A stretch of DNA of 64,000 nt, from positions 32,001 through 96,000 of the IMG/VR virus record IMGVR_UViG_3300045988_105285; one strand, written 5' to 3'. The translations under genes were made by a program, and so were the position numbers. Position 1 is the first letter of the stretch. Every line of letters begins with the position of its first letter. The DNA comes from a virus. This document shows positions 1 to 64,000 of the stretch, piece by piece. The notes under the pieces were generated by a model that searched no databases, was not told where the DNA came from, and worked only from the letters and a program-made list of their open reading frames with translations.

Positions 1-138
1 TTCCCAAATCATCATCATTCAGAAGATTATTATCAATAATAACCTTGCCGATAACCTTGAATTTGCCATCTTGCATCATTGCCTCAACGACAAATTCATC
101 GGCAGCGTTGAAATCGCTAATCTCTATGGGTCTCATAA
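1..138 (-). CDS. hypothetical protein (N-terminal part; ORF runs off the left window edge)
   Basis: ATG at 138 (MRPIEISDFNAADEF...). The frame is still open at position 1. It overlaps the stop of the upstream gene by 22 nt. Confidence 0.35.
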
Positions 139-335
139 TACTTATGCTTTATATTCTCGTAAATCACCCTCTTTGCAGCCTTTGCTCTTCTGTTATTATC
201 CGAAAAGACATCATCATACAAAGACATATCTTCACTCTCAAAAGCCACATGCTCACCTTTGTAGCAAGCATCAAAGCGGCATCCTTTTTCGGACTTAGCC
301 GCAGTAAACTTTATCTTACCAAACTTAATCTGCAT
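117..335 (-). CDS. hypothetical protein (72 aa)
   Basis: ORF track entry with an ATG start in a minus-strand operon. No recognisable motif. Confidence 0.5.
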   Translation of the reverse strand: MQIKFGKIKFTAAKSEKGCRFDACYKGEHVAFESEDMSLYDDVFSDNNRRAKAAKRVIYENIKHKYYETHRD

Positions 336-434
336 AAGCCCTATCCAAGAAAATAAATTAATGATACTATTTCAAGAGCAAATAAAAACGCTAACGCATT
401 CTCAATTGTGAATACCTTTTTCATTGTTTCAATA

Positions 435-455
435 CAGTTTTACGTGTGTCTCACG
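435..455 (-). promoter_or_regulatory. conserved leader motif copy 1 (hairpin + AAAACTG)
   Basis: Minus-strand RNA reads CGTGAGACACACG-TAAAACTG. Stem is CGTG/CACG with loop AGACA. Confidence 0.55.
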
Positions 456-472
456 TTCTAAATTTATATTGT

Positions 473-493
473 AAGGGGATTTCATATCCCCTT
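473..493. terminator. hairpin downstream of ORF 502..723 (weak terminator candidate)
   Basis: aaggggat-ttca-tatcccctt is an 8-bp inverted repeat. There is no strong U-run on the minus strand. Confidence 0.35.
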
Positions 494-501
494 TGTTGTT
501 C

Positions 502-723
502 TTACTTCAAAACTCGATAAGTTTTATCGAAATCATTAAAACTCTTCAAGTAACCTTTCTCTGTCAAAGAGTTTAAAATTTCTTTCAACTCATCCTTGGT
601 ATTATCCAAATCGAAATCATACAAATCTTCAAAAGTAAAGTACTTGTTACCTCCGATTACATCAGCCATCACTCCGATGTTGCCATAAACCATTGTCTCT
701 TTCTTACTCAATCTAGTATTCAT
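502..723 (-). CDS. hypothetical protein (73 aa), first gene behind promoter/leader module A
   Basis: ATG lies 10 nt after leader motif copy 2. No recognisable domain. Confidence 0.6.
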   Translation of the reverse strand: MNTRLSKKETMVYGNIGVMADVIGGNKYFTFEDLYDFDLDNTKDELKEILNSLTEKGYLKSFNDFDKTYRVLK

Positions 724-732
724 AACGAATCA

Positions 733-755
733 CAGTTTTTACGGTGTGTCTCACC
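733..755 (-). promoter_or_regulatory. conserved leader motif copy 2
   Basis: Minus-strand RNA reads GGTGAGACACACC-GTAAAAACTG. Confidence 0.6.
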
Positions 756-785
756 TTTTTAATTAGTAACCTTGTTTCTTAATTA

Positions 786-845
786 CGATGCAAAGATACA
801 AAGAATATTCGAAATATGCAAACTATTTAATGTGTTTCTTTTATA
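786..845 (-). promoter_or_regulatory. Bacteroidota-type promoter module A (-7 box at 791..798, -33 TTTG at 819..822)
   Basis: Minus strand reads TTTGCATATTTCGAATATTCTTTGTATCTTTGCA, matching TTTG / TAnnTTTG. By eye about 93% identical to 28831..28890. Confidence 0.65.
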
Positions 846-877
846 TTTTAACGCTTATTATATGTGTAGGCACGAAA

Positions 878-1348
878 TTAACTTTCTGTAGCAGAAAAAG
901 CCAAAGAATCCACCATTTCGTTATACATATTACCTCTATGAGCCTTAACCCAATGGTATCTTATCACCTTGCCTTTCGCTACCTTATTATATATAGGCTG
1001 TAAGTCTCCTAACTTGCAAGCCTGTATTCTCTCTATAGCCACTTGGCAATCCACATATACATCAACAGAACACAAAGGAGGGCAATCACCCAATGCTTGA
1101 ATGACCGCCCTTATTTCGGCTCTCACCGAATCGTTCACTTTGGCTGTGATAAATGTATATTTCCCACTATTGATAATCGCTCCCTTATGAAGCACAAGCC
1201 AACCGCAACCACACTTGTTGTTCTTACTAGAGCCATCAGCATACACTTCATAGCGCACACCTTTATCCTCATCAACAATCATCTGAGCAACAACCTCCAA
1301 AGAGTCATTGCTCATCACATTGGCTATTTGCTTGGCTTTCTTCTTCAT
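878..1348 (-). CDS. RNase H-like protein (RNase HI family)
   Basis: DEDD-type pattern: VYADGSS, RAEIRAVIQAL, VYVDCQ, HWVKAHRGN..NEMVDSLA. Confidence 0.75.
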   Translation of the reverse strand: MKKKAKQIANVMSNDSLEVVAQMIVDEDKGVRYEVYADGSSKNNKCGCGWLVLHKGAIINSGKYTFITAKVNDSVRAEIRAVIQALGDCPPLCSVDVYVDCQVAIERIQACKLGDLQPIYNKVAKGKVIRYHWVKAHRGNMYNEMVDSLAFSATES

Positions 1349-1354
1349 AAGCGA

Positions 1355-2281
1355 TTAAATCAAACCTCGTTCCTTGAACTCATTCATCAATGGGGTTGCC
1401 AAGACCTCAATATCTGGATGAGGCTTTCCGGTAGTTCCTTTTGATCGCAAATCGAAGAAATGAAGCCAATCACTCACGAATGCAGTATGAATCAACTCCG
1501 TGTTGGTATCAAGAGGAAGTATCGTTCTCGCATCCTGTGGCTTAAGACCATCATCCTTGACCAAAGACAAATACATCATTTCGCATACTCTATTTGCAAA
1601 CCACCATTTTTCTACCGGACTCCAATGCTCATAACTACCGATGTTCTTTGATAGGTCAACAAATGTTCCACCATCAAAAGACGATGGATTAACCGCATCA
1701 TCTTCGCTAACCCACTTTGGCTTGTTGATAGCAATCTCTCCTCCGGACTTATCTTTACTATAGTTGCAATATCGGGTGCTTTGTTCCGCTACGGAATCTA
1801 CACGATGTCTGTTAGCCTCTCTACTTACCGCAATCTGAGTAGTAAAGCGGACTGTTATTCGCTTCTCATGCCATTCCGTAGGCTCGCAAATATAGTCCAA
1901 ATCCTCAAACCAGTTATTTTCAACTATCACTCTGTAGTTGGTTGTGATATAGTAGTCGCTGCCAATCTGCATCACCTTTGAATATTTGTTCTCACGATAG
2001 TGCTTGACCAACAAAGACTCCGGTACAAAAAATCCTTCTTCATAGGCTACATGGAGATAAATCGTTCCATGCTCACACATGGCAAGATGATTGCTGCTTA
2101 CCATACGCTCAACGAAAGGCTTTGCGCTGTCTTTATCAATCTTCATACTTGACGCATAGCAAGTGCGACCACACAACTCTATCTGCTTATAAACTCCATC
2201 CATGCCCTCACCTTGGGATAGGATTTCATATCTCGGTTCTAATATCTTCATGTCCTTATAAGTTTTAAAATTCGACCACAA
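1355..2281 (-). CDS. thyX: FAD-dependent thymidylate synthase ThyX
   Basis: ThyX signature RHRxxSxxxxSxR is present as NRHRVDSVAEQSTRY. The 308-aa size fits. Confidence 0.9.
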   Translation of the reverse strand: MWSNFKTYKDMKILEPRYEILSQGEGMDGVYKQIELCGRTCYASSMKIDKDSAKPFVERMVSSNHLAMCEHGTIYLHVAYEEGFFVPESLLVKHYRENKYSKVMQIGSDYYITTNYRVIVENNWFEDLDYICEPTEWHEKRITVRFTTQIAVSREANRHRVDSVAEQSTRYCNYSKDKSGGEIAINKPKWVSEDDAVNPSSFDGGTFVDLSKNIGSYEHWSPVEKWWFANRVCEMMYLSLVKDDGLKPQDARTILPLDTNTELIHTAFVSDWLHFFDLRSKGTTGKPHPDIEVLATPLMNEFKERGLI

Positions 2282-2370
2282 AGATAGCTATTATATTCCA
2301 CTCTACCAAAAATTAGCACTCAGTTTAACAACACTTATCTATATTGTGAAAAACAAAAACTTTCAAGATG

Positions 2371-2409
2371 GAAAAGAGGAGAGCGCATCATGCCTTCCCC
2401 TCCTTCTCG
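2371..2409 (-). terminator. hairpin/terminator-like element between the antirepressor gene and thyX
   Basis: gaaaagaggagagcgcatcatgccttcccctccttctc. The core resembles the terminator at 6083..6117. Confidence 0.4.
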
Positions 2410-2429
2410 ATTATATATCAATATTACTA

Positions 2430-2452
2430 CAGTTGTTCTAGTGTGTCTCACC
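2430..2452 (-). promoter_or_regulatory. conserved leader motif copy 3 (overlaps the last codons of the upstream CDS)
   Basis: Minus-strand RNA reads GGTGAGACACAC-TAGAACAACTG. The TAG within it is the stop of ORF 2438..3277. Confidence 0.5.
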
Positions 2453-3277
2453 GCTTGCAAACATATCTCCTTGACTAGATGGCTTGTAACCGATGATTTC
2501 CAACACCTCCCCAAACTTGTTGTCATACCACTTTGGAATGGTTTGTCCAGGCACATCCTTGTAGATGTCATTCAAAGCATACTCCAATCCTTTCTCTGTG
2601 ACGGAATAGTACTTGTGAACCTTGCCGTGCGCACCCTTTCGGGTCTTCTCTTCCAATAAGCCAGCAGCCAATGCCAGCTTATTGAACTTGATGGCTGATA
2701 ACTCAACACCACGTTCTTTCAATAATTCACTGACTGCGTGCGAAGCACCATTCGGAGCGTGGACGTAATCGGGAACCGGAACACCATAAGGCTCTGCTAT
2801 CTGACTCACCAACTGCAAGCGTGCGGCATCACTATATCGCAACGAGTCCATTACCCAATTAGCAACCGTCAACTTGTCTTGCAAGAAACTTTGCTGAGGC
2901 TTCATTTGCTCGGCTTGCACCTGCTCACGATGCTTAATTTCCAACTCCTCCCAACGCAAAACCAACTTCGCTCTTGCCTCATCATTAAACTTGGTGGCAA
3001 TGTAAAGACTCTCACGTTTGGTAAGGGAATAGCAAGGTCTAGTCTCTCCCTTTTGGTCTTGGTAATTAACGAGCTTAAAACCTAGCCCGTTAACCTTTAT
3101 CCACGCAGCCTCCATCTTACGAATAGACTGCATAACATTCTTATGCAACTTATTTGTCATAGTTGCAATTTCCAACGAGGTGATTCTTTCTTCTCCATCA
3201 CCTGTCATACCAGATTTCACAATACCCGATGGGAACACTGGCGGATTCACCATCATTCGGTTTACATTTTCTGTCAT
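2438..3277 (-). CDS. phage regulatory protein / antirepressor (Rha-like N-terminus, KilAC/ANT-like C-terminus)
   Basis: N-terminus ITSLEIATMTNKLHKNVMQSIRKME...TRPCYSLTKRESLYIATKF is Rha-like. C-terminus SELLKERGVELSAIKFNKLALAAGLLE...YSVTEKGLEY is ANT-like. Confidence 0.7.
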   Translation of the reverse strand: MTENVNRMMVNPPVFPSGIVKSGMTGDGEERITSLEIATMTNKLHKNVMQSIRKMEAAWIKVNGLGFKLVNYQDQKGETRPCYSLTKRESLYIATKFNDEARAKLVLRWEELEIKHREQVQAEQMKPQQSFLQDKLTVANWVMDSLRYSDAARLQLVSQIAEPYGVPVPDYVHAPNGASHAVSELLKERGVELSAIKFNKLALAAGLLEEKTRKGAHGKVHKYYSVTEKGLEYALNDIYKDVPGQTIPKWYDNKFGEVLEIIGYKPSSQGDMFASGETH

Positions 3278-3321
3278 AGTAACTCCAAATTTAATTTGTT
3301 AATAATTATATTTGGCTGTGG

Positions 3322-3370
3322 TGGAAACGAAAAGCCCCATCCGCTAAAGTCACGAGTGCGGACAGGGCTT
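3322..3370 (-). terminator. leader terminator/attenuator (paralogous to 15372..15423)
   Basis: Minus RNA AAGCCC-TGT-CCGC-ACTCGTGACTTTA-GCGG-ATG-GGGCTT followed by TTCGTTTCC. It lies between promoter 3513..3520 and the ATG at 3277. Confidence 0.5.
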
Positions 3371-3512
3371 AGCCACTTGCCCACTAAAGTAGAGAGATGA
3401 GCTTGTGGCAATTCTCCACGCTTGGAGAAAGTGAAATATCTAACAAATTTTAATAGTTTCAATATCCTTATTAGCCGTGCTCTCTACTTCACAACCTTGT
3501 TATTTTCGGCTG

Positions 3513-3520
3513 CAAAGTTA
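3513..3520 (-). promoter_or_regulatory. -7 box (TAACTTTG) for the antirepressor transcript
   Basis: Plus strand caaagtta is the reverse complement of TAnnTTTG. Confidence 0.5.
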
Positions 3521-3698
3521 ATATAATTTTTTCTAACTTGCAAACGCTTTAGTGTTTTATTCAAAACGTTAACGTTTGTTTTGCTTTGGAGGACTTCTGT
3601 CTTCACCAGCACGACCAATTCTTATGGCACTTTTCTGCACATTACTTCTTCTTTCCATTGCTCACGGAATTTAATAGTTAAACTTCAAAGATAATGTG

Positions 3699-3721
3699 CA
3701 GTTGCTCGGGTGTGCCTCACC
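3699..3721 (-). promoter_or_regulatory. conserved leader motif copy 4
   Basis: Minus-strand RNA reads GGTGAGGCACACC-CGAGCAACTG. Confidence 0.5.
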
Positions 3722-3731
3722 TTATATATTG

Positions 3732-4031
3732 TTACGCTACCATTAATAGCATTTCTTTTGATTGCATCTGAATCCATTGGCAAGCATCCTTTCGGAAAAA
3801 GATGTCAGAATCGAACCGCTTGCCATCCACGATAATGTGACTACAATTGCATTCGAACTTATGGTTTCGGGTCAATGGTATCAAAAGGTATGTATCACCC
3901 TCTTTCTTGTCGTACACAAGCGTCAAATCCGTGCCGATAACCTGTGATACCACCTTGTGCTCATCTGAGCTTAAAACACCAATCTTGCCATCATGCTCAA
4001 CATAAAGAGCATCCATCAAATTCTTATCCAT
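3732..4031 (-). CDS. hypothetical protein, member of a 3-copy paralog family
   Basis: The ORF track starts at 4103, but leader motif 5 lies inside that extension, so the likely start is MDKNLMDALYVEH at 4031. It shares YLL(I/V)PLT(R/K)NH.F....VDG..(F/I).S.IFFRKD with 18194..18502, and the LVPLTK.H.F...VDGE.I.S core with 48335..48679. Confidence 0.6.
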   Translation of the reverse strand: MDKNLMDALYVEHDGKIGVLSSDEHKVVSQVIGTDLTLVYDKKEGDTYLLIPLTRNHKFECNCSHIIVDGKRFDSDIFFRKDACQWIQMQSKEMLLMVA

Positions 4032-4064
4032 ATCTCTTAAATATTTAATGTTCAAAGTCCGGTG

Positions 4065-4085
4065 CAGTTTAGCGTGTGCCTCACG
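4065..4085 (-). promoter_or_regulatory. conserved leader motif copy 5
   Basis: Minus-strand RNA reads CGTGAGGCACACG-CTAAACTG. Confidence 0.5.
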
Positions 4086-4092
4086 AAATCTA

Positions 4093-4392
4093 TTACAAGT
4101 CACACTCGTATGAGTATTGCTTTTTCAGCTTGTTCAATGCATTCTCGGTAACGTAGTAGATGTTATCGAAATACTCGCTTTTCTTGATGCTTCGGCTTTC
4201 CTTCAGCTCTACCTTGTGATTGAATGTCACTTCGTAGCGGTTAGCGATGCTTGTAATCAAGAAATCGACCTCACGCTTATGTCTGTCCAGATCGGTCTCT
4301 TTATACTCTCCACGCTTGAGAAATGCGTCCTTGTTCGTCTCTTCGATGGTTGCAACCATGTTGCCTTGCATCACGATAATCTTTGCGCTCAT
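4093..4392 (-). CDS. hypothetical protein (99 aa)
   Basis: ORF track entry in operon context. No motif. Confidence 0.55.
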   Translation of the reverse strand: MSAKIIVMQGNMVATIEETNKDAFLKRGEYKETDLDRHKREVDFLITSIANRYEVTFNHKVELKESRSIKKSEYFDNIYYVTENALNKLKKQYSYECDL

Positions 4393-4425
4393 ATCTAGTT
4401 TCTTTTTAAATCGTTAATAACCTTG

Positions 4426-4761
4426 TTAAGCAACTCTAATCAAGTTGTAGTTCTTGAATTGTCTCCACTCGCCCTTGACTTCATCCCAATACTTTGTGCA
4501 GTCCTTGCAAGCGTAACCCTTGCCGTTTGGAGTGTAGTCAATATGACTCTCCATCAAAGTGCCGAAAGCCTGACGAATCTCACCATTCATTTTCTGAAAG
4601 TAGAACTCAACGACCTGCTTCTTCATGCGAGCCTTCAGTTTGATAACCTGCCAAGCTTGCTTCAAGCATTCTGCCCAACTCATATAAGCACCTTTAAGCT
4701 GAAAGGCTCTGTGTGCCATATTCATCACTTCTCTCATCATATTCTTAAATGTAGTAGCCAT
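4426..4761 (-). CDS. hypothetical protein, paralog of 19137..19475
   Basis: Alignable by eye over its full length to 19137..19475 (MSW.ECLKQAWQV.KL...VVEF.F.KMNGE.RQAFGTL..SHIDYTPNG). Confidence 0.65.
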   Translation of the reverse strand: MATTFKNMMREVMNMAHRAFQLKGAYMSWAECLKQAWQVIKLKARMKKQVVEFYFQKMNGEIRQAFGTLMESHIDYTPNGKGYACKDCTKYWDEVKGEWRQFKNYNLIRVA

Positions 4762-4795
4762 AATCTTTCAATTTTAAACGTTAAACTTAAATTAC

Positions 4796-4978
4796 TTACT
4801 TTGCAAGTCCGATGCTCTCACGCAAGAAGCTCTTAGCCTCATCGTTGTTCATATTGAGCTTTATTGTTATCATATTCAACATTCTATCAACATCTTTTTG
4901 GGTGTTCATTCTGTTGCTTACGAACTCTATCATAACGAACTTCTGAATCAAGTTTCTTCTTATCATTGAAGTAATCAT
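4796..4978 (-). CDS. hypothetical protein (60 aa)
   Basis: First ORF behind promoter 5070..5077 and the variant leader hairpin. Confidence 0.45.
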   Translation of the reverse strand: MITSMIRRNLIQKFVMIEFVSNRMNTQKDVDRMLNMITIKLNMNNDEAKSFLRESIGLAK

Positions 4979-4987
4979 ATTGCTATA

Positions 4988-5010
4988 CCGTTTTACGAGT
5001 GCCGACTCGG
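4988..5010 (-). promoter_or_regulatory. variant leader hairpin (identical to 19485..19507)
   Basis: Minus-strand RNA reads CCGAGTCGGCACTCGTAAAACGG. Stem is CGAGT/ACTCG with loop CGGC. Confidence 0.5.
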
Positions 5011-5069
5011 AGGTGCAACCTCAGCTAAATTAATAATGTTATTGTGACCTTTGTTTCTTAATCACGATG

Positions 5070-5077
5070 CAAAGATA
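5070..5077 (-). promoter_or_regulatory. -7 box (TATCTTTG), leftward promoter of divergent switch region 1
   Basis: Plus strand reads caaagata. Confidence 0.55.
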
Positions 5078-5078
5078 C

Positions 5079-5192
5079 TAAGTTTTATCCTAACTGCCAA
5101 ATATTTTATTAAGTTTTATCCTAACTTTAACCTTTGTTTGCTGATTTAATATACAAATTAAGATATGTTTGCATAGTTAGGTTAAAAACTTA
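5079..5192. promoter_or_regulatory. operator-like repeats (two direct copies, one inverted) between divergent promoters
   Basis: TAAGTTTTATCCTAACT occurs at 5079..5095 and 5110..5126. An inverted, degenerate copy agttaggttaaaaactta lies at 5175..5192. Confidence 0.5.
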
Positions 5193-5231
5193 GTTTTTCA
5201 TAATAAGTTTGGCTGTTTGCGAAAATATTTG

Positions 5232-5239
5232 TATCTTTG
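5232..5239 (+). promoter_or_regulatory. -7 box (TATCTTTG), rightward promoter of switch region 1
   Basis: gtatctttgca lies about 43 nt upstream of the ATG at 5282. Confidence 0.55.
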
Positions 5240-5281
5240 CAACATCAATAAATAAAGTTAGAACTTAATATATAATAAGGT

Positions 5282-5587
5282 ATGGATATACGAGGCATAA
5301 TTAAACGAAAAGGCTTTACGCTAACGTATGTAGCGGATAGGCTGACTAATAAAAAAGGTGGTAAGGGAGTATCTTTGCCATCCTTGATACAAACTATTGA
5401 TGGGAATCCGACTGTCGCTAGTCTTCAGGAGATAGCAAGCATTATAGGTGTAACGCTTGCAGAACTAGTTTCCGAAGCTGATAGTTCTGATTTCATCGCC
5501 CTAATAAAACAAGGTGGTGAGTTGTATTCCGCATCGTCCATTGCTGAGGCTAGGGACGTGCTGGACAAGTTGGAATGTGTTAAGTAA
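5282..5587 (+). CDS. XRE-family HTH transcriptional regulator (repressor candidate)
   Basis: Contains IKRKGFTLTYVADRL...SLPSLIQTIDGNPTVASLQEIASIIGVTLAELV. It is divergent from the leftward operon. Confidence 0.7.
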   Translation: MDIRGIIKRKGFTLTYVADRLTNKKGGKGVSLPSLIQTIDGNPTVASLQEIASIIGVTLAELVSEADSSDFIALIKQGGELYSASSIAEARDVLDKLECVK

Positions 5588-5635
5588 CGTAAGGAACATT
5601 CCTTGCAAGTATTAATAATTAAAACTTTTACGGCT

Positions 5636-6076
5636 ATGAATGATTTTTTCAATTTGAGAGGTACAGCGGTATTCCGTGTTCTCTCGTTAATTAGTACAGT
5701 AGCACTATGGTTAACTATCTTATTGTTTGCCATCGGCTTGATGATGGGCTTCTTTGGAGAGCAGGAGACGAAGGCGATAGGATGGGCAACGGTTGGATTC
5801 TCAATCTCTTCCTTTATCTCTTGCCTATTCATGTTCGGCTTCTGCTACCTGATTAAGATAGCTAAGTCTTACGACAAGGACAAACAAGAGGATAATAAGG
5901 AAATAGTATTCCAATACAAGGGTTACAAAGGCACTTTCACAAAGGATGACAATACTGGAAGGTTTGATGGCCACATCATCGGGACAAGCTATTCCTACTC
6001 TGGCTACAGCCTTTCAGAGACAGAACTTGCATTTCAAGCGAGAGTTGACGAATTACTGGAAGAAAAGAAACTATAA
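5636..6076 (+). CDS. membrane-anchored protein with a HicB-like (HicB_lk antitoxin-type) C-terminal domain
   Basis: The ORF track starts at 5603; the likely start is MNDFFNL at 5636. It has 2-3 hydrophobic segments, then YKGYKGTFTKDDNTGRFDGHIIG...GYSLSETELAFQARVDELLEE. Confidence 0.45.
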   Translation: MNDFFNLRGTAVFRVLSLISTVALWLTILLFAIGLMMGFFGEQETKAIGWATVGFSISSFISCLFMFGFCYLIKIAKSYDKDKQEDNKEIVFQYKGYKGTFTKDDNTGRFDGHIIGTSYSYSGYSLSETELAFQARVDELLEEKKL

Positions 6077-6082
6077 AAAAGA

Positions 6083-6117
6083 AAGAGGAGCGCATCATAC
6101 GTTCCTCTTCTTTGTTT
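6083..6117. terminator. bidirectional intrinsic terminator between convergent genes
   Basis: Stem aagagga/tcctctt is flanked by an A-run and a T-run. Confidence 0.55.
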
Positions 6118-9100
6118 ACAATCTACTCATCTTGTCTTTTAATTCGTGAATATCATTGAATGCTTGCAGCATAGGCTTATGCCATCGCTCTTGTCGCTCA
6201 TCAATCGACTGCAAGTACATCAAGCTTTGTGCAAGGATAGTCCTACCCTCATCAACCGCTAACCAAATGTTACCTACATTACCCATAATAGTATTCACGC
6301 TAGCCGTTAATAAGCTACCCTCTGTACCACCATCACGAGCCGCAATAGCATCCAACTTGGTATTTATGAGCTTTGCTTCCTCATACGTTCCCTCTGTGGC
6401 GATCTGCACCGCAGTGAAACGACCATTCAACTCTTCTCCTGTATCTTGGCTCATTGATTCAAAAGAACCGGAAGAAGCGGACTGCTCGTAAGATTGCTTG
6501 TAACCCGTAATATCAGCAATATTATCACGAATAGCCAAACCCTCTTGAACTATCTTGTCATACTCTTCTTTAAGATTATTCAATTCGGTTGGCGTGAGCT
6601 GCCTTCCTCCATTCTCCTTCATCTTGTTTGCCCAGCTCTCATAAAGAGGCTTAAGCTTTTTATTCATAAGGTCTCCCAAAGCGAAGTTAAGCATCGACTG
6701 GTTGAGCATTGTAGTGAAGTCATTAGAAAAATCCTTTGCAGACTTACTCATATCCATAAGATTGTTTATGAAGTCACTCTTCATCGAATCAAAGGTTGTT
6801 TGAGTCAAATTCTCATTGATTTGCTCCGTCAACTCCTCTAGTTTTCCCGCCAGTTCTGTATATTGCTCCCAATATTCCGTCTTATCATACTTACCTTGGT
6901 CGGTCATGTTCTTCCATACATCCGCATTATGTGTACGAATGTCAGCCATCTGCTCTGGAGTGAGCTTATATATATCCTCCAAGGAATTAACCTTGTTTAT
7001 CGAAGAATTGGTATAACCGCCTCTGACTGCCGATTGCTGTGCCAAAGTCTTATTGATTGCCGCATAATCTTGTGCAGAAAGATTCCAATAATAAGCATTT
7101 GAATGGTGTGCCCCATGATACCCCATCTGTGTTTTGAGAATATCCATCGTTTGGGTATTAACCTGCTTTTGGGCATCATAAGCAGCATTATAATTGCTGA
7201 CTGCCGTATAACCGGAAGACTTGTCGATAGAATCCTTTAACTTATCAATAGAATACATCAATCTGTCATTGCTCTCGGTCAGCTCTTCTGTTTTCTTCGC
7301 AACTTCTGCACCATTACCTCCGCCAATACCGAACATCTTGCCCAACGAGCCAATGGTTTTTATTCCATTCATAGCCGCACCTATGTAGTTTCCGCTTGCA
7401 AAATCAGAAAAGGCTTGTGTTCCACTGTTCAATGCATCCATTCCGTTATTCACGGCTTTACCAAAGCCTGTGTTTCCGAGACCCAAAGCATCGACTAACC
7501 CAGGAAGGTCTTTCAGCTTCTCTTGGATTTTCCTCAAGCCTTCAGCCCATTCCTCTATAGTATCATGCAAGCTCTTCTTTGCAGCATCCTGCTTTACCTT
7601 GGCTTCTTCCTGTGCCTTTCCGACTTCCTTCGTAGCCTTTCCGACCTTAACCTCTGAAACCGCCAAATCATCAAAAAGCTTACGTAACTTCTCCGTTTGG
7701 CTTACACTGAGATTCTTGGTAGAACCCATAAGTTTGTCCTTATTGGCAGAAGTGATATTACTGGTATCTATGTTAACCCCACTTTCAGCAAACACGCCTT
7801 GGATTTTTCTCCTTTGGCTCATATTATCAGCCTTGGCATCAAACTCCCCCTTTCTAGCTTGTGCCAATCGGTCTTGCGCATCCTTCGCCTCATCAATAAG
7901 CCTACGGTGTTCACGGACTGCATCATTAACCAATCCCCATCTATCCTTCTGCTCGGAAATCGCATCATCAATCTTGTAGATTTGGTCAGATACGGTTTTC
8001 ATGTCATCAATTTCCAACGTACCCGAACCAAGCAACTCCTTCATCTTCTTGCGAAGGTCTTCAAGATAAGGAATACTCAATCGGTTCATATCCTGAAAGA
8101 CAACATCCCAATTGATAGAATCCTTGAAATCCGAAAAATTCAACTTCTTCAACTGGTCGCTCATCTCCATTTCCGCACTCGCTGCGCCAAAAGTATCCCC
8201 CTTTTCTCTTGCAAGGTCTATCTTGTCGGCATATTCTTTCAAGATAGCATAACGCTGCTGTTCCAAGCTACCATACTGCTTCATGAAATCCAACATATCC
8301 TTTATCTCCGCTTGCTGGATTTCCTTCAGCTTTAATTGTCTCTGTTTCTCAATCAAGGCAATTTGGTCTTCAGAGTCCTGTCCAATGGTCTTTCCTAGAT
8401 GATTACCTTTGTCGTCAACCATTTGTGTGCCCAATACCTCTTTGCGGTATTCTGCATCGGACTTACCCTGTTTCCACATGCTGGCTTTACGACCTTTTCC
8501 CGAATTTACCCATACGATTTGGTCTTTCTTCTTCTTAGCCTCAACGAGTTTGTCAATCGAATCCTCTATAGCCTTTTTCTCCTTGTCTGAAGCCATGTTG
8601 ATTTGAGCAATCTCCTTTTCGGTCTCATTCTTAATCAATTCCGTTCTTCGCTTTGACAACTCATCGCTAGCTTTCTCCGAATAGGATGAAATAGACTTGG
8701 AATAGTCCTCCTCAGCCTTGCGCTTATTACCAGCCCTTGTCTCGGCATCATTCCTAGCCTTTTCAGCTTCTCTAGCCGATTTTTCTCTTGCCTTCTTCTC
8801 CTTATCTATCTCCTTTTGGCTTTTCTTCGGCTTACTTTCGATGTTGTTACCTCTCGCTTGCATCATAGCTAACTCATTAGCTACCTGTTCGTAAGTTTTC
8901 CATTGTCCTCCGATATTTAAAAAATCCCCCTTCTTGTGTGTATCAAGAAAGTGTTGACGAGCAGCCATACTCGCTTTCAACTGAGACTGAGACATATTCT
9001 TAATCCATGCAGGAAGCTCACTATCATCATAGTTAACTTTAATATCAAGATGCAACTTTCTACTGCACAACTTTATTGTTTCTTGGATTTCACTATTCAA

Positions 9101-12100
9101 ATCCTTGAAGCTCTTCTTTGCATATTGATTTTTCAAAGCTTGTTCCTCTTGCGCATAAGTCAACTTAGATGTGGCTTTTCTCGCACGTTCTGCGGCATTG
9201 ACGCTATTATTTATAGAATCAACAGTACCATCCAACTCAACTTTGTTGCTAACAAGCCCATCAGTAAAGTCATTTATATCAGGAATCATCTGAGCCACCT
9301 CAGAACGGCTATGGTGCATATTTTCGAGATAAGTTCCTATTTTTACATTCAACTCCCCTTGTAATTGAGAATATTGAGCATTCAATGCGTTGTACACCTT
9401 TAAATCTCCACCACAAGCATTCATCTCCTTTCGCAGTTCAGCTAACTTGTCTATGTCATCCTGACTTATGAGACTTCGAATAGTTCCCATTTCTACATCT
9501 GACAACTTGTCGTCAATAGAATCTTTGAATGAACCGAAAGAGGAATCATTTGAAGAATTATAATTATCATAAGCCTCTTGTAATTGATTTGCACGCTCCA
9601 TTTCAAGAGAACGCTTTTCAATAATACCGATAAGTTCTTCTTCATGCGCCTTTAACTCTTTAGCTTGCTCACTCATGCTTTGAGACTTCATTTTAGTCTC
9701 ATCCAATTTTATTCCATATTCTTCATAAGCAGACTTCAATTCATTTATTGTGTCCTTATGGTCTTCTGCATTGCCGTTTTTAAGAACCGCGAACAAGGAA
9801 CGAACCTTATTGCTAGCCTCAGCAGCCTTATTACCCATGTCTTGAGTCTTCTTAGCAACATCTTCCTCACTACTTCCAAACATCGCAAAAACAGACATAG
9901 CGGTTGTTACCAAAGTAAGAATAGTAGTTAGAGGATTTGAAAGCATTGCAGCCCACAACTCCTTCATGCTTACCGTCACGGCATTAGTCGCCCATGTTAA
10001 CACATTTTGAGCTAAGGCTAACCCCTTTGTGCCAACAGATAATATAGATGTAACAAGGGAATTTCGTTCCTTTGCTCCTGTATTCACGTTCTCGGATGCA
10101 GTATTTACATTGGTAGCCGCAGTATTAGCCGTTTTTGAAGTCGAGTTTGCCGAATTAGCAATAGTTTCCGAAGAAGTAGCATTTGCATTAGCACTTTTAG
10201 CGGTTGCATTGCTAGCTTCTGAAGTCGTATTGGCTTGTGTAGCAGTAGTTGCCGCCTCTGTTATACTAATCTTACCATTCTCTATATCAATTCCTTGCTG
10301 AACAATATCCCCAATTTCATCTGCCGCAGCTCCGGTCTCTTTATAGACCTCAGTTTCATACTCTTCAGCTTCTGCTAACTTTTCAGTCGTAGTTTGAAGC
10401 TCCTGTTGGATAGCCTTACGCTTTGCGTTAGAACTTTCGTATTCCTCATCCGCTTGCTGACGCTTTTGTATCAGCTCTTCCAATTTCGCTTGTTCAGCCT
10501 CGTATTGAACTATTGAACTATTTTCGTTATCCGAAAAAGAATCCTCATAGCCACCAAATGAAGTCGTATCAACCGCCCCATTATCATAGACCAATTCCTT
10601 TTCTTTCTGCTCTATGATTTGCTGCTGCTTTTTTATTTCCTCATCAAGCTGAGCAAGGACTACTCTCTTTTCACGAGCCTCATCCATCGCTTTGTCGTAA
10701 CTCTCTTGCTGCAAATCTACTTTCTTCTGTAAGGCGTTAGTTTCCAAAAGAGCCTTACCATAAGCGGTTTCATTTGCCTTGGCTATTTTTTGTTTAAGGT
10801 CAGCCTCAGCCTTTGCTTGTTCCGCAGCCTTATTTGCAGCAGCAATGTCGGCTTCTTGCGATCTTTTTGCACGCAACTCTTCTTCTGCGGCTTCCTTGGC
10901 ATTTACCGCATTTTGCCATTGGAGTTGTTCTTTCTCCGCAAGTCTTGTCTGCTCAACCAAGAGGTCACGCTTCAACTGGAGTTGTTTAGCCATTTCTTCA
11001 CTAATCAACCCCTCAGATTTCGCTAATTCTATCTGCTTAGATATGCGTTTCTCCGTTTCATCATCACCGATATTTTCGGTATCGGACAAAGCATTCCCCA
11101 ACTCATTATAACGGCTTGCCTTATAATCTTTTGTATCTTTTCCGTTAAGATGTCGGTAATCATTTTCCATTTCCTTGAACTGAGCCATTTTCTCATCAAG
11201 TCCCTTGGAAAGTTCCAAAGCCTCCATCTGTTCCTTAGCAGCAGATTGTTGCTGAGTGACAAGCATATCACGTTTAAGTTGCAATTGCTCTGCCATTTGT
11301 TGGGTAATGATGCCATCGGTCTGAGCCTCCTTAATTTTAAGAGATACAAGTTCCTCAGCCTTATCCGTACCCAACATATCGGTATTAGCTACCGCCTTAT
11401 TCAAATCCGAAAGTCTTTGGCTCTTATATTCTGAAGTATCTTTTCCGGTATAGGAATGGTATAATTCGGCTTCATCTTTGTACGCTTTTATTTTTTCGTC
11501 AAGATTACTTGCAATACCATCAAGTGTAGCTTGGTTCTGAGCTTTTTGAATGGATGCTGCCGCCATCAATCCAGCTTTGTAAGTTCCAACCATAACAGCT
11601 GCACTTCCTATCGTTTTAACCAAAGTCTGCCAATTATCAACCAAAGACGAAATCAAATCTAAGCCTGTGCCAAATATTCCTTGTGACTTCTTGCCAAGTT
11701 CGTTAAACATCTGGTCAACGCTATCGCCTATGTTAGACCATTTGCCTTGCAAGGTTGTGGATTGTTTTTCCATCAGTCCGCCAAACTTGCCGCCCTCTTC
11801 GGTCATGTTGATGATAGCTTTCTTCACCAAATCAGCCCCAACCTTTCCATCGGTAACCGCTTGCTGAACCTCTTGGGTTGTCTTGCCCATGATTTTGCCA
11901 AGCTCCTCAGCCATCGGGATGCCCCTGCCCATAAACTGACGCAAGTCCATCGTGTACATGCGGCCTTGGCTCATTGTCGTACCATACAAATACACCAAAT
12001 CGTTCAACGGAACGTTCAGACCTGCCGAAATATCTCCAAGATGAACAAGAATATCATTAACCTCATTTGCAGCCGTACCATAAGCCAACAACTGCTTTGC

Positions 12101-12943
12101 CCCATTCGTTATCGAACTCATGTCGAAAGGAGTCTTCGCAGCCGTTTGAACAAGTTGATTCATTAACGCTCCCGCTCTCTGCTCACTGCCCAACATCGTT
12201 GTAAAAGAAATTTCCAGTTGTTGGAATTGTGAGCGGACATTAAAGATGTGTTCTGCCAATTGTTCAAACCCCAGGCCACCTACGAGGCTCATTGCTAATT
12301 GCTTTGCATCACCACCGAGACGATTAAATAAAGATGTTGCACCCTCACCGACAGTAGGAATTTTCTTCATTTCCTCAATCATTCCGGCAAAGGCATCAGT
12401 CATCACCTTCACGTTATCAGTAGTTGCATTCGAAGAACCTGAATAGCGGACATACTCTGCTTGCATGTTTTGCAATTCGATTCTTGCCTGCTTACCTAAT
12501 CCGGTTAGATTCTCATAACGCCTTTTCTCATCATTGAGTATAGTGGAATTTTCGCTTATATCACGATTAAGGATTGTTGAAGTGCCAATATCTAAGCCTC
12601 CTTTACGAAGTTTAGACTGCATCTTTGCAATCTCAGAAGAAAGTCTTTCAATCTTTCGCTTAGATGCGTCTGCTTGCAGCTCGAAAGAATAAACCTCTCT
12701 TGTAAGATTCTGCATTTTCTTGGCATAATCACTACTCATCACCAAAGCGTAGCGAGACATTGCGGAACTAAGCTCTGTCACCTTTTGCTTTTGCTCTGCA
12801 TATTTGTCCGTAAGGTCTTGAACCACCGCCTTATCTGTCGCCTTTGTTGTTTTCAACAACTCACCACGCAATCTTTCAAGTTCTTGCTTGGCTAGCCTTA
12901 TTTGGTCGAAATTCGCTTTGATATTAAATTCTAACTGTGCCAT
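6116..12943 (-). CDS. tail tape measure protein (TP901-family core), 2275 aa
   Basis: Core region FTTMLGSEQRAGALMNQLVQTAAKTPFDMSSITNGAKQLLAYG, long coiled-coil stretches and hydrophobic segments, all typical of tape measure proteins. Confidence 0.9.
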   Translation of the reverse strand: MAQLEFNIKANFDQIRLAKQELERLRGELLKTTKATDKAVVQDLTDKYAEQKQKVTELSSAMSRYALVMSSDYAKKMQNLTREVYSFELQADASKRKIERLSSEIAKMQSKLRKGGLDIGTSTILNRDISENSTILNDEKRRYENLTGLGKQARIELQNMQAEYVRYSGSSNATTDNVKVMTDAFAGMIEEMKKIPTVGEGATSLFNRLGGDAKQLAMSLVGGLGFEQLAEHIFNVRSQFQQLEISFTTMLGSEQRAGALMNQLVQTAAKTPFDMSSITNGAKQLLAYGTAANEVNDILVHLGDISAGLNVPLNDLVYLYGTTMSQGRMYTMDLRQFMGRGIPMAEELGKIMGKTTQEVQQAVTDGKVGADLVKKAIINMTEEGGKFGGLMEKQSTTLQGKWSNIGDSVDQMFNELGKKSQGIFGTGLDLISSLVDNWQTLVKTIGSAAVMVGTYKAGLMAAASIQKAQNQATLDGIASNLDEKIKAYKDEAELYHSYTGKDTSEYKSQRLSDLNKAVANTDMLGTDKAEELVSLKIKEAQTDGIITQQMAEQLQLKRDMLVTQQQSAAKEQMEALELSKGLDEKMAQFKEMENDYRHLNGKDTKDYKASRYNELGNALSDTENIGDDETEKRISKQIELAKSEGLISEEMAKQLQLKRDLLVEQTRLAEKEQLQWQNAVNAKEAAEEELRAKRSQEADIAAANKAAEQAKAEADLKQKIAKANETAYGKALLETNALQKKVDLQQESYDKAMDEAREKRVVLAQLDEEIKKQQQIIEQKEKELVYDNGAVDTTSFGGYEDSFSDNENSSIVQYEAEQAKLEELIQKRQQADEEYESSNAKRKAIQQELQTTTEKLAEAEEYETEVYKETGAAADEIGDIVQQGIDIENGKISITEAATTATQANTTSEASNATAKSANANATSSETIANSANSTSKTANTAATNVNTASENVNTGAKERNSLVTSILSVGTKGLALAQNVLTWATNAVTVSMKELWAAMLSNPLTTILTLVTTAMSVFAMFGSSEEDVAKKTQDMGNKAAEASNKVRSLFAVLKNGNAEDHKDTINELKSAYEEYGIKLDETKMKSQSMSEQAKELKAHEEELIGIIEKRSLEMERANQLQEAYDNYNSSNDSSFGSFKDSIDDKLSDVEMGTIRSLISQDDIDKLAELRKEMNACGGDLKVYNALNAQYSQLQGELNVKIGTYLENMHHSRSEVAQMIPDINDFTDGLVSNKVELDGTVDSINNSVNAAERARKATSKLTYAQEEQALKNQYAKKSFKDLNSEIQETIKLCSRKLHLDIKVNYDDSELPAWIKNMSQSQLKASMAARQHFLDTHKKGDFLNIGGQWKTYEQVANELAMMQARGNNIESKPKKSQKEIDKEKKAREKSAREAEKARNDAETRAGNKRKAEEDYSKSISSYSEKASDELSKRRTELIKNETEKEIAQINMASDKEKKAIEDSIDKLVEAKKKKDQIVWVNSGKGRKASMWKQGKSDAEYRKEVLGTQMVDDKGNHLGKTIGQDSEDQIALIEKQRQLKLKEIQQAEIKDMLDFMKQYGSLEQQRYAILKEYADKIDLAREKGDTFGAASAEMEMSDQLKKLNFSDFKDSINWDVVFQDMNRLSIPYLEDLRKKMKELLGSGTLEIDDMKTVSDQIYKIDDAISEQKDRWGLVNDAVREHRRLIDEAKDAQDRLAQARKGEFDAKADNMSQRRKIQGVFAESGVNIDTSNITSANKDKLMGSTKNLSVSQTEKLRKLFDDLAVSEVKVGKATKEVGKAQEEAKVKQDAAKKSLHDTIEEWAEGLRKIQEKLKDLPGLVDALGLGNTGFGKAVNNGMDALNSGTQAFSDFASGNYIGAAMNGIKTIGSLGKMFGIGGGNGAEVAKKTEELTESNDRLMYSIDKLKDSIDKSSGYTAVSNYNAAYDAQKQVNTQTMDILKTQMGYHGAHHSNAYYWNLSAQDYAAINKTLAQQSAVRGGYTNSSINKVNSLEDIYKLTPEQMADIRTHNADVWKNMTDQGKYDKTEYWEQYTELAGKLEELTEQINENLTQTTFDSMKSDFINNLMDMSKSAKDFSNDFTTMLNQSMLNFALGDLMNKKLKPLYESWANKMKENGGRQLTPTELNNLKEEYDKIVQEGLAIRDNIADITGYKQSYEQSASSGSFESMSQDTGEELNGRFTAVQIATEGTYEEAKLINTKLDAIAARDGGTEGSLLTASVNTIMGNVGNIWLAVDEGRTILAQSLMYLQSIDERQERWHKPMLQAFNDIHELKDKMSRL
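10928..11503 (-). repeat. tandem internal duplication inside the tape measure gene (two units of about 92 aa)
   Basis: aa 481-572 aligns with aa 581-672 (GKDT..YK..R...L..A...T...G.D..E....K.......G.I...MA.QLQLKRD.LV.Q). Confidence 0.7.
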
Positions 12944-13031
12944 CCTTATACGTTTTTCTTGGCAAAATTAGCTAATAATCAAAGGAATAGCGAAAGAATT
13001 AATGTGTGCTATTTCACAAAAAATTTAAGTG

Positions 13032-13039
13032 CAAAAATA
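13032..13039 (-). promoter_or_regulatory. -7 box (TATTTTTG) upstream of the tape measure gene
   Basis: Plus strand reads caaaaata. It lies inside an 18-nt block identical to 62645..62662. Confidence 0.45.
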
Positions 13040-13052
13040 AAGGTCTATATAC

Positions 13053-13086
13053 AAAAAAAGCCTTCCACATTCACATGCAGAAGGCT
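13053..13086 (-). terminator. intrinsic terminator after hicB
   Basis: Minus RNA AGCCTTC-loop-GAAGGCT followed by TTTTTTT. Confidence 0.7.
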
Positions 13087-13124
13087 CGGTTGTTTACTTA
13101 TTTTTCTTCTATATATAAAGACCG

Positions 13125-13529
13125 TCAAATCACGACAGCCTGTAATTCTTTTGAAATTCCATGTAAGCAATCAAGAATTTGCTGCTTACGTTTTTTGCTA
13201 GGCTCATGGATTCCCATTGCATACTGACGCATCAGAGAAGCATTAATGCCAGCTTTCTTTGCGACACCATTTATATTCAGATATGAAAAATAATCGAAGA
13301 AAGAACCTATATCATACCGGAACTCAAACACCAATTCAGGCATTTGTTTTCCCTCTTCTTCAAGAAGCTCTTTAATCTCTTCCTTTGCTACAAAAATATC
13401 ATCCATCGCTTGTTTTGCAGAGTTGCCAAATCCGACTAGATGGAAGTCTGGAAATTTATCCACCATATAGCAAGAAAAATTCTTTTCTTCTTTACACTTT
13501 TCTACTTGTATAATTACCTTTGTTGCCAT
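13125..13529 (-). CDS. hicB: HicB-family antitoxin
   Basis: N-terminal HicB/UPF0150-like fold pattern. C-terminal HTH (NINGVAKKAGINASLMRQYAMGIHEPS). It sits immediately downstream of hicA. Confidence 0.75.
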   Translation of the reverse strand: MATKVIIQVEKCKEEKNFSCYMVDKFPDFHLVGFGNSAKQAMDDIFVAKEEIKELLEEEGKQMPELVFEFRYDIGSFFDYFSYLNINGVAKKAGINASLMRQYAMGIHEPSKKRKQQILDCLHGISKELQAVVI

Positions 13530-13606
13530 AATCCCGATTCTAAACTTTAAAAAGAGGTCTTAAACCCATATCAACGTCTTGCTATATAAGCGAAAAATTG
13601 CTGGGC

Positions 13607-13795
13607 TTAAAGCCCAAGCAATCTTTCAAGAATACTGTCGTAAGTCTTTCGAGAAACTTCACGACTGCCGTGCCGTGGCACTGGACATTTAAGTTTTGTT
13701 GTTGGACTAAACCAAATGTCGTGATTACCACCATGCCGAACCACATAGCAACCTGCTTGGGTCAGCTTTCTCACTAATTGACTAGTCTTCATCAT
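13607..13795 (-). CDS. hicA: HicA-family mRNA interferase toxin
   Basis: 62 aa with LVRKLTQAGCYVVRHGGNHDIW...CPVPRHGSREVSRKTYDSIL, matching the HicA pattern (G.H...... VP.H...E....T...IL). Confidence 0.8.
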   Translation of the reverse strand: MMKTSQLVRKLTQAGCYVVRHGGNHDIWFSPTTKLKCPVPRHGSREVSRKTYDSILERLLGL

Positions 13796-13849
13796 ATATA
13801 GAAGAAATTAATAAATAAGTAAAAGACCTCTTTTGTCCTAAAGACAATG

Positions 13850-13857
13850 CAAAGATA
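13850..13857 (-). promoter_or_regulatory. -7 box (TATCTTTG) of the hicAB promoter
   Basis: Plus strand reads caaagata. Confidence 0.55.
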
Positions 13858-13904
13858 TAACTTTTTTGTTATATATGCAAATAAAAGGATAACTTTTTTG
13901 TTAT
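13857..13904. promoter_or_regulatory. two palindromic operators ATAAC-N6-GTTAT bracketing the hicAB promoter
   Basis: ataacttttttgttat occurs at 13857..13872 and 13889..13904, with 32-bp spacing. Confidence 0.6.
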
Positions 13905-13920
13905 ATTAACCACAATTAAC

Positions 13921-13949
13921 AAAAAAAGAGCCACCCTAAAGGATGGCTC
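13921..13949 (-). terminator. intrinsic terminator after ORF 14043..14513
   Basis: Minus RNA GAGCCATCC-TTTA-GGGTGGCTC followed by TTTTTTT. Confidence 0.7.
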
Positions 13950-13951
13950 AC

Positions 13952-14042
13952 TTTACTTTACTATACTAAACAGTTCTATACTGGGCTTCGCTGCACAACA
14001 CTATACTGCGCTGTACTGGACAACACTTAACTAAACTGCCCT
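13952..14042 (-). repeat. degenerate short repeats with an AGTATAG / AGTGTTGT core
   Basis: Minus strand has CAGTACAG, CAGTATAG (x2), TAGTATAG and AGTGTTGT(C/G)CAG (x2). Confidence 0.5.
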
Positions 14043-14513
14043 TTATTTAAAATTAGCAAATACATCACGAACCTTTGCAAGTTTCACCAATGTATCGTAA
14101 TACTTAGATTGCTCTTCCATAGGCAAAGGTCGAACATTATTTATGATGTCAGAACCTTGTTTCAACGCCTTCTTAATATCACCCATCATTTGTTCATAGC
14201 CATAATTGGCTTGCTTGTTACTAGGAACTATTTTATAGCCTTTACCCCAATCATTACGAAGACAACATTGCTTATTTTTCAACAAGTCCTCACGCAATTT
14301 ATCAACCATTTCCATATATGTGAATTGCTGTAATTGGATAGCTTCTATATAAGCATCAACATTCTTATCGTAGTTCTCAAAAGACAACTTAGGCAACCCA
14401 AACTTCTCTTTGAGCCACTTATGAGAAATAAGTTGGTCTTCGTCAAAGTTAGCAATCAACTCTTCCTCAAACTTACCCAAAACTTCTCTTGTTAGTTCTT
14501 TTACACTTTCCAT
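14043..14513 (-). CDS. hypothetical protein (156 aa), flanked on both sides by repeat arrays
   Basis: The ORF track start at 14552 is a TTG. The better start is MESVKEL at 14513, preceded by AAAGGAG. Confidence 0.6.
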   Translation of the reverse strand: MESVKELTREVLGKFEEELIANFDEDQLISHKWLKEKFGLPKLSFENYDKNVDAYIEAIQLQQFTYMEMVDKLREDLLKNKQCCLRNDWGKGYKIVPSNKQANYGYEQMMGDIKKALKQGSDIINNVRPLPMEEQSKYYDTLVKLAKVRDVFANFK

Positions 14514-14541
14514 TTTTATTCTCCTTTTATTAAACTTTTTG

Positions 14542-14584
14542 TTCTCTGCCAAGGAATCGAACCTTGATGAATACCATACAGAGA
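14542..14584 (-). ncRNA. tRNA-like minihelix 1 (acceptor stem + T-arm only, 43 nt)
   Basis: TCTCTGT-AT-GGTATTCAT-CAAGG-TTCGATT-CCTTG-GCAGAGA-A. The acceptor stem is 7 bp and the T-loop is canonical. There is no D arm or anticodon arm. Confidence 0.5.
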
Positions 14585-14687
14585 TACCCTTTACTACACT
14601 AAGCTATACCAGTCTGCACTTAACTATACTAGACTTCACTTTGCCCTACAGAACTTCACTTTGCAACACCGTACTTTAAATATCTAG
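14585..14687 (-). repeat. array of roughly 20-nt degenerate tandem repeats between the two minihelices
   Basis: Minus-strand units: AGTGAAGTTCTGTAGGGCAA / AGTGAAGTCTAGTATAGTTA / AGTGCAGACTGGTATAGCTT / AGTGTAGTAAAGGGTA. Confidence 0.55.
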
Positions 14688-14730
14688 CTCCCCACAGAAG
14701 AATCGAACTTCCGCTAGCACCATGTGGGGA
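14688..14730 (-). ncRNA. tRNA-like minihelix 2 (acceptor stem + T-arm only, 43 nt)
   Basis: TCCCCAC-AT-GGTGCTAGC-GGAAG-TTCGATT-CTTCT-GTGGGGA-G. Same architecture and linker length as minihelix 1. Confidence 0.5.
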
Positions 14731-14739
14731 AAACCAATA

Positions 14740-15312
14740 TTATTTTATCACTTTCGCCTCAAACTTACCATACATTGCTCGGTATGTGCCTAAATGGTAT
14801 CTAAGACCAGCAACCTCGAACAACTTAACAATTTGGTCTCGGTCTAATTGACTTTCATCATACCAACAAGTGCATTCTGTACTCCACTCTGGGAATATCG
14901 CACGAGTAGCAAGAACCTTTGCGCCTCGAATACCAACGACACGACAATCTACATAAATACCAAGCTCATAAAGTTGCTCAGGAGTTTTGTCCGCATCCTT
15001 GAACTTCAACAAGCCATCATCCATAACACCAAAAGAACGCTCAACCTTTGCACCGAGTCGAATCTCTTTGGCAGCACATTTAACGGCTTGCATGATGTGC
15101 GAACTAGGAATGTAGTATTCACCCTTTGTGTTCAGATACAAGGATGCCAAGAACCTCAATCTACATATCTCCAATTGGTCTTCTTCCGTCTTTCGTCTCT
15201 TGCTAGTCAAAGAGGAAATCGCTTTTGCGTAATCATCAAAAGGAGAAACTGTTCTCGGATTATTCAACATCAATGGACTAACACCAACCAACTTAAAACT
15301 AATTGTCTTCAT
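14740..15312 (-). CDS. hypothetical protein (190 aa)
   Basis: Clean ORF with an ATG start (MKTISFKLVGVSPLMLNNPR...). I could not assign a family. Confidence 0.65.
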   Translation of the reverse strand: MKTISFKLVGVSPLMLNNPRTVSPFDDYAKAISSLTSKRRKTEEDQLEICRLRFLASLYLNTKGEYYIPSSHIMQAVKCAAKEIRLGAKVERSFGVMDDGLLKFKDADKTPEQLYELGIYVDCRVVGIRGAKVLATRAIFPEWSTECTCWYDESQLDRDQIVKLFEVAGLRYHLGTYRAMYGKFEAKVIK

Positions 15313-15342
15313 ACTTTTCTTTACTTTTAAAATTAGACACGG

Positions 15343-15368
15343 CAGTTTTACAGGTATGCCTCTTACCT
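15343..15368 (-). promoter_or_regulatory. conserved leader motif copy 8 (compensated stem)
   Basis: Minus-strand RNA reads AGGTA-AGAGGCA-TACCT-GTAAAACTG. Confidence 0.45.
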
Positions 15369-15371
15369 TTG

Positions 15372-15423
15372 GGACAAAACAAAAGCCCCGCCCGCTTATT
15401 GTCGTGAGTAGCGAACGAGGCTA
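15372..15423 (-). terminator. leader terminator/attenuator (paralogous to 3322..3370)
   Basis: Minus RNA AGCC..CGCT-ACTCACGACAATA-AGCG..GGCT followed by TTTGTTTTG. The inner stem covaries with the copy at 3322..3370. Confidence 0.5.
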
Positions 15424-15516
15424 AAAGTATAGAAAAGTCCGAAGACTTCTAAATTTCTTCTTATCCCAGTAACCATGCTCACGACTTCACGGCTAAACCA
15501 TTTCTGATTTCGTTTG

Positions 15517-15524
15517 CAAAGGTA
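15517..15524 (-). promoter_or_regulatory. -7 box (TACCTTTG)
   Basis: Plus strand reads caaaggta. Its upstream block resembles promoter modules A-C. Confidence 0.5.
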
Positions 15525-15651
15525 AGCATAATTTCCGAAACACGCAAATTATTTAGTGTATTTCTTTATTCTTTTAAACTTTATTTTCTTTTAGAAACCT
15601 ATTTTAAAGATTACACATTATTATAATTAATAACAAAGTTTAGTTTCCTCG

Positions 15652-16368
15652 CTAATCTGATAATTTATTAAGATTATCCTTTAAGTCTATGAAAACGTAA
15701 TCCTTTGCCGTTATTTTTATAACTTTTGTTTTTGCTTTTGGGTAGTCCAACAACCCCTCTCCCCAAACATCACATAATGTCAACTTTACACGTTCGCTTC
15801 CATGCAACTCTTCAATCAAGACAGTCTTTGATATTTCATCATCAAGCTCATAGAGCTTGCTAAACAAGGAAGATACGTTTTCAGAATACTCTAAAAGCGT
15901 TCCGGTTGGTCTCTTTGTTAAAGATTTGATTTTTTCAATTATCTCTAATTCTTTTTCAAATTTTTCTACTAATTGCTTGTCTGACTCTTCGTTTTTTGCC
16001 AATAAAGACAAATCACTTGCCATTTTGTTTACGCAGCTATCCACTCTTTGAAAAGACCCAACCTTATCATAAAAAGACCATCTCCAAGACATTGCCTTAG
16101 AAAAATCATCGCAACTTACGATTTTATTACTCATGTTTATTGCCACTTCGTTTTCTATTGAGCTATTCCAATTCGTAATATAATCAGCTGTTATAAATTT
16201 TAGTCCATATATAAGGCGAATCGAAGACATACGTATATCTTTAGCCTTAGACTTGCAAATAGCAGCATTCTCTTCCTTAACTTGGTTGGAATGGTACACG
16301 TAGCCACCAATTCCGCCACCTATCACAACGATAGCTACGATGATGGCAATTATCAATTTCTTCTTCAT
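15652..16368 (-). CDS. membrane-anchored protein (N-terminal TM helix), AT-rich moron candidate
   Basis: MKKKLIIAIIVAIVVIGGGIGGYVY is an N-terminal anchor. The local sequence is visibly more AT-rich than its neighbours. Confidence 0.6.
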   Translation of the reverse strand: MKKKLIIAIIVAIVVIGGGIGGYVYHSNQVKEENAAICKSKAKDIRMSSIRLIYGLKFITADYITNWNSSIENEVAINMSNKIVSCDDFSKAMSWRWSFYDKVGSFQRVDSCVNKMASDLSLLAKNEESDKQLVEKFEKELEIIEKIKSLTKRPTGTLLEYSENVSSLFSKLYELDDEISKTVLIEELHGSERVKLTLCDVWGEGLLDYPKAKTKVIKITAKDYVFIDLKDNLNKLSD

Positions 16369-16483
16369 AACTTCAATATTTTACAATATGTTTATATTAT
16401 TTTCTTATTTACCTCTTAGACCCACAAGCACTTTTATGCTAACATTCAAAGACTTGTATTTTTATTACAGAAGTATTGTTATT

Positions 16484-16888
16484 TTACTTTTCAGCTTCAT
16501 TGTACTCATAATCCCAGAGGAACAACTTGCCTTTGACGTTTCTAATCGGCTCATCGAACAATTTAGCATTCTTCAAGAACCAGTGATACTGAAAATCTTC
16601 AGCAAACGCATCCGGATAAGCCTCATGGAATTGAATATCATCCAACTCTACGCTGCCGATAATGGATGACGTTGGCAAGTCTTTGAAGTCTGGAATAACA
16701 ATACCATGCTCTTGGCAATATTTCTTCATTGCGCTCTCCTGCCATCCGTCAAGTTTTTCGGGTTTGGCTTGGCTTGCATGAATAAGGAAACGACCACGGA
16801 ACTTTCTATTCCAGGTTCTGTTTTCAATGGTCTTGCAGCCGATAGCGATTAACCAAGCATACGGCTGGCGAATAGATAATACTTTCAT
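16484..16888 (-). CDS. ASCH domain protein
   Basis: VLSIRQPYAWLIAIGCKTIENRTW..RGRFLIHAS matches the ASCH N-terminal signature. Confidence 0.75.
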   Translation of the reverse strand: MKVLSIRQPYAWLIAIGCKTIENRTWNRKFRGRFLIHASQAKPEKLDGWQESAMKKYCQEHGIVIPDFKDLPTSSIIGSVELDDIQFHEAYPDAFAEDFQYHWFLKNAKLFDEPIRNVKGKLFLWDYEYNEAEK

Positions 16889-16907
16889 AAGCTCATTGTT
16901 TTGTTGT

Positions 16908-17129
16908 TTACATTCGCAAAGGTAATAAAAACCTTCGAGAAATGCAAGAAAACTCTAATTTATTTTCATCTTTTCTAAAAATAATCTTGAAATAATTTGC
17001 ATTCTCAGATATTTCAACACACTTTTGCTTGATGTATTCAGATAAATAACCATCAAGTATGTTTCTTCTGTACTTAAGGCGGTAAGAGGTTAGATCCTCT
17101 TCCGTCTTTTCTTTGAGATTCTGTCCCAA
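16908..17129 (-). CDS. hypothetical protein (73 aa), doubtful
   Basis: Overlaps the upstream gene by 40 nt, and its 3' end overlaps promoter box 16917..16924. Confidence 0.3.
   Translation of the reverse strand: MGQNLKEKTEEDLTSYRLKYRRNILDGYLSEYIKQKCVEISENANYFKIIFRKDENKLEFSCISRRFLLPLRM
16917..16924 (-). promoter_or_regulatory. -7 box (TACCTTTG) upstream of the ASCH gene
   Basis: Plus strand reads caaaggta, 29 nt upstream of the ATG at 16888. Confidence 0.45.
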
Positions 17130-17404
17130 TCCGGTTTTAGCACATCCATCGTGCCGACCATCGCCTTGTACTTGTCTCCAAGTTCGCCCTCGTTCATAGA
17201 GGAACGGAAAGTGTACATCTTGTATCGTTCATGCTCAGGAACATATAATCCCACCATCAAGGAACGGACTCCATCCACCTCCTGCTCCGGCGCTATCAAT
17301 ACAAGCCCCCCGTTCATGCTTTCCAACTTGAAAATCTTTGAGGTGACAACCTCATAATAGTCTAGTATATTCATATTCTTGTCTCCTATAATTAGTTTGT
17401 ACAT
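17090..17404 (-). CDS. hypothetical protein (104 aa)
   Basis: ORF track entry. An alternative start is MNILDYY. Confidence 0.5.
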   Translation of the reverse strand: MYKLIIGDKNMNILDYYEVVTSKIFKLESMNGGLVLIAPEQEVDGVRSLMVGLYVPEHERYKMYTFRSSMNEGELGDKYKAMVGTMDVLKPDWDRISKKRRKRI

Positions 17405-17640
17405 TCAAGCACTTCAATATACTGGATAGAGCTACAATCAATATATTTACGTGTAAACACTACTGTACTTCCGCTCCCAATCATAAGTGTTCTGTTCTTT
17501 GTATTGCAATTGAAAGAGGTTTCACCACCAACACTATTGAAGTCGAAACTTATCTTTGCTCCACCTACCAAGTTGATATTTCCTCTAAGACCTTTATTCT
17601 CGGCTTCGCCCAATATCACATTCACATGACCAGCATCCAT
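17392..17640 (-). CDS. hypothetical protein (82 aa)
   Basis: Same length as the neighbour 17660..17908, with a weakly similar C-terminus (YID.SSI). Confidence 0.5.
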   Translation of the reverse strand: MDAGHVNVILGEAENKGLRGNINLVGGAKISFDFNSVGGETSFNCNTKNRTLMIGSGSTVVFTRKYIDCSSIQYIEVLECTN

Positions 17641-17659
17641 ATTCTTATCTAATCAATTA

Positions 17660-17908
17660 TTATAAACCTTCTTTGCTAAATATGCGAATGATGGAATCGC
17701 TATCAATGTAGTCTCTACTTCCATCCGTATCAATTATTGTCACAAGATGTCTCTCCTCGTCTAAGATAATATCATCTGTAGCAGTAAACGTCTTTATATG
17801 CTTACTAAAGTTTACATGAGATACCTGCCCATTTACAAGTGTAATTGTCGCAAGGTGACCACACACCTTCGCATCTTCTAAAATATTTTTAATAACATCA
17901 ATCTTCAT
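17660..17908 (-). CDS. hypothetical protein (82 aa)
   Basis: ORF track entry in operon context. Confidence 0.5.
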   Translation of the reverse strand: MKIDVIKNILEDAKVCGHLATITLVNGQVSHVNFSKHIKTFTATDDIILDEERHLVTIIDTDGSRDYIDSDSIIRIFSKEGL

Positions 17909-17915
17909 AGCTTTA

Positions 17916-18173
17916 TTATTTTAATTCTTGTTCCACGATGTCGAAATTATCCCACGTTTCTCCTTCGCTGTCTGAGATATGGAAGAAAGAATCTGAGATA
18001 TTGCATAGAGAATCATCGCAATTCAAAACTCGCTTGTAATTCTCCAAAGTGTTCATCCCTTTGTGTCTTATCGCTTTTCTTGCCTTATCTATGGTAGAGA
18101 AGACTTCTGCGTCAACCTCCACTGCTTCACCCAATCCATGTTGGTATGAAGAAATTACTACATATAGTTTCAT
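17916..18173 (-). CDS. hypothetical protein (85 aa)
   Basis: ORF track entry in operon context. Confidence 0.5.
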   Translation of the reverse strand: MKLYVVISSYQHGLGEAVEVDAEVFSTIDKARKAIRHKGMNTLENYKRVLNCDDSLCNISDSFFHISDSEGETWDNFDIVEQELK

Positions 18174-18193
18174 AGCTTAAACCTCCTTATTCC

Positions 18194-18502
18194 TTACGCT
18201 GCCTTAGATAACGTTTCTTTGTCAATCTCAATCCACTGAGCACCATCCTTACGGAAGAAGATTTCACTCTTGATATGCTCACCATCCACATCAATACTAT
18301 TACCCTTGCAGACAAAGGTGTGGTTCTTTGTCAAAGGTACAAGAAGGTACGTTTTGCCCTCTCTCTTGCGTTCTACAAGCGTTTTATCAGTACCTAGGAT
18401 AATAGATACCCTTTCGTCCTTATCGTCCTTTAGAACGCCTATTTTGTCTGTATGCTCGATATAGAGCACATTCAGAAAATTCTCATCCATTTTCTTTTGC
18501 AT
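18194..18502 (-). CDS. hypothetical protein, paralog of 3732..4031 and 48335..48679
   Basis: Contains LYIEHTDKIGVL...TYLLVPLTKNHTFVC....VDGEHIKSEIFFRKDGAQWIE. Confidence 0.6.
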   Translation of the reverse strand: MQKKMDENFLNVLYIEHTDKIGVLKDDKDERVSIILGTDKTLVERKREGKTYLLVPLTKNHTFVCKGNSIDVDGEHIKSEIFFRKDGAQWIEIDKETLSKAA

Positions 18503-18806
18503 TAATCATTATGTTATACTTCTTCTTGTTAACACCTCGTTTAACGGCTTCAGAGAGCAAAGTCAAAGCTAATGCTTCATCCTTGACTTTCAAAGCCTTC
18601 AAGGTATCTCTTTTGACGTAGCGGCTCTCATCGACCTCACACAATGGTACGTAGCCTTTGTGCTTGAAATTTCTTCGACCAATCGCCCAAATCTCATAGC
18701 CATCCGGAAACTCGTTTGTTGTCTCGAATACATAATTGCCATCATTAAACTTTTCCATAATCAATTGTATTAAGTTCTTTACCTTATCTTTTCTTACTCC
18801 TCCCAT
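18483..18806 (-). CDS. hypothetical protein (107 aa)
   Basis: ORF track entry in operon context. Confidence 0.5.
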   Translation of the reverse strand: MGGVRKDKVKNLIQLIMEKFNDGNYVFETTNEFPDGYEIWAIGRRNFKHKGYVPLCEVDESRYVKRDTLKALKVKDEALALTLLSEAVKRGVNKKKYNIMINAKENG

Positions 18807-19042
18807 CGGAAAGCGTTAGGGTCTTTTACGACCTTCTTACTGGCTTCGTCCCACATATAACCATCCGTAAACCATTTAGGGGCTTTACCATTGATTACTC
18901 GTTTTGCATCGGCTATGCTAGCATAGTCCGGTTCAGCAATATTATCAATGCGAACGGATACCTGACCAAATACGTCCTCCACCTTAGTAATATGATGCCC
19001 TTTGTAGAACACTTCTTTCAAACACTTAGCGATTGTCTCCAT
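18794..19042 (-). CDS. hypothetical protein (82 aa)
   Basis: ORF track entry in operon context. Confidence 0.5.
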   Translation of the reverse strand: METIAKCLKEVFYKGHHITKVEDVFGQVSVRIDNIAEPDYASIADAKRVINGKAPKWFTDGYMWDEASKKVVKDPNAFRWEE

Positions 19043-19136
19043 ATCTCAAATACTTTAAAAGTCCTTAACTAAAGGGGTGATTAAAGGCTCACCCCTATTA
19101 AAGCCTCGCCAAACACCTTAGAACGTGTATATATCT

Positions 19137-19475
19137 TTATGCAACTCGCAAGAAGTTGTAAGCCTTGAATTGTCTCCATGCGCCCTTTGCTTCATCCCAA
19201 TAGCGGATGCAATCTCTTGATGCTGCATGACCAGTACCATTTGGAGTGTAGTCAATGTGGCTCTGAAGGAGAGTACCAAAGGCTTGTCTTACCTCACCAT
19301 TCATCTTCATAAAGAAGAACTCTACCACCTTGGTCTTCATCGCTGTCTCAAGCTTTACGACCTGCCAAGCCTGTTTCAAGCACTCAACCCAAGACATTGA
19401 ACTTGATTTCAACTGATAGGCTCTATGTGCCAACTGCATTACCTTTCTCATCTTGTTCTTAATTGAAGTTGTCAT
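19137..19475 (-). CDS. hypothetical protein, paralog of 4426..4761
   Basis: Full-length similarity to 4426..4761. The same variant leader hairpin lies directly upstream. Confidence 0.65.
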   Translation of the reverse strand: MTTSIKNKMRKVMQLAHRAYQLKSSSMSWVECLKQAWQVVKLETAMKTKVVEFFFMKMNGEVRQAFGTLLQSHIDYTPNGTGHAASRDCIRYWDEAKGAWRQFKAYNFLRVA

Positions 19476-19484
19476 ATCCTCAAA

Positions 19485-19507
19485 CCGTTTTACGAGTGCC
19501 GACTCGG
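19485..19507 (-). promoter_or_regulatory. variant leader hairpin (identical to 4988..5010)
   Basis: Plus strand reads ccgttttacgagtgccgactcgg. Confidence 0.5.
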
Positions 19508-19563
19508 CTGCATAACAGCAATTAATAGTTAAACTTTAAAGCCTTTATCTCTTAAAGACACTG

Positions 19564-19571
19564 CAAAGATA
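19564..19571 (-). promoter_or_regulatory. -7 box (TATCTTTG), leftward promoter of switch region 2
   Basis: Plus strand reads caaagata. Confidence 0.5.
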
Positions 19572-19698
19572 CGGTATTATCTTATATCTCCCAAATGTTT
19601 TTGCCTAAAACTTACGATTTAATCTAATATTTAACGCTTATTTATAATAAGAGGTCGTATTTTTACAAAATTTAATACATTTATATCGTATAATTGCG

Positions 19699-19706
19699 TA
19701 TCTTTG
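19699..19706 (+). promoter_or_regulatory. -7 box (TATCTTTG), rightward promoter of switch region 2
   Basis: gcgtatctttgca lies 29 nt upstream of the ATG at 19735. Confidence 0.5.
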
Positions 19707-19734
19707 CACTCAAAAACATTAGATAGTATCGTAT

Positions 19735-20058
19735 ATGAATTACAAGAAAAGCAATGTGCCTCTATATATTAAAGAGGTAATGAAAGAAAAAGGCATCATG
19801 TCAAAGACCTTACAAGAGGCTCTTGGTATGGCTCAAACATCGGTATCATACATTATTAATAATAAAGCGAACCCATCGTTTGATACATTGGTACGTATTG
19901 CCGAAATCCTAGATGTGCCAATTTGGAGGCTATTCTACAAGGAGACACCAAAGGAGCTACAACCAGAGCAGCCATCCATTCCACAATCTCCGGCTATCAT
20001 CTGCCCTTATTGCGGCGAGCCTATCGAGCTGGAGATTAATGTAAAGGAGGGGAAATGA
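19735..20058 (+). CDS. XRE-family HTH regulator with a C-terminal Cys motif
   Basis: IMSKTLQEALGMAQTSVSYIINNKANPSFDTLVRIAEILDVPIWRLF, plus CPYCGEPIE at the C-terminus. Confidence 0.7.
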   Translation: MNYKKSNVPLYIKEVMKEKGIMSKTLQEALGMAQTSVSYIINNKANPSFDTLVRIAEILDVPIWRLFYKETPKELQPEQPSIPQSPAIICPYCGEPIELEINVKEGK

Positions 20059-20079
20059 TATTCCTCTCCTTTAACTCTT

Positions 20080-20856
20080 CTATTCTTTCTCCTTCAAAAA
20101 GCCTATACCTGCATAAACATTACCCAACTTATACCAAGACTGGTCTAAAGTCATAACATAACTACTGAAGGATTCTTCCTCAATATCAAGGGTGAAGTCT
20201 TCATCTACATCAGGCTCTCCGTGTCTTACATATCCCTTATTCGGGGTGTATAGCAATCTATGATATGAGCCGCTCTCGCAAATATAAAGTCCGCTATTAC
20301 GCCAATCGGAACTCCAAAATTCCGGTTTATTCACGTAACAAAGCATTACATCACCATCGTATATAGGAATACTATGACTTCGCTCATCCTTTTCTCCAAC
20401 AAACTTTTCGCTGCCAACATTGTCAGACTGACGGATAACAGATACGATGGAGTAACCATTTCCAATAAAGTCCGCTATATCAACATATGTTCTTTGCTCT
20501 CTAAGGTCAAATTCCAGTTGGCTTCTCACGCCATCTTTCTCAAAGATTACAAGTATTCTTGTGTACTTATCACCAAAATTGACCATACTTAGAATCAAGC
20601 CGTTATTCATGTAAGACGCATAAGCTTCTTTGGCTAGTGTTAATACACGCTCTAGATATTCCAATGGCTTGTATCTAACTAACCAAGACTGACCTTTCTG
20701 CATCTTTTGCAAGTACGAATACATGTTCATCGCCTCGCATTCATCTATTCCATGCTTCTTGCAGACCAACTTGAACTTATCCGGATAAACACTAGTTACA
20801 AGTCTATCCAATTCATCCATAGCTTGCATGGCTTTCAAATAATCATTTGCTTCCAT
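20080..20856 (-). CDS. hypothetical protein (258 aa)
   Basis: The ORF track start at 20880 is a TTG. The likely ATG start is MEANDYL at 20856. Confidence 0.55.
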   Translation of the reverse strand: MEANDYLKAMQAMDELDRLVTSVYPDKFKLVCKKHGIDECEAMNMYSYLQKMQKGQSWLVRYKPLEYLERVLTLAKEAYASYMNNGLILSMVNFGDKYTRILVIFEKDGVRSQLEFDLREQRTYVDIADFIGNGYSIVSVIRQSDNVGSEKFVGEKDERSHSIPIYDGDVMLCYVNKPEFWSSDWRNSGLYICESGSYHRLLYTPNKGYVRHGEPDVDEDFTLDIEEESFSSYVMTLDQSWYKLGNVYAGIGFLKEKE

Positions 20857-20860
20857 TTTA

Positions 20861-21037
20861 CTAATCTTTAAGTTTCTCAATTATATAACCACGACCTGTA
20901 TAGGTACAAGACAAGCCGATATACACTAGCTGATGTAAAAGCCACAATTCTTCAGTGAATGGCAATCTATCACACTTCACAAACTCATCTTCATCCTCAA
21001 AATCAGATGCCTTTTCCAATATTTCTTCCTTTGTCAT
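20861..21037 (-). CDS. hypothetical small protein (58 aa)
   Basis: Read manually: MTKEEILEKASDFEDEDEF... It falls below the ORF-track length cut-off. Confidence 0.4.
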   Translation of the reverse strand: MTKEEILEKASDFEDEDEFVKCDRLPFTEELWLLHQLVYIGLSCTYTGRGYIIEKLKD

Positions 21038-21209
21038 TATCTTTAAATTCGTGCCCGAAAGCTGTTAAATATCCGTATCTTTTATTTTTTGTAATGTGTC
21101 AAATATCACATCTGCAATCTCAAACCTGCCGACATTTGGATTCTGTGGGACACTATAACACAGAGCTTTTAAAAGCTCAAAACATTGATTCTCATATAAT
21201 ATCATACGC

Positions 21210-21383
21210 TTACTTCTTTTGATTAAAATACTTTTCCAACTCTCGAAGAATGAACAGCCCTCCTATCTTGAAAGACTGCTCTATCACCCCTCGATGTTCC
21301 TTAAATACGTTTTGACTTCTTGCAAACCGAAACGCTTCATTCTCTAGCATAAGCACAAACTTATTAAATTCTGCATCGGTCAT
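21210..21383 (-). CDS. hypothetical small protein (57 aa)
   Basis: Read manually: MTDAEFNKFVLMLENEAF... It has an ATGA overlap with the upstream stop. Confidence 0.4.
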   Translation of the reverse strand: MTDAEFNKFVLMLENEAFRFARSQNVFKEHRGVIEQSFKIGGLFILRELEKYFNQKK

Positions 21384-21748
21384 TTGCCATCACCTCCTTC
21401 CTTTGGAAGTAAGTCTTCAGCATAAAGCCATTGAGTAATTTGCATACATCTAACTAGTATTTTCCAACTACAATCTATGTATTCTGTTCCAAATCCATTA
21501 TTGTTAGTGGTTTTAAATATGATGTAACTATGACTCTTCGGCTCTTCGCTAGCAGGATGCCATAAATTCTTAAGAAATTCTTCTTGCATCCACTTAGCAC
21601 CTAGTCCAATAGCTTCTTTGATGTCCTCTTTGTCGAACATTTCCATTTTATCTTCATCTTCGAAGGCTTCTACCATTTCACCGCAGCCAAGGAATTTATC
21701 CTCGTAGATTTCTTCCTTTGCAGTTTCTATTTTCTTATCGTCTATCAT
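21380..21748 (-). CDS. hypothetical protein (122 aa)
   Basis: The likely start is MIDDKKIETAKEE at 21748, preceded by GGAGG. Its first 22 nt are 21/22 identical to the start of 23148..23573. Confidence 0.55.
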   Translation of the reverse strand: MIDDKKIETAKEEIYEDKFLGCGEMVEAFEDEDKMEMFDKEDIKEAIGLGAKWMQEEFLKNLWHPASEEPKSHSYIIFKTTNNNGFGTEYIDCSWKILVRCMQITQWLYAEDLLPKEGGDGK

Positions 21749-21861
21749 ATTTTTAAGTTTTATAATGACCTCCACGACCAGTATTGTGCTGGGGCTAAGA
21801 AGGTATATGGGCATAAAGCCTTAACTTACTTTCGCTCATTCTGTGTCGTGGAAGTTATATT

Positions 21862-22902
21862 TTATTTAGATTTTTTTGTACCTAAAAGATGCTCGTTGCC
21901 TTTATAAGGAATACACTCTGCGTATATTTCGCCTCCTACTGCATGATAGAAGTCACGTTGTTCACCACTTGATGATACACGATGTTCTGTATAAGCATAT
22001 TGGCACAATTCCCACCCTCTATTGTTGTATTTCCCTATGTATTTCATCAAACACAAGTCCATAGGCTTAAACTCATACTTGGGCTTCAAATCAACAATCT
22101 GTTTCTTCTCAGCATCCCATCGTTTGCCTTCCTTGGCTAAAGCGTCAAAGAGCTGCTGCTTCTCTTCTTCTGTGGCAAGGCGAAGTTCACAAAGGTTTTT
22201 CTTAAAGAAACAAGTTCTGTAACCCATACTCAAAGTTAAACCTCTTAAATCTAAAGAAATAAATGAGCTATAACCTTCATATAAATCAGTTTTGTCTGAT
22301 ACTATAAATACATCTTGTCTATTACCATAATCGGCAAAAGCTATATCTCCATCCTTGAACTCTGGCTGAGCCTTCTCAATCTCCAAGGTCTCACGATTGA
22401 GTTTACCACCCAATTTTTCCTCGATGGTTTTGATGTAGGTCTGAACAGCATCACCTTCTTCAATATCGAAGTCTTGTGTCATAGCAAGATTACGTGTATG
22501 AGTATAACTATATCCAGCCCTAGTTGCTTGATAGTACAGCTTACCTGTGAAAGTTGTATATGTATCATCGTTAAACTTTTCAAAGATAATATGTGAGTTA
22601 ACATCTTTACAAACCAATACATCGCCTTTCTTCCACGAGAACTTAGACCAGTCTGCCATTTCCTTAGAAGGTTGCAATACACATTGACCTGCTCTAAAGA
22701 ATTTGCCATCGTACCAAAATCTATGTTGGTTACTTGAATTGAGTTCTTTAACCACAATAGATTTCTTTTTACGTACATCAAGAACTTCTTTAAGCTCTAC
22801 TGCTCCACATATTCGGGAATACAACTTAACTCCTTGTGGCTTATCCTTAAGGGTTGCCACTACATTAATTTCAGTTTCCATGTCTAACTTTTTTATATTC
22901 AT
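21862..22902 (-). CDS. hypothetical protein (346 aa)
   Basis: Long clean ORF. No motif recognised. Confidence 0.6.
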   Translation of the reverse strand: MNIKKLDMETEINVVATLKDKPQGVKLYSRICGAVELKEVLDVRKKKSIVVKELNSSNQHRFWYDGKFFRAGQCVLQPSKEMADWSKFSWKKGDVLVCKDVNSHIIFEKFNDDTYTTFTGKLYYQATRAGYSYTHTRNLAMTQDFDIEEGDAVQTYIKTIEEKLGGKLNRETLEIEKAQPEFKDGDIAFADYGNRQDVFIVSDKTDLYEGYSSFISLDLRGLTLSMGYRTCFFKKNLCELRLATEEEKQQLFDALAKEGKRWDAEKKQIVDLKPKYEFKPMDLCLMKYIGKYNNRGWELCQYAYTEHRVSSSGEQRDFYHAVGGEIYAECIPYKGNEHLLGTKKSK

Positions 22903-23142
22903 TTATTCTTCGCTAAAATATTTCTTAACAAACGCTCGTTCGGTGAGCCATTTCCCTAACCCCACTCTAAAGTAACGCTTTGGTTTACCTTTCGCAAATC
23001 CATATTCGTCACGTGGTGTATTAACACTCATGTGTATCTTCGGAACAGTATTCACCGATACGTATGCGGTTATGTATTCATCCGAGAAAGCCCAATGCTG
23101 GACTTCACGGAACTCTACACTCTTAAAGAACATTTCCTTCAT
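22903..23142 (-). CDS. hypothetical protein (79 aa)
   Basis: Directly abuts the start of the downstream ORF at 22902. Confidence 0.5.
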   Translation of the reverse strand: MKEMFFKSVEFREVQHWAFSDEYITAYVSVNTVPKIHMSVNTPRDEYGFAKGKPKRYFRVGLGKWLTERAFVKKYFSEE

Positions 23143-23147
23143 AAGCC

Positions 23148-23573
23148 TTAGTCCTTATAGATTGCATCAAGAATGCTTCTGAAATTCGGATTATCAATAA
23201 CGGCTTGGGCATCTTCTTTGTTCTTGAAGTAAATTGCACCTTCGTTATAATTACCACAAGAAGTAATACCATATTCGTTGGTTCGCATGATATTATGCTT
23301 ATATTCTTGAGAATTCCAGTCCGGTTTCCAATCTCCATTATAGTACTTAGCTATAGTCATTAACCTAGCTAATGCGATTATCTTTCCAGCAATCATTTCA
23401 GGAACTTTTATATCGGCAGGACAAACACCTTTACCAGCTAAAGCAGATAAAACATCCGCATAGCTGATTTCCTTCTTTCTAAGCTTAATAACACCAGCTT
23501 TTAAATCACAATTCTCAATGTCCACTTCCATTCCTTTAGGAATATCTAGGACTATTTTGTTATCGTCTATCAT
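23148..23573 (-). CDS. hypothetical protein (141 aa)
   Basis: The ATG lies 7 nt after the iscB stop codon. Confidence 0.55.
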   Translation of the reverse strand: MIDDNKIVLDIPKGMEVDIENCDLKAGVIKLRKKEISYADVLSALAGKGVCPADIKVPEMIAGKIIALARLMTIAKYYNGDWKPDWNSQEYKHNIMRTNEYGITSCGNYNEGAIYFKNKEDAQAVIDNPNFRSILDAIYKD

Positions 23574-23580
23574 AACTTAT

Positions 23581-24828
23581 TCAACTTTCGGAAGTCCTTT
23601 CTTCCATTAAAATGTTATTTCTAATTCTTTTCAAAAACTTTATCGTTTTGGCACTCACAGCTTGCGTTTCATGCACCTTTACACCATCAATTTTACGCAA
23701 AACAACATTACCATGCGTACTACCAAAGATAAAACACTCCTTGCCTTTCCACCGCACCATGTCGAAACGCTGAAAGCGAGACTTGCCTATCTTGTGCGAA
23801 GCGATGCAAGACCTACGAATACCACCTTTCTTCGGGTTCGCAACGTGCAATGCTCTCGTATGGCGAGGTACACAACGACACATAAAGAAAGTTCTCGACC
23901 GCCTTGCGTGTACGTTCTTGGCAATACAGAAAGCATCGGCTGCATGAGTTTTCTCAATATCATTCTCTATGCGAGTGTGCTTGGTAATGTAACCATAGGT
24001 TAAGTACACATTTCCAAACTCAGCCTTGGCTCGTTCATACACCGACCAACGCATAATGTTCATCACCGCCGCATCACGCAAAGTTGTACCACGCTTGATT
24101 TTCAAATCGAACTCACCACGATGGTAAGCCTTGTGGCAGGTCTCGCACAAAACAACCAAGTTGGATGGGGAATTGCCACCAACCTTGCGGCTCTCCAAAT
24201 GGTGAACATTCAAGATAGGGTCTTTGCTCTTGCCCTTGCAATGAACACACTTATGTCCATCCCTTGCCAAGACGTACTCCCTCACGTTCCAAAAGCCCAT
24301 TTGCTCACCCTGCTGATACTCTTCGCCCTTGATGTCGGAATTCTTGATTTTCTGAGCATCAAACTGAGCAACCTCGATTGTGGTCTTCGTAATTGGAAGT
24401 AACTTATGAACCAAGCGGATAACCTTTAAGTGGCTCTCTACCTTTTGCTCAATACTGGGTGCTAGCCAACCATCCTTTCGTTTGCGGTTGTCAAAACGAA
24501 CCTTGCGGTAACGTGTCTTGCGGTTTCGTCTTGTCCGTCTCAACTCCCTGCGAGTAGAAAGCAAGTTCACAACATCACTTCTTAACTCGACCTGCGCTGC
24601 AAGCAGCTCCTTCTTCTCGGAACTAGCCGAAACGCCAATGTGCTTTGAGCCAGCATCAATGCCAAGGCTCACTTCCTGTGTGTAGATGGTGCTCTCATAA
24701 TCCAACTGAACGACAAACGGAACACGGCTGACTACATGAGCCTTGCCATGGCGAAGAAGATAGCCTATCCTCCCTTCACGCTCAGTCGGCATCAATGCCT
24801 TACCTTCCTTGTTCCTTACGTAAATCAT
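23581..24828 (-). CDS. iscB: IscB RNA-guided endonuclease (OMEGA effector; PLMP + split RuvC + bridge helix + HNH)
   Basis: Motifs in order: KALMPT; LGIDAGSKHIGVS; RRELRRTRRNRKTRYRKVRFDNRKRK; TIEVAQFD; CVHCKG..LNVHHLESRKVGGNSPSNLVVLCETCH; THAADAFCIA; then a C-terminal beta-rich domain. The ORF-track start at 24837 is a TTG; the ATG is at 24828. Confidence 0.88.
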   Translation of the reverse strand: MIYVRNKEGKALMPTEREGRIGYLLRHGKAHVVSRVPFVVQLDYESTIYTQEVSLGIDAGSKHIGVSASSEKKELLAAQVELRSDVVNLLSTRRELRRTRRNRKTRYRKVRFDNRKRKDGWLAPSIEQKVESHLKVIRLVHKLLPITKTTIEVAQFDAQKIKNSDIKGEEYQQGEQMGFWNVREYVLARDGHKCVHCKGKSKDPILNVHHLESRKVGGNSPSNLVVLCETCHKAYHRGEFDLKIKRGTTLRDAAVMNIMRWSVYERAKAEFGNVYLTYGYITKHTRIENDIEKTHAADAFCIAKNVHARRSRTFFMCRCVPRHTRALHVANPKKGGIRRSCIASHKIGKSRFQRFDMVRWKGKECFIFGSTHGNVVLRKIDGVKVHETQAVSAKTIKFLKRIRNNILMEERTSES

Positions 24829-24844
24829 AAAAATCAATTTAAAT

Positions 24845-25155
24845 TAATAAATAAATCTCACCTCGAAAGGTGGTTGTGCGCCCATCGCCAATGTTATGGG
24901 GTGGTTTCTTGTCCGCAGCACCGCAGCTTTCGCCACTTTTAACCACGAACCGCAGAGGACAGAACTTGGACGGACATCCTGACGTGCCTATGCATTCACC
25001 CCTAACGTAGCTCCCTAATTCCATTCGGGGCTGAGGCTAATCCGCTCCGGACGATTGAATGGATAATCGCTGTAGCCTAATCAAAGGCTTCCGGAACTTG
25101 AATCAGGTAATTTGGCACGTATCATTCTTGTGTTCTCCGCATCAATATAGACGTT
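24845..25155 (-). ncRNA. candidate omega-RNA of IscB
   Basis: About 310 nt with no credible ORF and visibly GC-richer. Stems: TCCGGA(25090-95)/TCCGGA(25046-51) enclosing AGCC..GGCT and CGATT..AATCG hairpins; GTGGTT/AACCAC (24901-06/24941-46); CCCAT/ATGGG; and a terminal CACCU-UUCG-AGGUG hairpin (24859-72) followed by a U-rich tail. Confidence 0.6.
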
Positions 25156-25164
25156 TTTGTATTC

Positions 25165-25172
25165 CAAATCTA
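25165..25172 (-). promoter_or_regulatory. -7 box (TAGATTTG), candidate promoter for the omega-RNA/iscB transcript
   Basis: Plus strand caaatcta is the reverse complement of TAnnTTTG. It lies just downstream of the stop of ORF 25190..25459. Confidence 0.4.
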
Positions 25173-25189
25173 CGCCTAAAATTTCCTGA

Positions 25190-25459
25190 TTAAGCTTTGC
25201 TACATCCATATCTCATTAATATAAAAGCACTACGTTGAAGATCCCTCTGTTTGAACGGATTCTTCTCCTGTATTTTATTCACATCTTTTCGTATCTTGCG
25301 GCTTTTCCACTTCTTTGTAAGACGCATAGCCTTTAACAAACGATGGTCTCCGGCTAGCTTTCCAGCATCCTTCTTGCCACAATAATAGCCTTGCCTATAA
25401 GCCCAATATCGGGTTTTATAGACTTGCTTCATTATCTTCTTAGCTTGTCTTATCTTCAT
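25190..25459 (-). CDS. small highly basic protein (89 aa)
   Basis: Lys/Arg-rich: MKIRQAKKIMKQVYKTRYWAYRQGYY...KKWKSRKIRKD. No family assigned. Confidence 0.5.
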   Translation of the reverse strand: MKIRQAKKIMKQVYKTRYWAYRQGYYCGKKDAGKLAGDHRLLKAMRLTKKWKSRKIRKDVNKIQEKNPFKQRDLQRSAFILMRYGCSKA

Positions 25460-25462
25460 ATA

Positions 25463-25837
25463 CTACTTGTTTTTATAAATTTCACATGTCCCCTCATAAA
25501 TAGTGTTATTACTATAAATGTCATTATATTGCGAAATGGAAACCAATTCGTTTGCCTTCATTCCCCGGAGAATGTCATCATACACACTTTCTATTGCTCT
25601 TCTCTTCAATTGCTCCATGCCAGATTTGTCACGGCAATAGTATTGCATTTCAAAGTGTGACATTTCAACTCTTGAATGAAGCTTAATAACTTGTGGCTTT
25701 ATGTATCTAACCTCTATCTTTGGTTTGATGCCTAATTTGTCAGCTAGCCATTGCTTCCATTTTGGCTTAACATCTTCCCCGTCTAAGCAAGCAAGTAATA
25801 TATAAATAAGACTAACACTTATATATAAAATTTCCAT
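25463..25837 (-). CDS. hypothetical protein with an N-terminal hydrophobic segment (124 aa)
   Basis: MEILYISVSLIYILLACL, followed by a soluble domain. Confidence 0.5.
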   Translation of the reverse strand: MEILYISVSLIYILLACLDGEDVKPKWKQWLADKLGIKPKIEVRYIKPQVIKLHSRVEMSHFEMQYYCRDKSGMEQLKRRAIESVYDDILRGMKANELVSISQYNDIYSNNTIYEGTCEIYKNK

Positions 25838-25943
25838 ACGCTACTTCTTTCTTGTTAAACTTATCGCCTAGGTGATTCAATGATCTTTAGAACGCAATTG
25901 GTCAAATCCTAACTTATACCAATATCTTCTTGACCACCAATAA

Positions 25944-26294
25944 TCATTCCGGTTTTTCTAAATCTTCTTGGCTTGCCTTATTTTCATCTTGCACCTCCTT
26001 TTTTGCGTTTCGTAAATACGACAAGCATTTCTTTCCAATAGTGCTTACAGCCTTGGAATACTCATCATCATATAATGATTCATTACCATCGTATCTACTT
26101 AGATATTTCTTTCTTTTAATGTCTGCATCAACCATGATTCTAAGCTTTGCAACAATCATTTCATTACTGGTTACCTTGCCAAGAAACCACAACATATTAG
26201 TTAATGCTAACTTGTTTGGTTCATAAGCGTCAACATCAGACAATTCTGACAGCCTTCCTTGAATGTATCTCGTTAGTACCTTTTTGTAATTCAT
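25944..26294 (-). CDS. hypothetical protein (116 aa)
   Basis: 4-nt overlap with the stop of the upstream gene. Confidence 0.55.
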   Translation of the reverse strand: MNYKKVLTRYIQGRLSELSDVDAYEPNKLALTNMLWFLGKVTSNEMIVAKLRIMVDADIKRKKYLSRYDGNESLYDDEYSKAVSTIGKKCLSYLRNAKKEVQDENKASQEDLEKPE

Positions 26295-26689
26295 ACCTTG
26301 TCCGCCTTATCGTATTTATTGCCAACAACATAAGCTTTAAATAAATTAACAAATGGCTCGAAATTGTCAACTTTATCTAAACTCTTGAAGGCAAACATTC
26401 CTTCTTTTTCAATATAAACTACCTCATAGAGATTATCTATACACAAAAGGTCATAGTTATCACGCACTATATCGCCTTCCCAAATTTCATTGCAGTCTTC
26501 GTCCATCATTCCTGTGAACTGACAGACTGTTTCTGGAATTACTTTGTAAGGAGTTAAATAACATCTATCATCTTCATCACTTTCTTTACGATGAATATAC
26601 GCTATTCCATGAGAGTATGTAAGTGAACCCTCTACCCATTCCCCGTTATCAAGACGCTTTGCCTTGAATTTTATGTTTTCTATTTTCAT
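26291..26689 (-). CDS. YopX-family protein
   Basis: FKAKRLDNGEWVEGSL....VIPETVCQFTGMMDEDCNEIWEGDIV matches the YopX pattern. Confidence 0.7.
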   Translation of the reverse strand: MKIENIKFKAKRLDNGEWVEGSLTYSHGIAYIHRKESDEDDRCYLTPYKVIPETVCQFTGMMDEDCNEIWEGDIVRDNYDLLCIDNLYEVVYIEKEGMFAFKSLDKVDNFEPFVNLFKAYVVGNKYDKADKV

Positions 26690-26695
26690 AAGCTA

Positions 26696-26896
26696 TTATT
26701 TTAAATCACTTGCACCATCAGCAATGCCAACACTATATCTCTCGACAAACTCAGCAGAGCGTGCTGCCATTCCTTTAATCATTGCCTTTTTATGTGAGAC
26801 GTTACCAGTAGTTAAAACATCAGCTTCTTCGGCAATATTATTAAACCATTTGATAATCTTTTCTCGTAACTCATCCGTTATTACATATTCTTTCAT
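26696..26896 (-). CDS. hypothetical protein (66 aa)
   Basis: ORF track entry in operon context. Confidence 0.5.
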   Translation of the reverse strand: MKEYVITDELREKIIKWFNNIAEEADVLTTGNVSHKKAMIKGMAARSAEFVERYSVGIADGASDLK

Positions 26897-26922
26897 AACT
26901 ATTCTCCTTTAAGTTCTACACT

Positions 26923-27183
26923 TTATTCACCTATCTTTTCAAAAACTAATTTTACTTTTATAGGCTCATCTTCCCATGATAAATCAATATTGTTTCTTGG
27001 GATAGTAAATCTTTTGTTTCTATGGTCTCTAGCAGTTATCTCATCATTACAATTATAATCAATACCACTTTTCCACTTACTCCAAAATCCATACCAATCA
27101 TCTCGGAATGGTTTATCTTTGAACAACACTAGCTCGCCATCTTTATCACAAGCAAGCCATAAATATTTAACTTTATCACTCAT
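26923..27183 (-). CDS. hypothetical protein (86 aa)
   Basis: The ORF-track start at 27210 is a GTG. The likely ATG start is MSDKVKYLWL at 27183. Confidence 0.5.
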   Translation of the reverse strand: MSDKVKYLWLACDKDGELVLFKDKPFRDDWYGFWSKWKSGIDYNCNDEITARDHRNKRFTIPRNNIDLSWEDEPIKVKLVFEKIGE

Positions 27184-27547
27184 ATTTCTTCTTTTTAAGT
27201 TCTCTTTCACGTTTACGTCTCTCCCCTCTTGTAGGTGGTGGAACGTATGTTTTCTTCCTCAATTTTAACCTATGTAATTTTTTATTCTTCCGCACTTTCG
27301 ACACTCTTCAAAATTGATTCTGCCAAATTCTTTATAGACATACTCATGGTGACAAGTTATATTTTGCTTCCACCATTTCTTTAAGAATAAGATTATATCT
27401 CCTATCATAATTAATCCTCCAACTCTTTTTTAATATTGTCTAACCACACAAGAATAGCATCAATATTAACAGAAGTAGCATGCTTCTCTTGACACTTTCT
27501 TAAAAGATTCTTCTTTTCAATGATTTCATTAATCGCAGTTACTTTAC

Positions 27548-27883
27548 TCATTGCTTATTCTTCCTATCTTTATAAAAGTCTGGGACTCTATTAACTTCCC
27601 ACCAAGACATTCCTTCATCACCACGAGACTCTATCCATACTGGTTCTTTAGTATCTTTATCTTGGCAGTAGATCATACCACGAACCTCATCATGCATAAA
27701 GATAGATTCTACCTCAAAATCTAGAGATTCTAGTGTACTATATAATTTGCCCCAGTAATTCGGGTTTAATCTTTCTGCTTTAGCTATTGATGCACCCTCA
27801 TCACAAAGGTCAATTTTTAGTATCTCTAGATTATTCTCTTTAACAACATCTAGAATAGACTTTTTGACGTTCATTTTACTCAT
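27548..27883 (-). CDS. hypothetical protein (111 aa)
   Basis: ORF track entry in operon context. Confidence 0.55.
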   Translation of the reverse strand: MSKMNVKKSILDVVKENNLEILKIDLCDEGASIAKAERLNPNYWGKLYSTLESLDFEVESIFMHDEVRGMIYCQDKDTKEPVWIESRGDEGMSWWEVNRVPDFYKDRKNKQ

Positions 27884-27972
27884 TGCTCATCCTCCTTAAT
27901 TACAGGTTCTTCAATAATGAATTTACCTTCGATTTCAAATGGTAAAACGTTAGTAATATTTGCTCTATAAGC

Positions 27973-28248
27973 TTAGTCTCCTTCACATAAAGTTTCGTTA
28001 ACCTCGTCATTGTATGTGTGAGTAACCGGATTGTACTTGGAATGTATTGCATCTACCCTACCTTTCCGGTTAGTGAAATAGATAGCATTTCCTTGGTCAT
28101 AAAACCTGTACACTGTTATACTATCAACAACAAACAATTTCTCGACCTTGAATTTGTCAACAGAATCCGAGATTTGGACTCTTGTACCCTTACCTTTGCA
28201 ACCTACCAAAATGGCGGCAACGGAAATTATCATAATTACCTTTTTCAT
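27973..28248 (-). CDS. lipoprotein (signal peptide + lipobox LVGC)
   Basis: MKKVIMIISVAAILVGC|KGKG. The start is refined to 28248. Confidence 0.6.
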   Translation of the reverse strand: MKKVIMIISVAAILVGCKGKGTRVQISDSVDKFKVEKLFVVDSITVYRFYDQGNAIYFTNRKGRVDAIHSKYNPVTHTYNDEVNETLCEGD

Positions 28249-28277
28249 ATCAACTTCTTTTCTTCTTGACGAATCCG

Positions 28278-28553
28278 TCATCCATCATACCCTAATATAC
28301 TAAAGAACTCATCCATTCTTGGATTTAGATTGTTTGCCATTAACATATATGCCGGAACGGAGCGACCGATGTTGTACTCTAGCTTCAATGCATGTATCAT
28401 TACTGAAGCTTGATGGCTTGAAATCTTAACCCTATCCAATCTGGAAAGTATTTCGCTCTGCGAATCTGCATTACGAAACACTTTCTTGATAAGACTTTCT
28501 ATGTACTTACGCTGCTTGTCCGTCATTGCTCTTATTGTGCTCAAGAGACTCAA
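28278..28553 (-). CDS. hypothetical protein (91 aa)
   Basis: ORF track entry. Its stop overlaps the extended ORF-track form of the downstream ORF by 4 nt. Confidence 0.5.
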   Translation of the reverse strand: MSLLSTIRAMTDKQRKYIESLIKKVFRNADSQSEILSRLDRVKISSHQASVMIHALKLEYNIGRSVPAYMLMANNLNPRMDEFFSILGYDG

Positions 28554-28767
28554 CCAAAGCCTTCAGACCATTGAAAGTAGCATCCACCAACTCCTTGCTA
28601 TCGGAAGCATCAAAATACCAATTTCCAATAATCTTGCTATTATTTTCGGCAAACATCGTAATACTCGTATGAGTATTTGAAGACGACATCTGGATAGACT
28701 CCTTTGTTCTACCCATGAGGTTGGCAATCTTTACCAATACCTCTACATAAGCATTATTCTTTTCCAC
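28507..28767 (-). CDS. hypothetical protein (86 aa), first gene behind promoter/leader module B
   Basis: GTG start shortly after leader motif copy 9. It overlaps the next ORF by 47 nt. Confidence 0.45.
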   Translation of the reverse strand: MEKNNAYVEVLVKIANLMGRTKESIQMSSSNTHTSITMFAENNSKIIGNWYFDASDSKELVDATFNGLKALVESLEHNKSNDGQAA

Positions 28768-28777
28768 TTTCTTATTA

Positions 28778-28802
28778 CAGTTTTTATGGTGTGTCTCACC
28801 AT
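28778..28802 (-). promoter_or_regulatory. conserved leader motif copy 9
   Basis: Minus-strand RNA reads ATGGTGAGACACACCAT-AAAAACTG (6-bp stem). Confidence 0.6.
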
Positions 28803-28830
28803 TTTAATTAATAACCTTGTTTCTTAATTA

Positions 28831-28890
28831 CATTGCAAAGATACAAAGAATATTTGAAATATGCAAACTATTTAATGTATTTCTTTTAGT
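28831..28890 (-). promoter_or_regulatory. Bacteroidota-type promoter module B (-7 box at 28836..28843)
   Basis: Near-identical to module A. Confidence 0.65.
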
Positions 28891-28939
28891 ATTTAACATA
28901 CTATAATAATACAGACAAATAATTTGCTGACGTTAACAC

Positions 28940-28979
28940 AAAAATCCCCACCACTACATTATTATATATAGTGATGGGG
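28940..28979 (-). terminator. intrinsic terminator after ORF 29025..29300
   Basis: Minus RNA CCCCATCACTA-loop-TAGTGGTGGGG followed by ATTTTTG. Confidence 0.6.
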
Positions 28980-29024
28980 CAAACATTTAAAACAAAATAG
29001 CATTATGGATTTCTACGATTACTA

Positions 29025-29300
29025 TCAAACTAAATCGTCAACATAAGCCCATTTATAGATGGCGTTTGACTTCGTGAACTTCTTCCACCATTCCTCGCCC
29101 AAGAAATTCAGATGCTTGAAACGCTTGCGAACCTTGGTCAGACCGACAATGCGTCTGTTGTGCTCAGGTAATTCTTCTACCGGATGCCAAGCACTATCCT
29201 TTTGGCATTTTATTCCCAACTCCAAGGCTTGCTTGGCTATCTGCCTTGCACCTTGACTCAAGTCTATCTTATCTATCAATAATTCTAAGTCCATAATCAA
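29025..29300 (-). CDS. hypothetical protein (91 aa)
   Basis: ORF track entry. 4-nt overlap with the upstream stop. Confidence 0.55.
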   Translation of the reverse strand: MIMDLELLIDKIDLSQGARQIAKQALELGIKCQKDSAWHPVEELPEHNRRIVGLTKVRKRFKHLNFLGEEWWKKFTKSNAIYKWAYVDDLV

Positions 29301-29536
29301 ATAACTTTTATGTTAACTTTGTCTTCAAAAAACGCTTCTAGCACTTCCTTGGCTTTTGCATCTGCTTCATCCAAGTCTTTGCATATGACTACTTGAACAC
29401 CATAACCTATATGGTTACGCAATTCATAACTACCATCAGCCTTAACCAACCGGAGGAAAATATCTCCACCTTTGAAGCGGTACGAATATCCTTCAGTTGC
29501 CTCGTTCCATTGTCTAACTATGTTCCTCACCGCCAT
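29297..29536 (-). CDS. hypothetical protein (79 aa)
   Basis: ORF track entry in operon context. Confidence 0.55.
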   Translation of the reverse strand: MAVRNIVRQWNEATEGYSYRFKGGDIFLRLVKADGSYELRNHIGYGVQVVICKDLDEADAKAKEVLEAFFEDKVNIKVI

Positions 29537-29741
29537 AATATTTTTGCACTTTTACCAATGTAGCACTAGCACCCTCAATATAGGCTGCGATAATGACATT
29601 TCTATATAGCTCACTATTTTCCTTATCAATTCCTACCAAACCTTCTGTTGATTTCAAAGGCTCAATTGTAAATTTATAAGCCTCCTCTACTATTCAGCTA
29701 GGAACTCCATTTGAAATCAAATTCTCACAATACTCATTCAT
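29514..29741 (-). pseudogene. small ORF interrupted by an in-frame TGA at 29694..29696 (pseudogene, internal start, or readthrough)
   Basis: Read manually: MNEYCENLISNGVPS-TGA-IVEEAYKFTIEPLKSTEGLVGIDKENSELYRNVIIAAYIEGASATLVKVQKYYGGEEHS, all in one frame. Confidence 0.35.
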
Positions 29742-29765
29742 AATTTAACCTTTTAAAATTAGTGG

Positions 29766-30185
29766 ATGACAAGGGATTTAAACCCTTGTTGGTGTCAATA
29801 CCTCCCCAGTGACCTGGTACACGGAATGTTTAATCAAGAAATCCGCTCCAAGTTTGCGAGGGTCGCATTGCTTTCAGTTGCCAATGCCACTCATCCGTTT
29901 GTCAGCGACAGATGCGAATTTGAAGACTATGCACCATTCCCAACCTTGCCCAAGGGTTTCTGTCGCTGACTTATGGGCTTGTGCCAATGGCTGTCGGCAA
30001 ATTTTAAGTGTTCACATCTTACGATGCGGTATTAACTATCTCCCTGCCCAAGGGAACAACCATTAGCGATAGGCTATTTGTAGTTATGAAACTTCAAAAT
30101 AAAGCCGTGTGACTCCTAAGTTTACAATCCCGCCCCCACGCTGGGCATCACACGGCTTTGAGACGTGGGTATTTGGTAGATTATG
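29766..30185 (-). ncRNA. large structured non-coding region of unknown class (strand inferred from neighbours)
   Basis: About 420 nt without a credible ORF and visibly GC-richer. Perfect 12-bp stems at 29901-12/29959-70 and 30101-12/30148-59, plus at least 6 shorter hairpins (29770-88, 29865-88, 30040-55 and others). Confidence 0.4.
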
Positions 30186-30191
30186 GCTTTC

Positions 30192-30353
30192 CTACCTCGT
30201 CTTTCTTATATCATTCCGCTGCCATCCTGCCGCCCAGTCTACCGGAGCTGCATTACAACAGTGAAAAGATGTATTCACATTATACAAGGCAGCTCTGAAC
30301 TCATCCAATTCTTCTGCCGAGAACGGACAATCCTTGTTTACTCGCCTTGCCAT
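30192..30353 (-). CDS. hypothetical small Cys-containing protein (53 aa)
   Basis: Read manually: MARRVNKDCPFSAEELDEFRAALYNVNTSFHCCNAAPVDW... Confidence 0.35.
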   Translation of the reverse strand: MARRVNKDCPFSAEELDEFRAALYNVNTSFHCCNAAPVDWAAGWQRNDIRKTR

Positions 30354-30508
30354 AATTTCACCACCTTATAGCCAAGCCGACTTGCAAGATCAAGAAATAC
30401 GTTAAAGTCTTCCTGTGCAAGTTCTGTTCCTGATACCACTCCATTCTCTATAGTGAAGTAACGCTTTGTATTGTAAAGCGTATCCTCCAAGCAATAAGTT
30501 TCTTTCAT
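30338..30508 (-). CDS. hypothetical small protein (56 aa)
   Basis: Read manually: MKETYCLEDTLYNTKRYFTIENGVVSG... The ATG lies 9 nt after the methyltransferase stop. Confidence 0.4.
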   Translation of the reverse strand: MKETYCLEDTLYNTKRYFTIENGVVSGTELAQEDFNVFLDLASRLGYKVVKLWQGE

Positions 30509-30517
30509 TTCTTCTTT

Positions 30518-31243
30518 CTAATCAATAGTAAACAACCTTTCGACTGGTCTCTTTGTAATATTCGGGTTAATGGAATTAGTTATTTCCTTTTCCCAGACAC
30601 ATCTGAACTCTTGCGGCATCTGATACTCGCTGATAAAGACCTTATGTCCTCTTCTAGCCATTTCCATGCACCAAATATAGAAACTTTCATAATCGAAGTT
30701 CTTTGATACATCATACTTTTTCGTAGCTTTGTAAGGTATATCGCAATACACTATACTCCTTTCCGGTATCACAAGTTCATCATAACTGCCGCTATAGAAC
30801 TCAACACCTTTAATGAGAGGCACATCACGCATTGTATTTTCTATCTGCTCCCTTATGTAATCCCTTGCCTTTCCGTTCTTGCCGACAACATTATGTCCGC
30901 TATAGCCACCATCAAAGAAGCGACCATTAAAGCTTGCCATGAAGCCGACTAGTCCTACACCAGCTTCGGTAAAGAAATTATTCTTTCCATGATAGCAATC
31001 TCGTGCCTTGTCATACGTCTCCTTGCTAATATGCCTGAAGACAAATCCTCCATCCTGAAGATGCTTCCACATTTCGATAAGATACCTATTCTTATCGTTG
31101 GCAATCCTGCGATACGTGTCCGGAACGTTCTCAATAACGCTACAGCCACCACAGAAAGCATCTACAAACGTATCATGTTCCTTGTCCAGCATAATCGGCA
31201 ATATTTCATGCACGATTCTAGCCTTACTACCCATGTACTTCAT
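30518..31243 (-). CDS. N6-adenine DNA methyltransferase (Dam-like, D12 class)
   Basis: YMGSKARIVHEILPIM, FVDAFCGGCSV (AdoMet motif) and VYCDIPY (DPPY-type catalytic motif). Confidence 0.85.
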   Translation of the reverse strand: MKYMGSKARIVHEILPIMLDKEHDTFVDAFCGGCSVIENVPDTYRRIANDKNRYLIEMWKHLQDGGFVFRHISKETYDKARDCYHGKNNFFTEAGVGLVGFMASFNGRFFDGGYSGHNVVGKNGKARDYIREQIENTMRDVPLIKGVEFYSGSYDELVIPERSIVYCDIPYKATKKYDVSKNFDYESFYIWCMEMARRGHKVFISEYQMPQEFRCVWEKEITNSINPNITKRPVERLFTID

Positions 31244-31497
31244 CCTATCAACTTCTTTATCATTTTAACACCTCGGTTGCCAAATTTTCGCTCAACAACC
31301 TCATTGTAACTAACTCCATCAATGGAACACTCATCCGGATAGCGTTCTTCAAGCCAATCCGTAAACTTCAGTAAGTTGAAGACCAACTCTCTTCCCGCTA
31401 AAAGAAACCGCATATCTATGAACTTTCCAAAGTTTTCCCCAAAGATTCGCTGAAATTCATTACCTATCGCCAATAACTCATTTGGGTCTATTTCCAT
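31240..31497 (-). CDS. hypothetical protein (85 aa)
   Basis: 4-nt overlap with the methyltransferase start. Confidence 0.55.
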   Translation of the reverse strand: MEIDPNELLAIGNEFQRIFGENFGKFIDMRFLLAGRELVFNLLKFTDWLEERYPDECSIDGVSYNEVVERKFGNRGVKMIKKLIG

Positions 31498-32345
31498 CAG
31501 CTTGCTTTCTTTGATGTTGTTCTCTCCAAAGGAAAGTCACTCTTCATAAAGTCATTAATCCCTATGTAAGTCCGCTGCAAATCCTTCTCATCGCCTTTTA
31601 AGTCTTCCGTTGCATTAATAGCAGCCTCATTTAATGTCTGTTCGTCAAAGACACCTTTTCTCACCTTGTCGAAATAAGAAAGAATTTCTTTGGTCATCAA
31701 ATGGTCTGCCAGTCTCTCGAAATCCTTATCCATCACTAACGCCATGAAGTCATAGGAGTTTTCAAAAGCAAGTATTGGGGCAAAATCCTTGAACGCTTGC
31801 ATTAAGTTAACGTGCAATTCTTCAAACAGCTTACGGATGATATTCTCATAAGTGCCCAAACAAAGGTTAGTGAGATTATAAAGGATGATTGCATTCGCAT
31901 AAACTCCCGATTTTTCACCAATTCCTAAGTTCTGTAACCTCACCGCGATCTTATCTCGCAACTTATACAAGTCTCCACTAATCTTGTCATAGAACGTCAT
32001 TGCGAATTCGTTATTAAAATCTGCATTAGGAACATAAGCGTCATAATACTTAACCACCTTGCGAAGATTCTTCTTGCAGTCCACCCACCTCTTCTTAACT
32101 TCAAACCTAACGCATTTCTTCTTCAGAATACTCTTTTCGATTTTCTGAATGAAACACTCTGCCAATATCATTTCGACATAGACATACTGCTGTAGATAGG
32201 CTCTGGTAACAACCATAACCTTATTTACTTCGGTTTCGGACATTTCATGCGGAACACTGATGATTGTCTTCTTGCCACCGACATCTAACAGAACTCTTCT
32301 GAAACAATTAACACTAGACATGATGTTTTCTGTTTGAATATTCAA
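31497..32345 (-). CDS. hypothetical protein (282 aa)
   Basis: Long clean ORF. No motif recognised. Confidence 0.6.
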   Translation of the reverse strand: MNIQTENIMSSVNCFRRVLLDVGGKKTIISVPHEMSETEVNKVMVVTRAYLQQYVYVEMILAECFIQKIEKSILKKKCVRFEVKKRWVDCKKNLRKVVKYYDAYVPNADFNNEFAMTFYDKISGDLYKLRDKIAVRLQNLGIGEKSGVYANAIILYNLTNLCLGTYENIIRKLFEELHVNLMQAFKDFAPILAFENSYDFMALVMDKDFERLADHLMTKEILSYFDKVRKGVFDEQTLNEAAINATEDLKGDEKDLQRTYIGINDFMKSDFPLERTTSKKAS

Positions 32346-32610
32346 CGACCTTGTTATAGCACTCTGTTCTTACCAAATCCTCGACCTTATTCAATGTGCA
32401 AACCTCGTGGGTATCATTCATATTGACTTGTGGGCAGCAAATCTGATAAAAATACTTTGTCCTGACGGTGAAACCAAACAACTTGATTTGTTCTCTGATT
32501 ACCCGACCAGACACCACCTTATCAAGTTTCTTCTTTCCTTCAAAGAGATTCAAACTTTCCTCTCTTCGATATATAATATCGGTCATAACCGAAAAAATCT
32601 TTCCGAGCAT
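32314..32610 (-). CDS. hypothetical protein (98 aa or shorter)
   Basis: ORF track entry. An internal start at MTDIIYRRE is possible. Confidence 0.5.
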   Translation of the reverse strand: MLGKIFSVMTDIIYRREESLNLFEGKKKLDKVVSGRVIREQIKLFGFTVRTKYFYQICCPQVNMNDTHEVCTLNKVEDLVRTECYNKVVEYSNRKHHV

Positions 32611-32612
32611 AA

Positions 32613-32960
32613 CTATTCCTCCAAATTTCTAAGTGTCTCCATACTCTCATCATTTTCAGCATCATAGCCGATATGATACTCGCTACCAATTCTTGCACCA
32701 ACATATATCTCTTCTGCATCTAAGATGTAGTGGAACATCTGTTCACGTACCTTTCTCTGCTCTTCATTCAATTCGAGCATATCAAAGCACTCTTCTTGTA
32801 AAGACTTATATGGATTCGCCCCCATATATGCTACATAAGCCAACTTGCCTTCCTGGTGCAATGGTCTCCACTTCTCCCACCAATGGTTGCGGTATTCCAA
32901 GATACCCCTTTCTACTCCATCGGCACAAACATGTTTAACTATTCGTATTCTCATATTCAA
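32613..32960 (-). CDS. hypothetical protein (115 aa)
   Basis: ORF track entry in operon context. Confidence 0.55.
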   Translation of the reverse strand: MNMRIRIVKHVCADGVERGILEYRNHWWEKWRPLHQEGKLAYVAYMGANPYKSLQEECFDMLELNEEQRKVREQMFHYILDAEEIYVGARIGSEYHIGYDAENDESMETLRNLEE

Positions 32961-32976
32961 TCCTTTTATTTATATT

Positions 32977-33207
32977 CTACCAATTTTCCTCCTCTTTTAA
33001 AGCTTCAAACTTATCCTTCATAATAGAATTGGTCTCTGTCCAAAAGACTATGATAACCTTTTTTACATCAACCCCTTCTCCTTGTGCAATATCCTTTGAG
33101 GCCTTAACGAAATCAAAATACCCTTCATCTGATTCTAAAATTCCGACGGAATACGCCATACGTCCATCCTTGATGAATCTTGCGGAAAAATAAAAGTATC
33201 TTTTCAT
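32977..33207 (-). CDS. hypothetical protein (76 aa)
   Basis: 4-nt overlap with the upstream HTH gene. Confidence 0.5.
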   Translation of the reverse strand: MKRYFYFSARFIKDGRMAYSVGILESDEGYFDFVKASKDIAQGEGVDVKKVIIVFWTETNSIMKDKFEALKEEENW

Positions 33208-33494
33208 CGCAGTAACTCCCTAGTAAATTCGTTACGCATCGGCTCTACGATGCTTGTGTACAAGCTCTTCTTGTCTTCCGGAATATCATCCGGTGTAATA
33301 GAGAACATCAACAAGTAAGACATCGGAATCCCCAACACCTTACAAATTGCATCAATCTTACTTTTGCGTGGAAACGTTCTTCCGGTTTCCATAAACAACA
33401 TATTCGTCTCGCTACAACCGATAGCCTTAGCCAGTTGTCGTTGGGTCAAGCCCTTGCTTACCCTAATTGTCTTAATCGCCTTTCCTAAATCCAT
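33204..33494 (-). CDS. XRE-family HTH regulator
   Basis: IKTIRVSKGLTQRQLAKAIGCSETNMLFMETGRTFPRKSKIDAICKVLGIPMSYLL. Confidence 0.75.
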   Translation of the reverse strand: MDLGKAIKTIRVSKGLTQRQLAKAIGCSETNMLFMETGRTFPRKSKIDAICKVLGIPMSYLLMFSITPDDIPEDKKSLYTSIVEPMRNEFTRELLR

Positions 33495-33502
33495 TTAACC
33501 TC

Positions 33503-33811
33503 CTATTTTAATATTTCAAATCTATTCTTAATTGCAATCATCGCATCCTTGACTCCATCCTTATATCCAACAGAATACAAGGAACAATCCTCTTCGCTCG
33601 GCTTTCCGGTTTTTGATTTCAAAAACTCTTCTATCTCACGGAAGCCATGTTCTAAGAATCTAAGGAACATCGCATTCTTCGTAATAGCTGGTCGTAGGGT
33701 ATCTTTAACCCAATCCCAGCCATCACCATAACCTAACGTGAAATTTGAATTGCCACAATATTTCACTTTCTGCTCATCAAGCCATTGTTTTAAAATTTCT
33801 TTCTTTGTCAT
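33503..33811 (-). CDS. hypothetical protein (102 aa), first gene behind promoter/leader module C
   Basis: ATG lies 9 nt after leader motif copy 10. Confidence 0.6.
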   Translation of the reverse strand: MTKKEILKQWLDEQKVKYCGNSNFTLGYGDGWDWVKDTLRPAITKNAMFLRFLEHGFREIEEFLKSKTGKPSEEDCSLYSVGYKDGVKDAMIAIKNRFEILK

Positions 33812-33817
33812 TATTCC

Positions 33818-33842
33818 CAGTTTTTAAGGTGTGTCTCACCTT
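33818..33842 (-). promoter_or_regulatory. conserved leader motif copy 10
   Basis: Minus-strand RNA reads AAGGTGAGACACACCTT-AAAAACTG (6-bp stem). Confidence 0.6.
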
Positions 33843-33871
33843 TTAAATTAGTAACATTTGTTTCTTAATCA

Positions 33872-33930
33872 CGATGCAAAGATACAAAGAATTATCGAAA
33901 TGTGCAAATAATTTAATGTGTTTATTATCT
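33872..33930 (-). promoter_or_regulatory. Bacteroidota-type promoter module C (-7 box at 33877..33884)
   Basis: By eye about 80% identical to modules A and B. Confidence 0.6.
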
Positions 33931-34030
33931 ATATTAATATATTTTAATCTCAATATATAGAATCTACTATTTGTTTTGCAGTTTTTTACATTTCGCTCTC
34001 TTTCAAATACCCATGTTGTCTATTACCTTT

Positions 34031-34047
34031 AACGTGTGCCTCACGCT
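34031..34047 (-). promoter_or_regulatory. leader-type hairpin copy 11 (no AACTG immediately after)
   Basis: Minus-strand RNA reads AGCGTGAGGCACACGTT. The TGA within it is the stop of ORF 34041..34202. Confidence 0.4.
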
Positions 34048-34202
34048 TTGTAATTTTTGCATCTTGCAGCGATTTCTGTCAGTCGCTTCCCCTTTACTTC
34101 CACTGTGCTACCCTTCTTGCATTTCAAAACATTTCCTGTGCTAGTATTTAGTATTCCCAAGAAATGGATACAACAAAAACAACTTCTAAAATTCTTATCC
34201 AT
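34041..34202 (-). CDS. small Cys-rich protein (53 aa)
   Basis: The likely start is MDKNFRSCFCCIHFLG. Confidence 0.4.
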   Translation of the reverse strand: MDKNFRSCFCCIHFLGILNTSTGNVLKCKKGSTVEVKGKRLTEIAARCKNYKA

Positions 34203-34473
34203 TTGACATTTCCTTTTTAAGTTTCTTTCTTTGAGCCAAGAACATAACAATCTCCTCGAAATCTTCGCAATTCAAGAGTATTTGACCAGCCTGCCATTCC
34301 GCAGCTTTCTGCTTTGCATCCTCCATGCCCTTTGCAAAGAATGTGATTTGCTTGCCTTGGCTTCGATTCTCTGCCGTTACTTCAAGTGTTCCGAATTCAA
34401 GTTCTGTAGTATTCATACAGAGACCTTCATCAAAGAGCCTCTGTAGATAATTAAAAAGGTTACAATTTTCCAT
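34195..34473 (-). CDS. hypothetical protein (92 aa)
   Basis: ORF track entry in operon context. Confidence 0.5.
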   Translation of the reverse strand: MENCNLFNYLQRLFDEGLCMNTTELEFGTLEVTAENRSQGKQITFFAKGMEDAKQKAAEWQAGQILLNCEDFEEIVMFLAQRKKLKKEMSNG

Positions 34474-34858
34474 TTTTCAATCTTTCATTTTCCTCCTTCA
34501 ATAAATCATCAATCTCCTTGCGCTTTGCCCGCATGTCTTCAAACCATTTGCTCGGTGTTCTTGGACATCCTATGAGCCAATGATCGAAGTTTGGAATAGG
34601 CAAATTGAACTCACTTGCTTCAATAGTATAATCGTACCACTTCAACAACTCTTCTTCGGGAGCTTCCTTGTCAATATCAGTTACAATAGTAGCCATATCG
34701 AAAGTTAAATCACCGCAATTGGCTATTCCACCTGTATCAATCCAATATGTCTCCGGATTATCCAATCCGTAAAACTCATGCTTCTCACAAAATGCCTCCA
34801 AGTAAGCATTGCAAGCATTCTCGTAATCTTTCTTTAATTTTTCCTTATCCATAATCAT
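34460..34858 (-). CDS. hypothetical protein (132 aa)
   Basis: ORF track entry in operon context. Confidence 0.55.
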   Translation of the reverse strand: MIMDKEKLKKDYENACNAYLEAFCEKHEFYGLDNPETYWIDTGGIANCGDLTFDMATIVTDIDKEAPEEELLKWYDYTIEASEFNLPIPNFDHWLIGCPRTPSKWFEDMRAKRKEIDDLLKEENERLKNGKL

Positions 34859-35148
34859 AAACCCTTAAAAAGTTTCTTAACCTCTCTCTTCTCCTCCTTT
34901 GGATGGGAGCACATCACAACTTGCGCTCTTTGATTGTGTCTTACCTGCCATTCGCAAGTGTTGCAACCCAAATCACCGACCTTATTAACGGCATTGGTAT
35001 ATCTTCCTTTCTCACCATAGGGACAATCGGTAACGAAATCCTTTCTTCCCCAGATATACTCATCTATTCTATATGAGATTGCGTTTACTTTCTCCTTTTT
35101 CTCTTTATTATTCAAAAACATCATTTCGTCAATATTTAAAATAGACAC
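34855..35148 (-). CDS. small Cys-containing protein (97 aa), overlaps the C5-methyltransferase stop
   Basis: DCPYGEKG...GCNTCEW...MCSHP is a possible zinc-binding pattern. Confidence 0.5.
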   Translation of the reverse strand: MSILNIDEMMFLNNKEKKEKVNAISYRIDEYIWGRKDFVTDCPYGEKGRYTNAVNKVGDLGCNTCEWQVRHNQRAQVVMCSHPKEEKREVKKLFKGL

Positions 35149-36185
35149 AACTGACCATCATCAGCGACCTTAACATTATTCTCAGGAAACCAAAGTTCCT
35201 CAAATATTATCTCCATGCATGCTACAACTATAGAGTTTCCAGCAGCTTTTTGAAGACTTGACTTCGACACTCCACTTTCAAGCATCCGACCTATGTATTC
35301 TTCGTCAACGTTCATCAAACGGAAGAGTTCTCTCGGAGTCAAACGCCTAATACGCAACCTTGTCTTTCCAAGCACAACCAAGGAGTCCTTGCTCGCAGAT
35401 GTAATGGTATTAGCTATATTCTTTCCAAGCTCAACCTTTGGACTATGCTTTTCGCCTTTTATCCACTTCCCTTCAGAACGAGTCCTTATAGCTGCACCCA
35501 TAGGCTCTTTCCATTCATTTGGTACAAATTTCTCTTTACATAGCAGAGTATCGCTCAAAAAGTACTTTTCGTCCACATTTTCCTCCAAGACATCAACCAA
35601 ATGTTTCTTCAGCTTTGTCTTTCTCGGGAAATGATAATCTATCTTATCACCATCATTTCGTATAGAGAGCATGAAGACACGTTTTCTGTTCTGAGGAACA
35701 CCGCAGTCGGCAGCATTTACCACCTTTGCATAATTGGCATATCCGTAGGATTCCAGCTCCTTGCGCCACTTGTTGAAGAACCCGATGAACTTTGTTTGAA
35801 CCAAAGCCTCTACATTCTCCATTAAGAGGTATTTCGGTCTCTTGGTAATAATGGCGTTTCTTGTGAACCAAAGGATAGAGGAACGTGTATTGCTTCCCTC
35901 CTCTATTCCTTCCTGCATTCCGGCTTGCGAAACAGACTGACAAGGTGTTGAATATGTCAGCAAGTCAAAATCAGCAACCTTGCTCCAATCTATCTTGGTC
36001 ATATCACCAAAGTTCTTGCCGGACAGACTAGGAAAACAAGCGTTATGCAAGGTTATTGCACTTGGCTCTATCTCCGACCAGCCGATGCACTCGTAATCAA
36101 AATCAGAATGTTTCTTCTTCAGTCGTTCCAAAGCCATCAGTTGAGAATCATATCCGGCACATAATTCAAATGTTCGTATCTTCAT
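35136..36185 (-). CDS. DNA (cytosine-5)-methyltransferase
   Basis: Motifs FELCAGYDS (I), TYSTPCQSVSQAG (IV, PCQ), LLMENV (VI), VPQNRKRVF (VIII), RRLTPRELFRLM (IX) and AAGNSIVV (X). Confidence 0.9.
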   Translation of the reverse strand: MKIRTFELCAGYDSQLMALERLKKKHSDFDYECIGWSEIEPSAITLHNACFPSLSGKNFGDMTKIDWSKVADFDLLTYSTPCQSVSQAGMQEGIEEGSNTRSSILWFTRNAIITKRPKYLLMENVEALVQTKFIGFFNKWRKELESYGYANYAKVVNAADCGVPQNRKRVFMLSIRNDGDKIDYHFPRKTKLKKHLVDVLEENVDEKYFLSDTLLCKEKFVPNEWKEPMGAAIRTRSEGKWIKGEKHSPKVELGKNIANTITSASKDSLVVLGKTRLRIRRLTPRELFRLMNVDEEYIGRMLESGVSKSSLQKAAGNSIVVACMEIIFEELWFPENNVKVADDGQLCLF

Positions 36186-36535
36186 TAAATATCATGGGTT
36201 TTACAAAAATCCTCTACAAAGCTATCACCCCAATCATCCTCATGCCAAATCTTTGCTACTTCAAGTTGCCCCATTTCCTTTATAGCCAACAGAACTTGTT
36301 TTATATCGTCTTCGTACTTAGGTAATGATTTCTCCATAATCGGGAACAAATCCTTTGCCTCTTCAAAAGTCAACAGAACATCAAATGCCCCACCTTCACT
36401 TGGCTTTACTTCAAATAACTTTTCAGAAGGATTCTTTGCAGTTTTCAACCACTTCAAAAATTCCTTTCTACTACGATACTCACAATATAAATTGCTAAAC
36501 TTTACGTATAGCTTATCAAAACCTAACTCTTTCAT
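36185..36535 (-). CDS. hypothetical protein (116 aa)
   Basis: 1-nt overlap with the methyltransferase start. Confidence 0.55.
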   Translation of the reverse strand: MKELGFDKLYVKFSNLYCEYRSRKEFLKWLKTAKNPSEKLFEVKPSEGGAFDVLLTFEEAKDLFPIMEKSLPKYEDDIKQVLLAIKEMGQLEVAKIWHEDDWGDSFVEDFCKTHDI

Positions 36536-36553
36536 AATAAATCAAATTTATCT

Positions 36554-37744
36554 TTAATTATCTGTTTCAAACACCGTTTGCTTGCCTCGTCTTAACACAC
36601 GATACTTCTCAGGAGCCATTGGTAAGCCATTCTCTTTTAAAGCTTTCTCGTAAGCTCCAAAAGCTAAACAATCGGCTTGTTCGTTCAAATCATCACCATT
36701 ATGTCCCTTTACCCAAGTCAAAATAACAAGCTTGTCCTTTGCACACTTACGATACAACTTGATTAAGTCTGGGTTCTTTATATCTGCACCTATCTCCCAA
36801 TCTGTATAGCGGAACATTTTCAATGCGTACTTAGAATCACTTCGAACCTCTATGACAGAACCTTTCGGGCAATAATTAACAGCTGATATTATAGCCAACA
36901 TTTCCATACGATTTGAGGTCGTATGCAAGCAATGATGTGTCTTAACCTTTTCCAACTCCCCTGTAGCCGTGTTCACAACGATATAAGCCGAACCGCCAGC
37001 CTTATGAGTGGAATAATTATCACAACTACCATCGGTATAGCAAATATAGTTTGGAAGAAGCCTTTTTCTTTCCACTACAGTTTCTTCTTTCTTAGGTTGA
37101 ACCTTTCCATACTTTGCATTCTTGCCTGTTCGCAAAACGGAGTTGTAAGCACCTGCCAATGTTCGCCAATCATCACAATAGTTTCCATCTTTCTGTCTCC
37201 ATCCGTTTTTCCATAACAAGTCCCACAAATCTTCGATAAAGCCCTTTTCTATCCAATTTTTCTTTATACAGAAACCCGAAAAGACTCGGGAAGATGGTAT
37301 CTTCGCATACAAATCCTTTGCCATTTCGTCAATAGCATAATCTTTTTTGTTTGCGGTACACCAATTGGGAATAACAATTATCACCTCCCTCTTGCCAAGC
37401 AGACGTTTGAATCTAGATATATTGCCAAAGTAGCGATTAGACTCTTCCGCAAAGTCAGCATTCTTCACTAAATTCGCAAAAGTTTTGTTTGAAACACGAA
37501 TCGTAAACAAGTCTATATCCTTACAAGTTTCCAATATTCTATTAACCAAGTCAAACATAGCCTCTATTTTGTCGGCTTGTTGCTCGTTGACCAGGAAGTT
37601 GTCACGAATGAATTTGTCACCATCATACAATCGACTACAAGCCAACACTCGATTTGCACCTTTCACACGATATGAACTCAGATAAACATCATAAGCTCTA
37701 ACTTGATGTTCTGATTCCAAGTACTTTTCTTCTATCTTCTTCAT
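36554..37744 (-). CDS. two-domain protein: N-terminal degenerate RNase H-like region + C-terminal RNase HI domain
   Basis: The C-terminus has CYTDGSCDN, SNRMEMLAIISAV, VRSDSKY and WVKGHNGDDLNEQADCLA. The N-terminal half has the same spacing but lacks the first Asp. Confidence 0.7.
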   Translation of the reverse strand: MKKIEEKYLESEHQVRAYDVYLSSYRVKGANRVLACSRLYDGDKFIRDNFLVNEQQADKIEAMFDLVNRILETCKDIDLFTIRVSNKTFANLVKNADFAEESNRYFGNISRFKRLLGKREVIIVIPNWCTANKKDYAIDEMAKDLYAKIPSSRVFSGFCIKKNWIEKGFIEDLWDLLWKNGWRQKDGNYCDDWRTLAGAYNSVLRTGKNAKYGKVQPKKEETVVERKRLLPNYICYTDGSCDNYSTHKAGGSAYIVVNTATGELEKVKTHHCLHTTSNRMEMLAIISAVNYCPKGSVIEVRSDSKYALKMFRYTDWEIGADIKNPDLIKLYRKCAKDKLVILTWVKGHNGDDLNEQADCLAFGAYEKALKENGLPMAPEKYRVLRRGKQTVFETDN

Positions 37745-37856
37745 AATCTCGTATATATAATAATAACACGTAATATATCAAGGAACACGTTAGTCTCTTA
37801 AAGACTCCTATACTTATTCCAACTAACTACTAATATGAAAATGTCCAAAATAGAAC

Positions 37857-38687
37857 TTACCCACCATAGAAGTCATCAGGTAGATTTCCTATTGTGCCAT
37901 TTTCCTTTATTTGCATTCGATGTCCCTTCAATTTATAACCATAGATTCTGTGCTTGATAGCAACAGAAGTCTCTCGGTCTCCAAAAGAGTAAGAGCAAGG
38001 TATGATTAAATAGTGCAGGTTACCTACGTTAAACGTAAAGTTCCTACGACCAAACCTTTGCAATGTTCGTTCCATCTCTCCATCGTTTCTATCATCTGCC
38101 ATGTGCATTTCCGCATACGTGGACTTAATCTTACCTTCGCTGATAAGATTCTTCTTGATTCGGCATATAGAGCCATGACCCATATTCACAACCTTTGCAA
38201 ACGAGTTAGTAGTTAGTTGATGCCAAGCACAATCATTGTTGCCAACGTTAAAACAGTCTTGACGAGCACCACTAATAACCGATGTGTACAAAATATTGTT
38301 GACTATAGAATATAACTCCTTTAGCTTATAGTCCTTATTAATAGGAATACGACAAACGTAAGCTCCTTGGAAGCGACCTCCATTTTTATTGGGCTTCTTT
38401 TCTTTGTCACGGAACGTATTCACGATAAATCGCCCGTTACCAAGTTCTGTAAAGAGTCCATCCTCCTTGACATCCTTTAGCAATTTTCTTGCCTTTGGAT
38501 AGCCCACACCGAGTTTTTTCTTTACATCCTTGATGGTTAAGTTAAATATTACAGAATTTCTGCGTTGCATCTTACACCAAATAGCAAAGCAAAGCGTCTC
38601 CTTGTGTGCCTTCACTTCTTGTGATGACGCACCATAGGTGTACTTCTTTACCAAGTCCATACGTATATGTAAATAATGCTTTCCCAT
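37857..38687 (-). CDS. DNA-binding protein, possible replication initiator (function tentative)
   Basis: Two winged-helix-like segments (VKKKLGVGYPKARKLLKDVKEDGLF and FAKVVNMGHGSICRIKKNLISEGKI). A long repeat-bearing leader lies upstream. Confidence 0.4.
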   Translation of the reverse strand: MGKHYLHIRMDLVKKYTYGASSQEVKAHKETLCFAIWCKMQRRNSVIFNLTIKDVKKKLGVGYPKARKLLKDVKEDGLFTELGNGRFIVNTFRDKEKKPNKNGGRFQGAYVCRIPINKDYKLKELYSIVNNILYTSVISGARQDCFNVGNNDCAWHQLTTNSFAKVVNMGHGSICRIKKNLISEGKIKSTYAEMHMADDRNDGEMERTLQRFGRRNFTFNVGNLHYLIIPCSYSFGDRETSVAIKHRIYGYKLKGHRMQIKENGTIGNLPDDFYGG

Positions 38688-38763
38688 AAATTCCTTATTT
38701 GTTTAACTTATCTGTGTTACGCCTACTCCAACAGTTATAGCCCATTGCTAACCTAGAGCTATC

Positions 38764-38847
38764 TAAGGATGTTTCGACTCATAATAAGGATTCTAAAAAG
38801 GAATCCTTACCCTTCATTCGTCTGACCCCCGAAATCTAGGTAAGGAT
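38764..38847. repeat. TAAGGAT repeats (3 direct, 1 inverted) in the leader of 37857..38687
   Basis: Copies at 38764-70, 38785-91 and 38841-47, inverted at 38803-09. 38785..38809 forms a perfect hairpin. Confidence 0.5.
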
Positions 38848-38922
38848 TATCGTAGTATGGCTTTCGCCACTGGAAATCTTGTCGATTCTTGTAAGTGGGG
38901 TCAACACCAACAAAGCACGTTG

Positions 38923-38930
38923 CAAAGTTA
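38923..38930 (-). promoter_or_regulatory. -7 box (TAACTTTG)
   Basis: Plus strand reads caaagtta. Confidence 0.45.
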
Positions 38931-39088
38931 CTAATTAATTTTCAAACTGCAAGGGTTTTAGTGTGCATAATTATATGTATTATGCTTTCTTAACACAGAA
39001 TGCCGTATTTAATTACATATATGAAACTATAAATATATTAAACCGCTTGCATTTATGACATTTCACACACTAAGTTGTTCTCAAGACT

Positions 39089-39121
39089 AAAAAGAGCAGC
39101 CACCATCACTGGCAGCTGCTC
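39089..39121 (-). terminator. intrinsic terminator after ORF 39174..39767
   Basis: Minus RNA GAGCAGCTGCC-loop-GGTGGCTGCTC followed by TTTTT. Confidence 0.65.
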
Positions 39122-39173
39122 CATAAGTTGTTACCTAAAAACCAATCTTAAACCTTAATAACTAAAAATCAAC

Positions 39174-39767
39174 CTAATGAAAAAACTTTTTCTTGTATTT
39201 TACCGTGAGAAAGAAAATCATTGCTACCAGCGTCAAGGAAACGACCCAAAAGGAAATCATTCCGAATTTCCAATAGAATAAGTCCCATCCCGCCAAGTCT
39301 TTCTCGATATATTCCTTTTTGGTCTGGACAATACTCAACTCTCTGTTGAGACTATCCCTCTGAGCCTTGTATATACTTGCTCGCTCTGCTATCTCCTTAT
39401 AATGAATAAGGCTATCACGAACCTTGGATAGTTCCTTGCTATCCCTGTATCTAATCTCTATGTGAATAGAATCCTTACCTAGCACTTTACCACTCTCATC
39501 TACCCTTGTCTTGACATCATCCTTTATGTATGTGGAATCCTTAACCTGCTTTTCGGTCTGCTCCCAATGGTAAGCGAGTAAGCTATCCTGAATGAGCCTG
39601 ACCCTTTCATTGACGATAGAGTCCCAGTGAGCATAAGTAGTAGTGTCTCGCACCACCTTTTCCACTTCTACATATCTCGTTGTCCGGCATCCGTACATCA
39701 TCAGCATGATGAAGAAACCTACCAATATGGTAACGAGCCAACGCCACCAATCAAATCTTAATTGCAT
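39174..39767 (-). CDS. bitopic membrane protein with a central coiled-coil (197 aa)
   Basis: N-terminal TM segment (WLVTILVGFFIMLMMYGC) and C-terminal TM segment (MISFWVVSLTLVAMIFFLTV). Confidence 0.6.
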   Translation of the reverse strand: MQLRFDWWRWLVTILVGFFIMLMMYGCRTTRYVEVEKVVRDTTTYAHWDSIVNERVRLIQDSLLAYHWEQTEKQVKDSTYIKDDVKTRVDESGKVLGKDSIHIEIRYRDSKELSKVRDSLIHYKEIAERASIYKAQRDSLNRELSIVQTKKEYIEKDLAGWDLFYWKFGMISFWVVSLTLVAMIFFLTVKYKKKFFH

Positions 39768-39787
39768 ATCAACCTCCTTTTTGAGTG

Positions 39788-39795
39788 CAAAGGTA
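39788..39795 (-). promoter_or_regulatory. -7 box (TACCTTTG)
   Basis: Plus strand reads caaaggta. Confidence 0.45.
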
Positions 39796-39971
39796 CAAAT
39801 TATATTATATATGGCATAAAAAGAGCCATTTGGGTTATTTCCAAAACCCGAATAAGTGAAAAACTAGCCATTTCCTGTTAACGAATGTAATCAAGCCTAC
39901 TATTATATCCAATAAAAGTTAATGCAAAGAAAATAGCTTGATTTTTTATTGCATATTTCAAATATTCTTTG

Positions 39972-39979
39972 TATCTTTG
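39972..39979 (+). promoter_or_regulatory. -7 box (TATCTTTG) of the plus-strand operon starting at 40060
   Basis: Plus strand reads gtatctttgca. Confidence 0.55.
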
Positions 39980-39992
39980 CATTAGAAATAGA

Positions 39993-40018
39993 AAGGTGAG
40001 ACACACCTTCAGAAACTG
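39993..40018 (+). promoter_or_regulatory. conserved leader motif copy 12 (plus strand)
   Basis: AAGGTGAGACACACCTT-CAGAAACTG. Confidence 0.6.
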
Positions 40019-40059
40019 TATTATTAACAATTAAGCCCTATCGCATCACGGCAAGCGAA

Positions 40060-40266
40060 ATGAATATGGCAACAACTAATAAAAAAAGAATGCGTGAGTT
40101 CTTCGAGTTCGGATTTGAGCAAGTTCAAGCTAAGTCCATCATTAAGGAGTGTAACTTCATTGCAGATGCTAAGGAGTTCGCAAAAGGTGGCAAGTTCGAG
40201 CGCTTCGCAGACTACACAAGAGAGCGTTTCGAGAACGAGTTTCAATGTGCCCTTTTGTTCGCATAA
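40060..40266 (+). CDS. hypothetical protein (68 aa)
   Basis: First ORF of the plus-strand operon. Confidence 0.5.
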   Translation: MNMATTNKKRMREFFEFGFEQVQAKSIIKECNFIADAKEFAKGGKFERFADYTRERFENEFQCALLFA

Positions 40267-40287
40267 TAACCATTTAAACTTACGGAT

Positions 40288-40605
40288 ATGAAAGAATTAA
40301 GCTTGACAACAGATTTGATGTTTAATCGCATTCTCGCTAAAAACAATTTTAAGTATGAGGATGAAGAAACAGCCAAAGAAGAAATAACTAAAATGCTATC
40401 TGATACAGACCTCACTGTAGTTGAGAGTAGATGCAAGGCTATAGAGATAGTCAATCCAGACAAGAGCCTGGAAGTACAAAAGTCTATTATAGCAGAAGGT
40501 TATCTATTCTTAAAAAATGAATATGCAATCTCTATGCGACTTATCCAATATAACGCCTATGATACGATGAAGTTCGCATACGTTGTAAAAAGCATAACTA
40601 TTTAG
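40288..40605 (+). CDS. hypothetical protein (105 aa)
   Basis: ORF track entry. TTACGGATATGAAAGA precedes both this ORF and the next. Confidence 0.55.
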   Translation: MKELSLTTDLMFNRILAKNNFKYEDEETAKEEITKMLSDTDLTVVESRCKAIEIVNPDKSLEVQKSIIAEGYLFLKNEYAISMRLIQYNAYDTMKFAYVVKSITI

Positions 40606-40615
40606 ATTTACGGAT

Positions 40616-40804
40616 ATGAAAGAGATTAGAACATACAATTTCTATAACAATGGAGACCAAAGCCATCTTAACATTTACTTCAAGGATGGCACGCAATGGT
40701 GTAGAACTATCTTCCAAGAAGACCTGCAAAGAGTTATCAAAGAGAAAGAAGGTTGCTTCGAAGAGATTATGAATAGATACAACAACTTGCAAAAAACTCT
40801 ATAA
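40616..40804 (+). CDS. hypothetical protein (62 aa)
   Basis: ORF track entry in operon context. Confidence 0.5.
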   Translation: MKEIRTYNFYNNGDQSHLNIYFKDGTQWCRTIFQEDLQRVIKEKEGCFEEIMNRYNNLQKTL

Positions 40805-40805
40805 T

Positions 40806-41273
40806 ATGGCAAAGAGAGAAATACCACTTTTCATCATTGACAACACTCGCAATCACAAGCGAGGAGAATGCGACTTCCTAGTTTGCACCGATAAGGACAA
40901 CGGCTTTATCGCAAAGGTTGACTATATGGAAGGAGAAATAGAAGAAGTTGGCGATGATTATCGCATAGGTTACCCAAAGCGTGGTGTGAGTTGCCGCATC
41001 CAGATACAACAAATGATAGGCAAAAACAGCCGACCAAACGAGATTAGAACCTTGCTTAAAAAGGGTATGGACTATTTCGTGAAGACGGTTCAAAAACCTA
41101 TCCACGTCAATGCACCAACCAAGGATGAGTGTGCCACGTTCCTAGAGATGCTTATCAGAATGAACAAGCAAGCTCTTGACGAGGCTGGCTCAGACTACGA
41201 TGCCCACAAAGTTGTGGAGAACACCATCAAGATGTTGCAAGCATCAGCGGATTACCTCAAAGAAGATGTATAA
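40806..41273 (+). CDS. hypothetical protein (155 aa)
   Basis: ORF track entry in operon context. Confidence 0.55.
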   Translation: MAKREIPLFIIDNTRNHKRGECDFLVCTDKDNGFIAKVDYMEGEIEEVGDDYRIGYPKRGVSCRIQIQQMIGKNSRPNEIRTLLKKGMDYFVKTVQKPIHVNAPTKDECATFLEMLIRMNKQALDEAGSDYDAHKVVENTIKMLQASADYLKEDV

Positions 41274-41368
41274 TCTTAGAGACCCACGAATGACTAAGAC
41301 GCACATTGTATGTTCCTTGGTCGCATTGATAATTTGGTATGTAATTTATAAAATATTCATAATATAAT

Positions 41369-41755
41369 ATGGAGCATCAAAACATTCTGTCCTACATAGC
41401 AAAGGACATACAAAAGACTTGTGAGAGACTTGGCATTTACGCTGAGTTCATACCCATGGACGAGAAGCACATCGTGAGTTCTGACTTCAAGATGCAGCCT
41501 GCAATCTTCAAGAGCATTCACGTTGAGGCTGACCTCCACATTTACCCTTCAGAAGTATCGGGAGAAGATGATGTGCTTGACATAGACGTTAGCTTGCATT
41601 ATCGCTACTACCATTGGGAAGGTGGCGAGAATGGTTGCAACATCGGTTGGATGAAATACCAAATACAACAAGCCCACTTCAATAAGGACAAAGTGTATAT
41701 TGATAATTTCGAGAGTCTTTGTACCATCAAGAGATGGCGAGGTGTTGAACTTTAA
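41369..41755 (+). CDS. hypothetical protein (128 aa)
   Basis: ORF track entry in operon context. Confidence 0.55.
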   Translation: MEHQNILSYIAKDIQKTCERLGIYAEFIPMDEKHIVSSDFKMQPAIFKSIHVEADLHIYPSEVSGEDDVLDIDVSLHYRYYHWEGGENGCNIGWMKYQIQQAHFNKDKVYIDNFESLCTIKRWRGVEL

Positions 41756-41766
41756 AATAAAACTAT

Positions 41767-42084
41767 ATGAGTAAGACAAAAAACAATATTCCGTATGAGA
41801 GGCAGATGCTTCCCATTCTTCGCAACTACGACAAGCTGGTAGAAGAAAACAAAGCAATGAAAGCTATTATAGCGAACATAAGCAAAGTTTGTAAGCCCGA
41901 AGATACCGTCCTCCAATTCAAGAAACTAGATGGACAAGTCAAAGACTTAACGAACAGACTTAATGTATGCAAGAAAAAATTGGGAGAAATAGACAATTTG
42001 GTTAGGGATAAATTAGAACGAGAGCACTTTTTCGTTTCTAATAGAAGTACCACCCTAGCAAACGTAAGGCTCTTAACAAAATAG
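41767..42084 (+). CDS. hypothetical coiled-coil protein (105 aa)
   Basis: ORF track entry in operon context. Confidence 0.55.
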   Translation: MSKTKNNIPYERQMLPILRNYDKLVEENKAMKAIIANISKVCKPEDTVLQFKKLDGQVKDLTNRLNVCKKKLGEIDNLVRDKLEREHFFVSNRSTTLANVRLLTK

Positions 42085-42086
42085 AT

Positions 42087-42263
42087 ATGGATAACAAGAA
42101 AAGTAACAGAGGAGGTGCAAGGGCTGGAAGCGGACGAAAGAAAGGGAACAACGTGAACCTTTGCATAAGGATGCCAAAGGAAACCGTGGACTATATAAAG
42201 CAGAAGTCCAAGGAGGAAAATGTTCCAATAGGCTCTTGGATAACCACCAAGCTAGGACTTTAA
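42087..42263 (+). CDS. small basic protein, possibly ribbon-helix-helix (58 aa)
   Basis: Read manually: MDNKKSNRGGARAGSGRKKGNNVNLCIRMPKETVDYIKQKSKEENVPIGSWITTKLGL. Confidence 0.45.
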   Translation: MDNKKSNRGGARAGSGRKKGNNVNLCIRMPKETVDYIKQKSKEENVPIGSWITTKLGL

Positions 42264-42268
42264 CGAAG

Positions 42269-42304
42269 ATAGCCCCACCGACTAGAACGATGGAGCTATT
42301 TTTG
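42269..42304. terminator. bidirectional terminator between convergent operons
   Basis: Imperfect 12-bp stem ATAGCCCCACCG/CGATGGAGCTAT followed by TTTTTG. Confidence 0.5.
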
Positions 42305-42309
42305 TGTTA

Positions 42310-42876
42310 TTAGCTGTTTATTACACGTCCATCATTGCAGACGAGCTCTCCGTACTTGATGTTCCCGACACGTCTGAGCCAACCCTTCAGATTTTCCTCT
42401 TGCTTAGGGTCGTTCTTCACGATGTCGTTAAGGTAGGTAATCCTAGCGACCTTCAGACTGTCGAACAAGACCCACTGTCCTTGATTGAAGTTATTGATAG
42501 CCGCCAAGGTGTTCTTGCCCATGATGCCGTCCACCTTTGTTCCTACAACTTCCTGTATCTTCTGGATGGCCTTTGAACATCCGCTATTGTAGGCGAAGTC
42601 CACTAGGAGGTTCGCCACTGACTGGTTGTTTATCTTGTCAGCCATGCAAACATCCCAGTAGTTCCTCTTGAACACTCGGTCATAATCTGCCTTGGTAAGC
42701 AACTTCACATCCTCGGCATTGATTACCCCATCACCATTCTTGTCATATCCAACCTTCTTCCAAGTAGCGAGCGTGATTCCGTATTTTGTCGCATTTCCAC
42801 GATCGCTTTTTCTGTTGGTGTACTTAGACGATTCCCAACTAAGTACGAACTCGCTTAAAATCTCCGATTTAGCCAT
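42310..42876 (-). CDS. endolysin (glycoside hydrolase family 108-like N-terminus + PG_binding_3-like C-terminus)
   Basis: LSWESSKYTN..DRGNATKYGIT fits the GH108 pattern, and VGTKVDGIMGKNTLAAIN is a peptidoglycan-binding motif. Confidence 0.75.
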   Translation of the reverse strand: MAKSEILSEFVLSWESSKYTNRKSDRGNATKYGITLATWKKVGYDKNGDGVINAEDVKLLTKADYDRVFKRNYWDVCMADKINNQSVANLLVDFAYNSGCSKAIQKIQEVVGTKVDGIMGKNTLAAINNFNQGQWVLFDSLKVARITYLNDIVKNDPKQEENLKGWLRRVGNIKYGELVCNDGRVINS

Positions 42877-43159
42877 TGTCTTTTTCCTCCAACTTTAAGT
42901 TATTGTTATTGTGTTCGCCACGTTCCCCTATCGTCTTGGTAATGCCAGCCGTGACGAACAAACTAGCCACACTACCAACAAATGCACTTAACCCCATCAA
43001 ATCGGTCTTGATAGTCCCATAAGTTACCACTTCCCACACTAAGATAAAGCAGACAACCAGGAGCATCAAGAAACCTATCAAAGTAACGGACACTAAAAAG
43101 AATGCCTTGCTTGAATGTCCGCTATTAACTTGTATGAGTAATTTCAGATACTTTATCAT
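42869..43159 (-). CDS. holin-like membrane protein (96 aa, 2 TM segments)
   Basis: Two hydrophobic segments. It lies immediately upstream of the endolysin and overlaps it. Confidence 0.55.
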   Translation of the reverse strand: MIKYLKLLIQVNSGHSSKAFFLVSVTLIGFLMLLVVCFILVWEVVTYGTIKTDLMGLSAFVGSVASLFVTAGITKTIGERGEHNNNNLKLEEKDNG

Positions 43160-43162
43160 AAC

Positions 43163-43591
43163 TTAATCCTCCCTATCACGATATATCGCATCTTCTTCCT
43201 TTTCAACCAACGATTCTAAGGATTCTCGCTTTCTTGGTGGGGTTCTAAGTTGACATCCATCCTTGATGCATCTATTCCATTGTGCCTCATGCAAGGCAAG
43301 CTTCAAATCGTTCTTCTCGTCCCTAAGATTGCGTATCGTAATTCTGTATTGGTTGATTTCCTCATACAATTCATCTACTTTACTGTTAAGATTAACGACC
43401 GACTCGTTGGAACGTTCATAGAGAGCCTTCCACTCATCGGCATATGATGAAATCGTCTTATTCTCTTCCTGTGATGCGAGTGCCGCCTCCTTTCGTTTTC
43501 TACTATTATAGTACAGCAACGTAGAGATAACTCCCGATGCGCAAAGAAGATTTATTCCCGTCTGTATTAATTGAATAGTTTCCGCTGACAT
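43163..43591 (-). CDS. membrane-anchored coiled-coil protein (spanin/lysis-associated candidate)
   Basis: The start is refined to MSAETIQ at 43591, because the promoter box lies inside the longer ORF. It has an N-terminal TM segment followed by a coiled-coil. Confidence 0.5.
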   Translation of the reverse strand: MSAETIQLIQTGINLLCASGVISTLLYYNSRKRKEAALASQEENKTISSYADEWKALYERSNESVVNLNSKVDELYEEINQYRITIRNLRDEKNDLKLALHEAQWNRCIKDGCQLRTPPRKRESLESLVEKEEDAIYRDRED

Positions 43592-43610
43592 TTCCTTATG
43601 TTTTTTGTTG

Positions 43611-43618
43611 CAAAGATA
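43611..43618 (-). promoter_or_regulatory. -7 box (TATCTTTG) of the lysis cassette
   Basis: Plus strand reads caaagata. Confidence 0.5.
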
Positions 43619-43751
43619 ATCATTAATATATAATAATGTGAAAATAATCATACCGGATAACTACACAATTAATTTTTGTGCAAATAATCAAATTTTTCTT
43701 TAAACTAAGTTATAACACATTAAAATATTTGCTCTATCAATAAAATCTCAT

Positions 43752-43759
43752 TACCTTTG
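43752..43759 (+). promoter_or_regulatory. -7 box (TACCTTTG)
   Basis: Plus strand reads ttacctttgca. Confidence 0.5.
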
Positions 43760-43767
43760 CAAATACA

Positions 43768-43792
43768 GGTGAGTCACACCATAAAAAAACTG
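43768..43792 (+). promoter_or_regulatory. conserved leader motif copy 13 (plus strand)
   Basis: GGTGAGTCACACC-ATAAAAAAACTG. Confidence 0.55.
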
Positions 43793-43799
43793 AATAAAA

Positions 43800-44441
43800 A
43801 TGAAGATAATAGAACAAGATACAATAGACATCATTAAGGCGCACGTAAATGAGCGACCAAGATATAAGTTGGCACAGAGAATGGGTGTCAGCGTAAAATT
43901 CCTATATAAGATATTGCACGAATGCGATTGTAATTTTGAGCACAAAAGATTTGTTCCACAACCCAACAGGAAACGTGATGAACAAATCATAAATCTCTAT
44001 CCTAACCATTCGGTCAAAGAGATTGCCGAGATTGTAGGGTGTCATCCATCTACAGTATGAAAGGCGGCAAAAAGACTAAAGCTTACTCATTCGAAAGAAA
44101 CTATCGAAAGACTTAAAAAGAATAGTTTGGCAAACTTAAAGAAAGCGTATGAGAAAGCAATAATAAATAAGAGGGTAAAAAGTTGGAAAAGAACTATGCG
44201 TGCAGAAAAGCTCAGATTTATGTCCTGCATTCCGCAGAAAACGAATCTTAGATTTTCAGAGTTACCTGCAAAAGCATATCACGCCAAATACAATCTCATT
44301 ACGAAACATGGGTATTTCGGTTTTGAAGGCGAACCTTATATCTTGGGTTATGACCGGAATACTCGTAGGATGGATGAGGAATACTATAAGAACAAATATG
44401 GATTTTCTTTTGAGGAGGACGAAGAATGCCAAGAAGATTGA
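43800..44441 (+). pseudogene. double-HTH protein, paralog of 44426..45043, interrupted by an in-frame TGA at 44058..44060
   Basis: ORFs 43800..44060 and 44127..44441 share one frame with no other stop between them. Similarity to the paralog continues across the TGA (HPSTV*KAAKRLKLTHSKET vs IPQSTILGQVSKLGLKHNAET). Confidence 0.6.
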
Positions 44442-45043
44442 CACAGGAACAGATGGACTACATCAAAGCCCATATCAATGACTACCCACGAAAGGAAGTA
44501 GCCAAGGCTGCTGGTGTAACCTTACATACATTATATAAGTATATCACTATTTTAGGTGGTACGAAAATAGACAATAAATTGAATAATGAGACTATCCGTA
44601 AAATCTCCGACATGTACCAAACGATGACGGCAAGAGAAATATCAGAAGTAACGAATATTCCTCAATCGACAATTTTAGGACAGGTCAGTAAGCTTGGATT
44701 GAAACATAACGCAGAAACGGCAGACAGAATTCGCAAAGAGCGTAACAAGTCTTTGAGAAACTATTGGAATAAAGAAAAGTATGCCAATAAAGGCAGAAAG
44801 TTGCATATGCAATATAAAATGGACGAACTTAGAGTGTTGTCGGGTAAGCCTCAAGAAACAAGGTTAAGAATAAGAAAACTCTCCCCAAAGGCTTTGAATG
44901 CGAAGATGTATTTGCGAAAGTCTTATAACTATTTCTACTCTAAGGGTGAGCCGTTTATTCTCTGCTATGACTCCGAGACGAAAAGACATCCGAAAGAGGA
45001 ATACTATACACGAAAGTTTGGCTTTAAATTTGTGTGCGCTTAG
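44426..45043 (+). CDS. double-HTH DNA-binding protein (205 aa)
   Basis: Two HTH-like segments (EVAKAAGVTLHTLYKYI and EISEVTNIPQSTILGQVSKLGL). Confidence 0.6.
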   Translation: MPRRLTQEQMDYIKAHINDYPRKEVAKAAGVTLHTLYKYITILGGTKIDNKLNNETIRKISDMYQTMTAREISEVTNIPQSTILGQVSKLGLKHNAETADRIRKERNKSLRNYWNKEKYANKGRKLHMQYKMDELRVLSGKPQETRLRIRKLSPKALNAKMYLRKSYNYFYSKGEPFILCYDSETKRHPKEEYYTRKFGFKFVCA

Positions 45044-45054
45044 TTTCCGTTTGC

Positions 45055-45094
45055 AATTCCGTTTGCATTTTTTTTGTTTTCTGCAAACGGAATT
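45055..45094 (+). terminator. terminator hairpin (13-bp perfect stem)
   Basis: aattccgtttgca-N14-tgcaaacggaatt, followed by a T-rich tract. Confidence 0.6.
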
Positions 45095-45221
45095 TGCAAA
45101 CAAACCTTTGTTTTTTCGCCCATTCGAAAGTATGATATTACCTCCTATCACCTTAACTACTTGATTATTAGCGGATAAAAGAAAGTTTGATAGAGTTATT
45201 AAACCTTTTGCTTATTATTCG

Positions 45222-45229
45222 TAACTTTG
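45222..45229 (+). promoter_or_regulatory. -7 box (TAACTTTG)
   Basis: Plus strand reads gtaactttgca. Confidence 0.5.
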
Positions 45230-45288
45230 CAGCCGTAACGTTACATAGAGTTAGTTTAATTAAGGTTTAACACAAAAAGATTATTCTT

Positions 45289-46272
45289 ATGGAGACATCA
45301 AAAACTTATGTTTTTAATCCAGAGGGTTCAGGTAACAATGGAGGAATGATGAGCTTGATAGCTCCTTTGCTCCAACAGAGAGGCGTTGACCCAAACGTTC
45401 TTCTTGCGATGAAGGGTAATAACGGATTCGGCAATGGTGATGGTTCTTGGTTCATTTGGCTGCTCTTTATCCTTTGCTTCTGCGGTTGGGGCGGTAATGG
45501 TTTCGGCTTTGGTGGCCGTGGCAATGGCGCAGGTCTTGCTAATGAAATCAACAATGACTATGGTCGTTCCTTGCTTATGGATGCAATCGGTGGCAATCGT
45601 AATGCACTCAGTAATCTCGCTACCCAGCTCAATTGTACAGAAGGACAGATTCAGCAAGCAATCTCTGCTTTGACTACCCAAGTCCAGAACGTGGGCAACC
45701 AAGTAGGCATGAGCGGAATGCAAACTATCAACGCTCTTCAGCAAGGTAATATGCAGATTGCATCACAACTCGCTGATTGCTGCTGCCGTGTAAATAACAA
45801 TATTACGGCTATGGACGGAAACGTCAAGTTGGCTATGTGTCAGCAGACTGGCACTTTGCAGAATGCCATCAACAATGTAGCCGTAGGACAGGAGCGTGGC
45901 TTCTCTAACGTGGCTTACGAGACTCAGAGACAGACTTGTGATTTGCACAACGCAATAAAGGAAAGCACTCAGACCATCGTTGACGGTCAGAAGCAGGCTG
46001 AGATGCGTGAGATGCAGAACAAGATTGATTCTCTTCGTGAGGAGAACAGTACCTTCAAGTCTTCCGCTATGACATCACAGATTGTGGGGCAGGCTGTAGC
46101 ACCTATCAATGCGGTATTGGCTGGCTTGCAGAGTGAGGTGGCTGGTATCAAGTGTAAGTTGCCAGAGACGGTAACTACTCCTTACAGCCCATTTACTGCG
46201 GTTCCTAATTGTGTCGCTTATCAGGCTGGTCTGTATGGTTTGAATGCTGCCAACAACGGATTCTGGGGTTAA
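45289..46272 (+). CDS. Gly-rich / Gln-Asn-rich membrane-associated protein (327 aa), function unknown
   Basis: GNGDGSWFIWLLFILCFCGWGGNGFGFGGRGNG is followed by a long Q/N/A-rich region with a CCC motif. Confidence 0.6.
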   Translation: METSKTYVFNPEGSGNNGGMMSLIAPLLQQRGVDPNVLLAMKGNNGFGNGDGSWFIWLLFILCFCGWGGNGFGFGGRGNGAGLANEINNDYGRSLLMDAIGGNRNALSNLATQLNCTEGQIQQAISALTTQVQNVGNQVGMSGMQTINALQQGNMQIASQLADCCCRVNNNITAMDGNVKLAMCQQTGTLQNAINNVAVGQERGFSNVAYETQRQTCDLHNAIKESTQTIVDGQKQAEMREMQNKIDSLREENSTFKSSAMTSQIVGQAVAPINAVLAGLQSEVAGIKCKLPETVTTPYSPFTAVPNCVAYQAGLYGLNAANNGFWG

Positions 46273-46287
46273 AGAAAGGAGGCTGCT

Positions 46288-46632
46288 ATGTTATGGATGA
46301 GACCTTTTGCATGGGTTAATCGTAACGGCTCGGCAGCTATCGCATCTACAGGCGTGGTGGTGAACACCGAAAATGTTGTTTTCTCGTTCAGAAACCACGC
46401 CTTCGTGAATGCTAACTATAGGGGAACTATCTTTGTGAACCTACATCAAGCCATTCCGACAGGTACGACAAATACGCTGCCAATCCTTTTCGAGACCAAT
46501 GGCGTAACCCAAGCTGTAACTAAGTTCAACGGCAATCCTTTGACGGTAGCCGATATTGCAGGAACTGGAGTTTATCAGTTTTGGTTCGAGCGAGATACTA
46601 ACACCCTTCAGCTAATGACGGGTATTGTTTAA
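46288..46632 (+). CDS. hypothetical protein (114 aa)
   Basis: ORF track entry. Beta-rich composition. Confidence 0.55.
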   Translation: MLWMRPFAWVNRNGSAAIASTGVVVNTENVVFSFRNHAFVNANYRGTIFVNLHQAIPTGTTNTLPILFETNGVTQAVTKFNGNPLTVADIAGTGVYQFWFERDTNTLQLMTGIV

Positions 46633-46651
46633 CAATTAACATTACAAAGCT

Positions 46652-47170
46652 ATGTTTCAAGGACTTCGACCTAACAGCATATTCTATGTGCTTGACAAGG
46701 GTGAAAACCCAAGTCTCAAAATCGGACAGGTTGTGTCGGTCAGTAACCCACAACCTAAGTTCCCAACATATACTCCTGGGCAATTCAACCCACAACCAAT
46801 GGAGACTACCGTTGATGTTGTCGTGAAATTGCCGAATGAGCAAATGGAGTTCAAACAACTCCCATCCAATATGCAAATCGCAAACTCAGAGAACCTCGTG
46901 GTTTCTGAAAGTCGTGAAGCCATGGATGCAGAAGTTGAGGCTATGTATCGGCATTCTAAGGAGATTGTGGAAAGCGAGTCATACCACAAAAAGGTTATGG
47001 AAGAGTGCGCAAAGATGCGTGCCATCTTGAATCCACAAATAGCCAAAGACAGACAACAGGAAGAAGACATCAACAACCTCAAAAGCGAGGTTAGCGGAAT
47101 GAAGGGAACTTTGACCGATATTAAGTCTATGTTGTCAGTGGCTTTGGAAAAAGTTAATACGAAAAAGTAA
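46652..47170 (+). CDS. hypothetical protein with a C-terminal coiled-coil (172 aa)
   Basis: ORF track entry in operon context. Confidence 0.55.
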   Translation: MFQGLRPNSIFYVLDKGENPSLKIGQVVSVSNPQPKFPTYTPGQFNPQPMETTVDVVVKLPNEQMEFKQLPSNMQIANSENLVVSESREAMDAEVEAMYRHSKEIVESESYHKKVMEECAKMRAILNPQIAKDRQQEEDINNLKSEVSGMKGTLTDIKSMLSVALEKVNTKK

Positions 47171-47176
47171 ATCATT

Positions 47177-47413
47177 ATGGGATACATGATAGAAATTACC
47201 GAAAACAAGGTAAATGAAATGTCAGAACTTGTAGAGAAGATGCTTAAGTATGGTGGTAAACTCATGCACTGCATTGATGAAATGGGGGATGACAAGTATG
47301 GACGAATGGGTCACAGAAACCCAATGCCGGATTACCGAGACAATTGGGATGACGATGAAGACCGCTATGGTGAAAGACATGGTGGTCGCAGAGGTGGCGG
47401 TTATCGCTATTAG
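47177..47413 (+). CDS. hypothetical protein with an Asp/Arg/Gly-rich tail (78 aa)
   Basis: C-terminus reads DDDEDRYGERHGGRRGGGYRY. Confidence 0.5.
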   Translation: MGYMIEITENKVNEMSELVEKMLKYGGKLMHCIDEMGDDKYGRMGHRNPMPDYRDNWDDDEDRYGERHGGRRGGGYRY

Positions 47414-47464
47414 TATTACACTTTGAGGTGGGGAGAAATCTCCACCTCCTTAAAAATTTCAGTT

Positions 47465-47893
47465 ATGGGAAGATACAAAATACCACTTGATGCATACGAC
47501 ATGAAGCCCGAAGGAATGATTGCATACCTTCGCTATAATGGATGGCACTTCAATAAAAAGATGTGTGATTGGGCTATCACCTTAATGCGCAAGACAAACG
47601 CAACGACAGGCAAGTTAGAAAGAGTAGAACCTACAGAAAAAGACACTGTGGAGGAACTCCTTAAAGTCAACAACGTAAAGTTGGAGAATGCTGACAATTA
47701 CGATTTTGTCTATGTCGCAAACATGGCTAGAGCCGATTTCTTTAAGTCCTCTTTAAAGGATGAAGCTGCTTTGGCTCAATTTATTAAGGATATGGTGGAT
47801 GACCCAGACCAAGAGGATGGATTCATTTTCAATAGATTTTATGCAGATTGCAACCATAACGGTATCGGCATACCATGGGATGATGTATTATGA
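47465..47893 (+). CDS. hypothetical protein (142 aa)
   Basis: The start is refined to MGRYKIPLD. Hairpin GAGGTGG..CCACCTC occupies the longer ORF-track extension. Confidence 0.55.
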   Translation: MGRYKIPLDAYDMKPEGMIAYLRYNGWHFNKKMCDWAITLMRKTNATTGKLERVEPTEKDTVEELLKVNNVKLENADNYDFVYVANMARADFFKSSLKDEAALAQFIKDMVDDPDQEDGFIFNRFYADCNHNGIGIPWDDVL

Positions 47894-48258
47894 TTAAACA
47901 AGAAATTTACTTAGAGAAATATGATTGGAATGTGATTGTATGTCATGTTGTTAATCAAGAAGAGGTTGATGAGGCTATAGATGTACTAAGTTCCATTGAT
48001 TGTAAAGGGCAACCATTGCTGGATGCATACGACCACATCTCAACCAATTCACCAAACAAAGGCTTGACATACACAAATGTTTCAAAGAACACAAGTGTCG
48101 TCCTTATCTGTAAGTCAACATCTGAAGGCGAGTATATAAACAGCCTCACACATGAAATGTTCCATGTAGTTGCACATATATGCAACCATCTGGGAATAGA
48201 CATGCAAGGCGAAGAACCATGCTATCTCATGGGATGGCTTTGCCAGTCTATATTATAG
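47890..48258 (+). CDS. small HExxH-motif protein (putative mini metallopeptidase, 122 aa)
   Basis: SLTHEMFHVVAHI contains HExxH. 4-nt overlap with the upstream gene. Confidence 0.5.
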   Translation: MIKQEIYLEKYDWNVIVCHVVNQEEVDEAIDVLSSIDCKGQPLLDAYDHISTNSPNKGLTYTNVSKNTSVVLICKSTSEGEYINSLTHEMFHVVAHICNHLGIDMQGEEPCYLMGWLCQSIL

Positions 48259-48334
48259 AAGATTTCCTTATAAGTTTAACTTGGCGGGCAGAACTTGGAT
48301 TTTTCCATCTGCCCTCCTATAAAATTACAAGAAT

Positions 48335-48679
48335 ATGAGTTGTTCTAGCATTAAAAATTATCTTTTCGAACGTTATAACGAGGATTACAACGTTCTTTCC
48401 GAGAATGAAAATCGAGTTATCATCACATTTGATGATTCAGACTTGTCTGTACTAGTGAACAAGAAGGAGAATAAAATGTTTATTCTTGTTCCGTTAACTA
48501 AGATGCATTCATTTGAGTTTCATCCAAATTGGCTATTAGTAGATGGAGAACGTATTAATAGCAATTTGTTTTGGCAGGAATGTGGCAACCAAGTAATAGA
48601 GTACCAAGGCGATGCTCCTATGGCGATCAAGGAAGATTCTATTACGAGAATTATTAAAGATTTCATTAAAAACAGATAA
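48335..48679 (+). CDS. hypothetical protein, third member of the 3732/18194 paralog family
   Basis: MFILVPLTKMHSFEF....LVDGERINSNLFW. Confidence 0.55.
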   Translation: MSCSSIKNYLFERYNEDYNVLSENENRVIITFDDSDLSVLVNKKENKMFILVPLTKMHSFEFHPNWLLVDGERINSNLFWQECGNQVIEYQGDAPMAIKEDSITRIIKDFIKNR

Positions 48680-48727
48680 CGTTTTAAAATTTGCATTAAT
48701 TTATTTGCAAGGCTGTCTTTTTTGTCG

Positions 48728-48735
48728 TATCTTTG
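48728..48735 (+). promoter_or_regulatory. -7 box (TATCTTTG)
   Basis: Plus strand reads gtcgtatctttgca. Confidence 0.5.
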
Positions 48736-48747
48736 CATTATTAAAAA

Positions 48748-48770
48748 GGTGAGACACACCATAACAACTG
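48748..48770 (+). promoter_or_regulatory. conserved leader motif copy 14 (plus strand)
   Basis: GGTGAGACACACC-ATAACAACTG. Confidence 0.55.
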
Positions 48771-48832
48771 TGTTTTTTCGAACTCTATATTAGAAAATAT
48801 AGCTATTAAACAACAATATAGAAAGCAAAGAT

Positions 48833-49342
48833 ATGACAGGAAAAGGATATTTTATCAAGAAAAAAGTATTGTTCATTGATTTAGATGATACTATTATCAA
48901 GACTATTTCAGGAAACAAATTTCCAATAGATGTGACAGATTTCAAAATCCGGAAAGAGGTTTTGGATAAGATCGTAGAGGTGTTCCCTACTCTTTACTAT
49001 GTGGAAATAGTTTCAAACCAAGGAGGCATCCCTCAATTCGTTGACGAACAGGACTTCATAGGAAAGATAAAAGCGATTGAAAGCTTTATGCAAAAATATC
49101 TTCGCAATCATACCGGACGAAATATCTTCGTCAACTCTATGTATTGCCCATCGCATGCAGAGATAGGAATGAGAAAGCCAAATACTGGAATGCTTGAGTC
49201 GTATTCTTCTTGGAAGAAAAGTGAGCTGATAATGATAGGTGATGCTAGCGGAAAAGATGGAGATTTCTCAGACTCCGACAAAAAATGCGCAGAGAATTTC
49301 GGAATTGAGTACATTGATGTAGAAGACTTCTTGAAAATATGA
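48833..49342 (+). CDS. HAD-superfamily polynucleotide 3'-phosphatase (PNKP phosphatase-domain type)
   Basis: HAD motifs FIDLDDTII (DxDxT), VSNQGGI, RKPNTGM and IGDASGKDGDFSDSD. No kinase or ligase domain. Confidence 0.7.
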   Translation: MTGKGYFIKKKVLFIDLDDTIIKTISGNKFPIDVTDFKIRKEVLDKIVEVFPTLYYVEIVSNQGGIPQFVDEQDFIGKIKAIESFMQKYLRNHTGRNIFVNSMYCPSHAEIGMRKPNTGMLESYSSWKKSELIMIGDASGKDGDFSDSDKKCAENFGIEYIDVEDFLKI

Positions 49343-49383
49343 AAGCAATAAAAAAGAGAGGCAATCACTTACCTCTCTTTAAC

Positions 49384-49587
49384 TTATAAGAAATGTTCAA
49401 AGTACAGATACAATCCTACCCCGAACCACATTATCAATATCATAGTTGATGATGTCACCCAAGCCATGAAAAACTTATCGACCTTCTTATATTTATAGGA
49501 AAGATACAAATAAGCAATGAACGAGCAGTTGATGATTACCAGTATCGCTACTATAATCAAAGTACAAAACATATAATCCATACTCAT
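49384..49587 (-). CDS. small membrane protein (67 aa, 2 TM segments)
   Basis: Hydrophobic throughout. Confidence 0.45.
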   Translation of the reverse strand: MSMDYMFCTLIIVAILVIINCSFIAYLYLSYKYKKVDKFFMAWVTSSTMILIMWFGVGLYLYFEHFL

Positions 49588-49627
49588 ATATGCTCGCTTA
49601 TCCGTGCTGCGATAGGGCTTTCATACG

Positions 49628-49969
49628 TTATGATTTTCTCTTGCTTTTTATGAAGTGTAGTATATCCCACTTCTTCCAATATCGGGTGTGCCCACGCTTC
49701 TTGCACTCGCCATTCGGAATATCACCTCTAGCGACCATTCTATTCAATGTAGCATCAGAAACGTGCAGTTTCTCCTTAACTTCCTCGGTAGATAGCATCG
49801 GGTTGAGCATATCTGGTATGATGTCACACAATCTATCCAGGTCATCATCGCTCATTCCGCAAGCGGTGACCTTCTCACCATTTCTCTGTTGCTCGTCTGC
49901 CTTGAAACAAGCATCACTGAGCGACTTTAAAGCCGTGCCGAGTATCTTATAATTCAATATCTTTCCCAT
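49628..49969 (-). CDS. excisionase/AlpA-like HTH protein
   Basis: LSTEEVKEKLHVSDATLNRMVARGDIP....TRYWKKWDI. Confidence 0.55.
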   Translation of the reverse strand: MGKILNYKILGTALKSLSDACFKADEQQRNGEKVTACGMSDDDLDRLCDIIPDMLNPMLSTEEVKEKLHVSDATLNRMVARGDIPNGECKKRGHTRYWKKWDILHFIKSKRKS

Positions 49970-49972
49970 ATC

Positions 49973-50524
49973 TTATGCACAAATTTTACGTCCTAGTTTC
50001 GTATCATTAACAAACATTCTAGCAAAGCTATACAAATAGAATATAGTTGTCACGACCATGACAGTAAAGCAGGAATCCACCATATCTTTAGTTGTGTACC
50101 AACTCCACTCTACAATATGAGCCGCATTGATGCCTAAGTAGTACATAAATGGAATGCGATACCACTGGCACAAGAAGAAAAATCTACTTGCCAGTATCGT
50201 CACCATCGGCAGGACGTAAACCATGAAATAAATAAAGATATAGCAAGGCATATTTTCATTATATGGGATAAACATCTCACGTGGATGCTGAGAGAACTCC
50301 CAAATGCCGTATGCGTGGAAGAACATAATAATGATAGGCACATACTTGCAGAACCAGCGGAAGAACTTTAATATTCTCCTGCTATACCGATTACCATGCT
50401 TCTTAAGCATATCCATCAGCTCCGTCACATCAATGTCCTTTATCAACCGTTGGACTTCGGCTTCTTGTTCTAGTGTCATATTAATAAACCTCCTTTTGTC
50501 TATAGCTAATTGTTCATAATTCAT
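49973..50524 (-). CDS. multi-pass membrane protein (183 aa)
   Basis: At least 4 hydrophobic segments after a soluble N-terminus. Confidence 0.55.
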   Translation of the reverse strand: MNYEQLAIDKRRFINMTLEQEAEVQRLIKDIDVTELMDMLKKHGNRYSRRILKFFRWFCKYVPIIIMFFHAYGIWEFSQHPREMFIPYNENMPCYIFIYFMVYVLPMVTILASRFFFLCQWYRIPFMYYLGINAAHIVEWSWYTTKDMVDSCFTVMVVTTIFYLYSFARMFVNDTKLGRKICA

Positions 50525-50546
50525 TGATTTAAATTAAATGATGTTG

Positions 50547-50554
50547 CAAAGTTA
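50547..50554 (-). promoter_or_regulatory. -7 box (TAACTTTG)
   Basis: Plus strand reads caaagtta, 23 nt upstream of the ATG at 50524. Confidence 0.45.
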
Positions 50555-50705
50555 CACTCTTTTGCACAAAACCAGCGGAAATGAGAATATTTCTGTGTTA
50601 AACTTTATAAAAAGTAACAATCTGAAAGTAGATGGCTACAAAAATAGCGTTAGAACGGCTTTCTTGCCAAATTCTAACGCTATTTCTATATCTACTTATC
50701 AATGT

Positions 50706-51170
50706 TTATCCTATCACAACATCAAGGGTCTCCATATCAGCGAACTTCAAGCCGCAATCCTTAGCAGCTTTGAAGAGCTCCTTCTCGTCAACTTCCTCAA
50801 TGGACACCTCTACCTCGGCATTGGCAAGGTCTGAGAAGTACTTCTCGGTCTTCTGCTTCTGATTGAAGAAGTACTCATTGACCTCAGCGAACTTGGCTGA
50901 ATCGTCCTTGGTGTATTCGTAGCCCTCATTGGCGTGCTTCTGTTCCAACTGCTGGCACTCCTGAAGCTTGCACTGCATCTCCTCGAACTTATCGTCCTTC
51001 AGGCTCTCCTGCGCTTCCTTCACATCCTTGTCGTAAGTGTCGGCTACTTGGCGCAGTGCCTTCATATTCTTCCAAACTCGCATAGCGGCATCATCGCTCA
51101 TAGATGATGTCTTCAATGCTTTCAACGTTCTGTAGGCATCAACAGCCTCGATTGTCTTAATCTTTTTCAT
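50706..51170 (-). CDS. hypothetical acidic protein (154 aa)
   Basis: ORF track entry with its own promoter box at 51248..51255. Confidence 0.55.
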   Translation of the reverse strand: MKKIKTIEAVDAYRTLKALKTSSMSDDAAMRVWKNMKALRQVADTYDKDVKEAQESLKDDKFEEMQCKLQECQQLEQKHANEGYEYTKDDSAKFAEVNEYFFNQKQKTEKYFSDLANAEVEVSIEEVDEKELFKAAKDCGLKFADMETLDVVIG

Positions 51171-51247
51171 AATTGTTTTTTTATTTTTATGTTATACAAT
51201 ATTCTTCACCAGATTGCCATAGCAGAATACCTTTCCTATTAACAGTG

Positions 51248-51255
51248 CAAAGTTA
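51248..51255 (-). promoter_or_regulatory. -7 box (TAACTTTG)
   Basis: Plus strand reads caaagtta. Confidence 0.45.
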
Positions 51256-51423
51256 AGAAAATAATTCCGAATAACAATGCAGGAGGAGCAAAATTTACGA
51301 ATTTTAAAAATCAGCTTCCCCACGTTGGATAATCACTAGGACGTAATGTGTCTGCTTTCTCGGTGAGAACGTAAACCACAAATACATTTCTAGTATATTT
51401 GTTATATTAAGAACATCTACGTT

Positions 51424-52707
51424 TTAATGCATAATATAACTACCTGCTGGAGGAACTTGTTTCCATCCACCATCTATATTAATTTCAAAAGATAATTGAC
51501 ACATTTGTCCATAATAACCTCCTTCATAAACATTATCAAATCTTATATATATATCAACATAATCTGTTCTATCACCTTCAGGAATAGTTACAGCACCTGT
51601 AATTTGACCAGAGCTATTAGATACATAACCTCTTCCGTATGTTGTCTTATTGTTACCATAACCACAAACACTTCTAAATATACCATCAGTAATTGTAATT
51701 GTAGCATCAGGAAGTTTATATATTCTAGCTTTACAAATACAAGTACCACCAACTAATTCTCTCAACGATGAGAAATCAACAAAACCACTAGAACCGCTTT
51801 TAATACTTTCCATATTAATTTGTCTAGGATAATATTTAAAACTAATACTACCCGGACACTTTATAAAAATTATTTTTGTATTATCATATAAAGTTGCATT
51901 ACGAGTATATGCTAAAAAAGGCACAATAGTAATTTCTTTATCATTACCTATATCAAAAGTTATTTCTCTACCTGCATATATAAAATCTGTTGGTTTTTGG
52001 CAATTACCGACATAATAATTTTTATAAATCTTATCATTAACATTATATGGTGAATCATAACGAATTTGAATCCAAAAAGACCAAGCTAAATATAAATCAG
52101 GAATTATATCTTCCATAGTAACATTTATATTATCAACAACATGCACATTCTTATATAGAATACAATTAAATTTAGGAGTTGAAGAATAATAAATTTCAAC
52201 ATTACGTAATTCAGGAATAGAAGTTAGAAACATATTAATTGTTGCTTTACTATTATAGTTTCTAAAATCACTTAATCTATAAGGAGAATTAGCACCACCT
52301 TTTGGAAAATGTTTTCCTGATACTCTTGTACTTGTATTATCAGGAATACCGCCAACTGCACCATATACATTATCAATATAAAAGTTGTAACAACCTTTAA
52401 TTGCAAAACCTTCTTCTCCATAATTATAACGCAAGTTCTTATAAGTGTCCATAGGTATATTCATACCACAACGAACAACACAAGTATATCTACTATATGA
52501 AGATCTTACTATTTCCTCAGAGTCTTCTCTAATAGGATATTCTTTAAATTCACCTTTACAACTAATAGGTTTATACTTACTCCATATATTTATATTTTCA
52601 CTCTTACAAAGAGTAGCAAGGTCATTGCTACTCTCTCCAAGAGCTCGTTTAACATCATCAATGCTAACAGGAGCACTAATAATTCCACTATCACTATTGT
52701 AAGACAT
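51424..52707 (-). CDS. putative receptor-binding / tail-fibre-associated protein (427 aa), strongly AT-rich gene
   Basis: It lies downstream of the giant fibre gene. The start is refined to MSYNSDSGIISAPVS. The function is assigned from position only. Confidence 0.4.
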   Translation of the reverse strand: MSYNSDSGIISAPVSIDDVKRALGESSNDLATLCKSENINIWSKYKPISCKGEFKEYPIREDSEEIVRSSYSRYTCVVRCGMNIPMDTYKNLRYNYGEEGFAIKGCYNFYIDNVYGAVGGIPDNTSTRVSGKHFPKGGANSPYRLSDFRNYNSKATINMFLTSIPELRNVEIYYSSTPKFNCILYKNVHVVDNINVTMEDIIPDLYLAWSFWIQIRYDSPYNVNDKIYKNYYVGNCQKPTDFIYAGREITFDIGNDKEITIVPFLAYTRNATLYDNTKIIFIKCPGSISFKYYPRQINMESIKSGSSGFVDFSSLRELVGGTCICKARIYKLPDATITITDGIFRSVCGYGNNKTTYGRGYVSNSSGQITGAVTIPEGDRTDYVDIYIRFDNVYEGGYYGQMCQLSFEINIDGGWKQVPPAGSYIMH

Positions 52708-52840
52708 AATCTTTATTTTTTTAATATTCAACTTCAGTTTCTAATTCTGTTACAACTTCTTTAATAACAACTCGCTCTACTGTTACATTACTTAAAACAC
52801 TAGGCAAGGCAGCTCTATAAGAGCCACCCTGCGTTAATAC

Positions 52841-53146
52841 TTACTCTGATGCCTCGCTTGCCATATTGGTAGCGATAGCGGAATCAACCTCCGCTATCAA
52901 TGCTGACACCTCACTGAGCTTGCTCTGAGGGACGCCGCTGATGTTGTAGGTCAGCTCGCTGCCGTTTGAGCTGGCGTTCGCGTTGCCGAGATAGTTACCA
53001 TTGGTATCTGCGTAGATACTCATATTGATGCTGTCGATGTTGCCACCCGTCTTGTCAACATTGTAGGTAATTTCTACTCGATAGCCGTCCTTGGTATAAG
53101 TGGCGGTTGTCTGTTCACTCTTCTTGTTAATCTTTAAATTCTCCAT
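52841..53146 (-). CDS. hypothetical protein (101 aa)
   Basis: Immediately downstream of the fibre gene. Confidence 0.55.
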   Translation of the reverse strand: MENLKINKKSEQTTATYTKDGYRVEITYNVDKTGGNIDSINMSIYADTNGNYLGNANASSNGSELTYNISGVPQSKLSEVSALIAEVDSAIATNMASEASE

Positions 53147-53154
53147 TTTCTTAA

Positions 53155-56100
53155 CTAATTTAATAAATTAATATTCTTGTTATCTAATCTCTTCTTGTTA
53201 TTGCCGTCCTGCTTTCCGCTCAATCGCTGAACCTCGGATTCGAGGAAGACCACACGAGCCTTCAATCTACTCACCTCATCGCCCACCTGCTCGATAGCAC
53301 CGAATGCCGTTGCAATCAGCTTCGGAGACCAATAATTAATTTTGTAGTAGCCCTTCTCATCAGTCTCCACGATGTCCTTTAAGTGAGGGTTGCACAAGAC
53401 GTGCTGGGCAATCCAACCGATAGACCTTGTGTTGTCCTTCTTCCAAGCGAAGCCGAACGTGCCACCCATTGCCTTGATGATACCGAAGTAGTCCAGCTTC
53501 CGCAAATCCTGCTTCAAGCGGATGTCTGAGGATGAGTAAGCAGTAATGCCGCCAGTGGCGAGAAAATTACCATTATTTTCATAATCCATCATTGCAACTT
53601 GTTTCCAATTATTGAAGTATGTTGCGTTATATTCTTTGTTCCTATAGTACAATGCTCCGCTTCCACCTGCTAACCATAGTTGCGGTTGCCAATGGTTATG
53701 ATAATTTGTTAATATTTCTATTACATGTCCGTAAGTAGTTGGACCTCCATCATAATATACCTCATAAACATTCATTTTACCAAGCCACGAGGAATCATTA
53801 GTTTTTATTGTTGACCATAAACCTTTATTGACTTTCTCACTGTCGCCTCTGCATAATACACTTGTTACACGTAATGCTTGATTAACCACAAGAGCACTCG
53901 TCATATATGACCTTAAATAGTCATCAGAACCATTTGTTCCCCATACTCTAGCAGGACTACTATTGTTACCTTCATTTCCAGAACTGCAATTAATATAACC
54001 ACAAAATATATATCCATTTTGGTCAGTTCTAACTATTTTATTAGCTTCATTATTTCGTCCTGAATGTACGTGTAACCCATCACAAGTGTCAGCATTACCG
54101 GCATTATTAGCATAACCATTAACTAACGCATTATATAAACTATTAGCACCTTTTTGGCTAAGACTAATAGTACTATTTAAATCCGTAAAAGTATCAGTAA
54201 TTCCACGCCAAGTATTTTGCCAAGTAGTAGAAGTTCCATTAATCGTAATAGTATTACCGCTTACAGAACCTGTAACAAAGTTTTTGTCATTAGCAAACTG
54301 ACTTAACTTCGTTGGTCTCTCACTAACATTTCCCCAAGCTACGGAATTGGCACTTCCTGCACTGCTTGCGTAGTTAACAGATAAACTTGATATAGCCTTA
54401 TGTCCACCACCACCTAATAAAACGTAGTCGTCAGAACTAACACCTCCTATTATAAACCCTTTTGCTTTGATTGGAAGATAACCTTCATTTTTATAATCAA
54501 ACCAAGTTAGAGATGTATCTGATTCCATTCTAAGACTACCCCAACATACGTTTAATATATGGAATCCAATTCCTGGAGTAGATGTTAAACCATCATATTT
54601 ACTTGTATTGAGAAATAATCTCATAGTATTTGGTTCTGTCATTCCTCCAGTTGGAGTATCTAACACCAAAACTCCAGTCATAGTTCCACCTCTAAGTTTA
54701 AGATAGGTATTAGCAGCATCAGCAGACTTCAAATAAGCACTAAGACTTTGATGACTAGTCAGGAACGTTGCACCTTTGGTAAAGGTGAGTTTCTTGCCAC
54801 TTTTCGATACCGAGGTGATAGCGTTGCCAGTGCCGCTAATCGCAACCTCATTGACGTAGCCATCTAGGCTCTGATGTGAAGTCAAGAACGTTATTCCCTT
54901 TGTCACGCTGATAGTCGTTCCGTTCTTACTGATGGCTGTCACTGCGTTTCCACTACCGCTAACACTAACGTCCATAGCCGAGCCTCCTTCTAGGCTGACA
55001 ATACGACTATCAAGAGCCTTGATAGAGTAGGCAGAAGCTATCTCAGACAAAGATTCGCTAGCAAGCTTCAAGGCATCTGCATAGCTCTTCACACTACCAT
55101 TCAACCCACCACCACCTGACGAGCCACTACCTTCACCATAGGCGGTAATGCCACCAGTAGCATAGAAGTTAGCTGCGGTTGTACCATCAGACTTAACTAC
55201 TTTAATGGCAGTATTAGCTTTATCATAAACTAATCTGACATCACCAATTTGCACATAAACACCATCAGTATTAGCAATAGTTATACTGCCATTTACATCA
55301 GCATTACCATTCACGCTATTGCCCCAAAGCTTTCTTGTTGTTCCCCAATAAGAAGTTACTATGTTGGCAGTACCATTAAACGATGTTCCGTTTATAGTTC
55401 TAGAGTTCTGTAACTTAGTAGCACTTCCAGCATTACCGCTAATACTAGCAGAAGCTGTAATGAACCCTGCTCCATTAGTAAGCTGATTAGTATTGTTTGG
55501 AATACTAATAGACTTTGCAGCAGAACCATTATAAGAACCACTACTATAACCGCTCCAAGAAAGAGCATTAGCAACTTTTGATGCAGATGCTACATTGTCA
55601 GTAACTCTAGCAAGTCTTACCCAAGGAGCAGCCCAAGCTGCATCATTACTTATCTTGCCTCCAGCTCTAGAACGGACATAAACTTCAGTAGTGCCAGCTT
55701 TTATAGCAAACTGAGTTTGCCACATATCAGGAGAAGTTGCCGTATTATTACTATCAGTATAAGACAGATTAATATAATGATGCCAACCAGTTTGTCCATT
55801 AGGATTAACATAACCATTCAACGTTTGATAGTTAGCAGTAGAACTAGCATAAGGTGCTGCAATATTAGACATACCCATACTATTCCCGTGTGTTGCAATA
55901 TCGTTAAAATTGTTTCCAACACCACTAGGAAAAGCTCTTACTAAATTCAGTGCTTTAGAAGTTCCACCAATACTAATAGTAACCTTGTTTGCAACATCAG
56001 AAATACTGAAACCAGTAAACAAACCACTAGCGTGATAATTATCTACCATATCTGCGTTATGAGCAGTAGCTTCATTTTTAACCCAATTCTGAGTTGCATA

Positions 56101-59100
56101 AGCTGCGAGACTTTGATGTGTTGTGAGATAAGTTCCCAAATCTACAGCATCTCCACCACTAGCCGCAATGGTTTTAGTGATACCGTTAATCTTTACACTA
56201 TGTGTATGAGTAGTAGCAGACTTACCATTAAGAAGAGAATCTACACTACTCTTTGTGTAATAATTACTTAAACTCTGATGCGAGGTGAGATATGTAGCAC
56301 CCTTCGTGAAGGTGATGGTCTTGCCGCTCTTTGTAACGGCAGTAACGGCATTTCCACTTCCGCTAACTGCTATCGCATTCACGTAACCATCAAGAGACTG
56401 ATGAGCCGTGAGGAACGTACCCTTCGCGAAAGTAATCACACCAGTGCTTGCATCATAGGTTGCACCAGTGAGGGCATTGCCGCCAGTTGGCACAGACACG
56501 CTGATACTAGGAACAGCACTTGCCACATTCTGAATCTCCGAATAGAGCTTTGCTACTGAGTATGCAGAAGCAATCTCTGAAAGGTTTTCCGTAGTAAGCC
56601 TGATAGCATCAGCATAAGCCTTTACAGAGCCGTTGAGCCCACCACCACTTGATGATGATGTTCCCACACCATAAGCGGACACACCACCACTTGTGTAGAG
56701 GTTAGCCACCTCTTCGGTCGTAGTATTCGTAATCTTCAGCGCCTTATTAGCTGCATCATACTCCAACTTGATGTTACCGATGGAGATATACTTTCCACTA
56801 GGCACGATGATGCTTCCGTTAATATCGGCAGTACCGTTAAACGAGTTACCCCAAAGCTTGCGAGCGTTCGTGAGCTGTAGAGCCTTTTTCGCTGAACCGC
56901 TTGTAAAGTAGCCCTGCAAAGTAGTGATATTCGTCTTATTGGTGGATATGCCCGAAGCGTTTACCCCTTCTGCCTTTTTCGCTCTTGTTACCTCGTCAGA
57001 TATAGACTTATTGATTCCATCAACAATACCGCTAAGAGTGTCAGTCTGCGCAATATTGGCGAGGAAGCTAACCACCTCGTTCCACTTGTTGATAATTCCG
57101 TCCGCAGTCTCTTCGTCAGTAGTCATAAGTGCATACCAACCATAAGCGCTATCCCAATGACTTACTTTTGTCGATGAAATACCGTCCAATACAGACTTAT
57201 TGCTATGAGTATGCTTTGCCGATACCGCACCATCCCAAGCTGTCTGCTTTGCAGTAGTAGGAATGGAGTAACCCGAGGCAAGACTAATGGCAAACGTACC
57301 GCTTGTCGTGATGGTCTTTGTTGCGCACGCCAAACCTGTAGGAAGTGTAAGTGCTACAGATGTAACAGTACCCTTGTTTGTGGTATAGCCCTTTGCATCA
57401 ATCTCCGCTTTGGTATAATAGCTTGCGAGAGACTGATGGGCAGTCAGATACCCAGCATCGTTGGTAAGCTGGCTTACCTTCGTGATGCGGTCAGTGATTT
57501 CTGTCCACTTGTGGGTATGCGCACTAGGTGCGAACGTTGATGGTTTACCCGTAATGTTATTCCAAGAGAGATTCAGATCGCCAAGTTCTGTGGCTATGTT
57601 GTCAATTCGGCTGCTGAGAGCCTTGATAGCATAGGCGTTCGGGATACTAGTCAAGTCTGCATCCGTATAGCTTCCCTCTATGATTCTCGCATAGCTGATT
57701 ACGCTTGCATTCAAGCCGCCACCGCCTGAAACACTACTTGCTCCGTATGCTGTGATACCGCCTGTGGCATAGAGATTACCATCCACTTTGATAGCCTTGT
57801 TGGTTGCGTCATACGTAAGCTTGATTCCGTGGAAAGTGATAGTACCCTCGAATGTAGCATCGCCCGATACGCCAAGTTTAGAGAATGGAGCGTTTGGCTT
57901 CAAAGACACAAGGTCGGCAACGCTCGTTCCTGCACTTCCTGCCTTCCACGTAGGCTCGAAAAAGGTGAGGTATGCGCCAAGATTTTTCTCACTGATGATG
58001 AAAGATGTCGGGTCTGCGTGAACCCTACCATCTGTTCCCCACCAGATTGCACCACCTGCCACATAGCCCGAACCATCGAAGCGGAATATGGTGTTGGCAG
58101 GAGTCTTAGAGCCATCGTTGTAGTCCTTATCTACCATTTCGCCACCGAACCAAGCAGCGATGCCGCCTCCCTTTGCAGACTTCTCCGTGATACCATTGAT
58201 ACCTGCCGTAGTGTTTCCGTCCGTGTCTCGCAAACCGATGAGTGATGTAAGAACCAGACCTCCGTTAATCTCAGTATCGGGAGCATCCATCAGAGCCTTC
58301 TTTAAGTAAGCAAGGCTGGTTACGTCACCGATTACTACACCGAGGTTGCTATAAATCTCGCTAGTTATATAGGCGTTTGCCAAGCCAAGCTTGTCATAGA
58401 AGGCTGAATATGCGTTTTGGAAGTTGGTGAACTTCGTTCCGACAGCAGATACGATGGTAGCCTTGCCTTCAGTATCAGCCGCATTATATCTCTTCGAAAT
58501 ATCTGAGAGATACTTGATGAGTTCTGTCTTGGAAGTAGTGAGGGTAGCAAAAGCGGTATTGAGGTCGGTGAGTTCCTTGGTGCCCTTCAGTACCTCTGCA
58601 TCCTTCACCTCATTATATGACTTCTGCGCTGCCGCAAAATCATCTTCGAGTCGCTTAGAATCCTGCGCCATAGCTGCAATCTCGGAAGGCTCTAGGTAGC
58701 CATCGGTAACATAACTATCGAATGCCTTTTTGTTGGTGGTGACGGTAGTTCCTAATTTGCTGATGTCACCCTGCGCCTTTTCTGCCGCCTTCTGCGCTTT
58801 CTCCGCCGCTGCCTTGGCTGCGTTAGCAACGGTATCATCGGTGTATTTAGATGCTTTTATCCAATCACCGATTGCGAACTGAGAACCAGCACCCTTTGCA
58901 GTCTGGCAGCGCAATACCTCATTCTTGTAGGTACTGCCATCTGTAGGATAGGTAGCATTCACCCAAATATCGCCCACCTGATAGGGCGGAATAGGCTGAG
59001 TGCTGAATACCTTCATTTTGCCATTTGCCGTTTCCTGAGCCTTGCTTGCATCGGAAAGGGCTTTAGCGATGTCGGTATCTGTAATGATAGTCCACTTATA

Positions 59101-62100
59101 GGTGTTGCCATCCTTGGCAAAGCGATATGCCTTGCCCGTCTTGTTGTCGTAGTAAAGGTCGCCAAGATGAGTATCTTTATCCTTGTCGGTCGTCCAACTG
59201 CTGGCAGGGGCATTCTTCAAGGTAGGCACACCCTCATAGAACCACGTCTCGATAGCCCCATCCACCTGATTCTGCAAGTCGGCAATGACCTGCGAGTTCT
59301 TTATGAGATTGTTTACCTGCTCCTCGGTCAAGCCCTTTGCTGAGTTCTCCTTGATATACTGAGACAATTCCTTGCCATCCACGGTGGATTTAGCCGAAAG
59401 CTTACCCTTGATGACTACCTGCTTGGTTGCGCTGTCATATTTAACATAAGAGCTTCCTTCATAGCCATTCTCCTTTGTAGGTCGGTCGCCCACATACATA
59501 TCACCATAGACATTAAAAAACGCCTTGTTGGTCTGCTTATTTACGCCACACTCTACGTATTCCTTGTTTGCAAAGGAGTAGCTATTGATGCCGTGGTAGA
59601 GGCTGACGGATGGCGAATAGGTATCTACCGCAGAGAAGATAAGGCAGTTCTGGCGTTCTACATCGGTTCTATTACCGCACTGATTGAGCACATCACCTTT
59701 AGCAGGTACATCGCTTGCCGTAGCGCAATCGGTATCCGAGAGATCGATGTAATGATACTTCTTTCCTTCCAACTCTACAGGGTCTTCATTGCGACCGATT
59801 ACCAATCGCCAATAGAAGTGATTGCCAACTTTGTGGTAAGTTCCCTTGCGTACATTGAATGATTCCGAGCGCACTTGGTCGTTAACGGAGAAATCATTAT
59901 CTACGGCATCACCTTCCTGCTCTGCTAAGAAATAGCAACGATAAGCCTTCTGTGACACATTATTATATGTCACAGTAACATCTTCTACCTTATGAGCCAC
60001 CACGCCTCCAGCAGGAGAAATAATCTCCTTACCGCCAATGGTGGATGTTTTCTTGACAACCAGCTCTTCGAAGATAGCCTTCATTCTCACCTCCAGGTAA
60101 TCGGTGATGAGATGCGAGCGACCTTCTGTATCGGGAGTCCACGAGCCTCCGTTCTCGAAATTGGAGTTACCGACAAGCAAACCACTTAAAAGCTTCTGCA
60201 CCTTCTCCCAGGTGATAGTACCCTTGGCGGTGTCGTCCTTTGTCTTGTTTAATCTTTGTTCATCAACAGCTTTTGCTGAAAATACATTATAATCCGTAGG
60301 AGTTATGCTATCATAACTCTTAATGATGTAAATCGACCTTCCGCTTCCGCCATTACCATTAAGATAACTCTGTCCATTATAGATAAGTTCTTCTATCTTT
60401 GACTCCATTGCATTGAGGCGGGAATACGAAGGCTTTTCTCCAACATAATACTTCGCACCATCAAAAGGAATATCAAGGCTGAATTCATATCCAATAACTC
60501 TTGAAGACCTATATCCATCGCCATAACCTTTATTATAAAGATTAACCCTGTCACCTACCCCATGCAAGTTTCCTCTACCATGATTATAGGAATAGTTATC
60601 CTCGGCAGTACATGTATATGTTGTAGGATCTATCACGGACTTCTTCAAATTCTTGATAGCGTCCGCCAGCAGTTCATTAGAAGCAGAAGGAACCAAAGCA
60701 TCGCCCAATTTGGTAGAATTCCAATTATAGAGAACAAAAGTATCTCCGTCCTTTGGATGCAAAGTTGTGTCCGGCAAAAAACGACCATAATCCTCATTAG
60801 CAACAATCTCAAATACCTGCGACTTAGGATTTATCTGTTCTTTTCCATCCTTAAATATAGGATTTCCATCATCATCTAAAAGTATTTCAGGAACTCCATC
60901 TGGATTAAACTCACATTCGAAGTCCATACCATTAAGAGAACCGCTTTGGAATACTATATGTAAGTTCTTGCCACTAAGGATATACGCCTTTCGGAAAGCC
61001 ATATCACCTGTTTTTTCGCCATCTTCATTGACAATAGTAAGCGAATTTACACGATAGAAAGTCCGTTTGATGTAATCTCCTTCTTCTGGTGTACTTTCAT
61101 CTTCTACATCTTTTTCATATGATGTTACCTTAGAAGTCTTGATAAGATTTCTTGGATAAATATCATCATTTGTAGTTACTCCCTCAACATATTGGTCTTC
61201 ACGGAGTCCACCTACTTGTATATATCCATTTTTCAGTTCAAAGCCATTCTCTGCCAGCATTTGCTTGTTTTGTTCAGAACATTCTGCTGACGTTGGAAGC
61301 ATAAGGCGTTTTTCGACAACACCATCCTTTGTTATATCTGCATCGGAATCATTCTTGTATCCGCTAGGCAAGTTCCTTGCTGCTCCAAAGGCATATACCC
61401 TGTTTGCATAAGTGGATTGGCTTTGTGAGCTTGACATAGAAACGATATTGTCGTTAAGTCTGAAATCAGTAATAGCATTCGTATTCTCACAAGTTCCAAA
61501 ATGCAGTATATTTCCCTCAAACCACCATTCACAACCAAACGTCTGGGCTATATTCGCAATAGCATCCAATATGCTAGAATTGGAATAGGTTATAAGCTTT
61601 GCAGCATTCGCATCTACACTCGCATCTATAACATAAGTATAATCCGTTCCTTCTCCTTCAAAATTAGGGTCATAAAGGTAAGACTTATCTAACTTCGCAT
61701 AATAAGCTAGATTTTTCATTATCACTTCTATATGAGTACTAATTTTTGAAGTAAGAGAGAATGTCGCTTCTTGTGAACCTGTATTCGGGCGATACTTCAG
61801 GATCTTATTCTTTAACTTACGATAATAGGCATCGAATTGGATTTCATAGGAATATCCGATAGTATCATTATCTTTGGCCTTAGTTAAATCTATAAGCTCA
61901 AATCGCCCATATGGTGTTTCGATAAAATCACCAAGCAAGAAATATGTCGGTCTAGAAAGTTTAAACGAAAGCTTACAATAGTGAGACTGCATCAATTCAT
62001 AATGAACTAATGCTTCTTGTGTAACAGGAACAGTACATCTTACTTGTACGTTTCCGCTATTATCGTAGTACTTTATGTCGATTTCCTTGAAAGTTTTCAT
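53155..62100 (-). CDS. giant tail-associated protein / tail fibre (2981 aa) with a C-terminal S74 intramolecular chaperone domain
   Basis: It follows the Dit-like gene. It carries repeated modules, and the C-terminus SSSDIRLKQDL...IGWIAQHV...INYWSPKLIATAFGAIEQV fits the peptidase S74 auto-cleaving chaperone. Confidence 0.85.
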   Translation of the reverse strand: MKTFKEIDIKYYDNSGNVQVRCTVPVTQEALVHYELMQSHYCKLSFKLSRPTYFLLGDFIETPYGRFELIDLTKAKDNDTIGYSYEIQFDAYYRKLKNKILKYRPNTGSQEATFSLTSKISTHIEVIMKNLAYYAKLDKSYLYDPNFEGEGTDYTYVIDASVDANAAKLITYSNSSILDAIANIAQTFGCEWWFEGNILHFGTCENTNAITDFRLNDNIVSMSSSQSQSTYANRVYAFGAARNLPSGYKNDSDADITKDGVVEKRLMLPTSAECSEQNKQMLAENGFELKNGYIQVGGLREDQYVEGVTTNDDIYPRNLIKTSKVTSYEKDVEDESTPEEGDYIKRTFYRVNSLTIVNEDGEKTGDMAFRKAYILSGKNLHIVFQSGSLNGMDFECEFNPDGVPEILLDDDGNPIFKDGKEQINPKSQVFEIVANEDYGRFLPDTTLHPKDGDTFVLYNWNSTKLGDALVPSASNELLADAIKNLKKSVIDPTTYTCTAEDNYSYNHGRGNLHGVGDRVNLYNKGYGDGYRSSRVIGYEFSLDIPFDGAKYYVGEKPSYSRLNAMESKIEELIYNGQSYLNGNGGSGRSIYIIKSYDSITPTDYNVFSAKAVDEQRLNKTKDDTAKGTITWEKVQKLLSGLLVGNSNFENGGSWTPDTEGRSHLITDYLEVRMKAIFEELVVKKTSTIGGKEIISPAGGVVAHKVEDVTVTYNNVSQKAYRCYFLAEQEGDAVDNDFSVNDQVRSESFNVRKGTYHKVGNHFYWRLVIGRNEDPVELEGKKYHYIDLSDTDCATASDVPAKGDVLNQCGNRTDVERQNCLIFSAVDTYSPSVSLYHGINSYSFANKEYVECGVNKQTNKAFFNVYGDMYVGDRPTKENGYEGSSYVKYDSATKQVVIKGKLSAKSTVDGKELSQYIKENSAKGLTEEQVNNLIKNSQVIADLQNQVDGAIETWFYEGVPTLKNAPASSWTTDKDKDTHLGDLYYDNKTGKAYRFAKDGNTYKWTIITDTDIAKALSDASKAQETANGKMKVFSTQPIPPYQVGDIWVNATYPTDGSTYKNEVLRCQTAKGAGSQFAIGDWIKASKYTDDTVANAAKAAAEKAQKAAEKAQGDISKLGTTVTTNKKAFDSYVTDGYLEPSEIAAMAQDSKRLEDDFAAAQKSYNEVKDAEVLKGTKELTDLNTAFATLTTSKTELIKYLSDISKRYNAADTEGKATIVSAVGTKFTNFQNAYSAFYDKLGLANAYITSEIYSNLGVVIGDVTSLAYLKKALMDAPDTEINGGLVLTSLIGLRDTDGNTTAGINGITEKSAKGGGIAAWFGGEMVDKDYNDGSKTPANTIFRFDGSGYVAGGAIWWGTDGRVHADPTSFIISEKNLGAYLTFFEPTWKAGSAGTSVADLVSLKPNAPFSKLGVSGDATFEGTITFHGIKLTYDATNKAIKVDGNLYATGGITAYGASSVSGGGGLNASVISYARIIEGSYTDADLTSIPNAYAIKALSSRIDNIATELGDLNLSWNNITGKPSTFAPSAHTHKWTEITDRITKVSQLTNDAGYLTAHQSLASYYTKAEIDAKGYTTNKGTVTSVALTLPTGLACATKTITTSGTFAISLASGYSIPTTAKQTAWDGAVSAKHTHSNKSVLDGISSTKVSHWDSAYGWYALMTTDEETADGIINKWNEVVSFLANIAQTDTLSGIVDGINKSISDEVTRAKKAEGVNASGISTNKTNITTLQGYFTSGSAKKALQLTNARKLWGNSFNGTADINGSIIVPSGKYISIGNIKLEYDAANKALKITNTTTEEVANLYTSGGVSAYGVGTSSSSGGGLNGSVKAYADAIRLTTENLSEIASAYSVAKLYSEIQNVASAVPSISVSVPTGGNALTGATYDASTGVITFAKGTFLTAHQSLDGYVNAIAVSGSGNAVTAVTKSGKTITFTKGATYLTSHQSLSNYYTKSSVDSLLNGKSATTHTHSVKINGITKTIAASGGDAVDLGTYLTTHQSLAAYATQNWVKNEATAHNADMVDNYHASGLFTGFSISDVANKVTISIGGTSKALNLVRAFPSGVGNNFNDIATHGNSMGMSNIAAPYASSTANYQTLNGYVNPNGQTGWHHYINLSYTDSNNTATSPDMWQTQFAIKAGTTEVYVRSRAGGKISNDAAWAAPWVRLARVTDNVASASKVANALSWSGYSSGSYNGSAAKSISIPNNTNQLTNGAGFITASASISGNAGSATKLQNSRTINGTSFNGTANIVTSYWGTTRKLWGNSVNGNADVNGSITIANTDGVYVQIGDVRLVYDKANTAIKVVKSDGTTAANFYATGGITAYGEGSGSSGGGGLNGSVKSYADALKLASESLSEIASAYSIKALDSRIVSLEGGSAMDVSVSGSGNAVTAISKNGTTISVTKGITFLTSHQSLDGYVNEVAISGTGNAITSVSKSGKKLTFTKGATFLTSHQSLSAYLKSADAANTYLKLRGGTMTGVLVLDTPTGGMTEPNTMRLFLNTSKYDGLTSTPGIGFHILNVCWGSLRMESDTSLTWFDYKNEGYLPIKAKGFIIGGVSSDDYVLLGGGGHKAISSLSVNYASSAGSANSVAWGNVSERPTKLSQFANDKNFVTGSVSGNTITINGTSTTWQNTWRGITDTFTDLNSTISLSQKGANSLYNALVNGYANNAGNADTCDGLHVHSGRNNEANKIVRTDQNGYIFCGYINCSSGNEGNNSSPARVWGTNGSDDYLRSYMTSALVVNQALRVTSVLCRGDSEKVNKGLWSTIKTNDSSWLGKMNVYEVYYDGGPTTYGHVIEILTNYHNHWQPQLWLAGGSGALYYRNKEYNATYFNNWKQVAMMDYENNGNFLATGGITAYSSSDIRLKQDLRKLDYFGIIKAMGGTFGFAWKKDNTRSIGWIAQHVLCNPHLKDIVETDEKGYYKINYWSPKLIATAFGAIEQVGDEVSRLKARVVFLESEVQRLSGKQDGNNKKRLDNKNINLLN
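54990..57800 (-). repeat. three copies of a roughly 500-aa-spaced module inside the fibre gene
   Basis: N(L/F)Y(A/T)(T/S)GG(I/V)(T/S)AYG...GGGLN(A/G)SV..YA is encoded near 55090-55180, 56630-56710 and 57710-57790. A fourth, partial copy lies at 53536-53572. (F/Y)LT(S/A/T)HQSL recurs at least 6 times. Confidence 0.7.
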
Positions 62101-62102
62101 AA

Positions 62103-62582
62103 TTATTCTATATCCTCAAATTCTTTTAAAGTGAATTTTTCTCTATCCGAATCCGTCAGTTCTCCTCTATTTGTAGGATTGTACTCCACTAACTTCAAAC
62201 TCTTCTTGCCTATAGAACCTCCTTTTCCCCTAGAATAGCTAGATGATTTTCTTGCACAATACAAACGATAAACATCATCTTTTGATTTCGGAACCTGTAT
62301 AGTAACAAAGCCATTATCCATAAGCGCATCAAAGGCTTTTACCCTTTTATTGTAGTCAGTATGGTCTCTGCCAATAATGACAAACTCTAATGTAATGCTT
62401 CTTTCTGCCTTTTTTGGACGAATAGGAACAACCCTAGTTCCATGCTCAGTTCTTACCTCGTTGGCAATATAACTCTTATTGTCTGCATCAGCCTCTAATG
62501 CATCTAAGAATCCACTACCCATCTTTACACGATAGTTAGTCCAAGCATCCTTTCCGTTTATGATAAGTTCATTCGAATTCAT
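62103..62582 (-). CDS. distal tail protein (Dit)-like tail component (159 aa)
   Basis: LIINGKDAWTNYRVKMGSG...RSITLEFVIIG resembles the Dit N-terminal pattern, and it directly precedes the Tal/fibre gene. It is shorter than typical Dit proteins. Confidence 0.4.
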   Translation of the reverse strand: MNSNELIINGKDAWTNYRVKMGSGFLDALEADADNKSYIANEVRTEHGTRVVPIRPKKAERSITLEFVIIGRDHTDYNKRVKAFDALMDNGFVTIQVPKSKDDVYRLYCARKSSSYSRGKGGSIGKKSLKLVEYNPTNRGELTDSDREKFTLKEFEDIE

Positions 62583-62657
62583 GTCAGCAAAGTTAAAAAC
62601 AAAATGAGGAATAATATTATATTTTTACCACAATGCTTTCACTTAAAATTTAAGTGC

Positions 62658-62691
62658 AAAAAGGGCGCAAATCCGAGCAGGAAATGCGCCC
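62658..62691 (-). terminator. intrinsic terminator after the portal-like gene
   Basis: Minus RNA GGGCGCA-loop-TGCGCCC followed by TTTTTG. Confidence 0.65.
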
Positions 62692-62715
62692 CCAAAAAAC
62701 AATAAGCATTTGATG

Positions 62716-64000
62716 TTATGAAGTTGAATTTTCGTCTCCCTTTACCTTTGCAGCTAACGCAACTTTTTCTTCGGAATCCTTGCGTATCTTTTCTATCTCT
62801 TCAGCAGGAGCGTCCGTGAGTGCAAGCATTTGAACAGCAGTCTCTAACGAGAGTACGCCTTGATTATATAGTTCCGCAATAACTTTCCACTTATCCTTTT
62901 TGTCATCCTCAAACGGCTCTGAAAATTCGAATTCAACCTCAAGCTTATCCAATTTGCTTCTCATCTCGGGATATAGTTCCTTCATAACGGCAATAATCAC
63001 ATGCGACAATCTACCGACAAGCTCTTCGTAAATTTCCATTCGGTTCGCCCTCTTGATATAGCCCAATACCAACGCTCGCTTTATACCTACACTGGTAAGC
63101 GTGCTCATGGCTTTCATTAATTCCGGTGACATATCCGGTGTAAATGTATCAAACAATATAGATTGAGCCAAGTCCTCTTTCTCCGCCTTGCGGATTTCCG
63201 AGTTCTGAGGAGGATTGATGTATTCAAACCTAGAATTCTTGCCTGTCAGTTGTATCAGCTTCCCTGGCTTATTCCGCTTAGGAATAGAATGTATCACGTC
63301 AGCAGTAGCCGCTGCAATAGGGTCGGCAAAGTAGTTGTTGGTATCTCCAATCTTGGAATCTAGCATCTCTTCACGTTCCATTCTCGGTTCTGCTCCTTCC
63401 CATGACTTCGGCTGATGAAAATAAACGCCATTAATCTTTCCGGTTGGATTAGGATACTTATACACTTTCCATCCAAATCCACCACGCTCACAATGATAGT
63501 TGAAGATTGATGTAAGTATATCCCAACATTCAACTGTCCTTGCTTCTCGTTTTAGAGAATAACCAATCGCAAAAGCAAGCATATTTCCATACTGGTCAAA
63601 CAACTCTCGCATCTTATGTCCCTTTGAACGAGCTGCAACATATACGTCAACGTGCATGTTTCCGTCTTTTTGCGAGAAATTAAAGACAAGTCCGCTTTCG
63701 GTTTCCGCTCCGGCAAGTCGCTTGCATTGGCGAAGCTTGGTATTGAAGTATATATTCTTCAAGTATTTTTTGTATAGCTCAAAGGCTTCATCGTCACCTT
63801 CTACTTTCTTCCACATTATCGGATTACCTAACAAGAAGAACAACTCTACCTCATTGATGTATCTCTGCCTTGTCCTTGCCAACTTCTCCGTCCTATATGG
63901 TTTTTCTCCCTTTACCCATTTATCCTCACGGCTCATCACCTTGTGAGTTTGCGGATTATATTCCGAAATGGCATTATCCACATCGAAATCATGTTGTTCC
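62716..64000 (-). CDS. portal-like protein (SPP1 Gp6-type), 5' end beyond the window
   Basis: The frame stays open upstream of the ORF-track GTG at 63981, through to position 64000. The C-terminal region ELYNQGVLSLETAVQMLALTDAPAEEIEKI is typical of portal C-termini. Assignment is by motif memory only. Confidence 0.5.
   Translation of the reverse strand, partial: EQHDFDVDNAISEYNPQTHKVMSREDKWVKGEKPYRTEKLARTRQRYINEVELFFLLGNPIMWKKVEGDDEAFELYKKYLKNIYFNTKLRQCKRLAGAETESGLVFNFSQKDGNMHVDVYVAARSKGHKMRELFDQYGNMLAFAIGYSLKREARTVECWDILTSIFNYHCERGGFGWKVYKYPNPTGKINGVYFHQPKSWEGAEPRMEREEMLDSKIGDTNNYFADPIAAATADVIHSIPKRNKPGKLIQLTGKNSRFEYINPPQNSEIRKAEKEDLAQSILFDTFTPDMSPELMKAMSTLTSVGIKRALVLGYIKRANRMEIYEELVGRLSHVIIAVMKELYPEMRSKLDKLEVEFEFSEPFEDDKKDKWKVIAELYNQGVLSLETAVQMLALTDAPAEEIEKIRKDSEEKVALAAKVKGDENSTS

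Follow-up and report, generated by a model that had tools for sequence, protein, structure and literature searches.

The closest described relatives of the element reported here are the GP20-b and GP20-a motifs (Rfam RF03003 and RF02991), which are uncharacterised. GP20-a, GP20-b, and six unnamed candidate RNAs lie upstream of phage GP20/scaffold genes and are presumed to be cis-regulatory (PMC10690425). The standby site of tisB is composed of a 5′ pseudoknot and a single-stranded stretch; S1 binds H-type pseudoknots, and such pseudoknots bind both S1 and the 30S subunit and are needed for initiation (PMC7708055). The MS2 coat operator, the T4 gene 32 leader pseudoknot, and the gp43 and RegA sites place a structure at or just 5′ of a ribosome-binding site, as does the element described here, and these known operators govern initiation on phage mRNAs. 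RegA controls many mRNAs, and in the gene 32 leader an unstructured A/U-rich stretch comes after the pseudoknot. The preQ1-I riboswitch is a very small H-type pseudoknot, which comprises a short P1, a 2-nt L1, a 3-bp P2, and an A-rich tail, and which adjoins the ribosome-binding site.

The likeness to the GP20 motifs resides in a tandem form of the element that adjoins the upstream side of the DUF4355/Phage_scaffold gene family in gut Caudovirales. This array starts with a GCC-CGNA-GGC hairpin and a UAAAA tail covered by the GP20-b model, with a best GP20-b score of 20.1 bits versus a gathering score of 36.2. In the window (the whole 64,000-nt stretch of phage DNA that was analysed), in contrast, the copies are single units located before many unrelated, mostly early-type genes, and none lies before a GP20 gene. 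The likeness to tisB would reside in a predicted pseudoknot with an adjoining single-stranded stretch upstream of the start codon; the tisB element is a single copy ~100 nt from a structured ribosome-binding site, whereas the phage element recurs on many mRNAs, where it lies 9 nt from a start region without structure.

The motif is real and has no Rfam counterpart. The core GGTGAGNCACACC, allowing up to two mismatches, gives 19 matches at 13 places in the window, compared with 1.70 ± 1.45 in shuffled sequences, and a search of the window, filters off, with a covariance model (CM) derived from 41 diverse copies returns 12 matches at E<0.1. These are exactly the copies listed in the sequence-only reading, which had claimed at least 12. 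The thirteenth core-match place, 3887-3899, is intragenic, lacks the tail, and looks like a chance match. All 12 copies are in sense orientation, i.e. on the strand of the local genes, and no copy among the CM matches lies in the structural block (49.4–64 kb). An Rfam scan of the window and of ten array loci found no family at its gathering score. The features are as follows, with P1 denoting the stem, N the third base of the loop A-G-N-C-A, X the base following the CUG of the tail, and bit scores those of the CM.

431-459, minus strand: motif copy (28.4 bits), P1 ACGUG/CACGU, loop AGACA, tail AAAACUG, X = U; comes after a hairpin (473-493) without a U-tail on the minus strand; an ATG 10 nt past CUG opens a hydrophobic 27-codon ORF (424-341).
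731-759, minus strand: motif copy (42.3 bits), GGUG/CACC, loop AGACA, X = U; ~36 nt downstream of a -7 box that ends at 791; ATG 9 nt past CUG (gene 502-723).
791-827, minus strand: Bacteroidetes-type promoter (TTTG-N-TAnnTTTG) driving the leader with copy 731-759; cassettes of promoter and leader almost identical to this one are found at 28836-28872 and 33877-33913.
2428-2456, minus strand: motif copy (32.6 bits), GGUG/CACU with a G-U pair, loop AGACA, X = U; overlaps the TAG that ends gene 2438-3277, and within 90 nt no ORF of at least 30 codons begins.
3697-3725, minus strand: motif copy (27.7 bits), GGUG/CACC, loop AGGCA, X = C; directly past the stop of gene 3732-4055 and directly upstream of the -7-box-like TATCTTTG.
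4063-4089, minus strand: motif copy (21.4 bits), CGUG/CACG, loop AGGCA, X = C; in-frame TTG 9 nt past CUG (ORF 3732-4055) and ATG 33 nt past it.
4986-5012, minus strand: variant element, CGAGU-CGGC-ACUCG followed by UAAAACGG, scoring under the CM threshold; ORF 4796-4978 follows, then WYL_2 gene 4426-4761.
15343-15371, minus strand: divergent copy (13.9 bits, E = 0.087), AGGUA/UACCU, 7-nt loop AGAGGCA, tail GUAAAACUG, X = C (15342); ATG 30 nt past the tail (gene 14740-15312); upstream lie a promoter (15517-15553) and two terminator-like hairpins.
19483-19509, minus strand: variant element identical to 4986-5012, followed by WYL_2 gene 19137-19475.
28776-28804, minus strand: motif copy (42.9 bits), AUGGUG/CACCAU, loop AGACA, X = U; ORF 28507-28767 starts with a GTG 10 nt past CUG.
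33816-33844, minus strand: motif copy (41.3 bits), AAGGUG/CACCUU, loop AGACA, X = G, the single window copy with N and X unpaired; ATG 6 nt past CUG (gene 33503-33811).
34024-34049, minus strand: degenerate copy (19.6 bits), AGCGUG/CACGUU, loop AGGCA, without an adjoining AACUG tail.
39991-40020, plus strand: motif copy (26.8 bits), AAGGUG/CACCUU, loop AGACA, tail CAGAAACUG, X = U; stem begins ~13 nt past a -7 box; ATG 41 nt past CUG.
43723-43759, plus strand: Bacteroidetes-type promoter directly upstream of copy 43764; a similar promoter lies at 48699-48735 and a TTG variant at ~39948-39979.
43764-43793, plus strand: motif copy (28.9 bits), GGUG/CACC, loop AGUCA, X = A (U-A pair); stem begins 8 nt past the -7 box; ATG 7 nt past CUG (gene 43800-44060).
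48744-48772, plus strand: motif copy (39.4 bits), GGUG/CACC, loop AGACA, X = U; stem begins ~12 nt past the -7 box; ATG 62 nt past CUG (PNK3P-domain gene 48833-49342).

The stem variants GGTG/CACC, CGTG/CACG, and GGTA/TACC, on which the sequence-only reading had based a paired element, are all found in the window. For units chosen solely by G-AGACA-C plus an AACTG tail, the P1 covariation score is 0.468, versus 0.159 in shuffles (0 of 500 as high) and at most 0.18 in slid controls. At pairs 2–4, G-U occurs 11 times and A-C 3 times, while the outer core pair in the Bacteroidota set is GC in 51, CG in 6, and GU in 2 cases and is never unpaired. Because covariation is strong in distant relatives and G-U exceeds A-C, P1 is, on comparative evidence, a genuine sense-strand RNA helix, and the earlier claim, in its RNA version, of a paired element separate from the promoter is supported by the covariation, the G-U wobbles, and the strict sense orientation. 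The same observations make a role at the DNA level (an operator, an alternative-sigma promoter, or a single-strand initiation signal) extremely improbable, even though GGTG-N5-CACC makes the core a partial palindrome, copy 3697 occupies the position expected of a -33 element for the next promoter, and no host-type promoter separates some copies from the terminator-like hairpins that precede them. Orientation is strict, G-U pairs are tolerated but A-C is rare, stems of 3–5 bp are free to vary in sequence, and stem-to-tail spacing is variable; moreover, tandem units lie 25 nt apart with a Shine-Dalgarno site directly after, which leaves no room for a start site.

The loop N-C-A is complementary to the U-G-X that ends the A-rich tail. 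The C-A of the loop and the U-G of the tail are invariant and mutually complementary, and N and X are associated when tallied as family-states: N = A goes with X = U in 30/37 (Fisher p = 3e-5 for A-U), N = G with X = C in 8/24 and X = U in 9/24 (p = 9e-4 for G-C), and N = U with X = A in 7/17 and X = G in 3/17 (p = 0.016 for U-A), although part of this association could stem from the descent of two cassette lineages, ...CUGUA and ...CUGCA. An N-X pair is possible in 10/11 window copies (permutation p = 0.0014). These data suggest a second helix, P2, which is new in the present analysis, and a compact pseudoknot of the H type whose third loop is A-rich. P2 is short and weak (2–3 bp), with the third pair present in ~60–80% of families, and we infer that it forms in vivo. 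The earlier description as a paired hairpin holds for the RNA but is incomplete: AACTG, which is conserved, probably supplies the pseudoknot's second strand.

The predicted architecture, with a short P1, a 2-nt L1, and a loop that pairs with the end of an A-rich tail, is that of preQ1-I. Size and topology fit the smallest riboswitch class known, and AUAAAAACUG, the tail, is similar to that of preQ1-I. A ligand-sensing pseudoknot (P1, short L1, 3-bp P2, A-rich L3 ending ACU-), whose ligand-stabilised fold would gate the A-rich initiation zone, would be consistent with a marginal P2, as in ligand-dependent pseudoknots, with the existence of tandem units, and with an occurrence in two phyla that would require no protein partner. 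It is nonetheless distinctly unlikely: P2 abuts P1, leaving no L2 for the ligand-pairing base (a cytosine in preQ1-I), the P2 sequence differs, the preQ1 Rfam models give no match even at E up to 10, and the downstream genes show neither a link to queuosine nor any metabolic theme. Twelve copies in one phage before unrelated genes are, in addition, unlike any known riboswitch.

The position of the element follows start codons rather than promoters. The tail CUG lies 6–12 nt from the start codon, with a mode of 9–10 nt, in ~30/36 unrelated downstream gene families, and both variant hairpins (4988-5010 and 19485-19507, present as earlier stated and identical to each other) have an ATG exactly 9 nt past ACGG. 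The stretch from tail to start codon is predicted to be unpaired. The distance from the -7 box to the stem, by contrast, is variable as earlier stated, at 5–41 nt. As also noted before, copies occur between genes and across stops: the copy at 2430 overlaps a TAG, and those at 3699 and 4065 come after stop codons. There is one copy per cistron, with copy pairs 300–440 nt apart within one operon. In ~15–20% of copies the next long ORF is >40 nt away (39991 and 48744), and copy 2428, which has no following ORF, and copy 3697, which sits before a promoter, are exceptions to the start spacing.

This spacing bears on processive antitermination, in which RNA polymerase would read through terminators after acquiring a factor from a nascent nut- or put-like hairpin, or through direct action of that hairpin. 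Many leader copies lie just past strong early-type promoters, terminator-like hairpins occur inside the same operons, and the element shares with the lambda/P22 nut sites (boxA and boxB) a small leader hairpin and a pentaloop with a free third base. The third base of the P22 boxB pentaloop is likewise variable. However, boxA-like matches are at chance level (26 found versus 25 expected) and none adjoins a copy, the loop does not resemble GNRA, the A-rich tail is predicted to pair back to it, and several copies a few hundred nucleotides apart occur in one operon, spaced by start codons. At 15343 and at loci L137, L233, and L127, moreover, the terminator-like hairpins come before the copies and not after them, and the window yielded no NusG, KOW, N-like, or Q-like protein. 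The nut-like function suggested in the sequence-only reading is therefore poorly supported and very doubtful.

The intercistronic, one-per-cistron placement would also fit an endonuclease site, consisting of a single-stranded A-rich stretch ending in G beside a structure, or a folded block to 5′-to-3′ decay; both would leave each cistron as a stable, translatable mRNA beginning just upstream of its ribosome-binding site. Phage 5′ stabilisers, and RNase Y cleavage after G in A/U-rich RNA, are known in Firmicutes. Some copies lie at the extreme 5′ end of a transcript, 8–13 nt past the -7 box, and tandem copies precede a gene needing abundant mRNA, just past terminator-like hairpins. Yet a stabiliser needs no narrow 9–10 nt start spacing, signals for RNase E, Y, or J are not expected to keep a loop sequence invariant, and a stem of 4–6 bp with a predicted energy of ~-4.5 kcal/mol is a poor exonuclease block unless the pseudoknot forms; we consider this explanation unlikely.

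Translational control, one of three functions proposed earlier, is the best fit of the three, since the element is distributed cistron by cistron and lies 6–12 nt from start codons. A role in the start of translation is most likely, and our leading, still tentative reading is a modular cis-acting RNA element acting on translation initiation of the following cistron. P1 would bear the loop A-G-N-C-A, whose N-C-A would pair with the U-G-X closing the tail, so that the A-rich third loop would run along the minor groove of P1. The mRNAs of Bacteroidetes have no Shine-Dalgarno site and are rich in A at -3, -6, and -11 to -15 (PMC7366714). In Bacteroidota the element's 3′ edge lies ~9 nt upstream of the start codon, so that its A-run falls at about -13 to -18 and overlaps the adenine-rich zone (-11 to -15) used instead of a Shine-Dalgarno site. 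The most likely mechanism is that the folded element offers the 30S subunit a platform for docking or standby, with S1 as a possible partner, and would keep the ribosome beside an otherwise unstructured start region. Expression of mobile genes would thereby be largely freed from sequence context and host Shine-Dalgarno use, and the effect would be multiplied where units are arrayed in tandem ahead of scaffold genes. We infer the ribosome or S1 as partner and activation, rather than gating, as the effect. Counting against the platform view, S1 proteins of Firmicutes are generally thought not to serve as ribosomal S1. Initiation in bacteria without Shine-Dalgarno sites is the poorly understood step to which the motif most likely relates.

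The window comes from a Bacteroidales phage, and hundreds of related gut mobile elements also have the motif. Its carriers include many phage contigs and integrated elements of Bacteroidota, and Shine-Dalgarno-using phages in Clostridia-assigned bins, where 2–4 tandem units precede the scaffold gene. In the latter phages the unit adjoins the Shine-Dalgarno site and CUG lies ~10–25 nt from AUG, which indicates that a fixed stereochemical 30S contact is not conserved across hosts.

This distribution also bears on an operator for a sequence-specific RNA-binding protein, which would repress or activate translation by hindering or aiding 30S binding beside the ribosome-binding site. MS2 coat protein, T4 RegA and gp43, and P22 scaffold autoregulation are precedents. 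In Shine-Dalgarno-using phages the scaffold protein might itself be the binder, and in the window phage a late or early protein could switch a regulon of at least 12 cistrons. The element adjoins the ribosome-binding site in both host types, and stems vary but the closing G-C pair and the loop positions A, G, C, and A hardly do; a sequence-specific protein could be the alternative cause of the near-invariant A-G, whereas the conserved C-A and U-G are accounted for by P2 pairing, with no protein needed. The array in Shine-Dalgarno-using phages occurs solely before the scaffold gene, and eight or more distinct RNA motifs have been reported ahead of this gene family (PMC10690425), a pattern typical of autoregulated genes. 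The window also has two Sm-like WYL_2 proteins, each downstream of a variant hairpin. Unlike the known phage operators, the element is common to unrelated mobile elements of two phyla and has no cognate protein identified: in the fragments compared, no protein of the window had a detectable counterpart at the integrated-element loci or at those of the Shine-Dalgarno-using phages, and ORF 25190-25459, earlier named as a candidate, has no Pfam match and no link to the motif. As ~38 unrelated gene families, spread over two phyla and over both phages and integrated elements, have the unit in front of them, a single cognate mobile-element protein is hard to picture, and an operator is rather unlikely. 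The earlier notion of a phage-specific factor is weakened accordingly, the unit being present in unrelated integrated elements and in phages of a second phylum.

Single sites can also be followed in other contigs. The site orthologous to copy 3697-3725 is kept in >30 contigs, among which the tail length differs, and the variant-element sequence of 4986-5012 occurs in six distinct contexts in relatives.

The motif, a short hairpin (P1, loop A-G-N-C-A) followed by an A-rich tail ending in AACTG, is genuine and has solid statistical backing. At up to two mismatches, GGTGAGNCACACC is found at 13 places (19 strand-matches) in the window, as compared with 1.7 ± 1.45 in shuffles. A covariance model based on 41 diverse copies and run on the entire window with filters off (E<0.1) matches 12 sites, which are exactly the canonical copies listed in the sequence-only reading, where a count of at least 12 had been given. 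Nine copies lie on the minus strand (1–39.8 kb) and three on the plus strand (39.9–49.4 kb), in each case the local gene strand, and the structural block at 49.4–64 kb holds no copy matched by the model. The second hairpin type described in the same reading at 4988–5010 and 19485–19507 (CGAGU-CGGC-ACUCG) is likewise genuine, the two variants being identical in sequence to one another.

The window derives from a large tailed Bacteroidales phage. Its products include an SPP1-type portal (Pfam) and the following two tail proteins:

6116–12943, minus strand, tape-measure protein, 2275 aa
53155–62100, minus strand, tail-associated protein, 2981 aa

The Bacteroidetes promoter consensus TTTG-N(17–23)-TAnnTTTG occurs between genes of the window, its closest public records (~92% identity) are 'Bacteriophage sp.' contigs without annotation from human faeces, and the window contains no tRNA genes and no Rfam family at gathering score. 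Strong Shine-Dalgarno-like sequences (AAAGGAGG, AAGGAGG and AAAGGAG, at 39768–39790, 27884–27900 and 14514–14530, minus strand) are positioned 5–8 nt ahead of three start codons, which is unexpected beside Bacteroidetes-type promoters, the phylum normally doing without Shine-Dalgarno pairing.

A pattern scan of IMG/VR returned at least 115 loci, drawn from many gut contigs of 60–126 kb and with diverse leaders and downstream genes. Among species-representative genomes, matches in GC-rich organisms are mostly chance matches in coding sequence, and low-GC matches are mobile elements; specifically, three copies in Bacteroidales and Rikenellaceae precede ArdC, DUF6876 and a small ORF, a Chitinophagaceae copy lies beside an integrase, further low-GC loci in Prevotella and Phocaeicola are prophage-like, and phages binned with Emergencia and Lachnospiraceae carry tandem arrays. 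Scanning viral contigs for three G-AGACA-C cores revealed Shine-Dalgarno-using phages with tandem arrays of 2–4 units each. The units are confined to the array in 26 array loci, and the ORF downstream has an FDYEKLA-type N-terminus in all 14 array loci examined; the ORF of one of them (L127) weakly resembles DUF4355 and Phage_scaffold (formerly 'GP20'), at an E-value of ~0.007, which falls short of the Pfam cut-off. In INPHARED, the sole carriers are five 'Bacteriophage sp.' records without annotation, all from human faeces; none of its cultured phages has the motif, and PLSDB plasmids give no match to it. In one related locus binned with Lachnospiraceae (L174), a skipping-rope RNA (RF02924, 380–475, plus strand, 44.1 bits, over the gathering score) precedes the tandem array by ~200 nt.

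P1 almost certainly forms a hairpin. In Bacteroidota copies, the three inner pairs (GUG/CAC) are invariant and are uninformative on pairing because they never vary. The outer core pair is GC in 51, CG in 6 and GU in 2 of 59 distinct Bacteroidota sequences and is never unpaired, and a 5′ C is accompanied by a 3′ G in 17 of 17 distinct contexts. The stems of the arrays include GGG/CCC, GAG/CUC, AGG/CCU, CGG/CCG, UGGG/CCCA, CCCGG/CCGGG, CGGUG/CACUG and others. For units chosen solely by closing pair, loop and AACTG tail, the covariation score is 0.468, versus 0.159 ± 0.028 for shuffled units (0 of 500 as high) and at most 0.18 for slid partners. Furthermore, pairs 2–4 include 11 G-U as against 3 A-C or C-A combinations, and this excess indicates a helix in the sense-strand transcript rather than in duplex DNA or on the antisense strand; we give almost no credence to a site that acts at the DNA level. 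Covariation and G-U pairs thus bear out the paired RNA element proposed from the sequence, a proposal that was nonetheless incomplete in having missed the probable pairing of the tail. Predicted MFE folds of the leaders retain the hairpin, although it is weak (~−4.5 kcal/mol for 4 bp), and leave the stretch from tail to start codon unpaired.

The tail can pair with the loop. The invariant loop C-A is complementary to the invariant tail U-G, and the variable loop base N is positioned opposite X, the base after the tail CUG. In the window, N/X is A/U in six copies, G/C in three, U/A in one and A/G in one, so that 10 of 11 are pairable (permutation p = 0.0014); even the divergent copy 15343 (copies are named by their window start) obeys the rule, with a loop ending in GGCA and C at X. 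To lessen the effect of shared descent, contexts were clustered into families by downstream sequence, and the analysis was redone after two more scans in which N was fixed and X was free.

Base X for each loop base N, by family-state
N = A: X = U in 30 of 37 family-states; Fisher p = 3e-5
N = G: X = C in 8 and U in 9 of 24 family-states; Fisher p = 9e-4
N = U: X = A in 7 and G in 3 of 17 family-states; Fisher p = 0.016

The family-state set contains no case of N = A with X = C. G-C and A-U states occur within one family and G-C and U-A states within another, both being putative double changes taken from the clustering output rather than from the sequences themselves. By distinct rows, N-X is a standard pair in 31 of 58, with five pair types. 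The implied fold, which we regard as reasonably probable, is an H-type pseudoknot with P1 of 4–6 bp, L1 formed by A-G, P2 formed by N-C-A and U-G-X, no L2, and an A-rich L3 of 5–9 nt. P2 is short, its third pair being missing in 20–40% of families, and the N-X association could stem in part from two cassette lineages.

The H-type topology implied for the motif is also found in the preQ1-I aptamer and in luteoviral frameshift pseudoknots. With preQ1-I (RF00522) the motif shares the H-type architecture with an A-rich L3 and a P2 made of loop and tail, but the likeness ends there. The preQ1-I model gives no match at gathering threshold, nor does it match a 161-nt leader even at E up to 10; the preQ1-I L2 contains a ligand-pairing C, whereas in the motif L2 is zero and the 5′ strand of P2 abuts the 3′ strand of P1; and preQ1-I is linked to queuosine genes, to which the genes downstream of the motif are unrelated. 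We consider ligand sensing improbable.

The stem lies anywhere between 5 and 41 nt from the −7 box, a spread that rules out the motif as a fixed-distance part of the Bacteroidetes sigma-A promoter (−33 TTTG / −7 TAnnTTTG) and agrees with the sequence-only reading, which had placed the motif outside the promoter. In 60 of 150 distinct contexts there is no −7 box within 100 nt, and these copies follow stop codons or terminator-like hairpins. The G of CUG lies 6–12 nt (mode 9–10) from the start codon in ~30 of 36 unrelated downstream protein families. Specifically, the spacing is 10, 9, 9 (TTG), 10 (GTG), 6 and 7 nt for six window copies; at both variant hairpins it is exactly 9 nt. The rule fails for five window copies: no ORF follows copy 2428, copy 3697 is placed ahead of a −7 box, and copies 15343, 39991 and 48744 lie 30, 41 and 62 nt from the start, respectively. 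With a spacing of 9–10 nt, the A-run falls at about −13 to −18; in Bacteroidetes mRNAs, which have no Shine-Dalgarno sequences, A is enriched at −3, −6 and −11 to −15 (PMC7366714). In most arrays of the Shine-Dalgarno-using phages, the CUG of the last unit is followed by a Shine-Dalgarno site within 0–5 nt. The motif is a sense-strand structured RNA module, placed per cistron and as near the ribosome-binding region as possible, and it is portable, occurring before unrelated genes, in different kinds of mobile element and in two phyla.

Several leaders of the window have further features. A 27-codon hydrophobic ORF (MKKVFTIENALAFLFALEIVSLIYFLG, 341–424, minus strand) begins 10 nt past copy 431–459 and is probably a genuine small membrane peptide overlooked by ORF length cut-offs, since its start region is kept in at least 15 related contexts. 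At 15372–15553 (minus strand), a consensus promoter (15517–15553) leads into two terminator-like hairpins, namely GAAGUC-UUCG-GACUU with a U-run and then a 13-bp stem with a long loop and UUUUGUUUUG; copy 15343 and gene 14740–15312 come only after them, an arrangement reminiscent of a late promoter under read-through control. Another hairpin conserved among leaders (GUAA/GUGA - UUAAGAAACAAGG - UUAC/UCAC) occurs at 772, 5051, 28817 and 33858 (minus strand), with compensatory stem changes, directly after the predicted transcription start of a repeated promoter cassette; a related form is present at 19545 and about 13830. The promoter-plus-leader cassette (~95 nt) is fully repeated at 791, 28836 and 33877 and partially at 5070 and 39948.

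Bacteroidota translation proceeds without Shine-Dalgarno pairing, and the choice of start site is only partly understood. Tentatively, we favour the reading that the motif acts on translation initiation, and translational control was the best supported of the functions proposed from the sequence. In the preferred form of this reading, the motif would fold into a platform on which the 30S subunit docks or stands by, beside an unstructured A-rich start region and with S1 as a likely contact. S1 binds H-type pseudoknots, and the tisB standby site combines a 5′ pseudoknot with a single-stranded stretch (PMC7708055); by analogy, such S1-binding standby pseudoknots would be comparable to the motif in architecture and position. 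Against initiation stand the differing distances to AUG in the two host types and a minority of copies far from any start codon. A processing or stability element is rather unlikely to be the explanation. The more specific proposal that a portable pseudoknot of ~25–30 nt recruits or gates the ribosome without Shine-Dalgarno pairing, cistron by cistron in Bacteroidota mobile elements and in tandem ahead of scaffold genes in Shine-Dalgarno-using phages of Clostridia-assigned bins, is doubtful; if true, bacteria would have in the motif an equivalent of a minimal internal ribosome-entry or standby module, or else the motif would rank as the smallest switch of riboswitch type so far.

An operator for a sequence-specific protein, possibly with scaffold autoregulation in the Shine-Dalgarno-using phages, is unlikely. 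In tblastn searches of all window proteins against the sequence fragments of all loci, none was common to the integrated-element or Shine-Dalgarno-using phage loci, and the basic ORF 25190–25459, put forward earlier as a candidate cognate protein, has no Pfam match. The relatives of the WYL_2 protein in the best 80 IMG/VR loci are 97–100% identical, as against ~92% for DNA of the nearest public phage records, and because of this identity they are silent on co-occurrence with the motif. If the motif is an operator or processing signal instead, 12 or more cistrons still form a regulon marked by it in an abundant uncultured human-gut phage group.

Antitermination through a nut-like element, the least supported of the functions proposed from the sequence, is very improbable. 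The motif does contain a hairpin, but degenerate matches to boxA (CGCUCUUA / UGYUCUUURAMAA type) number 26 versus 25.2 expected, none adjoins a copy, and the 5′ flank is A-rich. The boxB pentaloop is GNRA-like (GAAAA, GAAGA, GACAA), whereas the motif loop is A-G-N-C-A in all copies. Moreover, a nut site occurs once per early operon, upstream of the terminators that are overridden, whereas motif copies occur many to an operon, 300–440 nt apart within a single one, and some lie downstream of terminator-like hairpins, contrary to the nut layout. Pfam detects no antiterminator family among 100 window ORFs, N proteins being small and poorly modelled and the window being part of a genome.

Other candidates were rejected on individual grounds. 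An intrinsic terminator does not fit a hairpin followed by an A-run, a hairpin with a T-run being found on the antisense strand alone (3708–3722, plus strand); mimicry of Shine-Dalgarno or anti-Shine-Dalgarno sequences by the stem arms does not fit stems that vary freely; and complementarity to 16S rRNA (E. coli sequence) comprises short, chance-sized matches alone. A CRISPR-repeat mimic was dropped for want of spacers separating tandem units, and a start-stop mini-ORF (CUG-UAA) since a stop follows CUG in just 31 of 103 contexts. A hairpin-stabilised transcriptional pause has plausible spacing in canonical copies, though not in those with a CG stem, and a primase or single-strand initiation signal would leave the spacing to start codons unexplained. 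Type III antitoxin repeats, hammerhead or pistol ribozyme cores and loop-loop kissing were likewise weighed against the sequence and dropped.

The motif itself is absent from Rfam, and its closest relatives are uncharacterised. Ten array loci gave no family at gathering threshold, no DUF2693 RNA family was detected beside the WYL_2 genes, and the sole match in relaxed E-value Rfam scans of leaders was sub-threshold, to GP20-b (RF03003), whose top score is 20.1 bits (locus L233) versus a gathering score of 36.2 and covers the hairpin ahead of the array; GP20-b has no match in the window or in the ten array loci. Ahead of each array in L237, L263, L268, L292, L319 and other related loci, a U-run is followed by a G(C/U)C-CGAA-G(G/A)C hairpin with (A/G)UAAACUA, which constitutes a fourth, differently looped unit partly recognised by the GP20-b model. 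A 2023 survey reported GP20-a, GP20-b and six unnamed candidate RNAs of unknown function upstream of GP20 genes (PMC10690425), and the tandem array may be one of these candidates. In the relatives, the tandem arrays are directly followed by a GP20/scaffold gene, and this is true of 0 of the 12 window copies. Literature searches with the core sequence and related terms returned no description of the motif, or of its single-unit, many-copy Bacteroidota form. Through the motif, the uncharacterised leader motifs before phage scaffold (GP20) genes are joined to a much wider family and gain a defined repeat unit and fold. Short, highly conserved and structured, the motif lies ~9 nt before the starts of dozens of unrelated mobile genes; it therefore offers a concrete experimental handle on initiation in Bacteroidota, and it could be used as a portable expression part in gut Bacteroides.

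Other genes of the window and its relatives were also noted. A predicted 418-aa protein (23581–24837, minus strand) combines an RRXRR domain (E=3.6e-60) with an HNH domain, which by sequence is the architecture of IscB-type RNA-guided nucleases. The ~360 nt ahead of this gene (24838–25190) are GC-richer and without a convincing ORF and could encode its guide (omega) RNA; the segment has no Rfam match and a fold z-score of merely −1.66. A TnpB/OrfB-like ORF of 378 aa occurs in six related loci (L026, L032, L054, L062, L069 and L070), with a motif copy 16 nt before its start codon; considered alongside the IscB-like gene, this suggests that genes for RNA-guided nucleases are mobile among these phages. 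Two paralogous modules (4426–5587 and 19137–20058) each carry a Cro/CI-type HTH gene on the plus strand and, divergently on the opposite strand, a WYL_2 gene (DUF2693, Sm-like SH3 barrel) together with a promoter and the variant hairpin. Three ~100-aa paralogues (3732–4055, 18194–18502 and 48335–48679) have the common motif LL(I/V)PLT(R/K)NH.F, no Pfam match, and homologues in 17 related loci, and the first of them is flanked by motif copies upstream and directly downstream. Finally, a HicA toxin-domain ORF (13607–13795, minus strand) is followed by its likely HicB partner (13125–13529, minus strand).

Follow-up and report, generated by a model that had tools for sequence, protein, structure and literature searches.

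tRNA top-half mimics bracket the predicted guide RNA of a VIPR locus in a phage genome

Introduction

Two preprints of 2026 have described VIPR, a CRISPR-like, RNA-guided DNA silencer, whose RAMP-like protein Vipr (about 20 kDa) polymerises with one protomer for each 5-nt repeat (bioRxiv 10.64898/2026.04.26.720920 and 10.64898/2026.04.26.720927). According to these preprints, the guide RNA (vrRNA) is composed of alternating GGY and NN segments and carries at its 3' end an invariable tail of about 40 nt, which is a pseudoknot in SUSP1; this structured 3' element caps the SUSP1 vrRNA, and the best-ordered protomers are those adjacent to it. Alternative repeats (NNNGG, YNNNG, and NNNNG) are also described, and in some systems the vrRNA arrays are staggered or interspersed with hammerheads (fig. 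S19 of the preprint). An accessory gene, vap, goes with vipr, and targets are read with a skip of one base. Excision of the guide from transcripts is not addressed in either preprint, the word "tRNA" does not occur in them, and we found no mention of vrRNA beyond these two preprints in the literature searched.

The principle of processing by tRNA-like structures is already known, as is VIPR itself. Acceptor/T-arm minihelices are substrates for RNase P, RNase Z, and the CCA-adding enzyme, all of which measure the 12-bp distance from the tRNA elbow, and an encoded CCA is an anti-determinant that blocks RNase Z. In mascRNA at the MALAT1 3' end and in the tRNA-miRNA units of MHV68, a tRNA-like structure lies in a longer transcript, and RNase P and RNase Z make the ends of the neighbouring non-coding RNA. 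In plant mitochondria, cleavage by RNase P and RNase Z at t-elements makes the 3' and 5' ends of mRNAs (PMC1920247), and the guide is released by cellular RNase P and RNase Z from engineered tRNA-guide-RNA arrays and from t-element-flanked crRNA in Haloferax (PMC4326828). We could not find a description of a natural guide-RNA array punctuated by minimised tRNA mimics, or of the wider class of 43-nt elements in phage operons that is reported below.

The window analysed here is the whole 64,000-nt stretch of viral DNA (IMG/VR record IMGVR_UViG_3300045988_105285, positions 32,001 to 96,000), and all features for which coordinates are given lie on its minus strand. A megablast search of the region against known phages returned two short unannotated matches and nothing else.

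The Locus and Its Predicted Transcription Unit

The ORF at 14740..15312 encodes a protein of 190 aa, which we assign by homology as Vipr, the RAMP-like protein coating the guide RNA. Residues 1-188 matched PDB entry 36pp_D ("SUSP1 Vipr protein") by phmmer with E=5.5e-20, and a profile built from 21 homologues matched the same entry over the full length with E=8.3e-40; the protein also matches phrog_4652, a family whose function is not known. The gene at 14043..14513 (156 aa) was assigned as a vap-like accessory gene by synteny and a match to phrog_5926, while a Pfam search of its product gave no match. A vap-like gene lies directly past the array in every related Vipr locus, the homologues having 151-156 aa, and the protein in the window has 35-39% identity to its equivalents in the loci L141-L147, four of which are described below.

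A spacer of 103 nt (14585..14687) lies between two tRNA-like minihelices, designated A and B, in the gap between these genes. It is a pentanucleotide A-G-U-N-N tract, composed of a 13-nt leader (14675..14687) and 18 G-U-N-N-A pentamers (14585..14674), and is the predicted vrRNA of this locus, vrRNA1. In 10 distinct tracts taken together, the first pentamer position is G in 81%, the second U in 84%, and the fifth A in 71% of cases, the third and fourth being free; no period-5 tract of this kind was found in shuffled sequence. The AGU/NN consensus fits the alternative repeat YNNNG of the VIPR preprint. The spacer had also been considered as an NAG-triplet binding array of TRAP type or a protein sponge, and this candidate was dropped after the identification of Vipr.

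A second tract, vrRNA2 (13951..14042), was found by a period-5 detector and consists of about 18 Y-N-N-A-G pentamers. It begins right past the stop codon of the vap-like gene, has no minihelix, and ends at the hairpin of an intrinsic terminator (13918..13949 or, more narrowly, 13928..13949), whose 9-bp stem GAGCCATCC/GGGTGGCTC is followed by UUUUUUU and has a folding z-score of -3.8. This is the only strong terminator; none lies between the minihelices and the flanking ORFs, with which they are co-directional. The terminator closes the vipr-vrRNA1-vap-vrRNA2 unit and supplies a 3' hairpin for vrRNA2. From this arrangement we infer a single transcription unit in the order vipr, minihelix A, vrRNA1, minihelix B, vap, vrRNA2, and terminator.

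Because the Vipr homologue of 36pp, the hypervariable AGU/NN tract, and the conserved vap-like gene past the array occur together, the locus is identified, at the level of sequence, as a VIPR system. It shares with the published systems a guide of pentanucleotide repeats whose NN positions vary, an adjacent putative accessory gene, a phage-borne location, a conserved structured element of about 40 nt past the tract, and a candidate target in a rival phage. It differs in its repeat, which is AGU/NN here and GGY/NN in the published form, and in having a tRNA-like minihelix where the published forms have a pseudoknot, hammerhead ribozyme, or staggered junction. The 3' extensions past the tracts, i.e., minihelix B after vrRNA1 and the terminator hairpin after vrRNA2, have a fold unlike the SUSP1 pseudoknot.

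The candidate target is one of vrRNA2. Under the rule of a 1-nt skip, 28/34 bases match the tape-measure gene of a rival phage, whereas 150 shuffles reached at most 25/34 and the gene of the phage itself gave 23/34; the skipped base in the match falls on the wobble position of the codon. When the 28-base pattern with the exact 1-nt skip was searched in IMG/VR, there were no matches. No target was found for vrRNA1: its exact 1-nt-skip half-patterns had no matches in IMG/VR, and a local target search with vrRNA1 variants from six relatives gave no score above shuffles.

The Vipr proteins of close relatives have 93-98% identity to that in the window. Across 22 near-identical phages the vrRNA1 spacer varies from 75 to 111 nt in length and in sequence at the NN positions, giving 10 distinct tracts, and in one relative (L139) an extra repeat tract precedes minihelix A.

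Two Minihelices in the Window

Minihelix A (14688..14730) reads TCCCCAC-AT-GGTGCTAGC-GGAAG-TTCGATT-CTTCT-GTGGGGA-G from 14730 to 14688, and minihelix B (14542..14584) reads TCTCTGT-AT-GGTATTCAT-CAAGG-TTCGATT-CCTTG-GCAGAGA-A from 14584 to 14542. Each is 43 nt long and has a 12-bp acceptor/T-arm helix (a 7-bp closing stem and a 5-bp T-stem), a T-loop UUCGAUU, and one unpaired 3' base at the position of the discriminator, which is G in A and A in B. The linker between the acceptor-like stem and the T-stem is 11 nt in both and begins with the AUGGU bulge; these 11 nt alone span the two stems, and the D-arm and anticodon arm of the cloverleaf are absent. The trailer past the discriminator is CUA in A (14685..14687) and CAA in B. 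The 5' end of A lies 9 nt past the stop codon of vipr, the 3' end of B lies 28 nt ahead of the ATG at 14513, and B is joined to the last vrRNA1 pentamer without a gap. In 21/21 close relatives both minihelices are nearly unchanged.

A preliminary description of this DNA had reported the two elements, and their sequences, architecture, and positions proved exact on the minus strand. A strict scan, which required 7/7 pairs in the closing stem and 5/5 in the T-stem, together with a TTCRANN loop and a linker of 9-13 nt, found two elements in the window against a mean of 0.015 in 1000 first-order Markov resamplings, none of which (0/1000) had at least two. A covariance model, R1, built from 35 unrelated phage copies, scored 57.4 bits for B and 53.1 bits for A (E about 1e-15), with 12 bits for the next-best match in the window. 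Single-sequence folding gave only a moderate advantage over shuffles, with z-scores of -2.05 (A) and -2.33 (B). For B, the proposed structure and the minimum-free-energy fold are identical; for A, the latter has the closing stem but not the weak T-stem.

Standard searches over the whole window did not report the elements. ARAGORN, the use of which had been proposed in the preliminary description, found no tRNA gene and no tmRNA, and no Rfam family, ribozymes included, was found at gathering thresholds. The Rfam tRNA model gave a partial match only, at B, with 15.1 bits against a gathering cut-off of 29, and no ribozyme family was found by Rfam in 14480..14800 up to E 10.

The tRNA-like domain of tmRNA is similar in having an acceptor stem and a T-arm, a stem-less D-loop analogue with a T-loop-contacting GG, and no anticodon arm. 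Unlike the present elements, tmRNA has G3:U70, alanine charging, and an mRNA-like domain; the stems here are without identity elements.

Minihelices in Other Vipr Loci

In four loci with Vipr proteins of 54-61% identity (L141, L143, L144, and L147), the gap between vipr and vap consists of tracts alternating with minihelices, up to five in number. R1 matched 13/41 Vipr loci of bacterial and archaeal genome assemblies and 18/41 viral-contig Vipr loci, and in both sets all matches shared the strand of vipr and lay no more than about 1 kb from it. The class extends, with compensatory stem changes, to Vipr loci as distant as 27-36% protein identity. By assembly titles, the hosts are Bacteroidales (including Alistipes and Dysgonomonas) and the actinomycetes Gordonia, Nonomuraea, Piscicoccus, and Haloechinothrix. 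None of the proteobacterial Vipr loci scanned with R1 had a minihelix, nor did the SUSP1-type felixounavirus HY02.

Minihelices are also present at the Vipr loci of Mycobacterium phage LittleE, whose tracts have the canonical GGCNN form, of Gordonia phages Trine and MakoManhole, and of prophiBWHA-1. The layout in Trine is minihelix-tract-minihelix-tract-minihelix. This array starts 6 nt ahead of the annotated start of gene 40 and fills about the first 270 nt of that gene, and it is likely that the annotation of this part of the array as protein-coding is an error.

Covariation among related phages, a comparison also proposed in the preliminary description, was evaluated with 57 distinct VIPR-linked copies. 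In their alignment, which was fitted to a covariance model and is biased towards the structure, 94.5% of cells were paired, as against 52.8% when shuffled and 42-53% when the structure was slid, and there were 280 double-sided changes as against 79. The stem sequences vary freely between copies, even inside one array. The G53-C61 pair is kept in 56/57 copies and the loop is TTCGATT or TTCGACT in 48/57; the 7:66 pair is mismatched in 28/57, and nucleotide 1 is U or A in 46/57. An encoded CCA trailer occurs in 2/57 and 0/35 copies, the usual trailer being C-A/U-A.

Tract and minihelix are in direct contact, and their junction is conserved within each clade. The minihelix position is not occupied uniformly: L147 has a bulge-less 13-bp T-loop hairpin in place of one minihelix, in several arrays no minihelix separates the last tract from the vap start codon, which follows at once, and a sister clade has a short linear tail there. 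Since this linear tail is found in one clade, a pseudoknot in SUSP1, and hammerheads in other arrays, the position can be regarded as that of a boundary or tail module. Our Rfam scan of 20 Vipr loci for ribozyme separators found no hammerhead. Two further candidates in the vicinity of vipr were rejected: long Rfam tRNA matches in L245-L264, considered as guide tracts, are tRNA-like genes with anticodon-loop inserts of 41-47 nt, and the tRNAs near vipr in L177, considered as separators, are ordinary genes.

Occurrence Outside Vipr Loci

A loose pattern, ATGGT-N10-GTTCGATTC, which contains no information on the closing stem, returned 119 loci from IMG/VR. Closing-stem pairing in these loci is bimodal: 7/7 pairs are formed in 14 and 6/7 in 23, while 5, 4, 3, 2, and 1 pairs are formed in 4, 6, 32, 25, and 14 loci, respectively. 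At least 6/7 pairs are thus present in 37/119 loci, against about two estimated by chance. This bimodal distribution is the unbiased evidence for the class, as pair counts in the first alignment, A1, are circular, the sequences having been chosen for pairing; the VIPR-linked set obtained with the covariance model gives additional evidence. With R1, the pattern loci yielded about 100 copies, and in many cases a single phage had several of them on one strand.

The preliminary description had spoken of a 7-bp acceptor, which holds for A and B; across the class, however, mismatches at the seventh pair are frequent, and conservation applies to the helix as a whole, at 12-13 bp (12 bp in 36 and 13 bp in 24 of 95 copies), with the bulge 5, 6, or 7 bp from the base. 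Other conserved features are the T-loop-closing G-C pair (G53-C61), the UUCGAYU loop, the GG in the bulge, and a C-(A/U)-A trailer past the discriminator.

Among the first 119 loci, only L048 had a Vipr homologue or a period-5 tract, and it shares a contig with the Vipr locus L225. Around the other approximately 90 copies, enrichment of G with period 5 equalled that at random positions, and about 75 loci of the class are without Vipr and without a tract. Non-VIPR copies sit between co-directional genes: about 52/95 copies begin from -6 to +16 nt relative to the stop of an upstream ORF that encodes 70 aa or more, and the next start codon follows 20-50 nt past such copies. BLAST searches for a shared neighbouring protein at the first 33 minihelix loci found none, and literature searches for phage minihelices or tRNA-like elements found no description of the class. 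Occurrence of the class without VIPR suggests that the factor involved belongs to the host and is not specific to Vipr.

Proposed Role and Alternative Explanations

We regard the elements as tRNA top-half mimics that bracket the VIPR guide RNA. The invariant GG of the bulge probably plays the part of G18-G19 of the tRNA D-loop and completes the elbow; the conserved features (helix length, T-loop, and GG) would be, on established knowledge of tRNA enzymes, those read by RNase P, RNase Z, and the CCA-adding enzyme. Judging from the sequences, it is rather likely that host RNase P, RNase Z, or both are recruited by the minihelices and so set the limits of the guide RNA, for which the minihelices may also act as a structured 3' tail. 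Since vrRNA1 lies between two protein-coding genes, it must be excised from the polycistronic transcript, and tRNA-like separators offer a route through these two enzymes of the host. The cut past the discriminator would be made by RNase Z or by 3' trimming, and RNase P would cut, or could also cut, on the 5' side of each minihelix; A would set the 5' boundary of vrRNA1, and B would set the 3' boundary and may stay on as a structured, nuclease-resistant tail. The rarity of encoded CCA is compatible with the predicted RNase Z cleavage. The preliminary description had proposed tRNA-like punctuation or processing signals, or small stable RNAs; this proposal fits everything found, but the item that is punctuated, i.e., the vrRNA guide next to the Vipr gene, had been missed.

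Two forms of this mechanism can be considered. Minihelices may be cut out on both sides as excised separators, a form suggested by the flanked layouts in Trine and the window and by the hammerhead separators elsewhere. Alternatively, the minihelix may remain on the vrRNA 3' end as a retained tail, as suggested by the abutment of tracts on minihelices through a clade-conserved junction, by its agreement in size with the published tail, and by the terminator hairpin in the same position of vrRNA2. The two readings pull against each other: cleavage by RNase P would remove the tail, yet the tracts abut the minihelix.

Several observations count against the mechanism. The minihelices are not obligatory, being absent from vrRNA2 and from the last tracts of several arrays; their ends are atypical of tRNA (U or A at nucleotide 1 and the 7:66 mismatch, in the numbers of copies given above); the T-stem of A is weak; and there is the failure to find a vrRNA1 target.

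The known systems resemble this arrangement to different degrees. Engineered arrays (PMC4326828) have the guide flanked on both sides by tRNA-like modules and no dedicated Cas6-type nuclease, the same layout as in Trine and in A-tract-B here, but they are man-made, whereas the present arrangement is natural and uses a minimised 43-nt module instead of a full tRNA. Hammerhead-interspersed vrRNA arrays likewise place a compact structured RNA, thought to set ends, between guide tracts; the ribozyme cuts itself, whereas the minihelix would need host RNase P or RNase Z. Plant mitochondrial t-elements (PMC1920247) are also non-decoding acceptor-stem and T-arm structures inside transcripts, but they are organellar, are derived from recognisable tRNA genes, and have neither the conserved AUGGU bulge nor a link to guide RNAs. 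The mascRNA and MHV68 units share the proposed making of the ends of an adjacent non-coding RNA through a tRNA-like structure, and differ in being eukaryotic or herpesviral, full cloverleaf mimics of unrelated sequence.

A broader proposal, which we advance tentatively and with slightly more doubt than belief, is that many phage lineages carry a dedicated 43-nt tRNA top-half module that hijacks host RNase P and RNase Z for transcript punctuation, the maturation of VIPR guides being one specialised use. The presence of the module past stop codons in many unrelated phages suggests that tRNA-type punctuation of phage operons is common and has stayed unannotated because tRNA finders and Rfam both miss it.

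An unlikely explanation, but one to be weighed seriously, is that the minihelix serves Vipr or Vap specifically, as a handle or cap that is equivalent in function to the SUSP1 3' pseudoknot and caps or phases the Vipr filament; its likeness to tRNA would then matter for stable folding or resistance to nucleases only, and the ends would be made by other RNases. The capped SUSP1 RNA with its best-ordered neighbouring protomers, the direct entry of each tract into a minihelix through a junction conserved per clade, and the similarity of size (42-43 nt against about 40 nt for the published tail) all agree with such a handle. It is opposed by the roughly 75 loci that have the element without Vipr and without a tract, by the freedom of the stem sequences to vary even in one array, by the positions of A and of the first elements of the Trine and MakoManhole arrays, which have no tract to cap, and by the substitution of a bulge-less 13-bp T-loop hairpin for a minihelix in L147.

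It is improbable that the elements are generic stabilisers or punctuation of phage mRNA, which would guard the vipr message at its 3' end and the vap message at its 5' end, or set their relative expression, with no role in guide maturation. The position of about half of the non-VIPR-survey copies (about 52/95) just past a co-directional stop codon and 20-50 nt ahead of the next start would be expected of such stabilisers; against this, the elements at Vipr loci alternate with tracts, up to five per array, with no ORFs between them, and all Vipr-locus matches cluster at the array.

The remaining explanations have very little probability. The preliminary description had also suggested decayed phage tRNA genes, to which leftovers of tRNA-gene integration sites may be added, and the canonical T-arm and the weak partial Rfam tRNA match at B (15 bits) are in keeping with such an origin. 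This suggestion did not survive the comparison with relatives: the truncated form is present in 21/21 close relatives and a full-length tRNA at this position in 0/21, the same form, with 10-11 nt in the linker, appears again in very distant phages with compensatory changes, including the Vipr loci at 27-36% identity, and an att remnant would retain the 3' half only and not both acceptor strands. Equally hard to maintain is a DNA-level element consisting of replication-origin iterons flanked by inverted repeats, since, although the spacer at first sight resembles short direct repeats with a hairpin on either side, its repeats have a period of 5 nt, the stems contain RNA-type G-U pairs, the orientation is strictly that of the vipr strand, the protein partner is an RNA-binding RAMP homologue, and there is no GC-skew switch in the region.

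Recruitment of host tRNA enzymes by the minihelices, which we prefer, would explain why a system of two genes needs no processing nuclease of its own. Because the architecture is present in the cultured phages LittleE, Trine, and MakoManhole, these are tractable test systems, and a 43-nt module that is processed by the cell would be useful for multiplexing guide RNAs. If the broader proposal is true, the module, with its 12-bp helix, T-loop, elbow-mimicking GG bulge, and C-N-A trailer, would be the bacterial-virus counterpart of mitochondrial tRNA punctuation. The maturation of VIPR guides would then amount to a tRNA-guide-tRNA array of natural origin, and host tRNA enzymes would do for an RNA-guided system older than CRISPR what a Cas6-like nuclease does elsewhere.

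Candidate target and variants of the guide array

For vrRNA2, the second pentanucleotide-repeat guide tract of the RNA-guided DNA silencer VIPR in the window (13951..14042, minus strand), a candidate target lies at L231 5214..5263, within the tape-measure gene carried by a sister clade of phages. Under the published VIPR target reading, in which one base is skipped, 28 of the 34 bases match, and it is the wobble base of each codon that is skipped (peptide TVVKVIGSAAVAVGTYK). Among 150 shuffles, the highest score was 25 of 34. The tape-measure gene of the window's own phage (11577..11626) matches vrRNA2 at only 23 of 34 bases, and no exact target of vrRNA2 was found in IMG/VR.

Minihelix A of the window (14688..14730, minus strand), a 43-nt tRNA-like acceptor stem plus T-arm, is the tail of a guide lost by this phage, because in one close relative (L139 3571-3678) the stop codon of vipr is separated from minihelix A by an additional tract of approximately 100 nt. 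Separators also vary among related loci. The last array separator in L147 (3749-3783), as well as in L148 and L149, is a simple hairpin of 13 bp that lacks a bulge and carries a perfect T-loop. In a sister Vipr clade with 46-51% identity (L257 3400-3700), tracts are separated by a short conserved linear motif, AGCAAAGUUAYAUCCCAAC, not by a minihelix, and this array is probably the "staggered" type of the VIPR preprint.

In two cultured phages, guide-RNA arrays are overlapped by annotated protein genes. In Gordonia phage Trine (L273 3079-3353), gene 40 (3085-3888) spans two GGCNN tracts and three minihelices, and in Mycobacterium phage LittleE (L272 2250-2429), the array upstream of vipr is covered by gp35 on the opposite strand. 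Each of these gene calls is probably at least partly incorrect.

tRNA-like sequences outside the array

The Rfam tRNA model was matched full-length in four Vipr loci (L257 1848-1966, L245 2027-2129, L254 1645-1782, and L246 639-756), a few hundred nucleotides upstream of vipr and on its strand. Inserts lengthen these matches to 103-138 nt, and the two alignments examined place 47 nt (L257) and 41 nt (L245) in the anticodon loop. The inserts are not pentamer tracts and were rejected as guide tracts; ARAGORN calls none of the four matches.

Minihelices of the same class bracket small ordinary genes in phages having neither Vipr nor a repeat tract (L006 2537-2934, L024 3413-4075, L032 701-1282, L109 with five copies, and L115 9881-11983 with four). 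Their first stem base is often overlapped by a stop codon, and in L006 and L115 each copy is followed by a second short hairpin.

Neighboring genes and host

Directly downstream, the VIPR terminator is adjoined by a HicA toxin gene (13607..13795, minus strand; Pfam PF07927, E=1.3e-12). The next gene, of 134 aa (13125..13529, minus strand), occupies the usual HicB antitoxin position and has no Pfam match. In the aligned vap leaders (alignment A2, columns 345-385), the start codon of vap is preceded by AAAGGAG, a Shine-Dalgarno-type sequence, in the window (14515..14541) and a few relatives. The leader of most relatives is A/T-rich and lacks such a motif. Since the closest homologues of Vipr are found in assemblies of Bacteroidales, the host is probably a member of Bacteroidales.

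Follow-up and report, generated by a model that had tools for sequence, protein, structure and literature searches.

A complete IscB–omega-RNA element in a tailed gut phage and its possible spread by RNA-guided homing

IscB is the ancestor of Cas9, and to our knowledge its role in nature has been worked out only in chromosomal transposons with a resident TnpA. What, then, does an IscB gene do in a phage genome, and how would it persist and spread there? The locus that raises these questions lies in a 64-kb stretch of viral DNA (the window: 64,000 nt, positions 32,001 to 96,000 of IMG/VR record IMGVR_UViG_3300045988_105285), which belongs to a tailed phage, as its genes for portal, tape measure, lysin and Rha/Ant proteins indicate. 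A reading made from the sequence alone (hereafter the sequence-only reading) had proposed an active, phage-borne IscB nuclease with its omega-RNA encoded directly upstream. The analysis reported here delimits a discrete 1,521-bp unit that combines a structured omega-RNA with an intact IscB gene retaining both nuclease active sites, and that is best read as a complete, non-autonomous OMEGA element of the IscB type, from the ISC / IS200-IS605 lineage, in a tailed gut phage (Table 1).

The identity of the protein is secure: the coding sequence specifies a bona fide IscB. Its ORF (23581..24837, minus strand) encodes 418 aa from a TTG start and 415 aa from the ATG at 24828, and the product matches the NCBIfam family guided_IscB (NF040563) with 351.4 bits (cut-off 175, E=3.9e-105), Pfam RRXRR (PF14239) with 203 bits over residues 2–174 (cut-off 25), Pfam HNH (PF01844) with 30.9 bits (cut-off 21.4), and the solved IscB structures of the PDB at E=1e-45 with the single sequence or 6e-75 with a profile. 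Every motif listed in the sequence-only reading is present and in the order given there (PLMP, RuvC-I, arginine-rich bridge helix, RuvC-II, HNH insert, RuvC-III); a REC lobe is absent, and the length lies within the range of ~400–500 aa. Residues 2–335 are collinear with OgeuIscB (PDB 7UTN, 7XHT, 8CSZ) and other solved IscBs; OgeuIscB shares the domain order and the catalytic residues, which in the phage protein are D58 (RuvC-I), E152 (RuvC-II), H209/H210 (HNH) and H295/D298 (RuvC-III), and the catalytic blocks align (GID, the RuvC-II block, HH, H..DA). The phage protein is ~80 aa shorter than OgeuIscB (415 vs 496 aa), with a shorter linker after the bridge helix. A type II CRISPR-Cas9 was considered and rejected, as the window contains no CRISPR repeat array and the Cas9d profile gives 23 bits against a cut-off of 375.

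Unlike the aligned residues 2–335, the C-terminal domain finds no match in the PDB at the sequence level, even when searched as a profile. Homology of its last ~80 aa extends to IscB C-termini as distant as 33–44% identity, those of Geobacillus included, and the region is predicted to form a beta-domain (pLDDT 73–87) within poor global models (pLDDT 34 and 49). Structure prediction, which had been suggested as a check, gave a mixed result: the seven best Foldseek matches are all IscB or IsrB, led by 7UTN, 7XHT and 8CSZ, with TM-scores of only 0.21–0.28, and the models themselves reach pLDDT 34 with a shallow alignment and 48.8 with a two-clade alignment; the predicted fold and its ranking are not independent evidence for identity. 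The gene is under strong purifying selection. Among 33 copies examined (28 unique sequences) all ORFs are intact (388–424 aa), both nuclease sites retain their catalytic residues in 28/28 unique copies, and the median dN/dS is 0.10 (362 pairs).

The DNA directly upstream of iscB, on the same minus strand, is its omega-RNA, judging from a covariance-model match and from covariation. Rfam HEARO (RF02033) matches over the full model with 75.7 bits (E=9e-15), which is below the gathering threshold of 83 because the divergent P1 stem is misaligned by cmscan and swapped for a small local hairpin; the phage clade as a whole scores 71–78 bits, relatives 105–153, and Geobacillus 153. RNAalifold predicts 71 pairs, of which 16 show compensatory (double) changes. 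In the controls, 98.5% of cells are paired in the true register vs 37–42% when the structure is slid, and 86 compensatory cells compare with 35 +/- 4.5 after shuffling, a value reached by 0/500 shuffles. The terminator-like hairpin at the 3' end is the sole such site in 23300..25900, and three of its stem pairs covary. The sequence-only reading had described this region as GC-richer than its surroundings, and GC content is indeed 44–53% over ~23700–25100 vs mostly 30–40% in the flanks; it had also seen no credible ORF there, which has to be qualified, as short mechanical ORFs (24839..25024 and 25081..25209) do overlap the region and are explained as RNA sequence and as a phage gene stump running into the element. 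A scan for sigma-70 promoters around the RNA gave no excess of sites compared with shuffled sequence, and none immediately preceding the guide; by eye, a Bacteroidetes-type TAnnTTTG motif can be read at 25172..25165. That the system is an active RNA-guided nuclease is a strong inference, drawn from the catalytic residues kept in every unique copy, the low dN/dS and the compensatory changes in the RNA.

Where does the element begin and end? When 32 loci drawn from more than 12 contexts are aligned, conservation begins exactly at TCAAG, with unrelated flanking DNA 5' of it, and P1 is formed from the first bases of the element. The left boundary is defined by this onset across more than 12 unrelated contexts together with the empty alleles of 72 related loci, and the right boundary by the conserved end ...GAAAGTTGA; in all contexts the element measures 1,515–1,527 bp. 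The sequence-only reading had placed the end at 25191, some way into a truncated phage gene, orfX, which is intact in most relatives (loci L008 and L049, for example) and has no Pfam or PHROG family; the element replaces its remaining ~220 nt and the first codons of the next gene. The two ends form terminal inverted repeats (17/20 matches between the left end and the reverse complement of the right end; 13–18/20 across variants, whereas the null averages 8.0 and does not exceed 13 in 20,000 draws). The right end also encodes the IscB C-terminus, ...NNILMEERTSES, conserved as protein across contexts. Small hairpins can be read from the sequence 9–14 nt inside each end, AT flanks both ends, and the junction bases are ambiguous; neither terminal inverted repeats nor AT at both flanks is classical for IS200/IS605. 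No Y1 (HUH) TnpA was found, as judged by PF01797, among the called gene products of the window (Serglycin matches in the TnpA profile search were artefacts of GS linkers). Such absence is usual (~98.5%), iscB being linked to tnpA in only ~1.5% of cases (PMC10055086).

Table 1. Features of the phage IscB element and its borders (window coordinates)
Feature	Position	Strand	Basis or remark
Whole IscB/omega-RNA element, 1,521 bp	23581..25101	-	GC-rich island in phage
IscB CDS	23581..24828	-	415 aa; profile matches, PDB homology, residue conservation, dN/dS
Omega-RNA scaffold	24859..25101	-	Rfam HEARO, RNAalifold, covariation controls
P1 stem of omega-RNA	25097..25091 paired with 25050..25044	-	Two hairpins inside
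HEARO-matching core of omega-RNA	25052..24873	-	Rfam
Additional 3' hairpin of omega-RNA	24872..24859	-	
Terminator-like hairpin, CACCTTTCGAGGTG then AGATTTATTT	24849..24872	-	Omega-RNA 3' end, ahead of IscB start codon
Putative guide segment, TGCCAAATTACCTGAT	25102..25117	-	Register uncertain by ~2 nt (alternative 25104..25119)
Left terminal inverted repeat, TCAAGTTCCGGAAGCCTTTG	25082..25101	-	Doubles as start of RNA scaffold
Right terminal inverted repeat, AAAGGACTTCCGAAAGTTGA	23581..23600	-	Overlaps last IscB codons and stop codon
Right flank, ATAAGTT	23574..23580	-	Candidate transposon-adjacent motif (reverse complement ...CTTAT); between element and ATG of next gene (23573)
orfX stump, 36 of ~111 codons	25102..25209	-	Phage gene interrupted by element

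Since the RNA scaffold starts at the element end, the guide would be ~16 nt of flanking phage DNA just outside it. In canonical IscB the guide is likewise flanking DNA 5' of the scaffold (PMC10055086), and OgeuIscB has, as the phage element does, an upstream omega-RNA with a 5' guide. The putative guide 16-mer occurs in at least 60 element-free alleles and in most relatives; exact copies that precede GGGTATTG number 29, and copies with a single G>T substitution 25. In carriers the 16-mer is followed by scaffold. No second target with up to 3 mismatches was found in the window or in the related loci. An internal guide, GATTATCCATTCAATC (25068..25053, just before the Rfam match), was considered and rejected, being conserved in all contexts, part of a hairpin inside P1, and devoid of targets at up to 2 mismatches.

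Which motif would accompany the guide match? In 10/10 contexts the first two bases of the right flank are AT (background 0.089, p=3e-11), with a consensus of mostly AT[A/T][A/G], or [C/T][A/T]AT in transposase orientation, which is the same kind of motif as the AT-rich transposon-adjacent motifs (TAMs) TTCAT and TTTAT of Geobacillus elements (PMC10055086). In 7/11 empty alleles the bases after the guide match form a motif of NWRR type, and the TAM of OgeuIscB is NWRRNA (PMC12660989). These flank-based indications are suggestive, their statistics are post-hoc, and we do not claim a TAM from them.

The population of related phages shows how the element behaves. Among the 81 related loci that have the downstream gene, the full element is found in 4, a mini-element in 5 and neither in 72. 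Across the phage family, the element occurs at ~20 distinct left junctions, with IscB proteins 82–98% identical, and it replaces phage sequence where a simple insertion might be expected: 16–773 nt are replaced in 7/7 contexts whose right flank could be located in empty alleles, and the remaining contexts compared are likewise not simple insertions relative to the available empty alleles. It is co-oriented with neighbouring genes and immediately precedes the next ATG in at least 9/12 contexts, and five pairs of contexts share the same right junction and differ in the guide-side junction. The mini-element, 325 nt of omega-RNA only, is present at 5 or more sites and has spread between sites; three contigs carry it together with a full copy. 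As the element and its mini-derivative sit at ~20 different junction contexts, movement from site to site has occurred, and the sequence-only reading went too far in proposing roles in phage biology "rather than transposition". Between genomes, IscB is 98–99.6% identical with adjacent genes at 94–96.5%, an excess that is modest in a family that is mosaic anyway. A simple donor-joint allele, with left flank joined to right flank, was not found in IMG/VR. The closest cellular relatives are at most 58% identical, one short MAG contig aside, and the clade, which comprises more than 8,000 proteins, for this reason appears phage-resident.

Several known systems share part of this behaviour. The ISGst elements of Geobacillus stearothermophilus encode IscBs ~50% identical to the phage protein, with a homologous C-terminal domain, and have in common with the phage element an omega-RNA bounded by the transposon end, a flanking-DNA guide, an AT-rich motif and, mostly, no tnpA (PMC10055086). 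They are chromosomal and moved by a resident TnpA, and restorative homing has been shown for them at clean donor joints (PMC10055086; Meers et al.), whereas the phage elements have no TnpA in the 64-kb window, replace phage sequence, carry terminal inverted repeats of 13–18/20, start P1 4 nt inside the element end, and score lower against HEARO. Another comparison is offered by the free-standing homing genes of T-even phages (seg and mob, "intronless homing"), which show a similar presence or absence between conserved neighbours, a similar intergenic or gene-end position, a preserved operon orientation and local sequence replacement, and which are expected to spread during co-infection (PMC13565253). 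The phage element differs from them in that it would recognise its target by an RNA guide and a short motif, not by protein, and would tell self from non-self by having its target interrupted by the element itself. A third case is the TnpB-driven "gene drive" of IS605 on plasmids (PMC11870625), in which copies of a multicopy replicon that lack the element are cut by an RNA-guided nuclease, and repair, independently of TnpA, copies the element into them; that system is of the Cas12 lineage, acts on plasmids and is experimentally demonstrated, whereas here an IscB in a phage is concerned and the mechanism is inferred.

How, then, would the element maintain itself? Read-through or local transcription would produce an omega-RNA whose 5' ~16 nt derive from the phage DNA adjoining the element, and IscB with this RNA would cut DNA in which a short AT-rich motif comes after a guide match, as it would at this locus in a co-infecting relative that lacks the element; the element's own copy would be spared, its guide match adjoining scaffold and not the motif. 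Recombinational repair from the element-bearing genome would copy the element, and everything between the homology arms, into the cut genome, which would explain both the replacement of 16–773 nt and the abutment of the element on the next gene. Movement to a new site would need another source, most likely a Y1 TnpA acting in trans from the host or another element. RNA-side deletions may create new guides, as the pattern of the five junction pairs suggests, and the omega-RNA-only mini-elements probably borrow IscB in trans.

We lean, without great assurance, towards the view that this OMEGA element persists and spreads in phages by such RNA-guided cleavage plus recombination. The polymorphism of presence and absence between conserved flanking genes speaks for it, the higher identity of IscB than of its adjacent genes is an indirect hint, and there are precedents in TnpB/IscB homing (PMC10055086) and in the TnpA-independent TnpB drive on plasmids (PMC11870625); for phages, homing of such elements has been proposed in theory only (PMC13565253). 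Among the roles put forward in the sequence-only reading, homing or inter-phage competition fits best, the putative guide being flanking DNA present in element-free relatives, and host targeting is unsupported. Several observations weigh against it. In the abundant empty allele the guide match runs into ATGGGT or GGGTAT, vs ATAAGT at the right flank of the element, and this allele may thus not be cleavable; the element is rare at the orfX site (9/81 loci, full and mini together), which is not as expected of an efficient drive; and the lack of a simple donor-joint allele in IMG/VR, the modest size of the IscB identity excess, and ends that are not classical for IS200/IS605 also speak against it. 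A more elaborate version, in which homing is independent of transposase, guides would be renewed by deletions flush with the scaffold start, and the system would be parasitised by IscB-borrowing 325-nt minis, is tentative and in our judgement rather doubtful.

Could the element be an ordinary passenger insertion sequence, moved only by host TnpA during phage replication, with IscB merely "restorative" and the phage location meaningless? The usual lack of linkage between iscB and tnpA (PMC10055086), the resemblance of the AT-rich right flank to a TnpA target motif, and the many insertion sites and MITE-like mini-derivative, both typical of IS families, are what this explanation would lead one to see. 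Yet, relative to the available empty alleles, none of the seven contexts with a locatable right flank is a simple insertion, nor are the other contexts compared; the context pairs with a common right junction and a differing guide side, the kept orientation and position before the next ATG, and a clade that appears phage-resident do not fit it well either, and we regard it as unlikely, if to be taken seriously.

The same guide evidence can be turned towards a domesticated weapon, in which IscB serves mainly for exclusion by destroying rival phages or the DNA of the host, and whether the element is copied does not matter: the guide does match sequence found in many related phages, and homing nucleases of phages are known also to act in killing competitors (PMC13565253). 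This explanation seems improbable, as the guide is whatever flanks the element and not a selected spacer, no second target for it was found in the window or loci at up to 3 mismatches, and the element behaves like something mobile, having ends of its own and a mini-form that parasitises it. Least credible is an inactive relic, a decaying IscB gene with a fossil RNA, for which one might cite the sub-threshold HEARO score and the lack of TnpA in the window. It is already contradicted by the data, namely the low dN/dS, the intact ORFs, the invariant catalytic residues and the 16 pairs with compensatory changes, the low score itself being explained by the misaligned P1.

IscB and HEARO are already in some catalogued phages, poorly annotated. 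HEARO RNA is annotated in Staphylococcus Silviavirus genomes (PMC13346280), and the IscB-like genes of Silviavirus, of Ralstonia phages and of Clostridium phage c-st are 29–47% identical to the phage IscB; homologues are found in 23/50,697 GenBank phage records, and PHROG families phrog_119 and phrog_2214 match IscB over nearly its full length. The catalogued IscB-like genes are labelled only "HNH endonuclease" or "hypothetical protein", and their ends, guides and population behaviour have not been analysed; IscB genes thus lie hidden in phage catalogues under the label "HNH endonuclease". The family described here adds a compact (415 aa) IscB clade with clear selection and a well-defined RNA, and constitutes a natural test population, made up of carriers, of empty alleles that have or lack a seed-position change, of derivatives reduced to the omega-RNA and of numerous insertion contexts, which could show guide turnover without a transposase. 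A 2026 review treats homing into co-infecting phages as a theoretical possibility only (PMC13565253); with an element found at ~20 spots in related phages, nature may already provide an example of such homing, guided by RNA, from one virus to another.

The IscB open reading frame proposed in the sequence-only reading is real (415 aa from the ATG), all the motifs claimed for it are found in the order given there, and its product matches the NCBIfam equivalog 'RNA-guided endonuclease IscB' at 351 bits, against a cut-off of 175. Pfam detects an RRXRR domain (residues 2-174, 203 bits) as well as HNH, and the best solved-structure matches are IscB entries (7UTN, 7XHT, 8CSZ and newer ones), collinear across residues 2-335, with E=1e-45 when the sequence is searched singly and 6e-75 with a family profile. 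In the OgeuIscB alignment, D58, E152, H209/H210, H295 and D298 fall within the conserved RuvC-I, RuvC-II, HNH and RuvC-III blocks. The C-terminal ~80 aa, for which a sequence match in the PDB was sought and none found, are homologous to IscB C-termini down to 33-44% identity, including those of the Geobacillus clade. IscB/IsrB proteins also occupy the top seven Foldseek positions (TM-scores of only 0.21-0.28), a result that adds little because both AlphaFold models are of low confidence (pLDDT 34 and 49).

The limits of the element can be read from comparison with related phages. Among 81 related loci with the downstream 141-aa gene, four hold IscB, five the RNA part only, and 72 neither. In most relatives orfX, the small phage gene interrupted here (no known family in Pfam or PHROG), encodes ~111 aa and reads ...AAATTACCTGAT|GGGTATTGC...; the window's copy breaks off after CCTGAT, where the element opens with TCAAGTTCCGG. 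Similarity starts exactly at this point across 32 IscB loci in more than 12 unrelated contexts, everything upstream being unrelated. The other end reads ...GGACTTCCGAAAGTTGA, its TGA being the IscB stop codon. This conserved start and conserved end thus delimit an element of 1,521 bp, compared with 1,515-1,527 bp in other contexts. Its ends form an inverted repeat (17/20 in the window), and every variant retains 13-18/20 of it; 20,000 null draws average 8.0 and never exceed 13. At the right junctions of three related loci (L101, L105 and L166), the empty alleles hold short stretches resembling the element end (TTGAAT, AGTTGG, GAAGTTT), hints that may reflect microhomology-mediated joining or target mimicry.

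The GC enrichment noticed earlier is borne out (44-53% at 23700-25100, mostly 30-40% in the flanks), and so is the omega-RNA assignment: the match to HEARO (RF02033) is full-length (E=9e-15), its 75.7 bits falling just short of Rfam's gathering threshold (83). Scores are 71-78 bits throughout the phage clade and 105-153 bits in relatives at 50-58% protein identity. The sub-threshold score arises because cmscan took a small local hairpin in place of the true P1, a stem with two small hairpins inside, which together correspond to P1 of the HEARO model with its ~42-nt insert. An alignment of 20 copies from different contexts yields a consensus fold in which 71 base pairs form and 16 of these show compensatory double changes; with this structure held fixed, 98.5% of cells are paired, against 37-42% with slid partners, and 86 cells are compensatory, compared with 35 +/- 4.5 after shuffling (0/500 shuffles reach the observed value). 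A further covarying hairpin, followed by a U-rich run, is the sole terminator-like site in the region scanned and is located 3' of the extent of the Rfam model, which lacks downstream elements, as Meers et al. remark (PMC10055086). Upstream, TAGATTTG fits TAnnTTTG, the -7 promoter consensus of the Bacteroidetes type; spotted by eye only, it sits ~65 nt from the element end within the orfX stump, and might drive omega-RNA transcription.

IscB reading frames are intact (388-424 aa) and catalytic residues kept in 33/33 copies examined (28 unique sequences), with a median pairwise dN/dS of 0.10 (interquartile range 0.08-0.13, 362 pairs), so that, together with the RNA covariation, a relic is strongly disfavoured. 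No Y1 transposase (TnpA) is encoded in the 64-kb window. The identification is firm: the phage carries an IscB/omega-RNA element that is complete, under selection and non-autonomous.

Feature coordinates in the window and related loci
Feature	Position or loci	Strand	Remark
IscB/omega-RNA element	25101..23581	-
IscB ORF	23581..24837	-	ATG at 24828
HEARO match	25052..24873	-
P1 stem	25097..25091 with 25050..25044
Terminator-like hairpin	24872..24859
TAnnTTTG match	25165..25172	-
Predicted guide	~25117..25102		register +/- ~2 nt
G>T variant (equivalent position)	25104		e.g. L009, L017, L032, L051-L053, L056
RNase H-domain proteins	878..1348; 36554..37744	-
Tape measure protein	6116..12943	-	2,275 aa, very large ORF
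HicA-toxin-like gene	13607..13795	-	62 aa
Tandem repeats	13976..14027; 14593..14641		periods 25 and 20
D12 N6-adenine (Dam-type) methyltransferase	30518..31243	-
C5-cytosine methyltransferase	35136..36185	-
Fibre-like protein	53155..62100	-	2,981 aa, very large ORF
Mini-element loci (outside window)	L002-L006, L156, L161, L165, L174, L181, L182, L186, L189
Junction pairs	L095/L104, L110/L096, window/L002-L004, L102/L103, L086-type/L189

The 16 nt directly before the Rfam hit were considered as guide and rejected, being conserved in every context and part of the scaffold; for this reason the predicted guide must be the flanking DNA (TGCCAAATTACCTGAT). This agrees with the canonical arrangement, in which the transposon end bounds the omega-RNA and the adjacent flank is the guide (PMC10055086). 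The predicted 16-mer occurs exactly, followed by GGGTATTG, in 29 element-free loci of relatives, and with a single G>T two to three bases from the junction in 25 others. In carriers the scaffold comes directly after the 16-mer, which would shield them from their own nuclease. If counting begins 2 nt ahead of TCAAG, the guide match is followed in 7/11 empty alleles by a motif of the NWRR type (background 0.19, p about 0.001), which was picked post hoc on data already seen; the transposon-adjacent motif (TAM) of OgeuIscB is NWRRNA (PMC12660989). The G>T change turns CCTGAT into CCTTAT and replaces Asp by Tyr in orfX. Present in ~25 of ~60 element-free alleles, it affects the predicted protospacer at the end next to the motif and could be an escape mutation or a mere lineage marker.

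Related phages carry the element at ~20 different left junctions (82-98% protein identity), including genomes empty at the window's site, in the orientation of the neighbour genes; a downstream ORF starts <=30 nt from its end in at least 9/12 contexts. The right flank was locatable in the empty alleles of 7 contexts, and in all 7 the element had replaced 16-773 nt. The largest replacement is in L093, L094 and L098, where the element lies inside a C5-methyltransferase gene just past the catalytic PCQ motif and takes the place of 773 nt of it; the window's own intact C5-methyltransferase gene represents the 'empty' allele for this insertion. The right flank starts with AT in 10/10 contexts (p=3e-11), mostly AT[A/T][A/G], or [C/T][A/T]AT in transposase orientation, of the same kind as the TTCAT/TTTAT TAMs of Geobacillus elements (PMC10055086). 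Five context pairs share a right junction, their guide-side junctions lying 28-105 nt or more apart with the scaffold start mostly kept, a pattern suggestive of recurrent deletions that stop exactly at the end of the RNA, each of which would make a new guide. The window's IscB shares 98-99.6% identity with that of three other carriers (adjacent genes 94-96.5%), and the RNA and protein modules recombine.

Some loci hold mini-elements of 297-328 nt. These are made up of the omega-RNA, a strong hairpin resembling a terminator (CATCCC-TTCG-GGGATG, then a T-rich stretch) and the final ~35 nt of the element's right end. They occur in at least five contexts; at several of these, other genomes have the full-length element with the very same junctions. 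When RNA sequences are compared, the minis of three contexts group together (mean distance 0.034, versus 0.080 between minis and full copies) and not with the full copy at the same site, and three contigs combine a mini-element with a full-length element elsewhere in the genome. The simplest reading of these sequences is a non-autonomous lineage that would use IscB in trans.

How does such an element spread? We lean towards RNA-guided cleavage followed by recombinational copying: IscB and its omega-RNA would cut the element-free allele of a co-infecting relative, and recombinational repair would copy the element into the cut genome ('non-restorative homing'), with TnpA provided in trans for the occasional jump to a new site and RNA-side deletions as the source of new guides. 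Non-restorative homing has been shown for TnpB on plasmids, TnpA not being required (PMC11870625), and a 2026 review gives it as a theoretical possibility only in phages (PMC13565253). Counted against homing are the low element frequency at the window's site, the common empty allele, which departs from the element's own right flank beyond the shared AT, and the clean donor joint, sought in IMG/VR and not found. Inverted repeats and AT on both sides are not features of classical IS200/IS605 elements, yet are present here, and this too was counted against the favoured mechanism. The main rival, an ordinary passenger insertion sequence mobilised only by host TnpA, appears rather unlikely.

The window belongs to a tailed phage, with portal protein, GH108 lysin, Rha/Ant and ThyX among its products. 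The 2,981-aa protein, probably a tail fibre, matches a membrane-binding domain and, C-terminally, an endosialidase-chaperone domain, in both cases only weakly and below threshold; one of the two RNase H domains makes up the C-terminal portion of a 396-aa protein. The HicA-like gene (Pfam HicA_toxin, E=1e-10) lies immediately downstream of the tape-measure gene and is adjoined by two tandem repeats of ~2-2.5 copies with similar CTGCAC-rich units. Many 65-135-kb relatives exist in IMG/VR, and the nearest GenBank record, an unannotated human-faecal 'Bacteriophage sp.' (MT835610.1), holds the same island at 96% identity.

IscB, omega-RNA, TnpA-less copies and homing are already known, and HEARO annotations exist for Staphylococcus Silviavirus phages (PMC13346280). 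Of 50,697 phage records in GenBank, 23 contain IscB homologues, under the names 'HNH endonuclease' or 'hypothetical protein', and the two PHROG families matching nearly full length (119, 2214) are labelled only 'HNH endonuclease'. Six homologues at 55% identity (P0156, P0157, P0170, P0201, P0215, P0223) bear the JGI name 'N6-L-threonylcarbamoyladenine synthase', an evident mis-annotation. The phage clade is large: its close homologues number more than 8,000, many of them on contigs of 60-130 kb, and their identity to cellular IscBs is 58% or less (one short MAG contig excepted). The pattern seen in the population offers a good natural setting in which to test RNA-guided homing from phage to phage.
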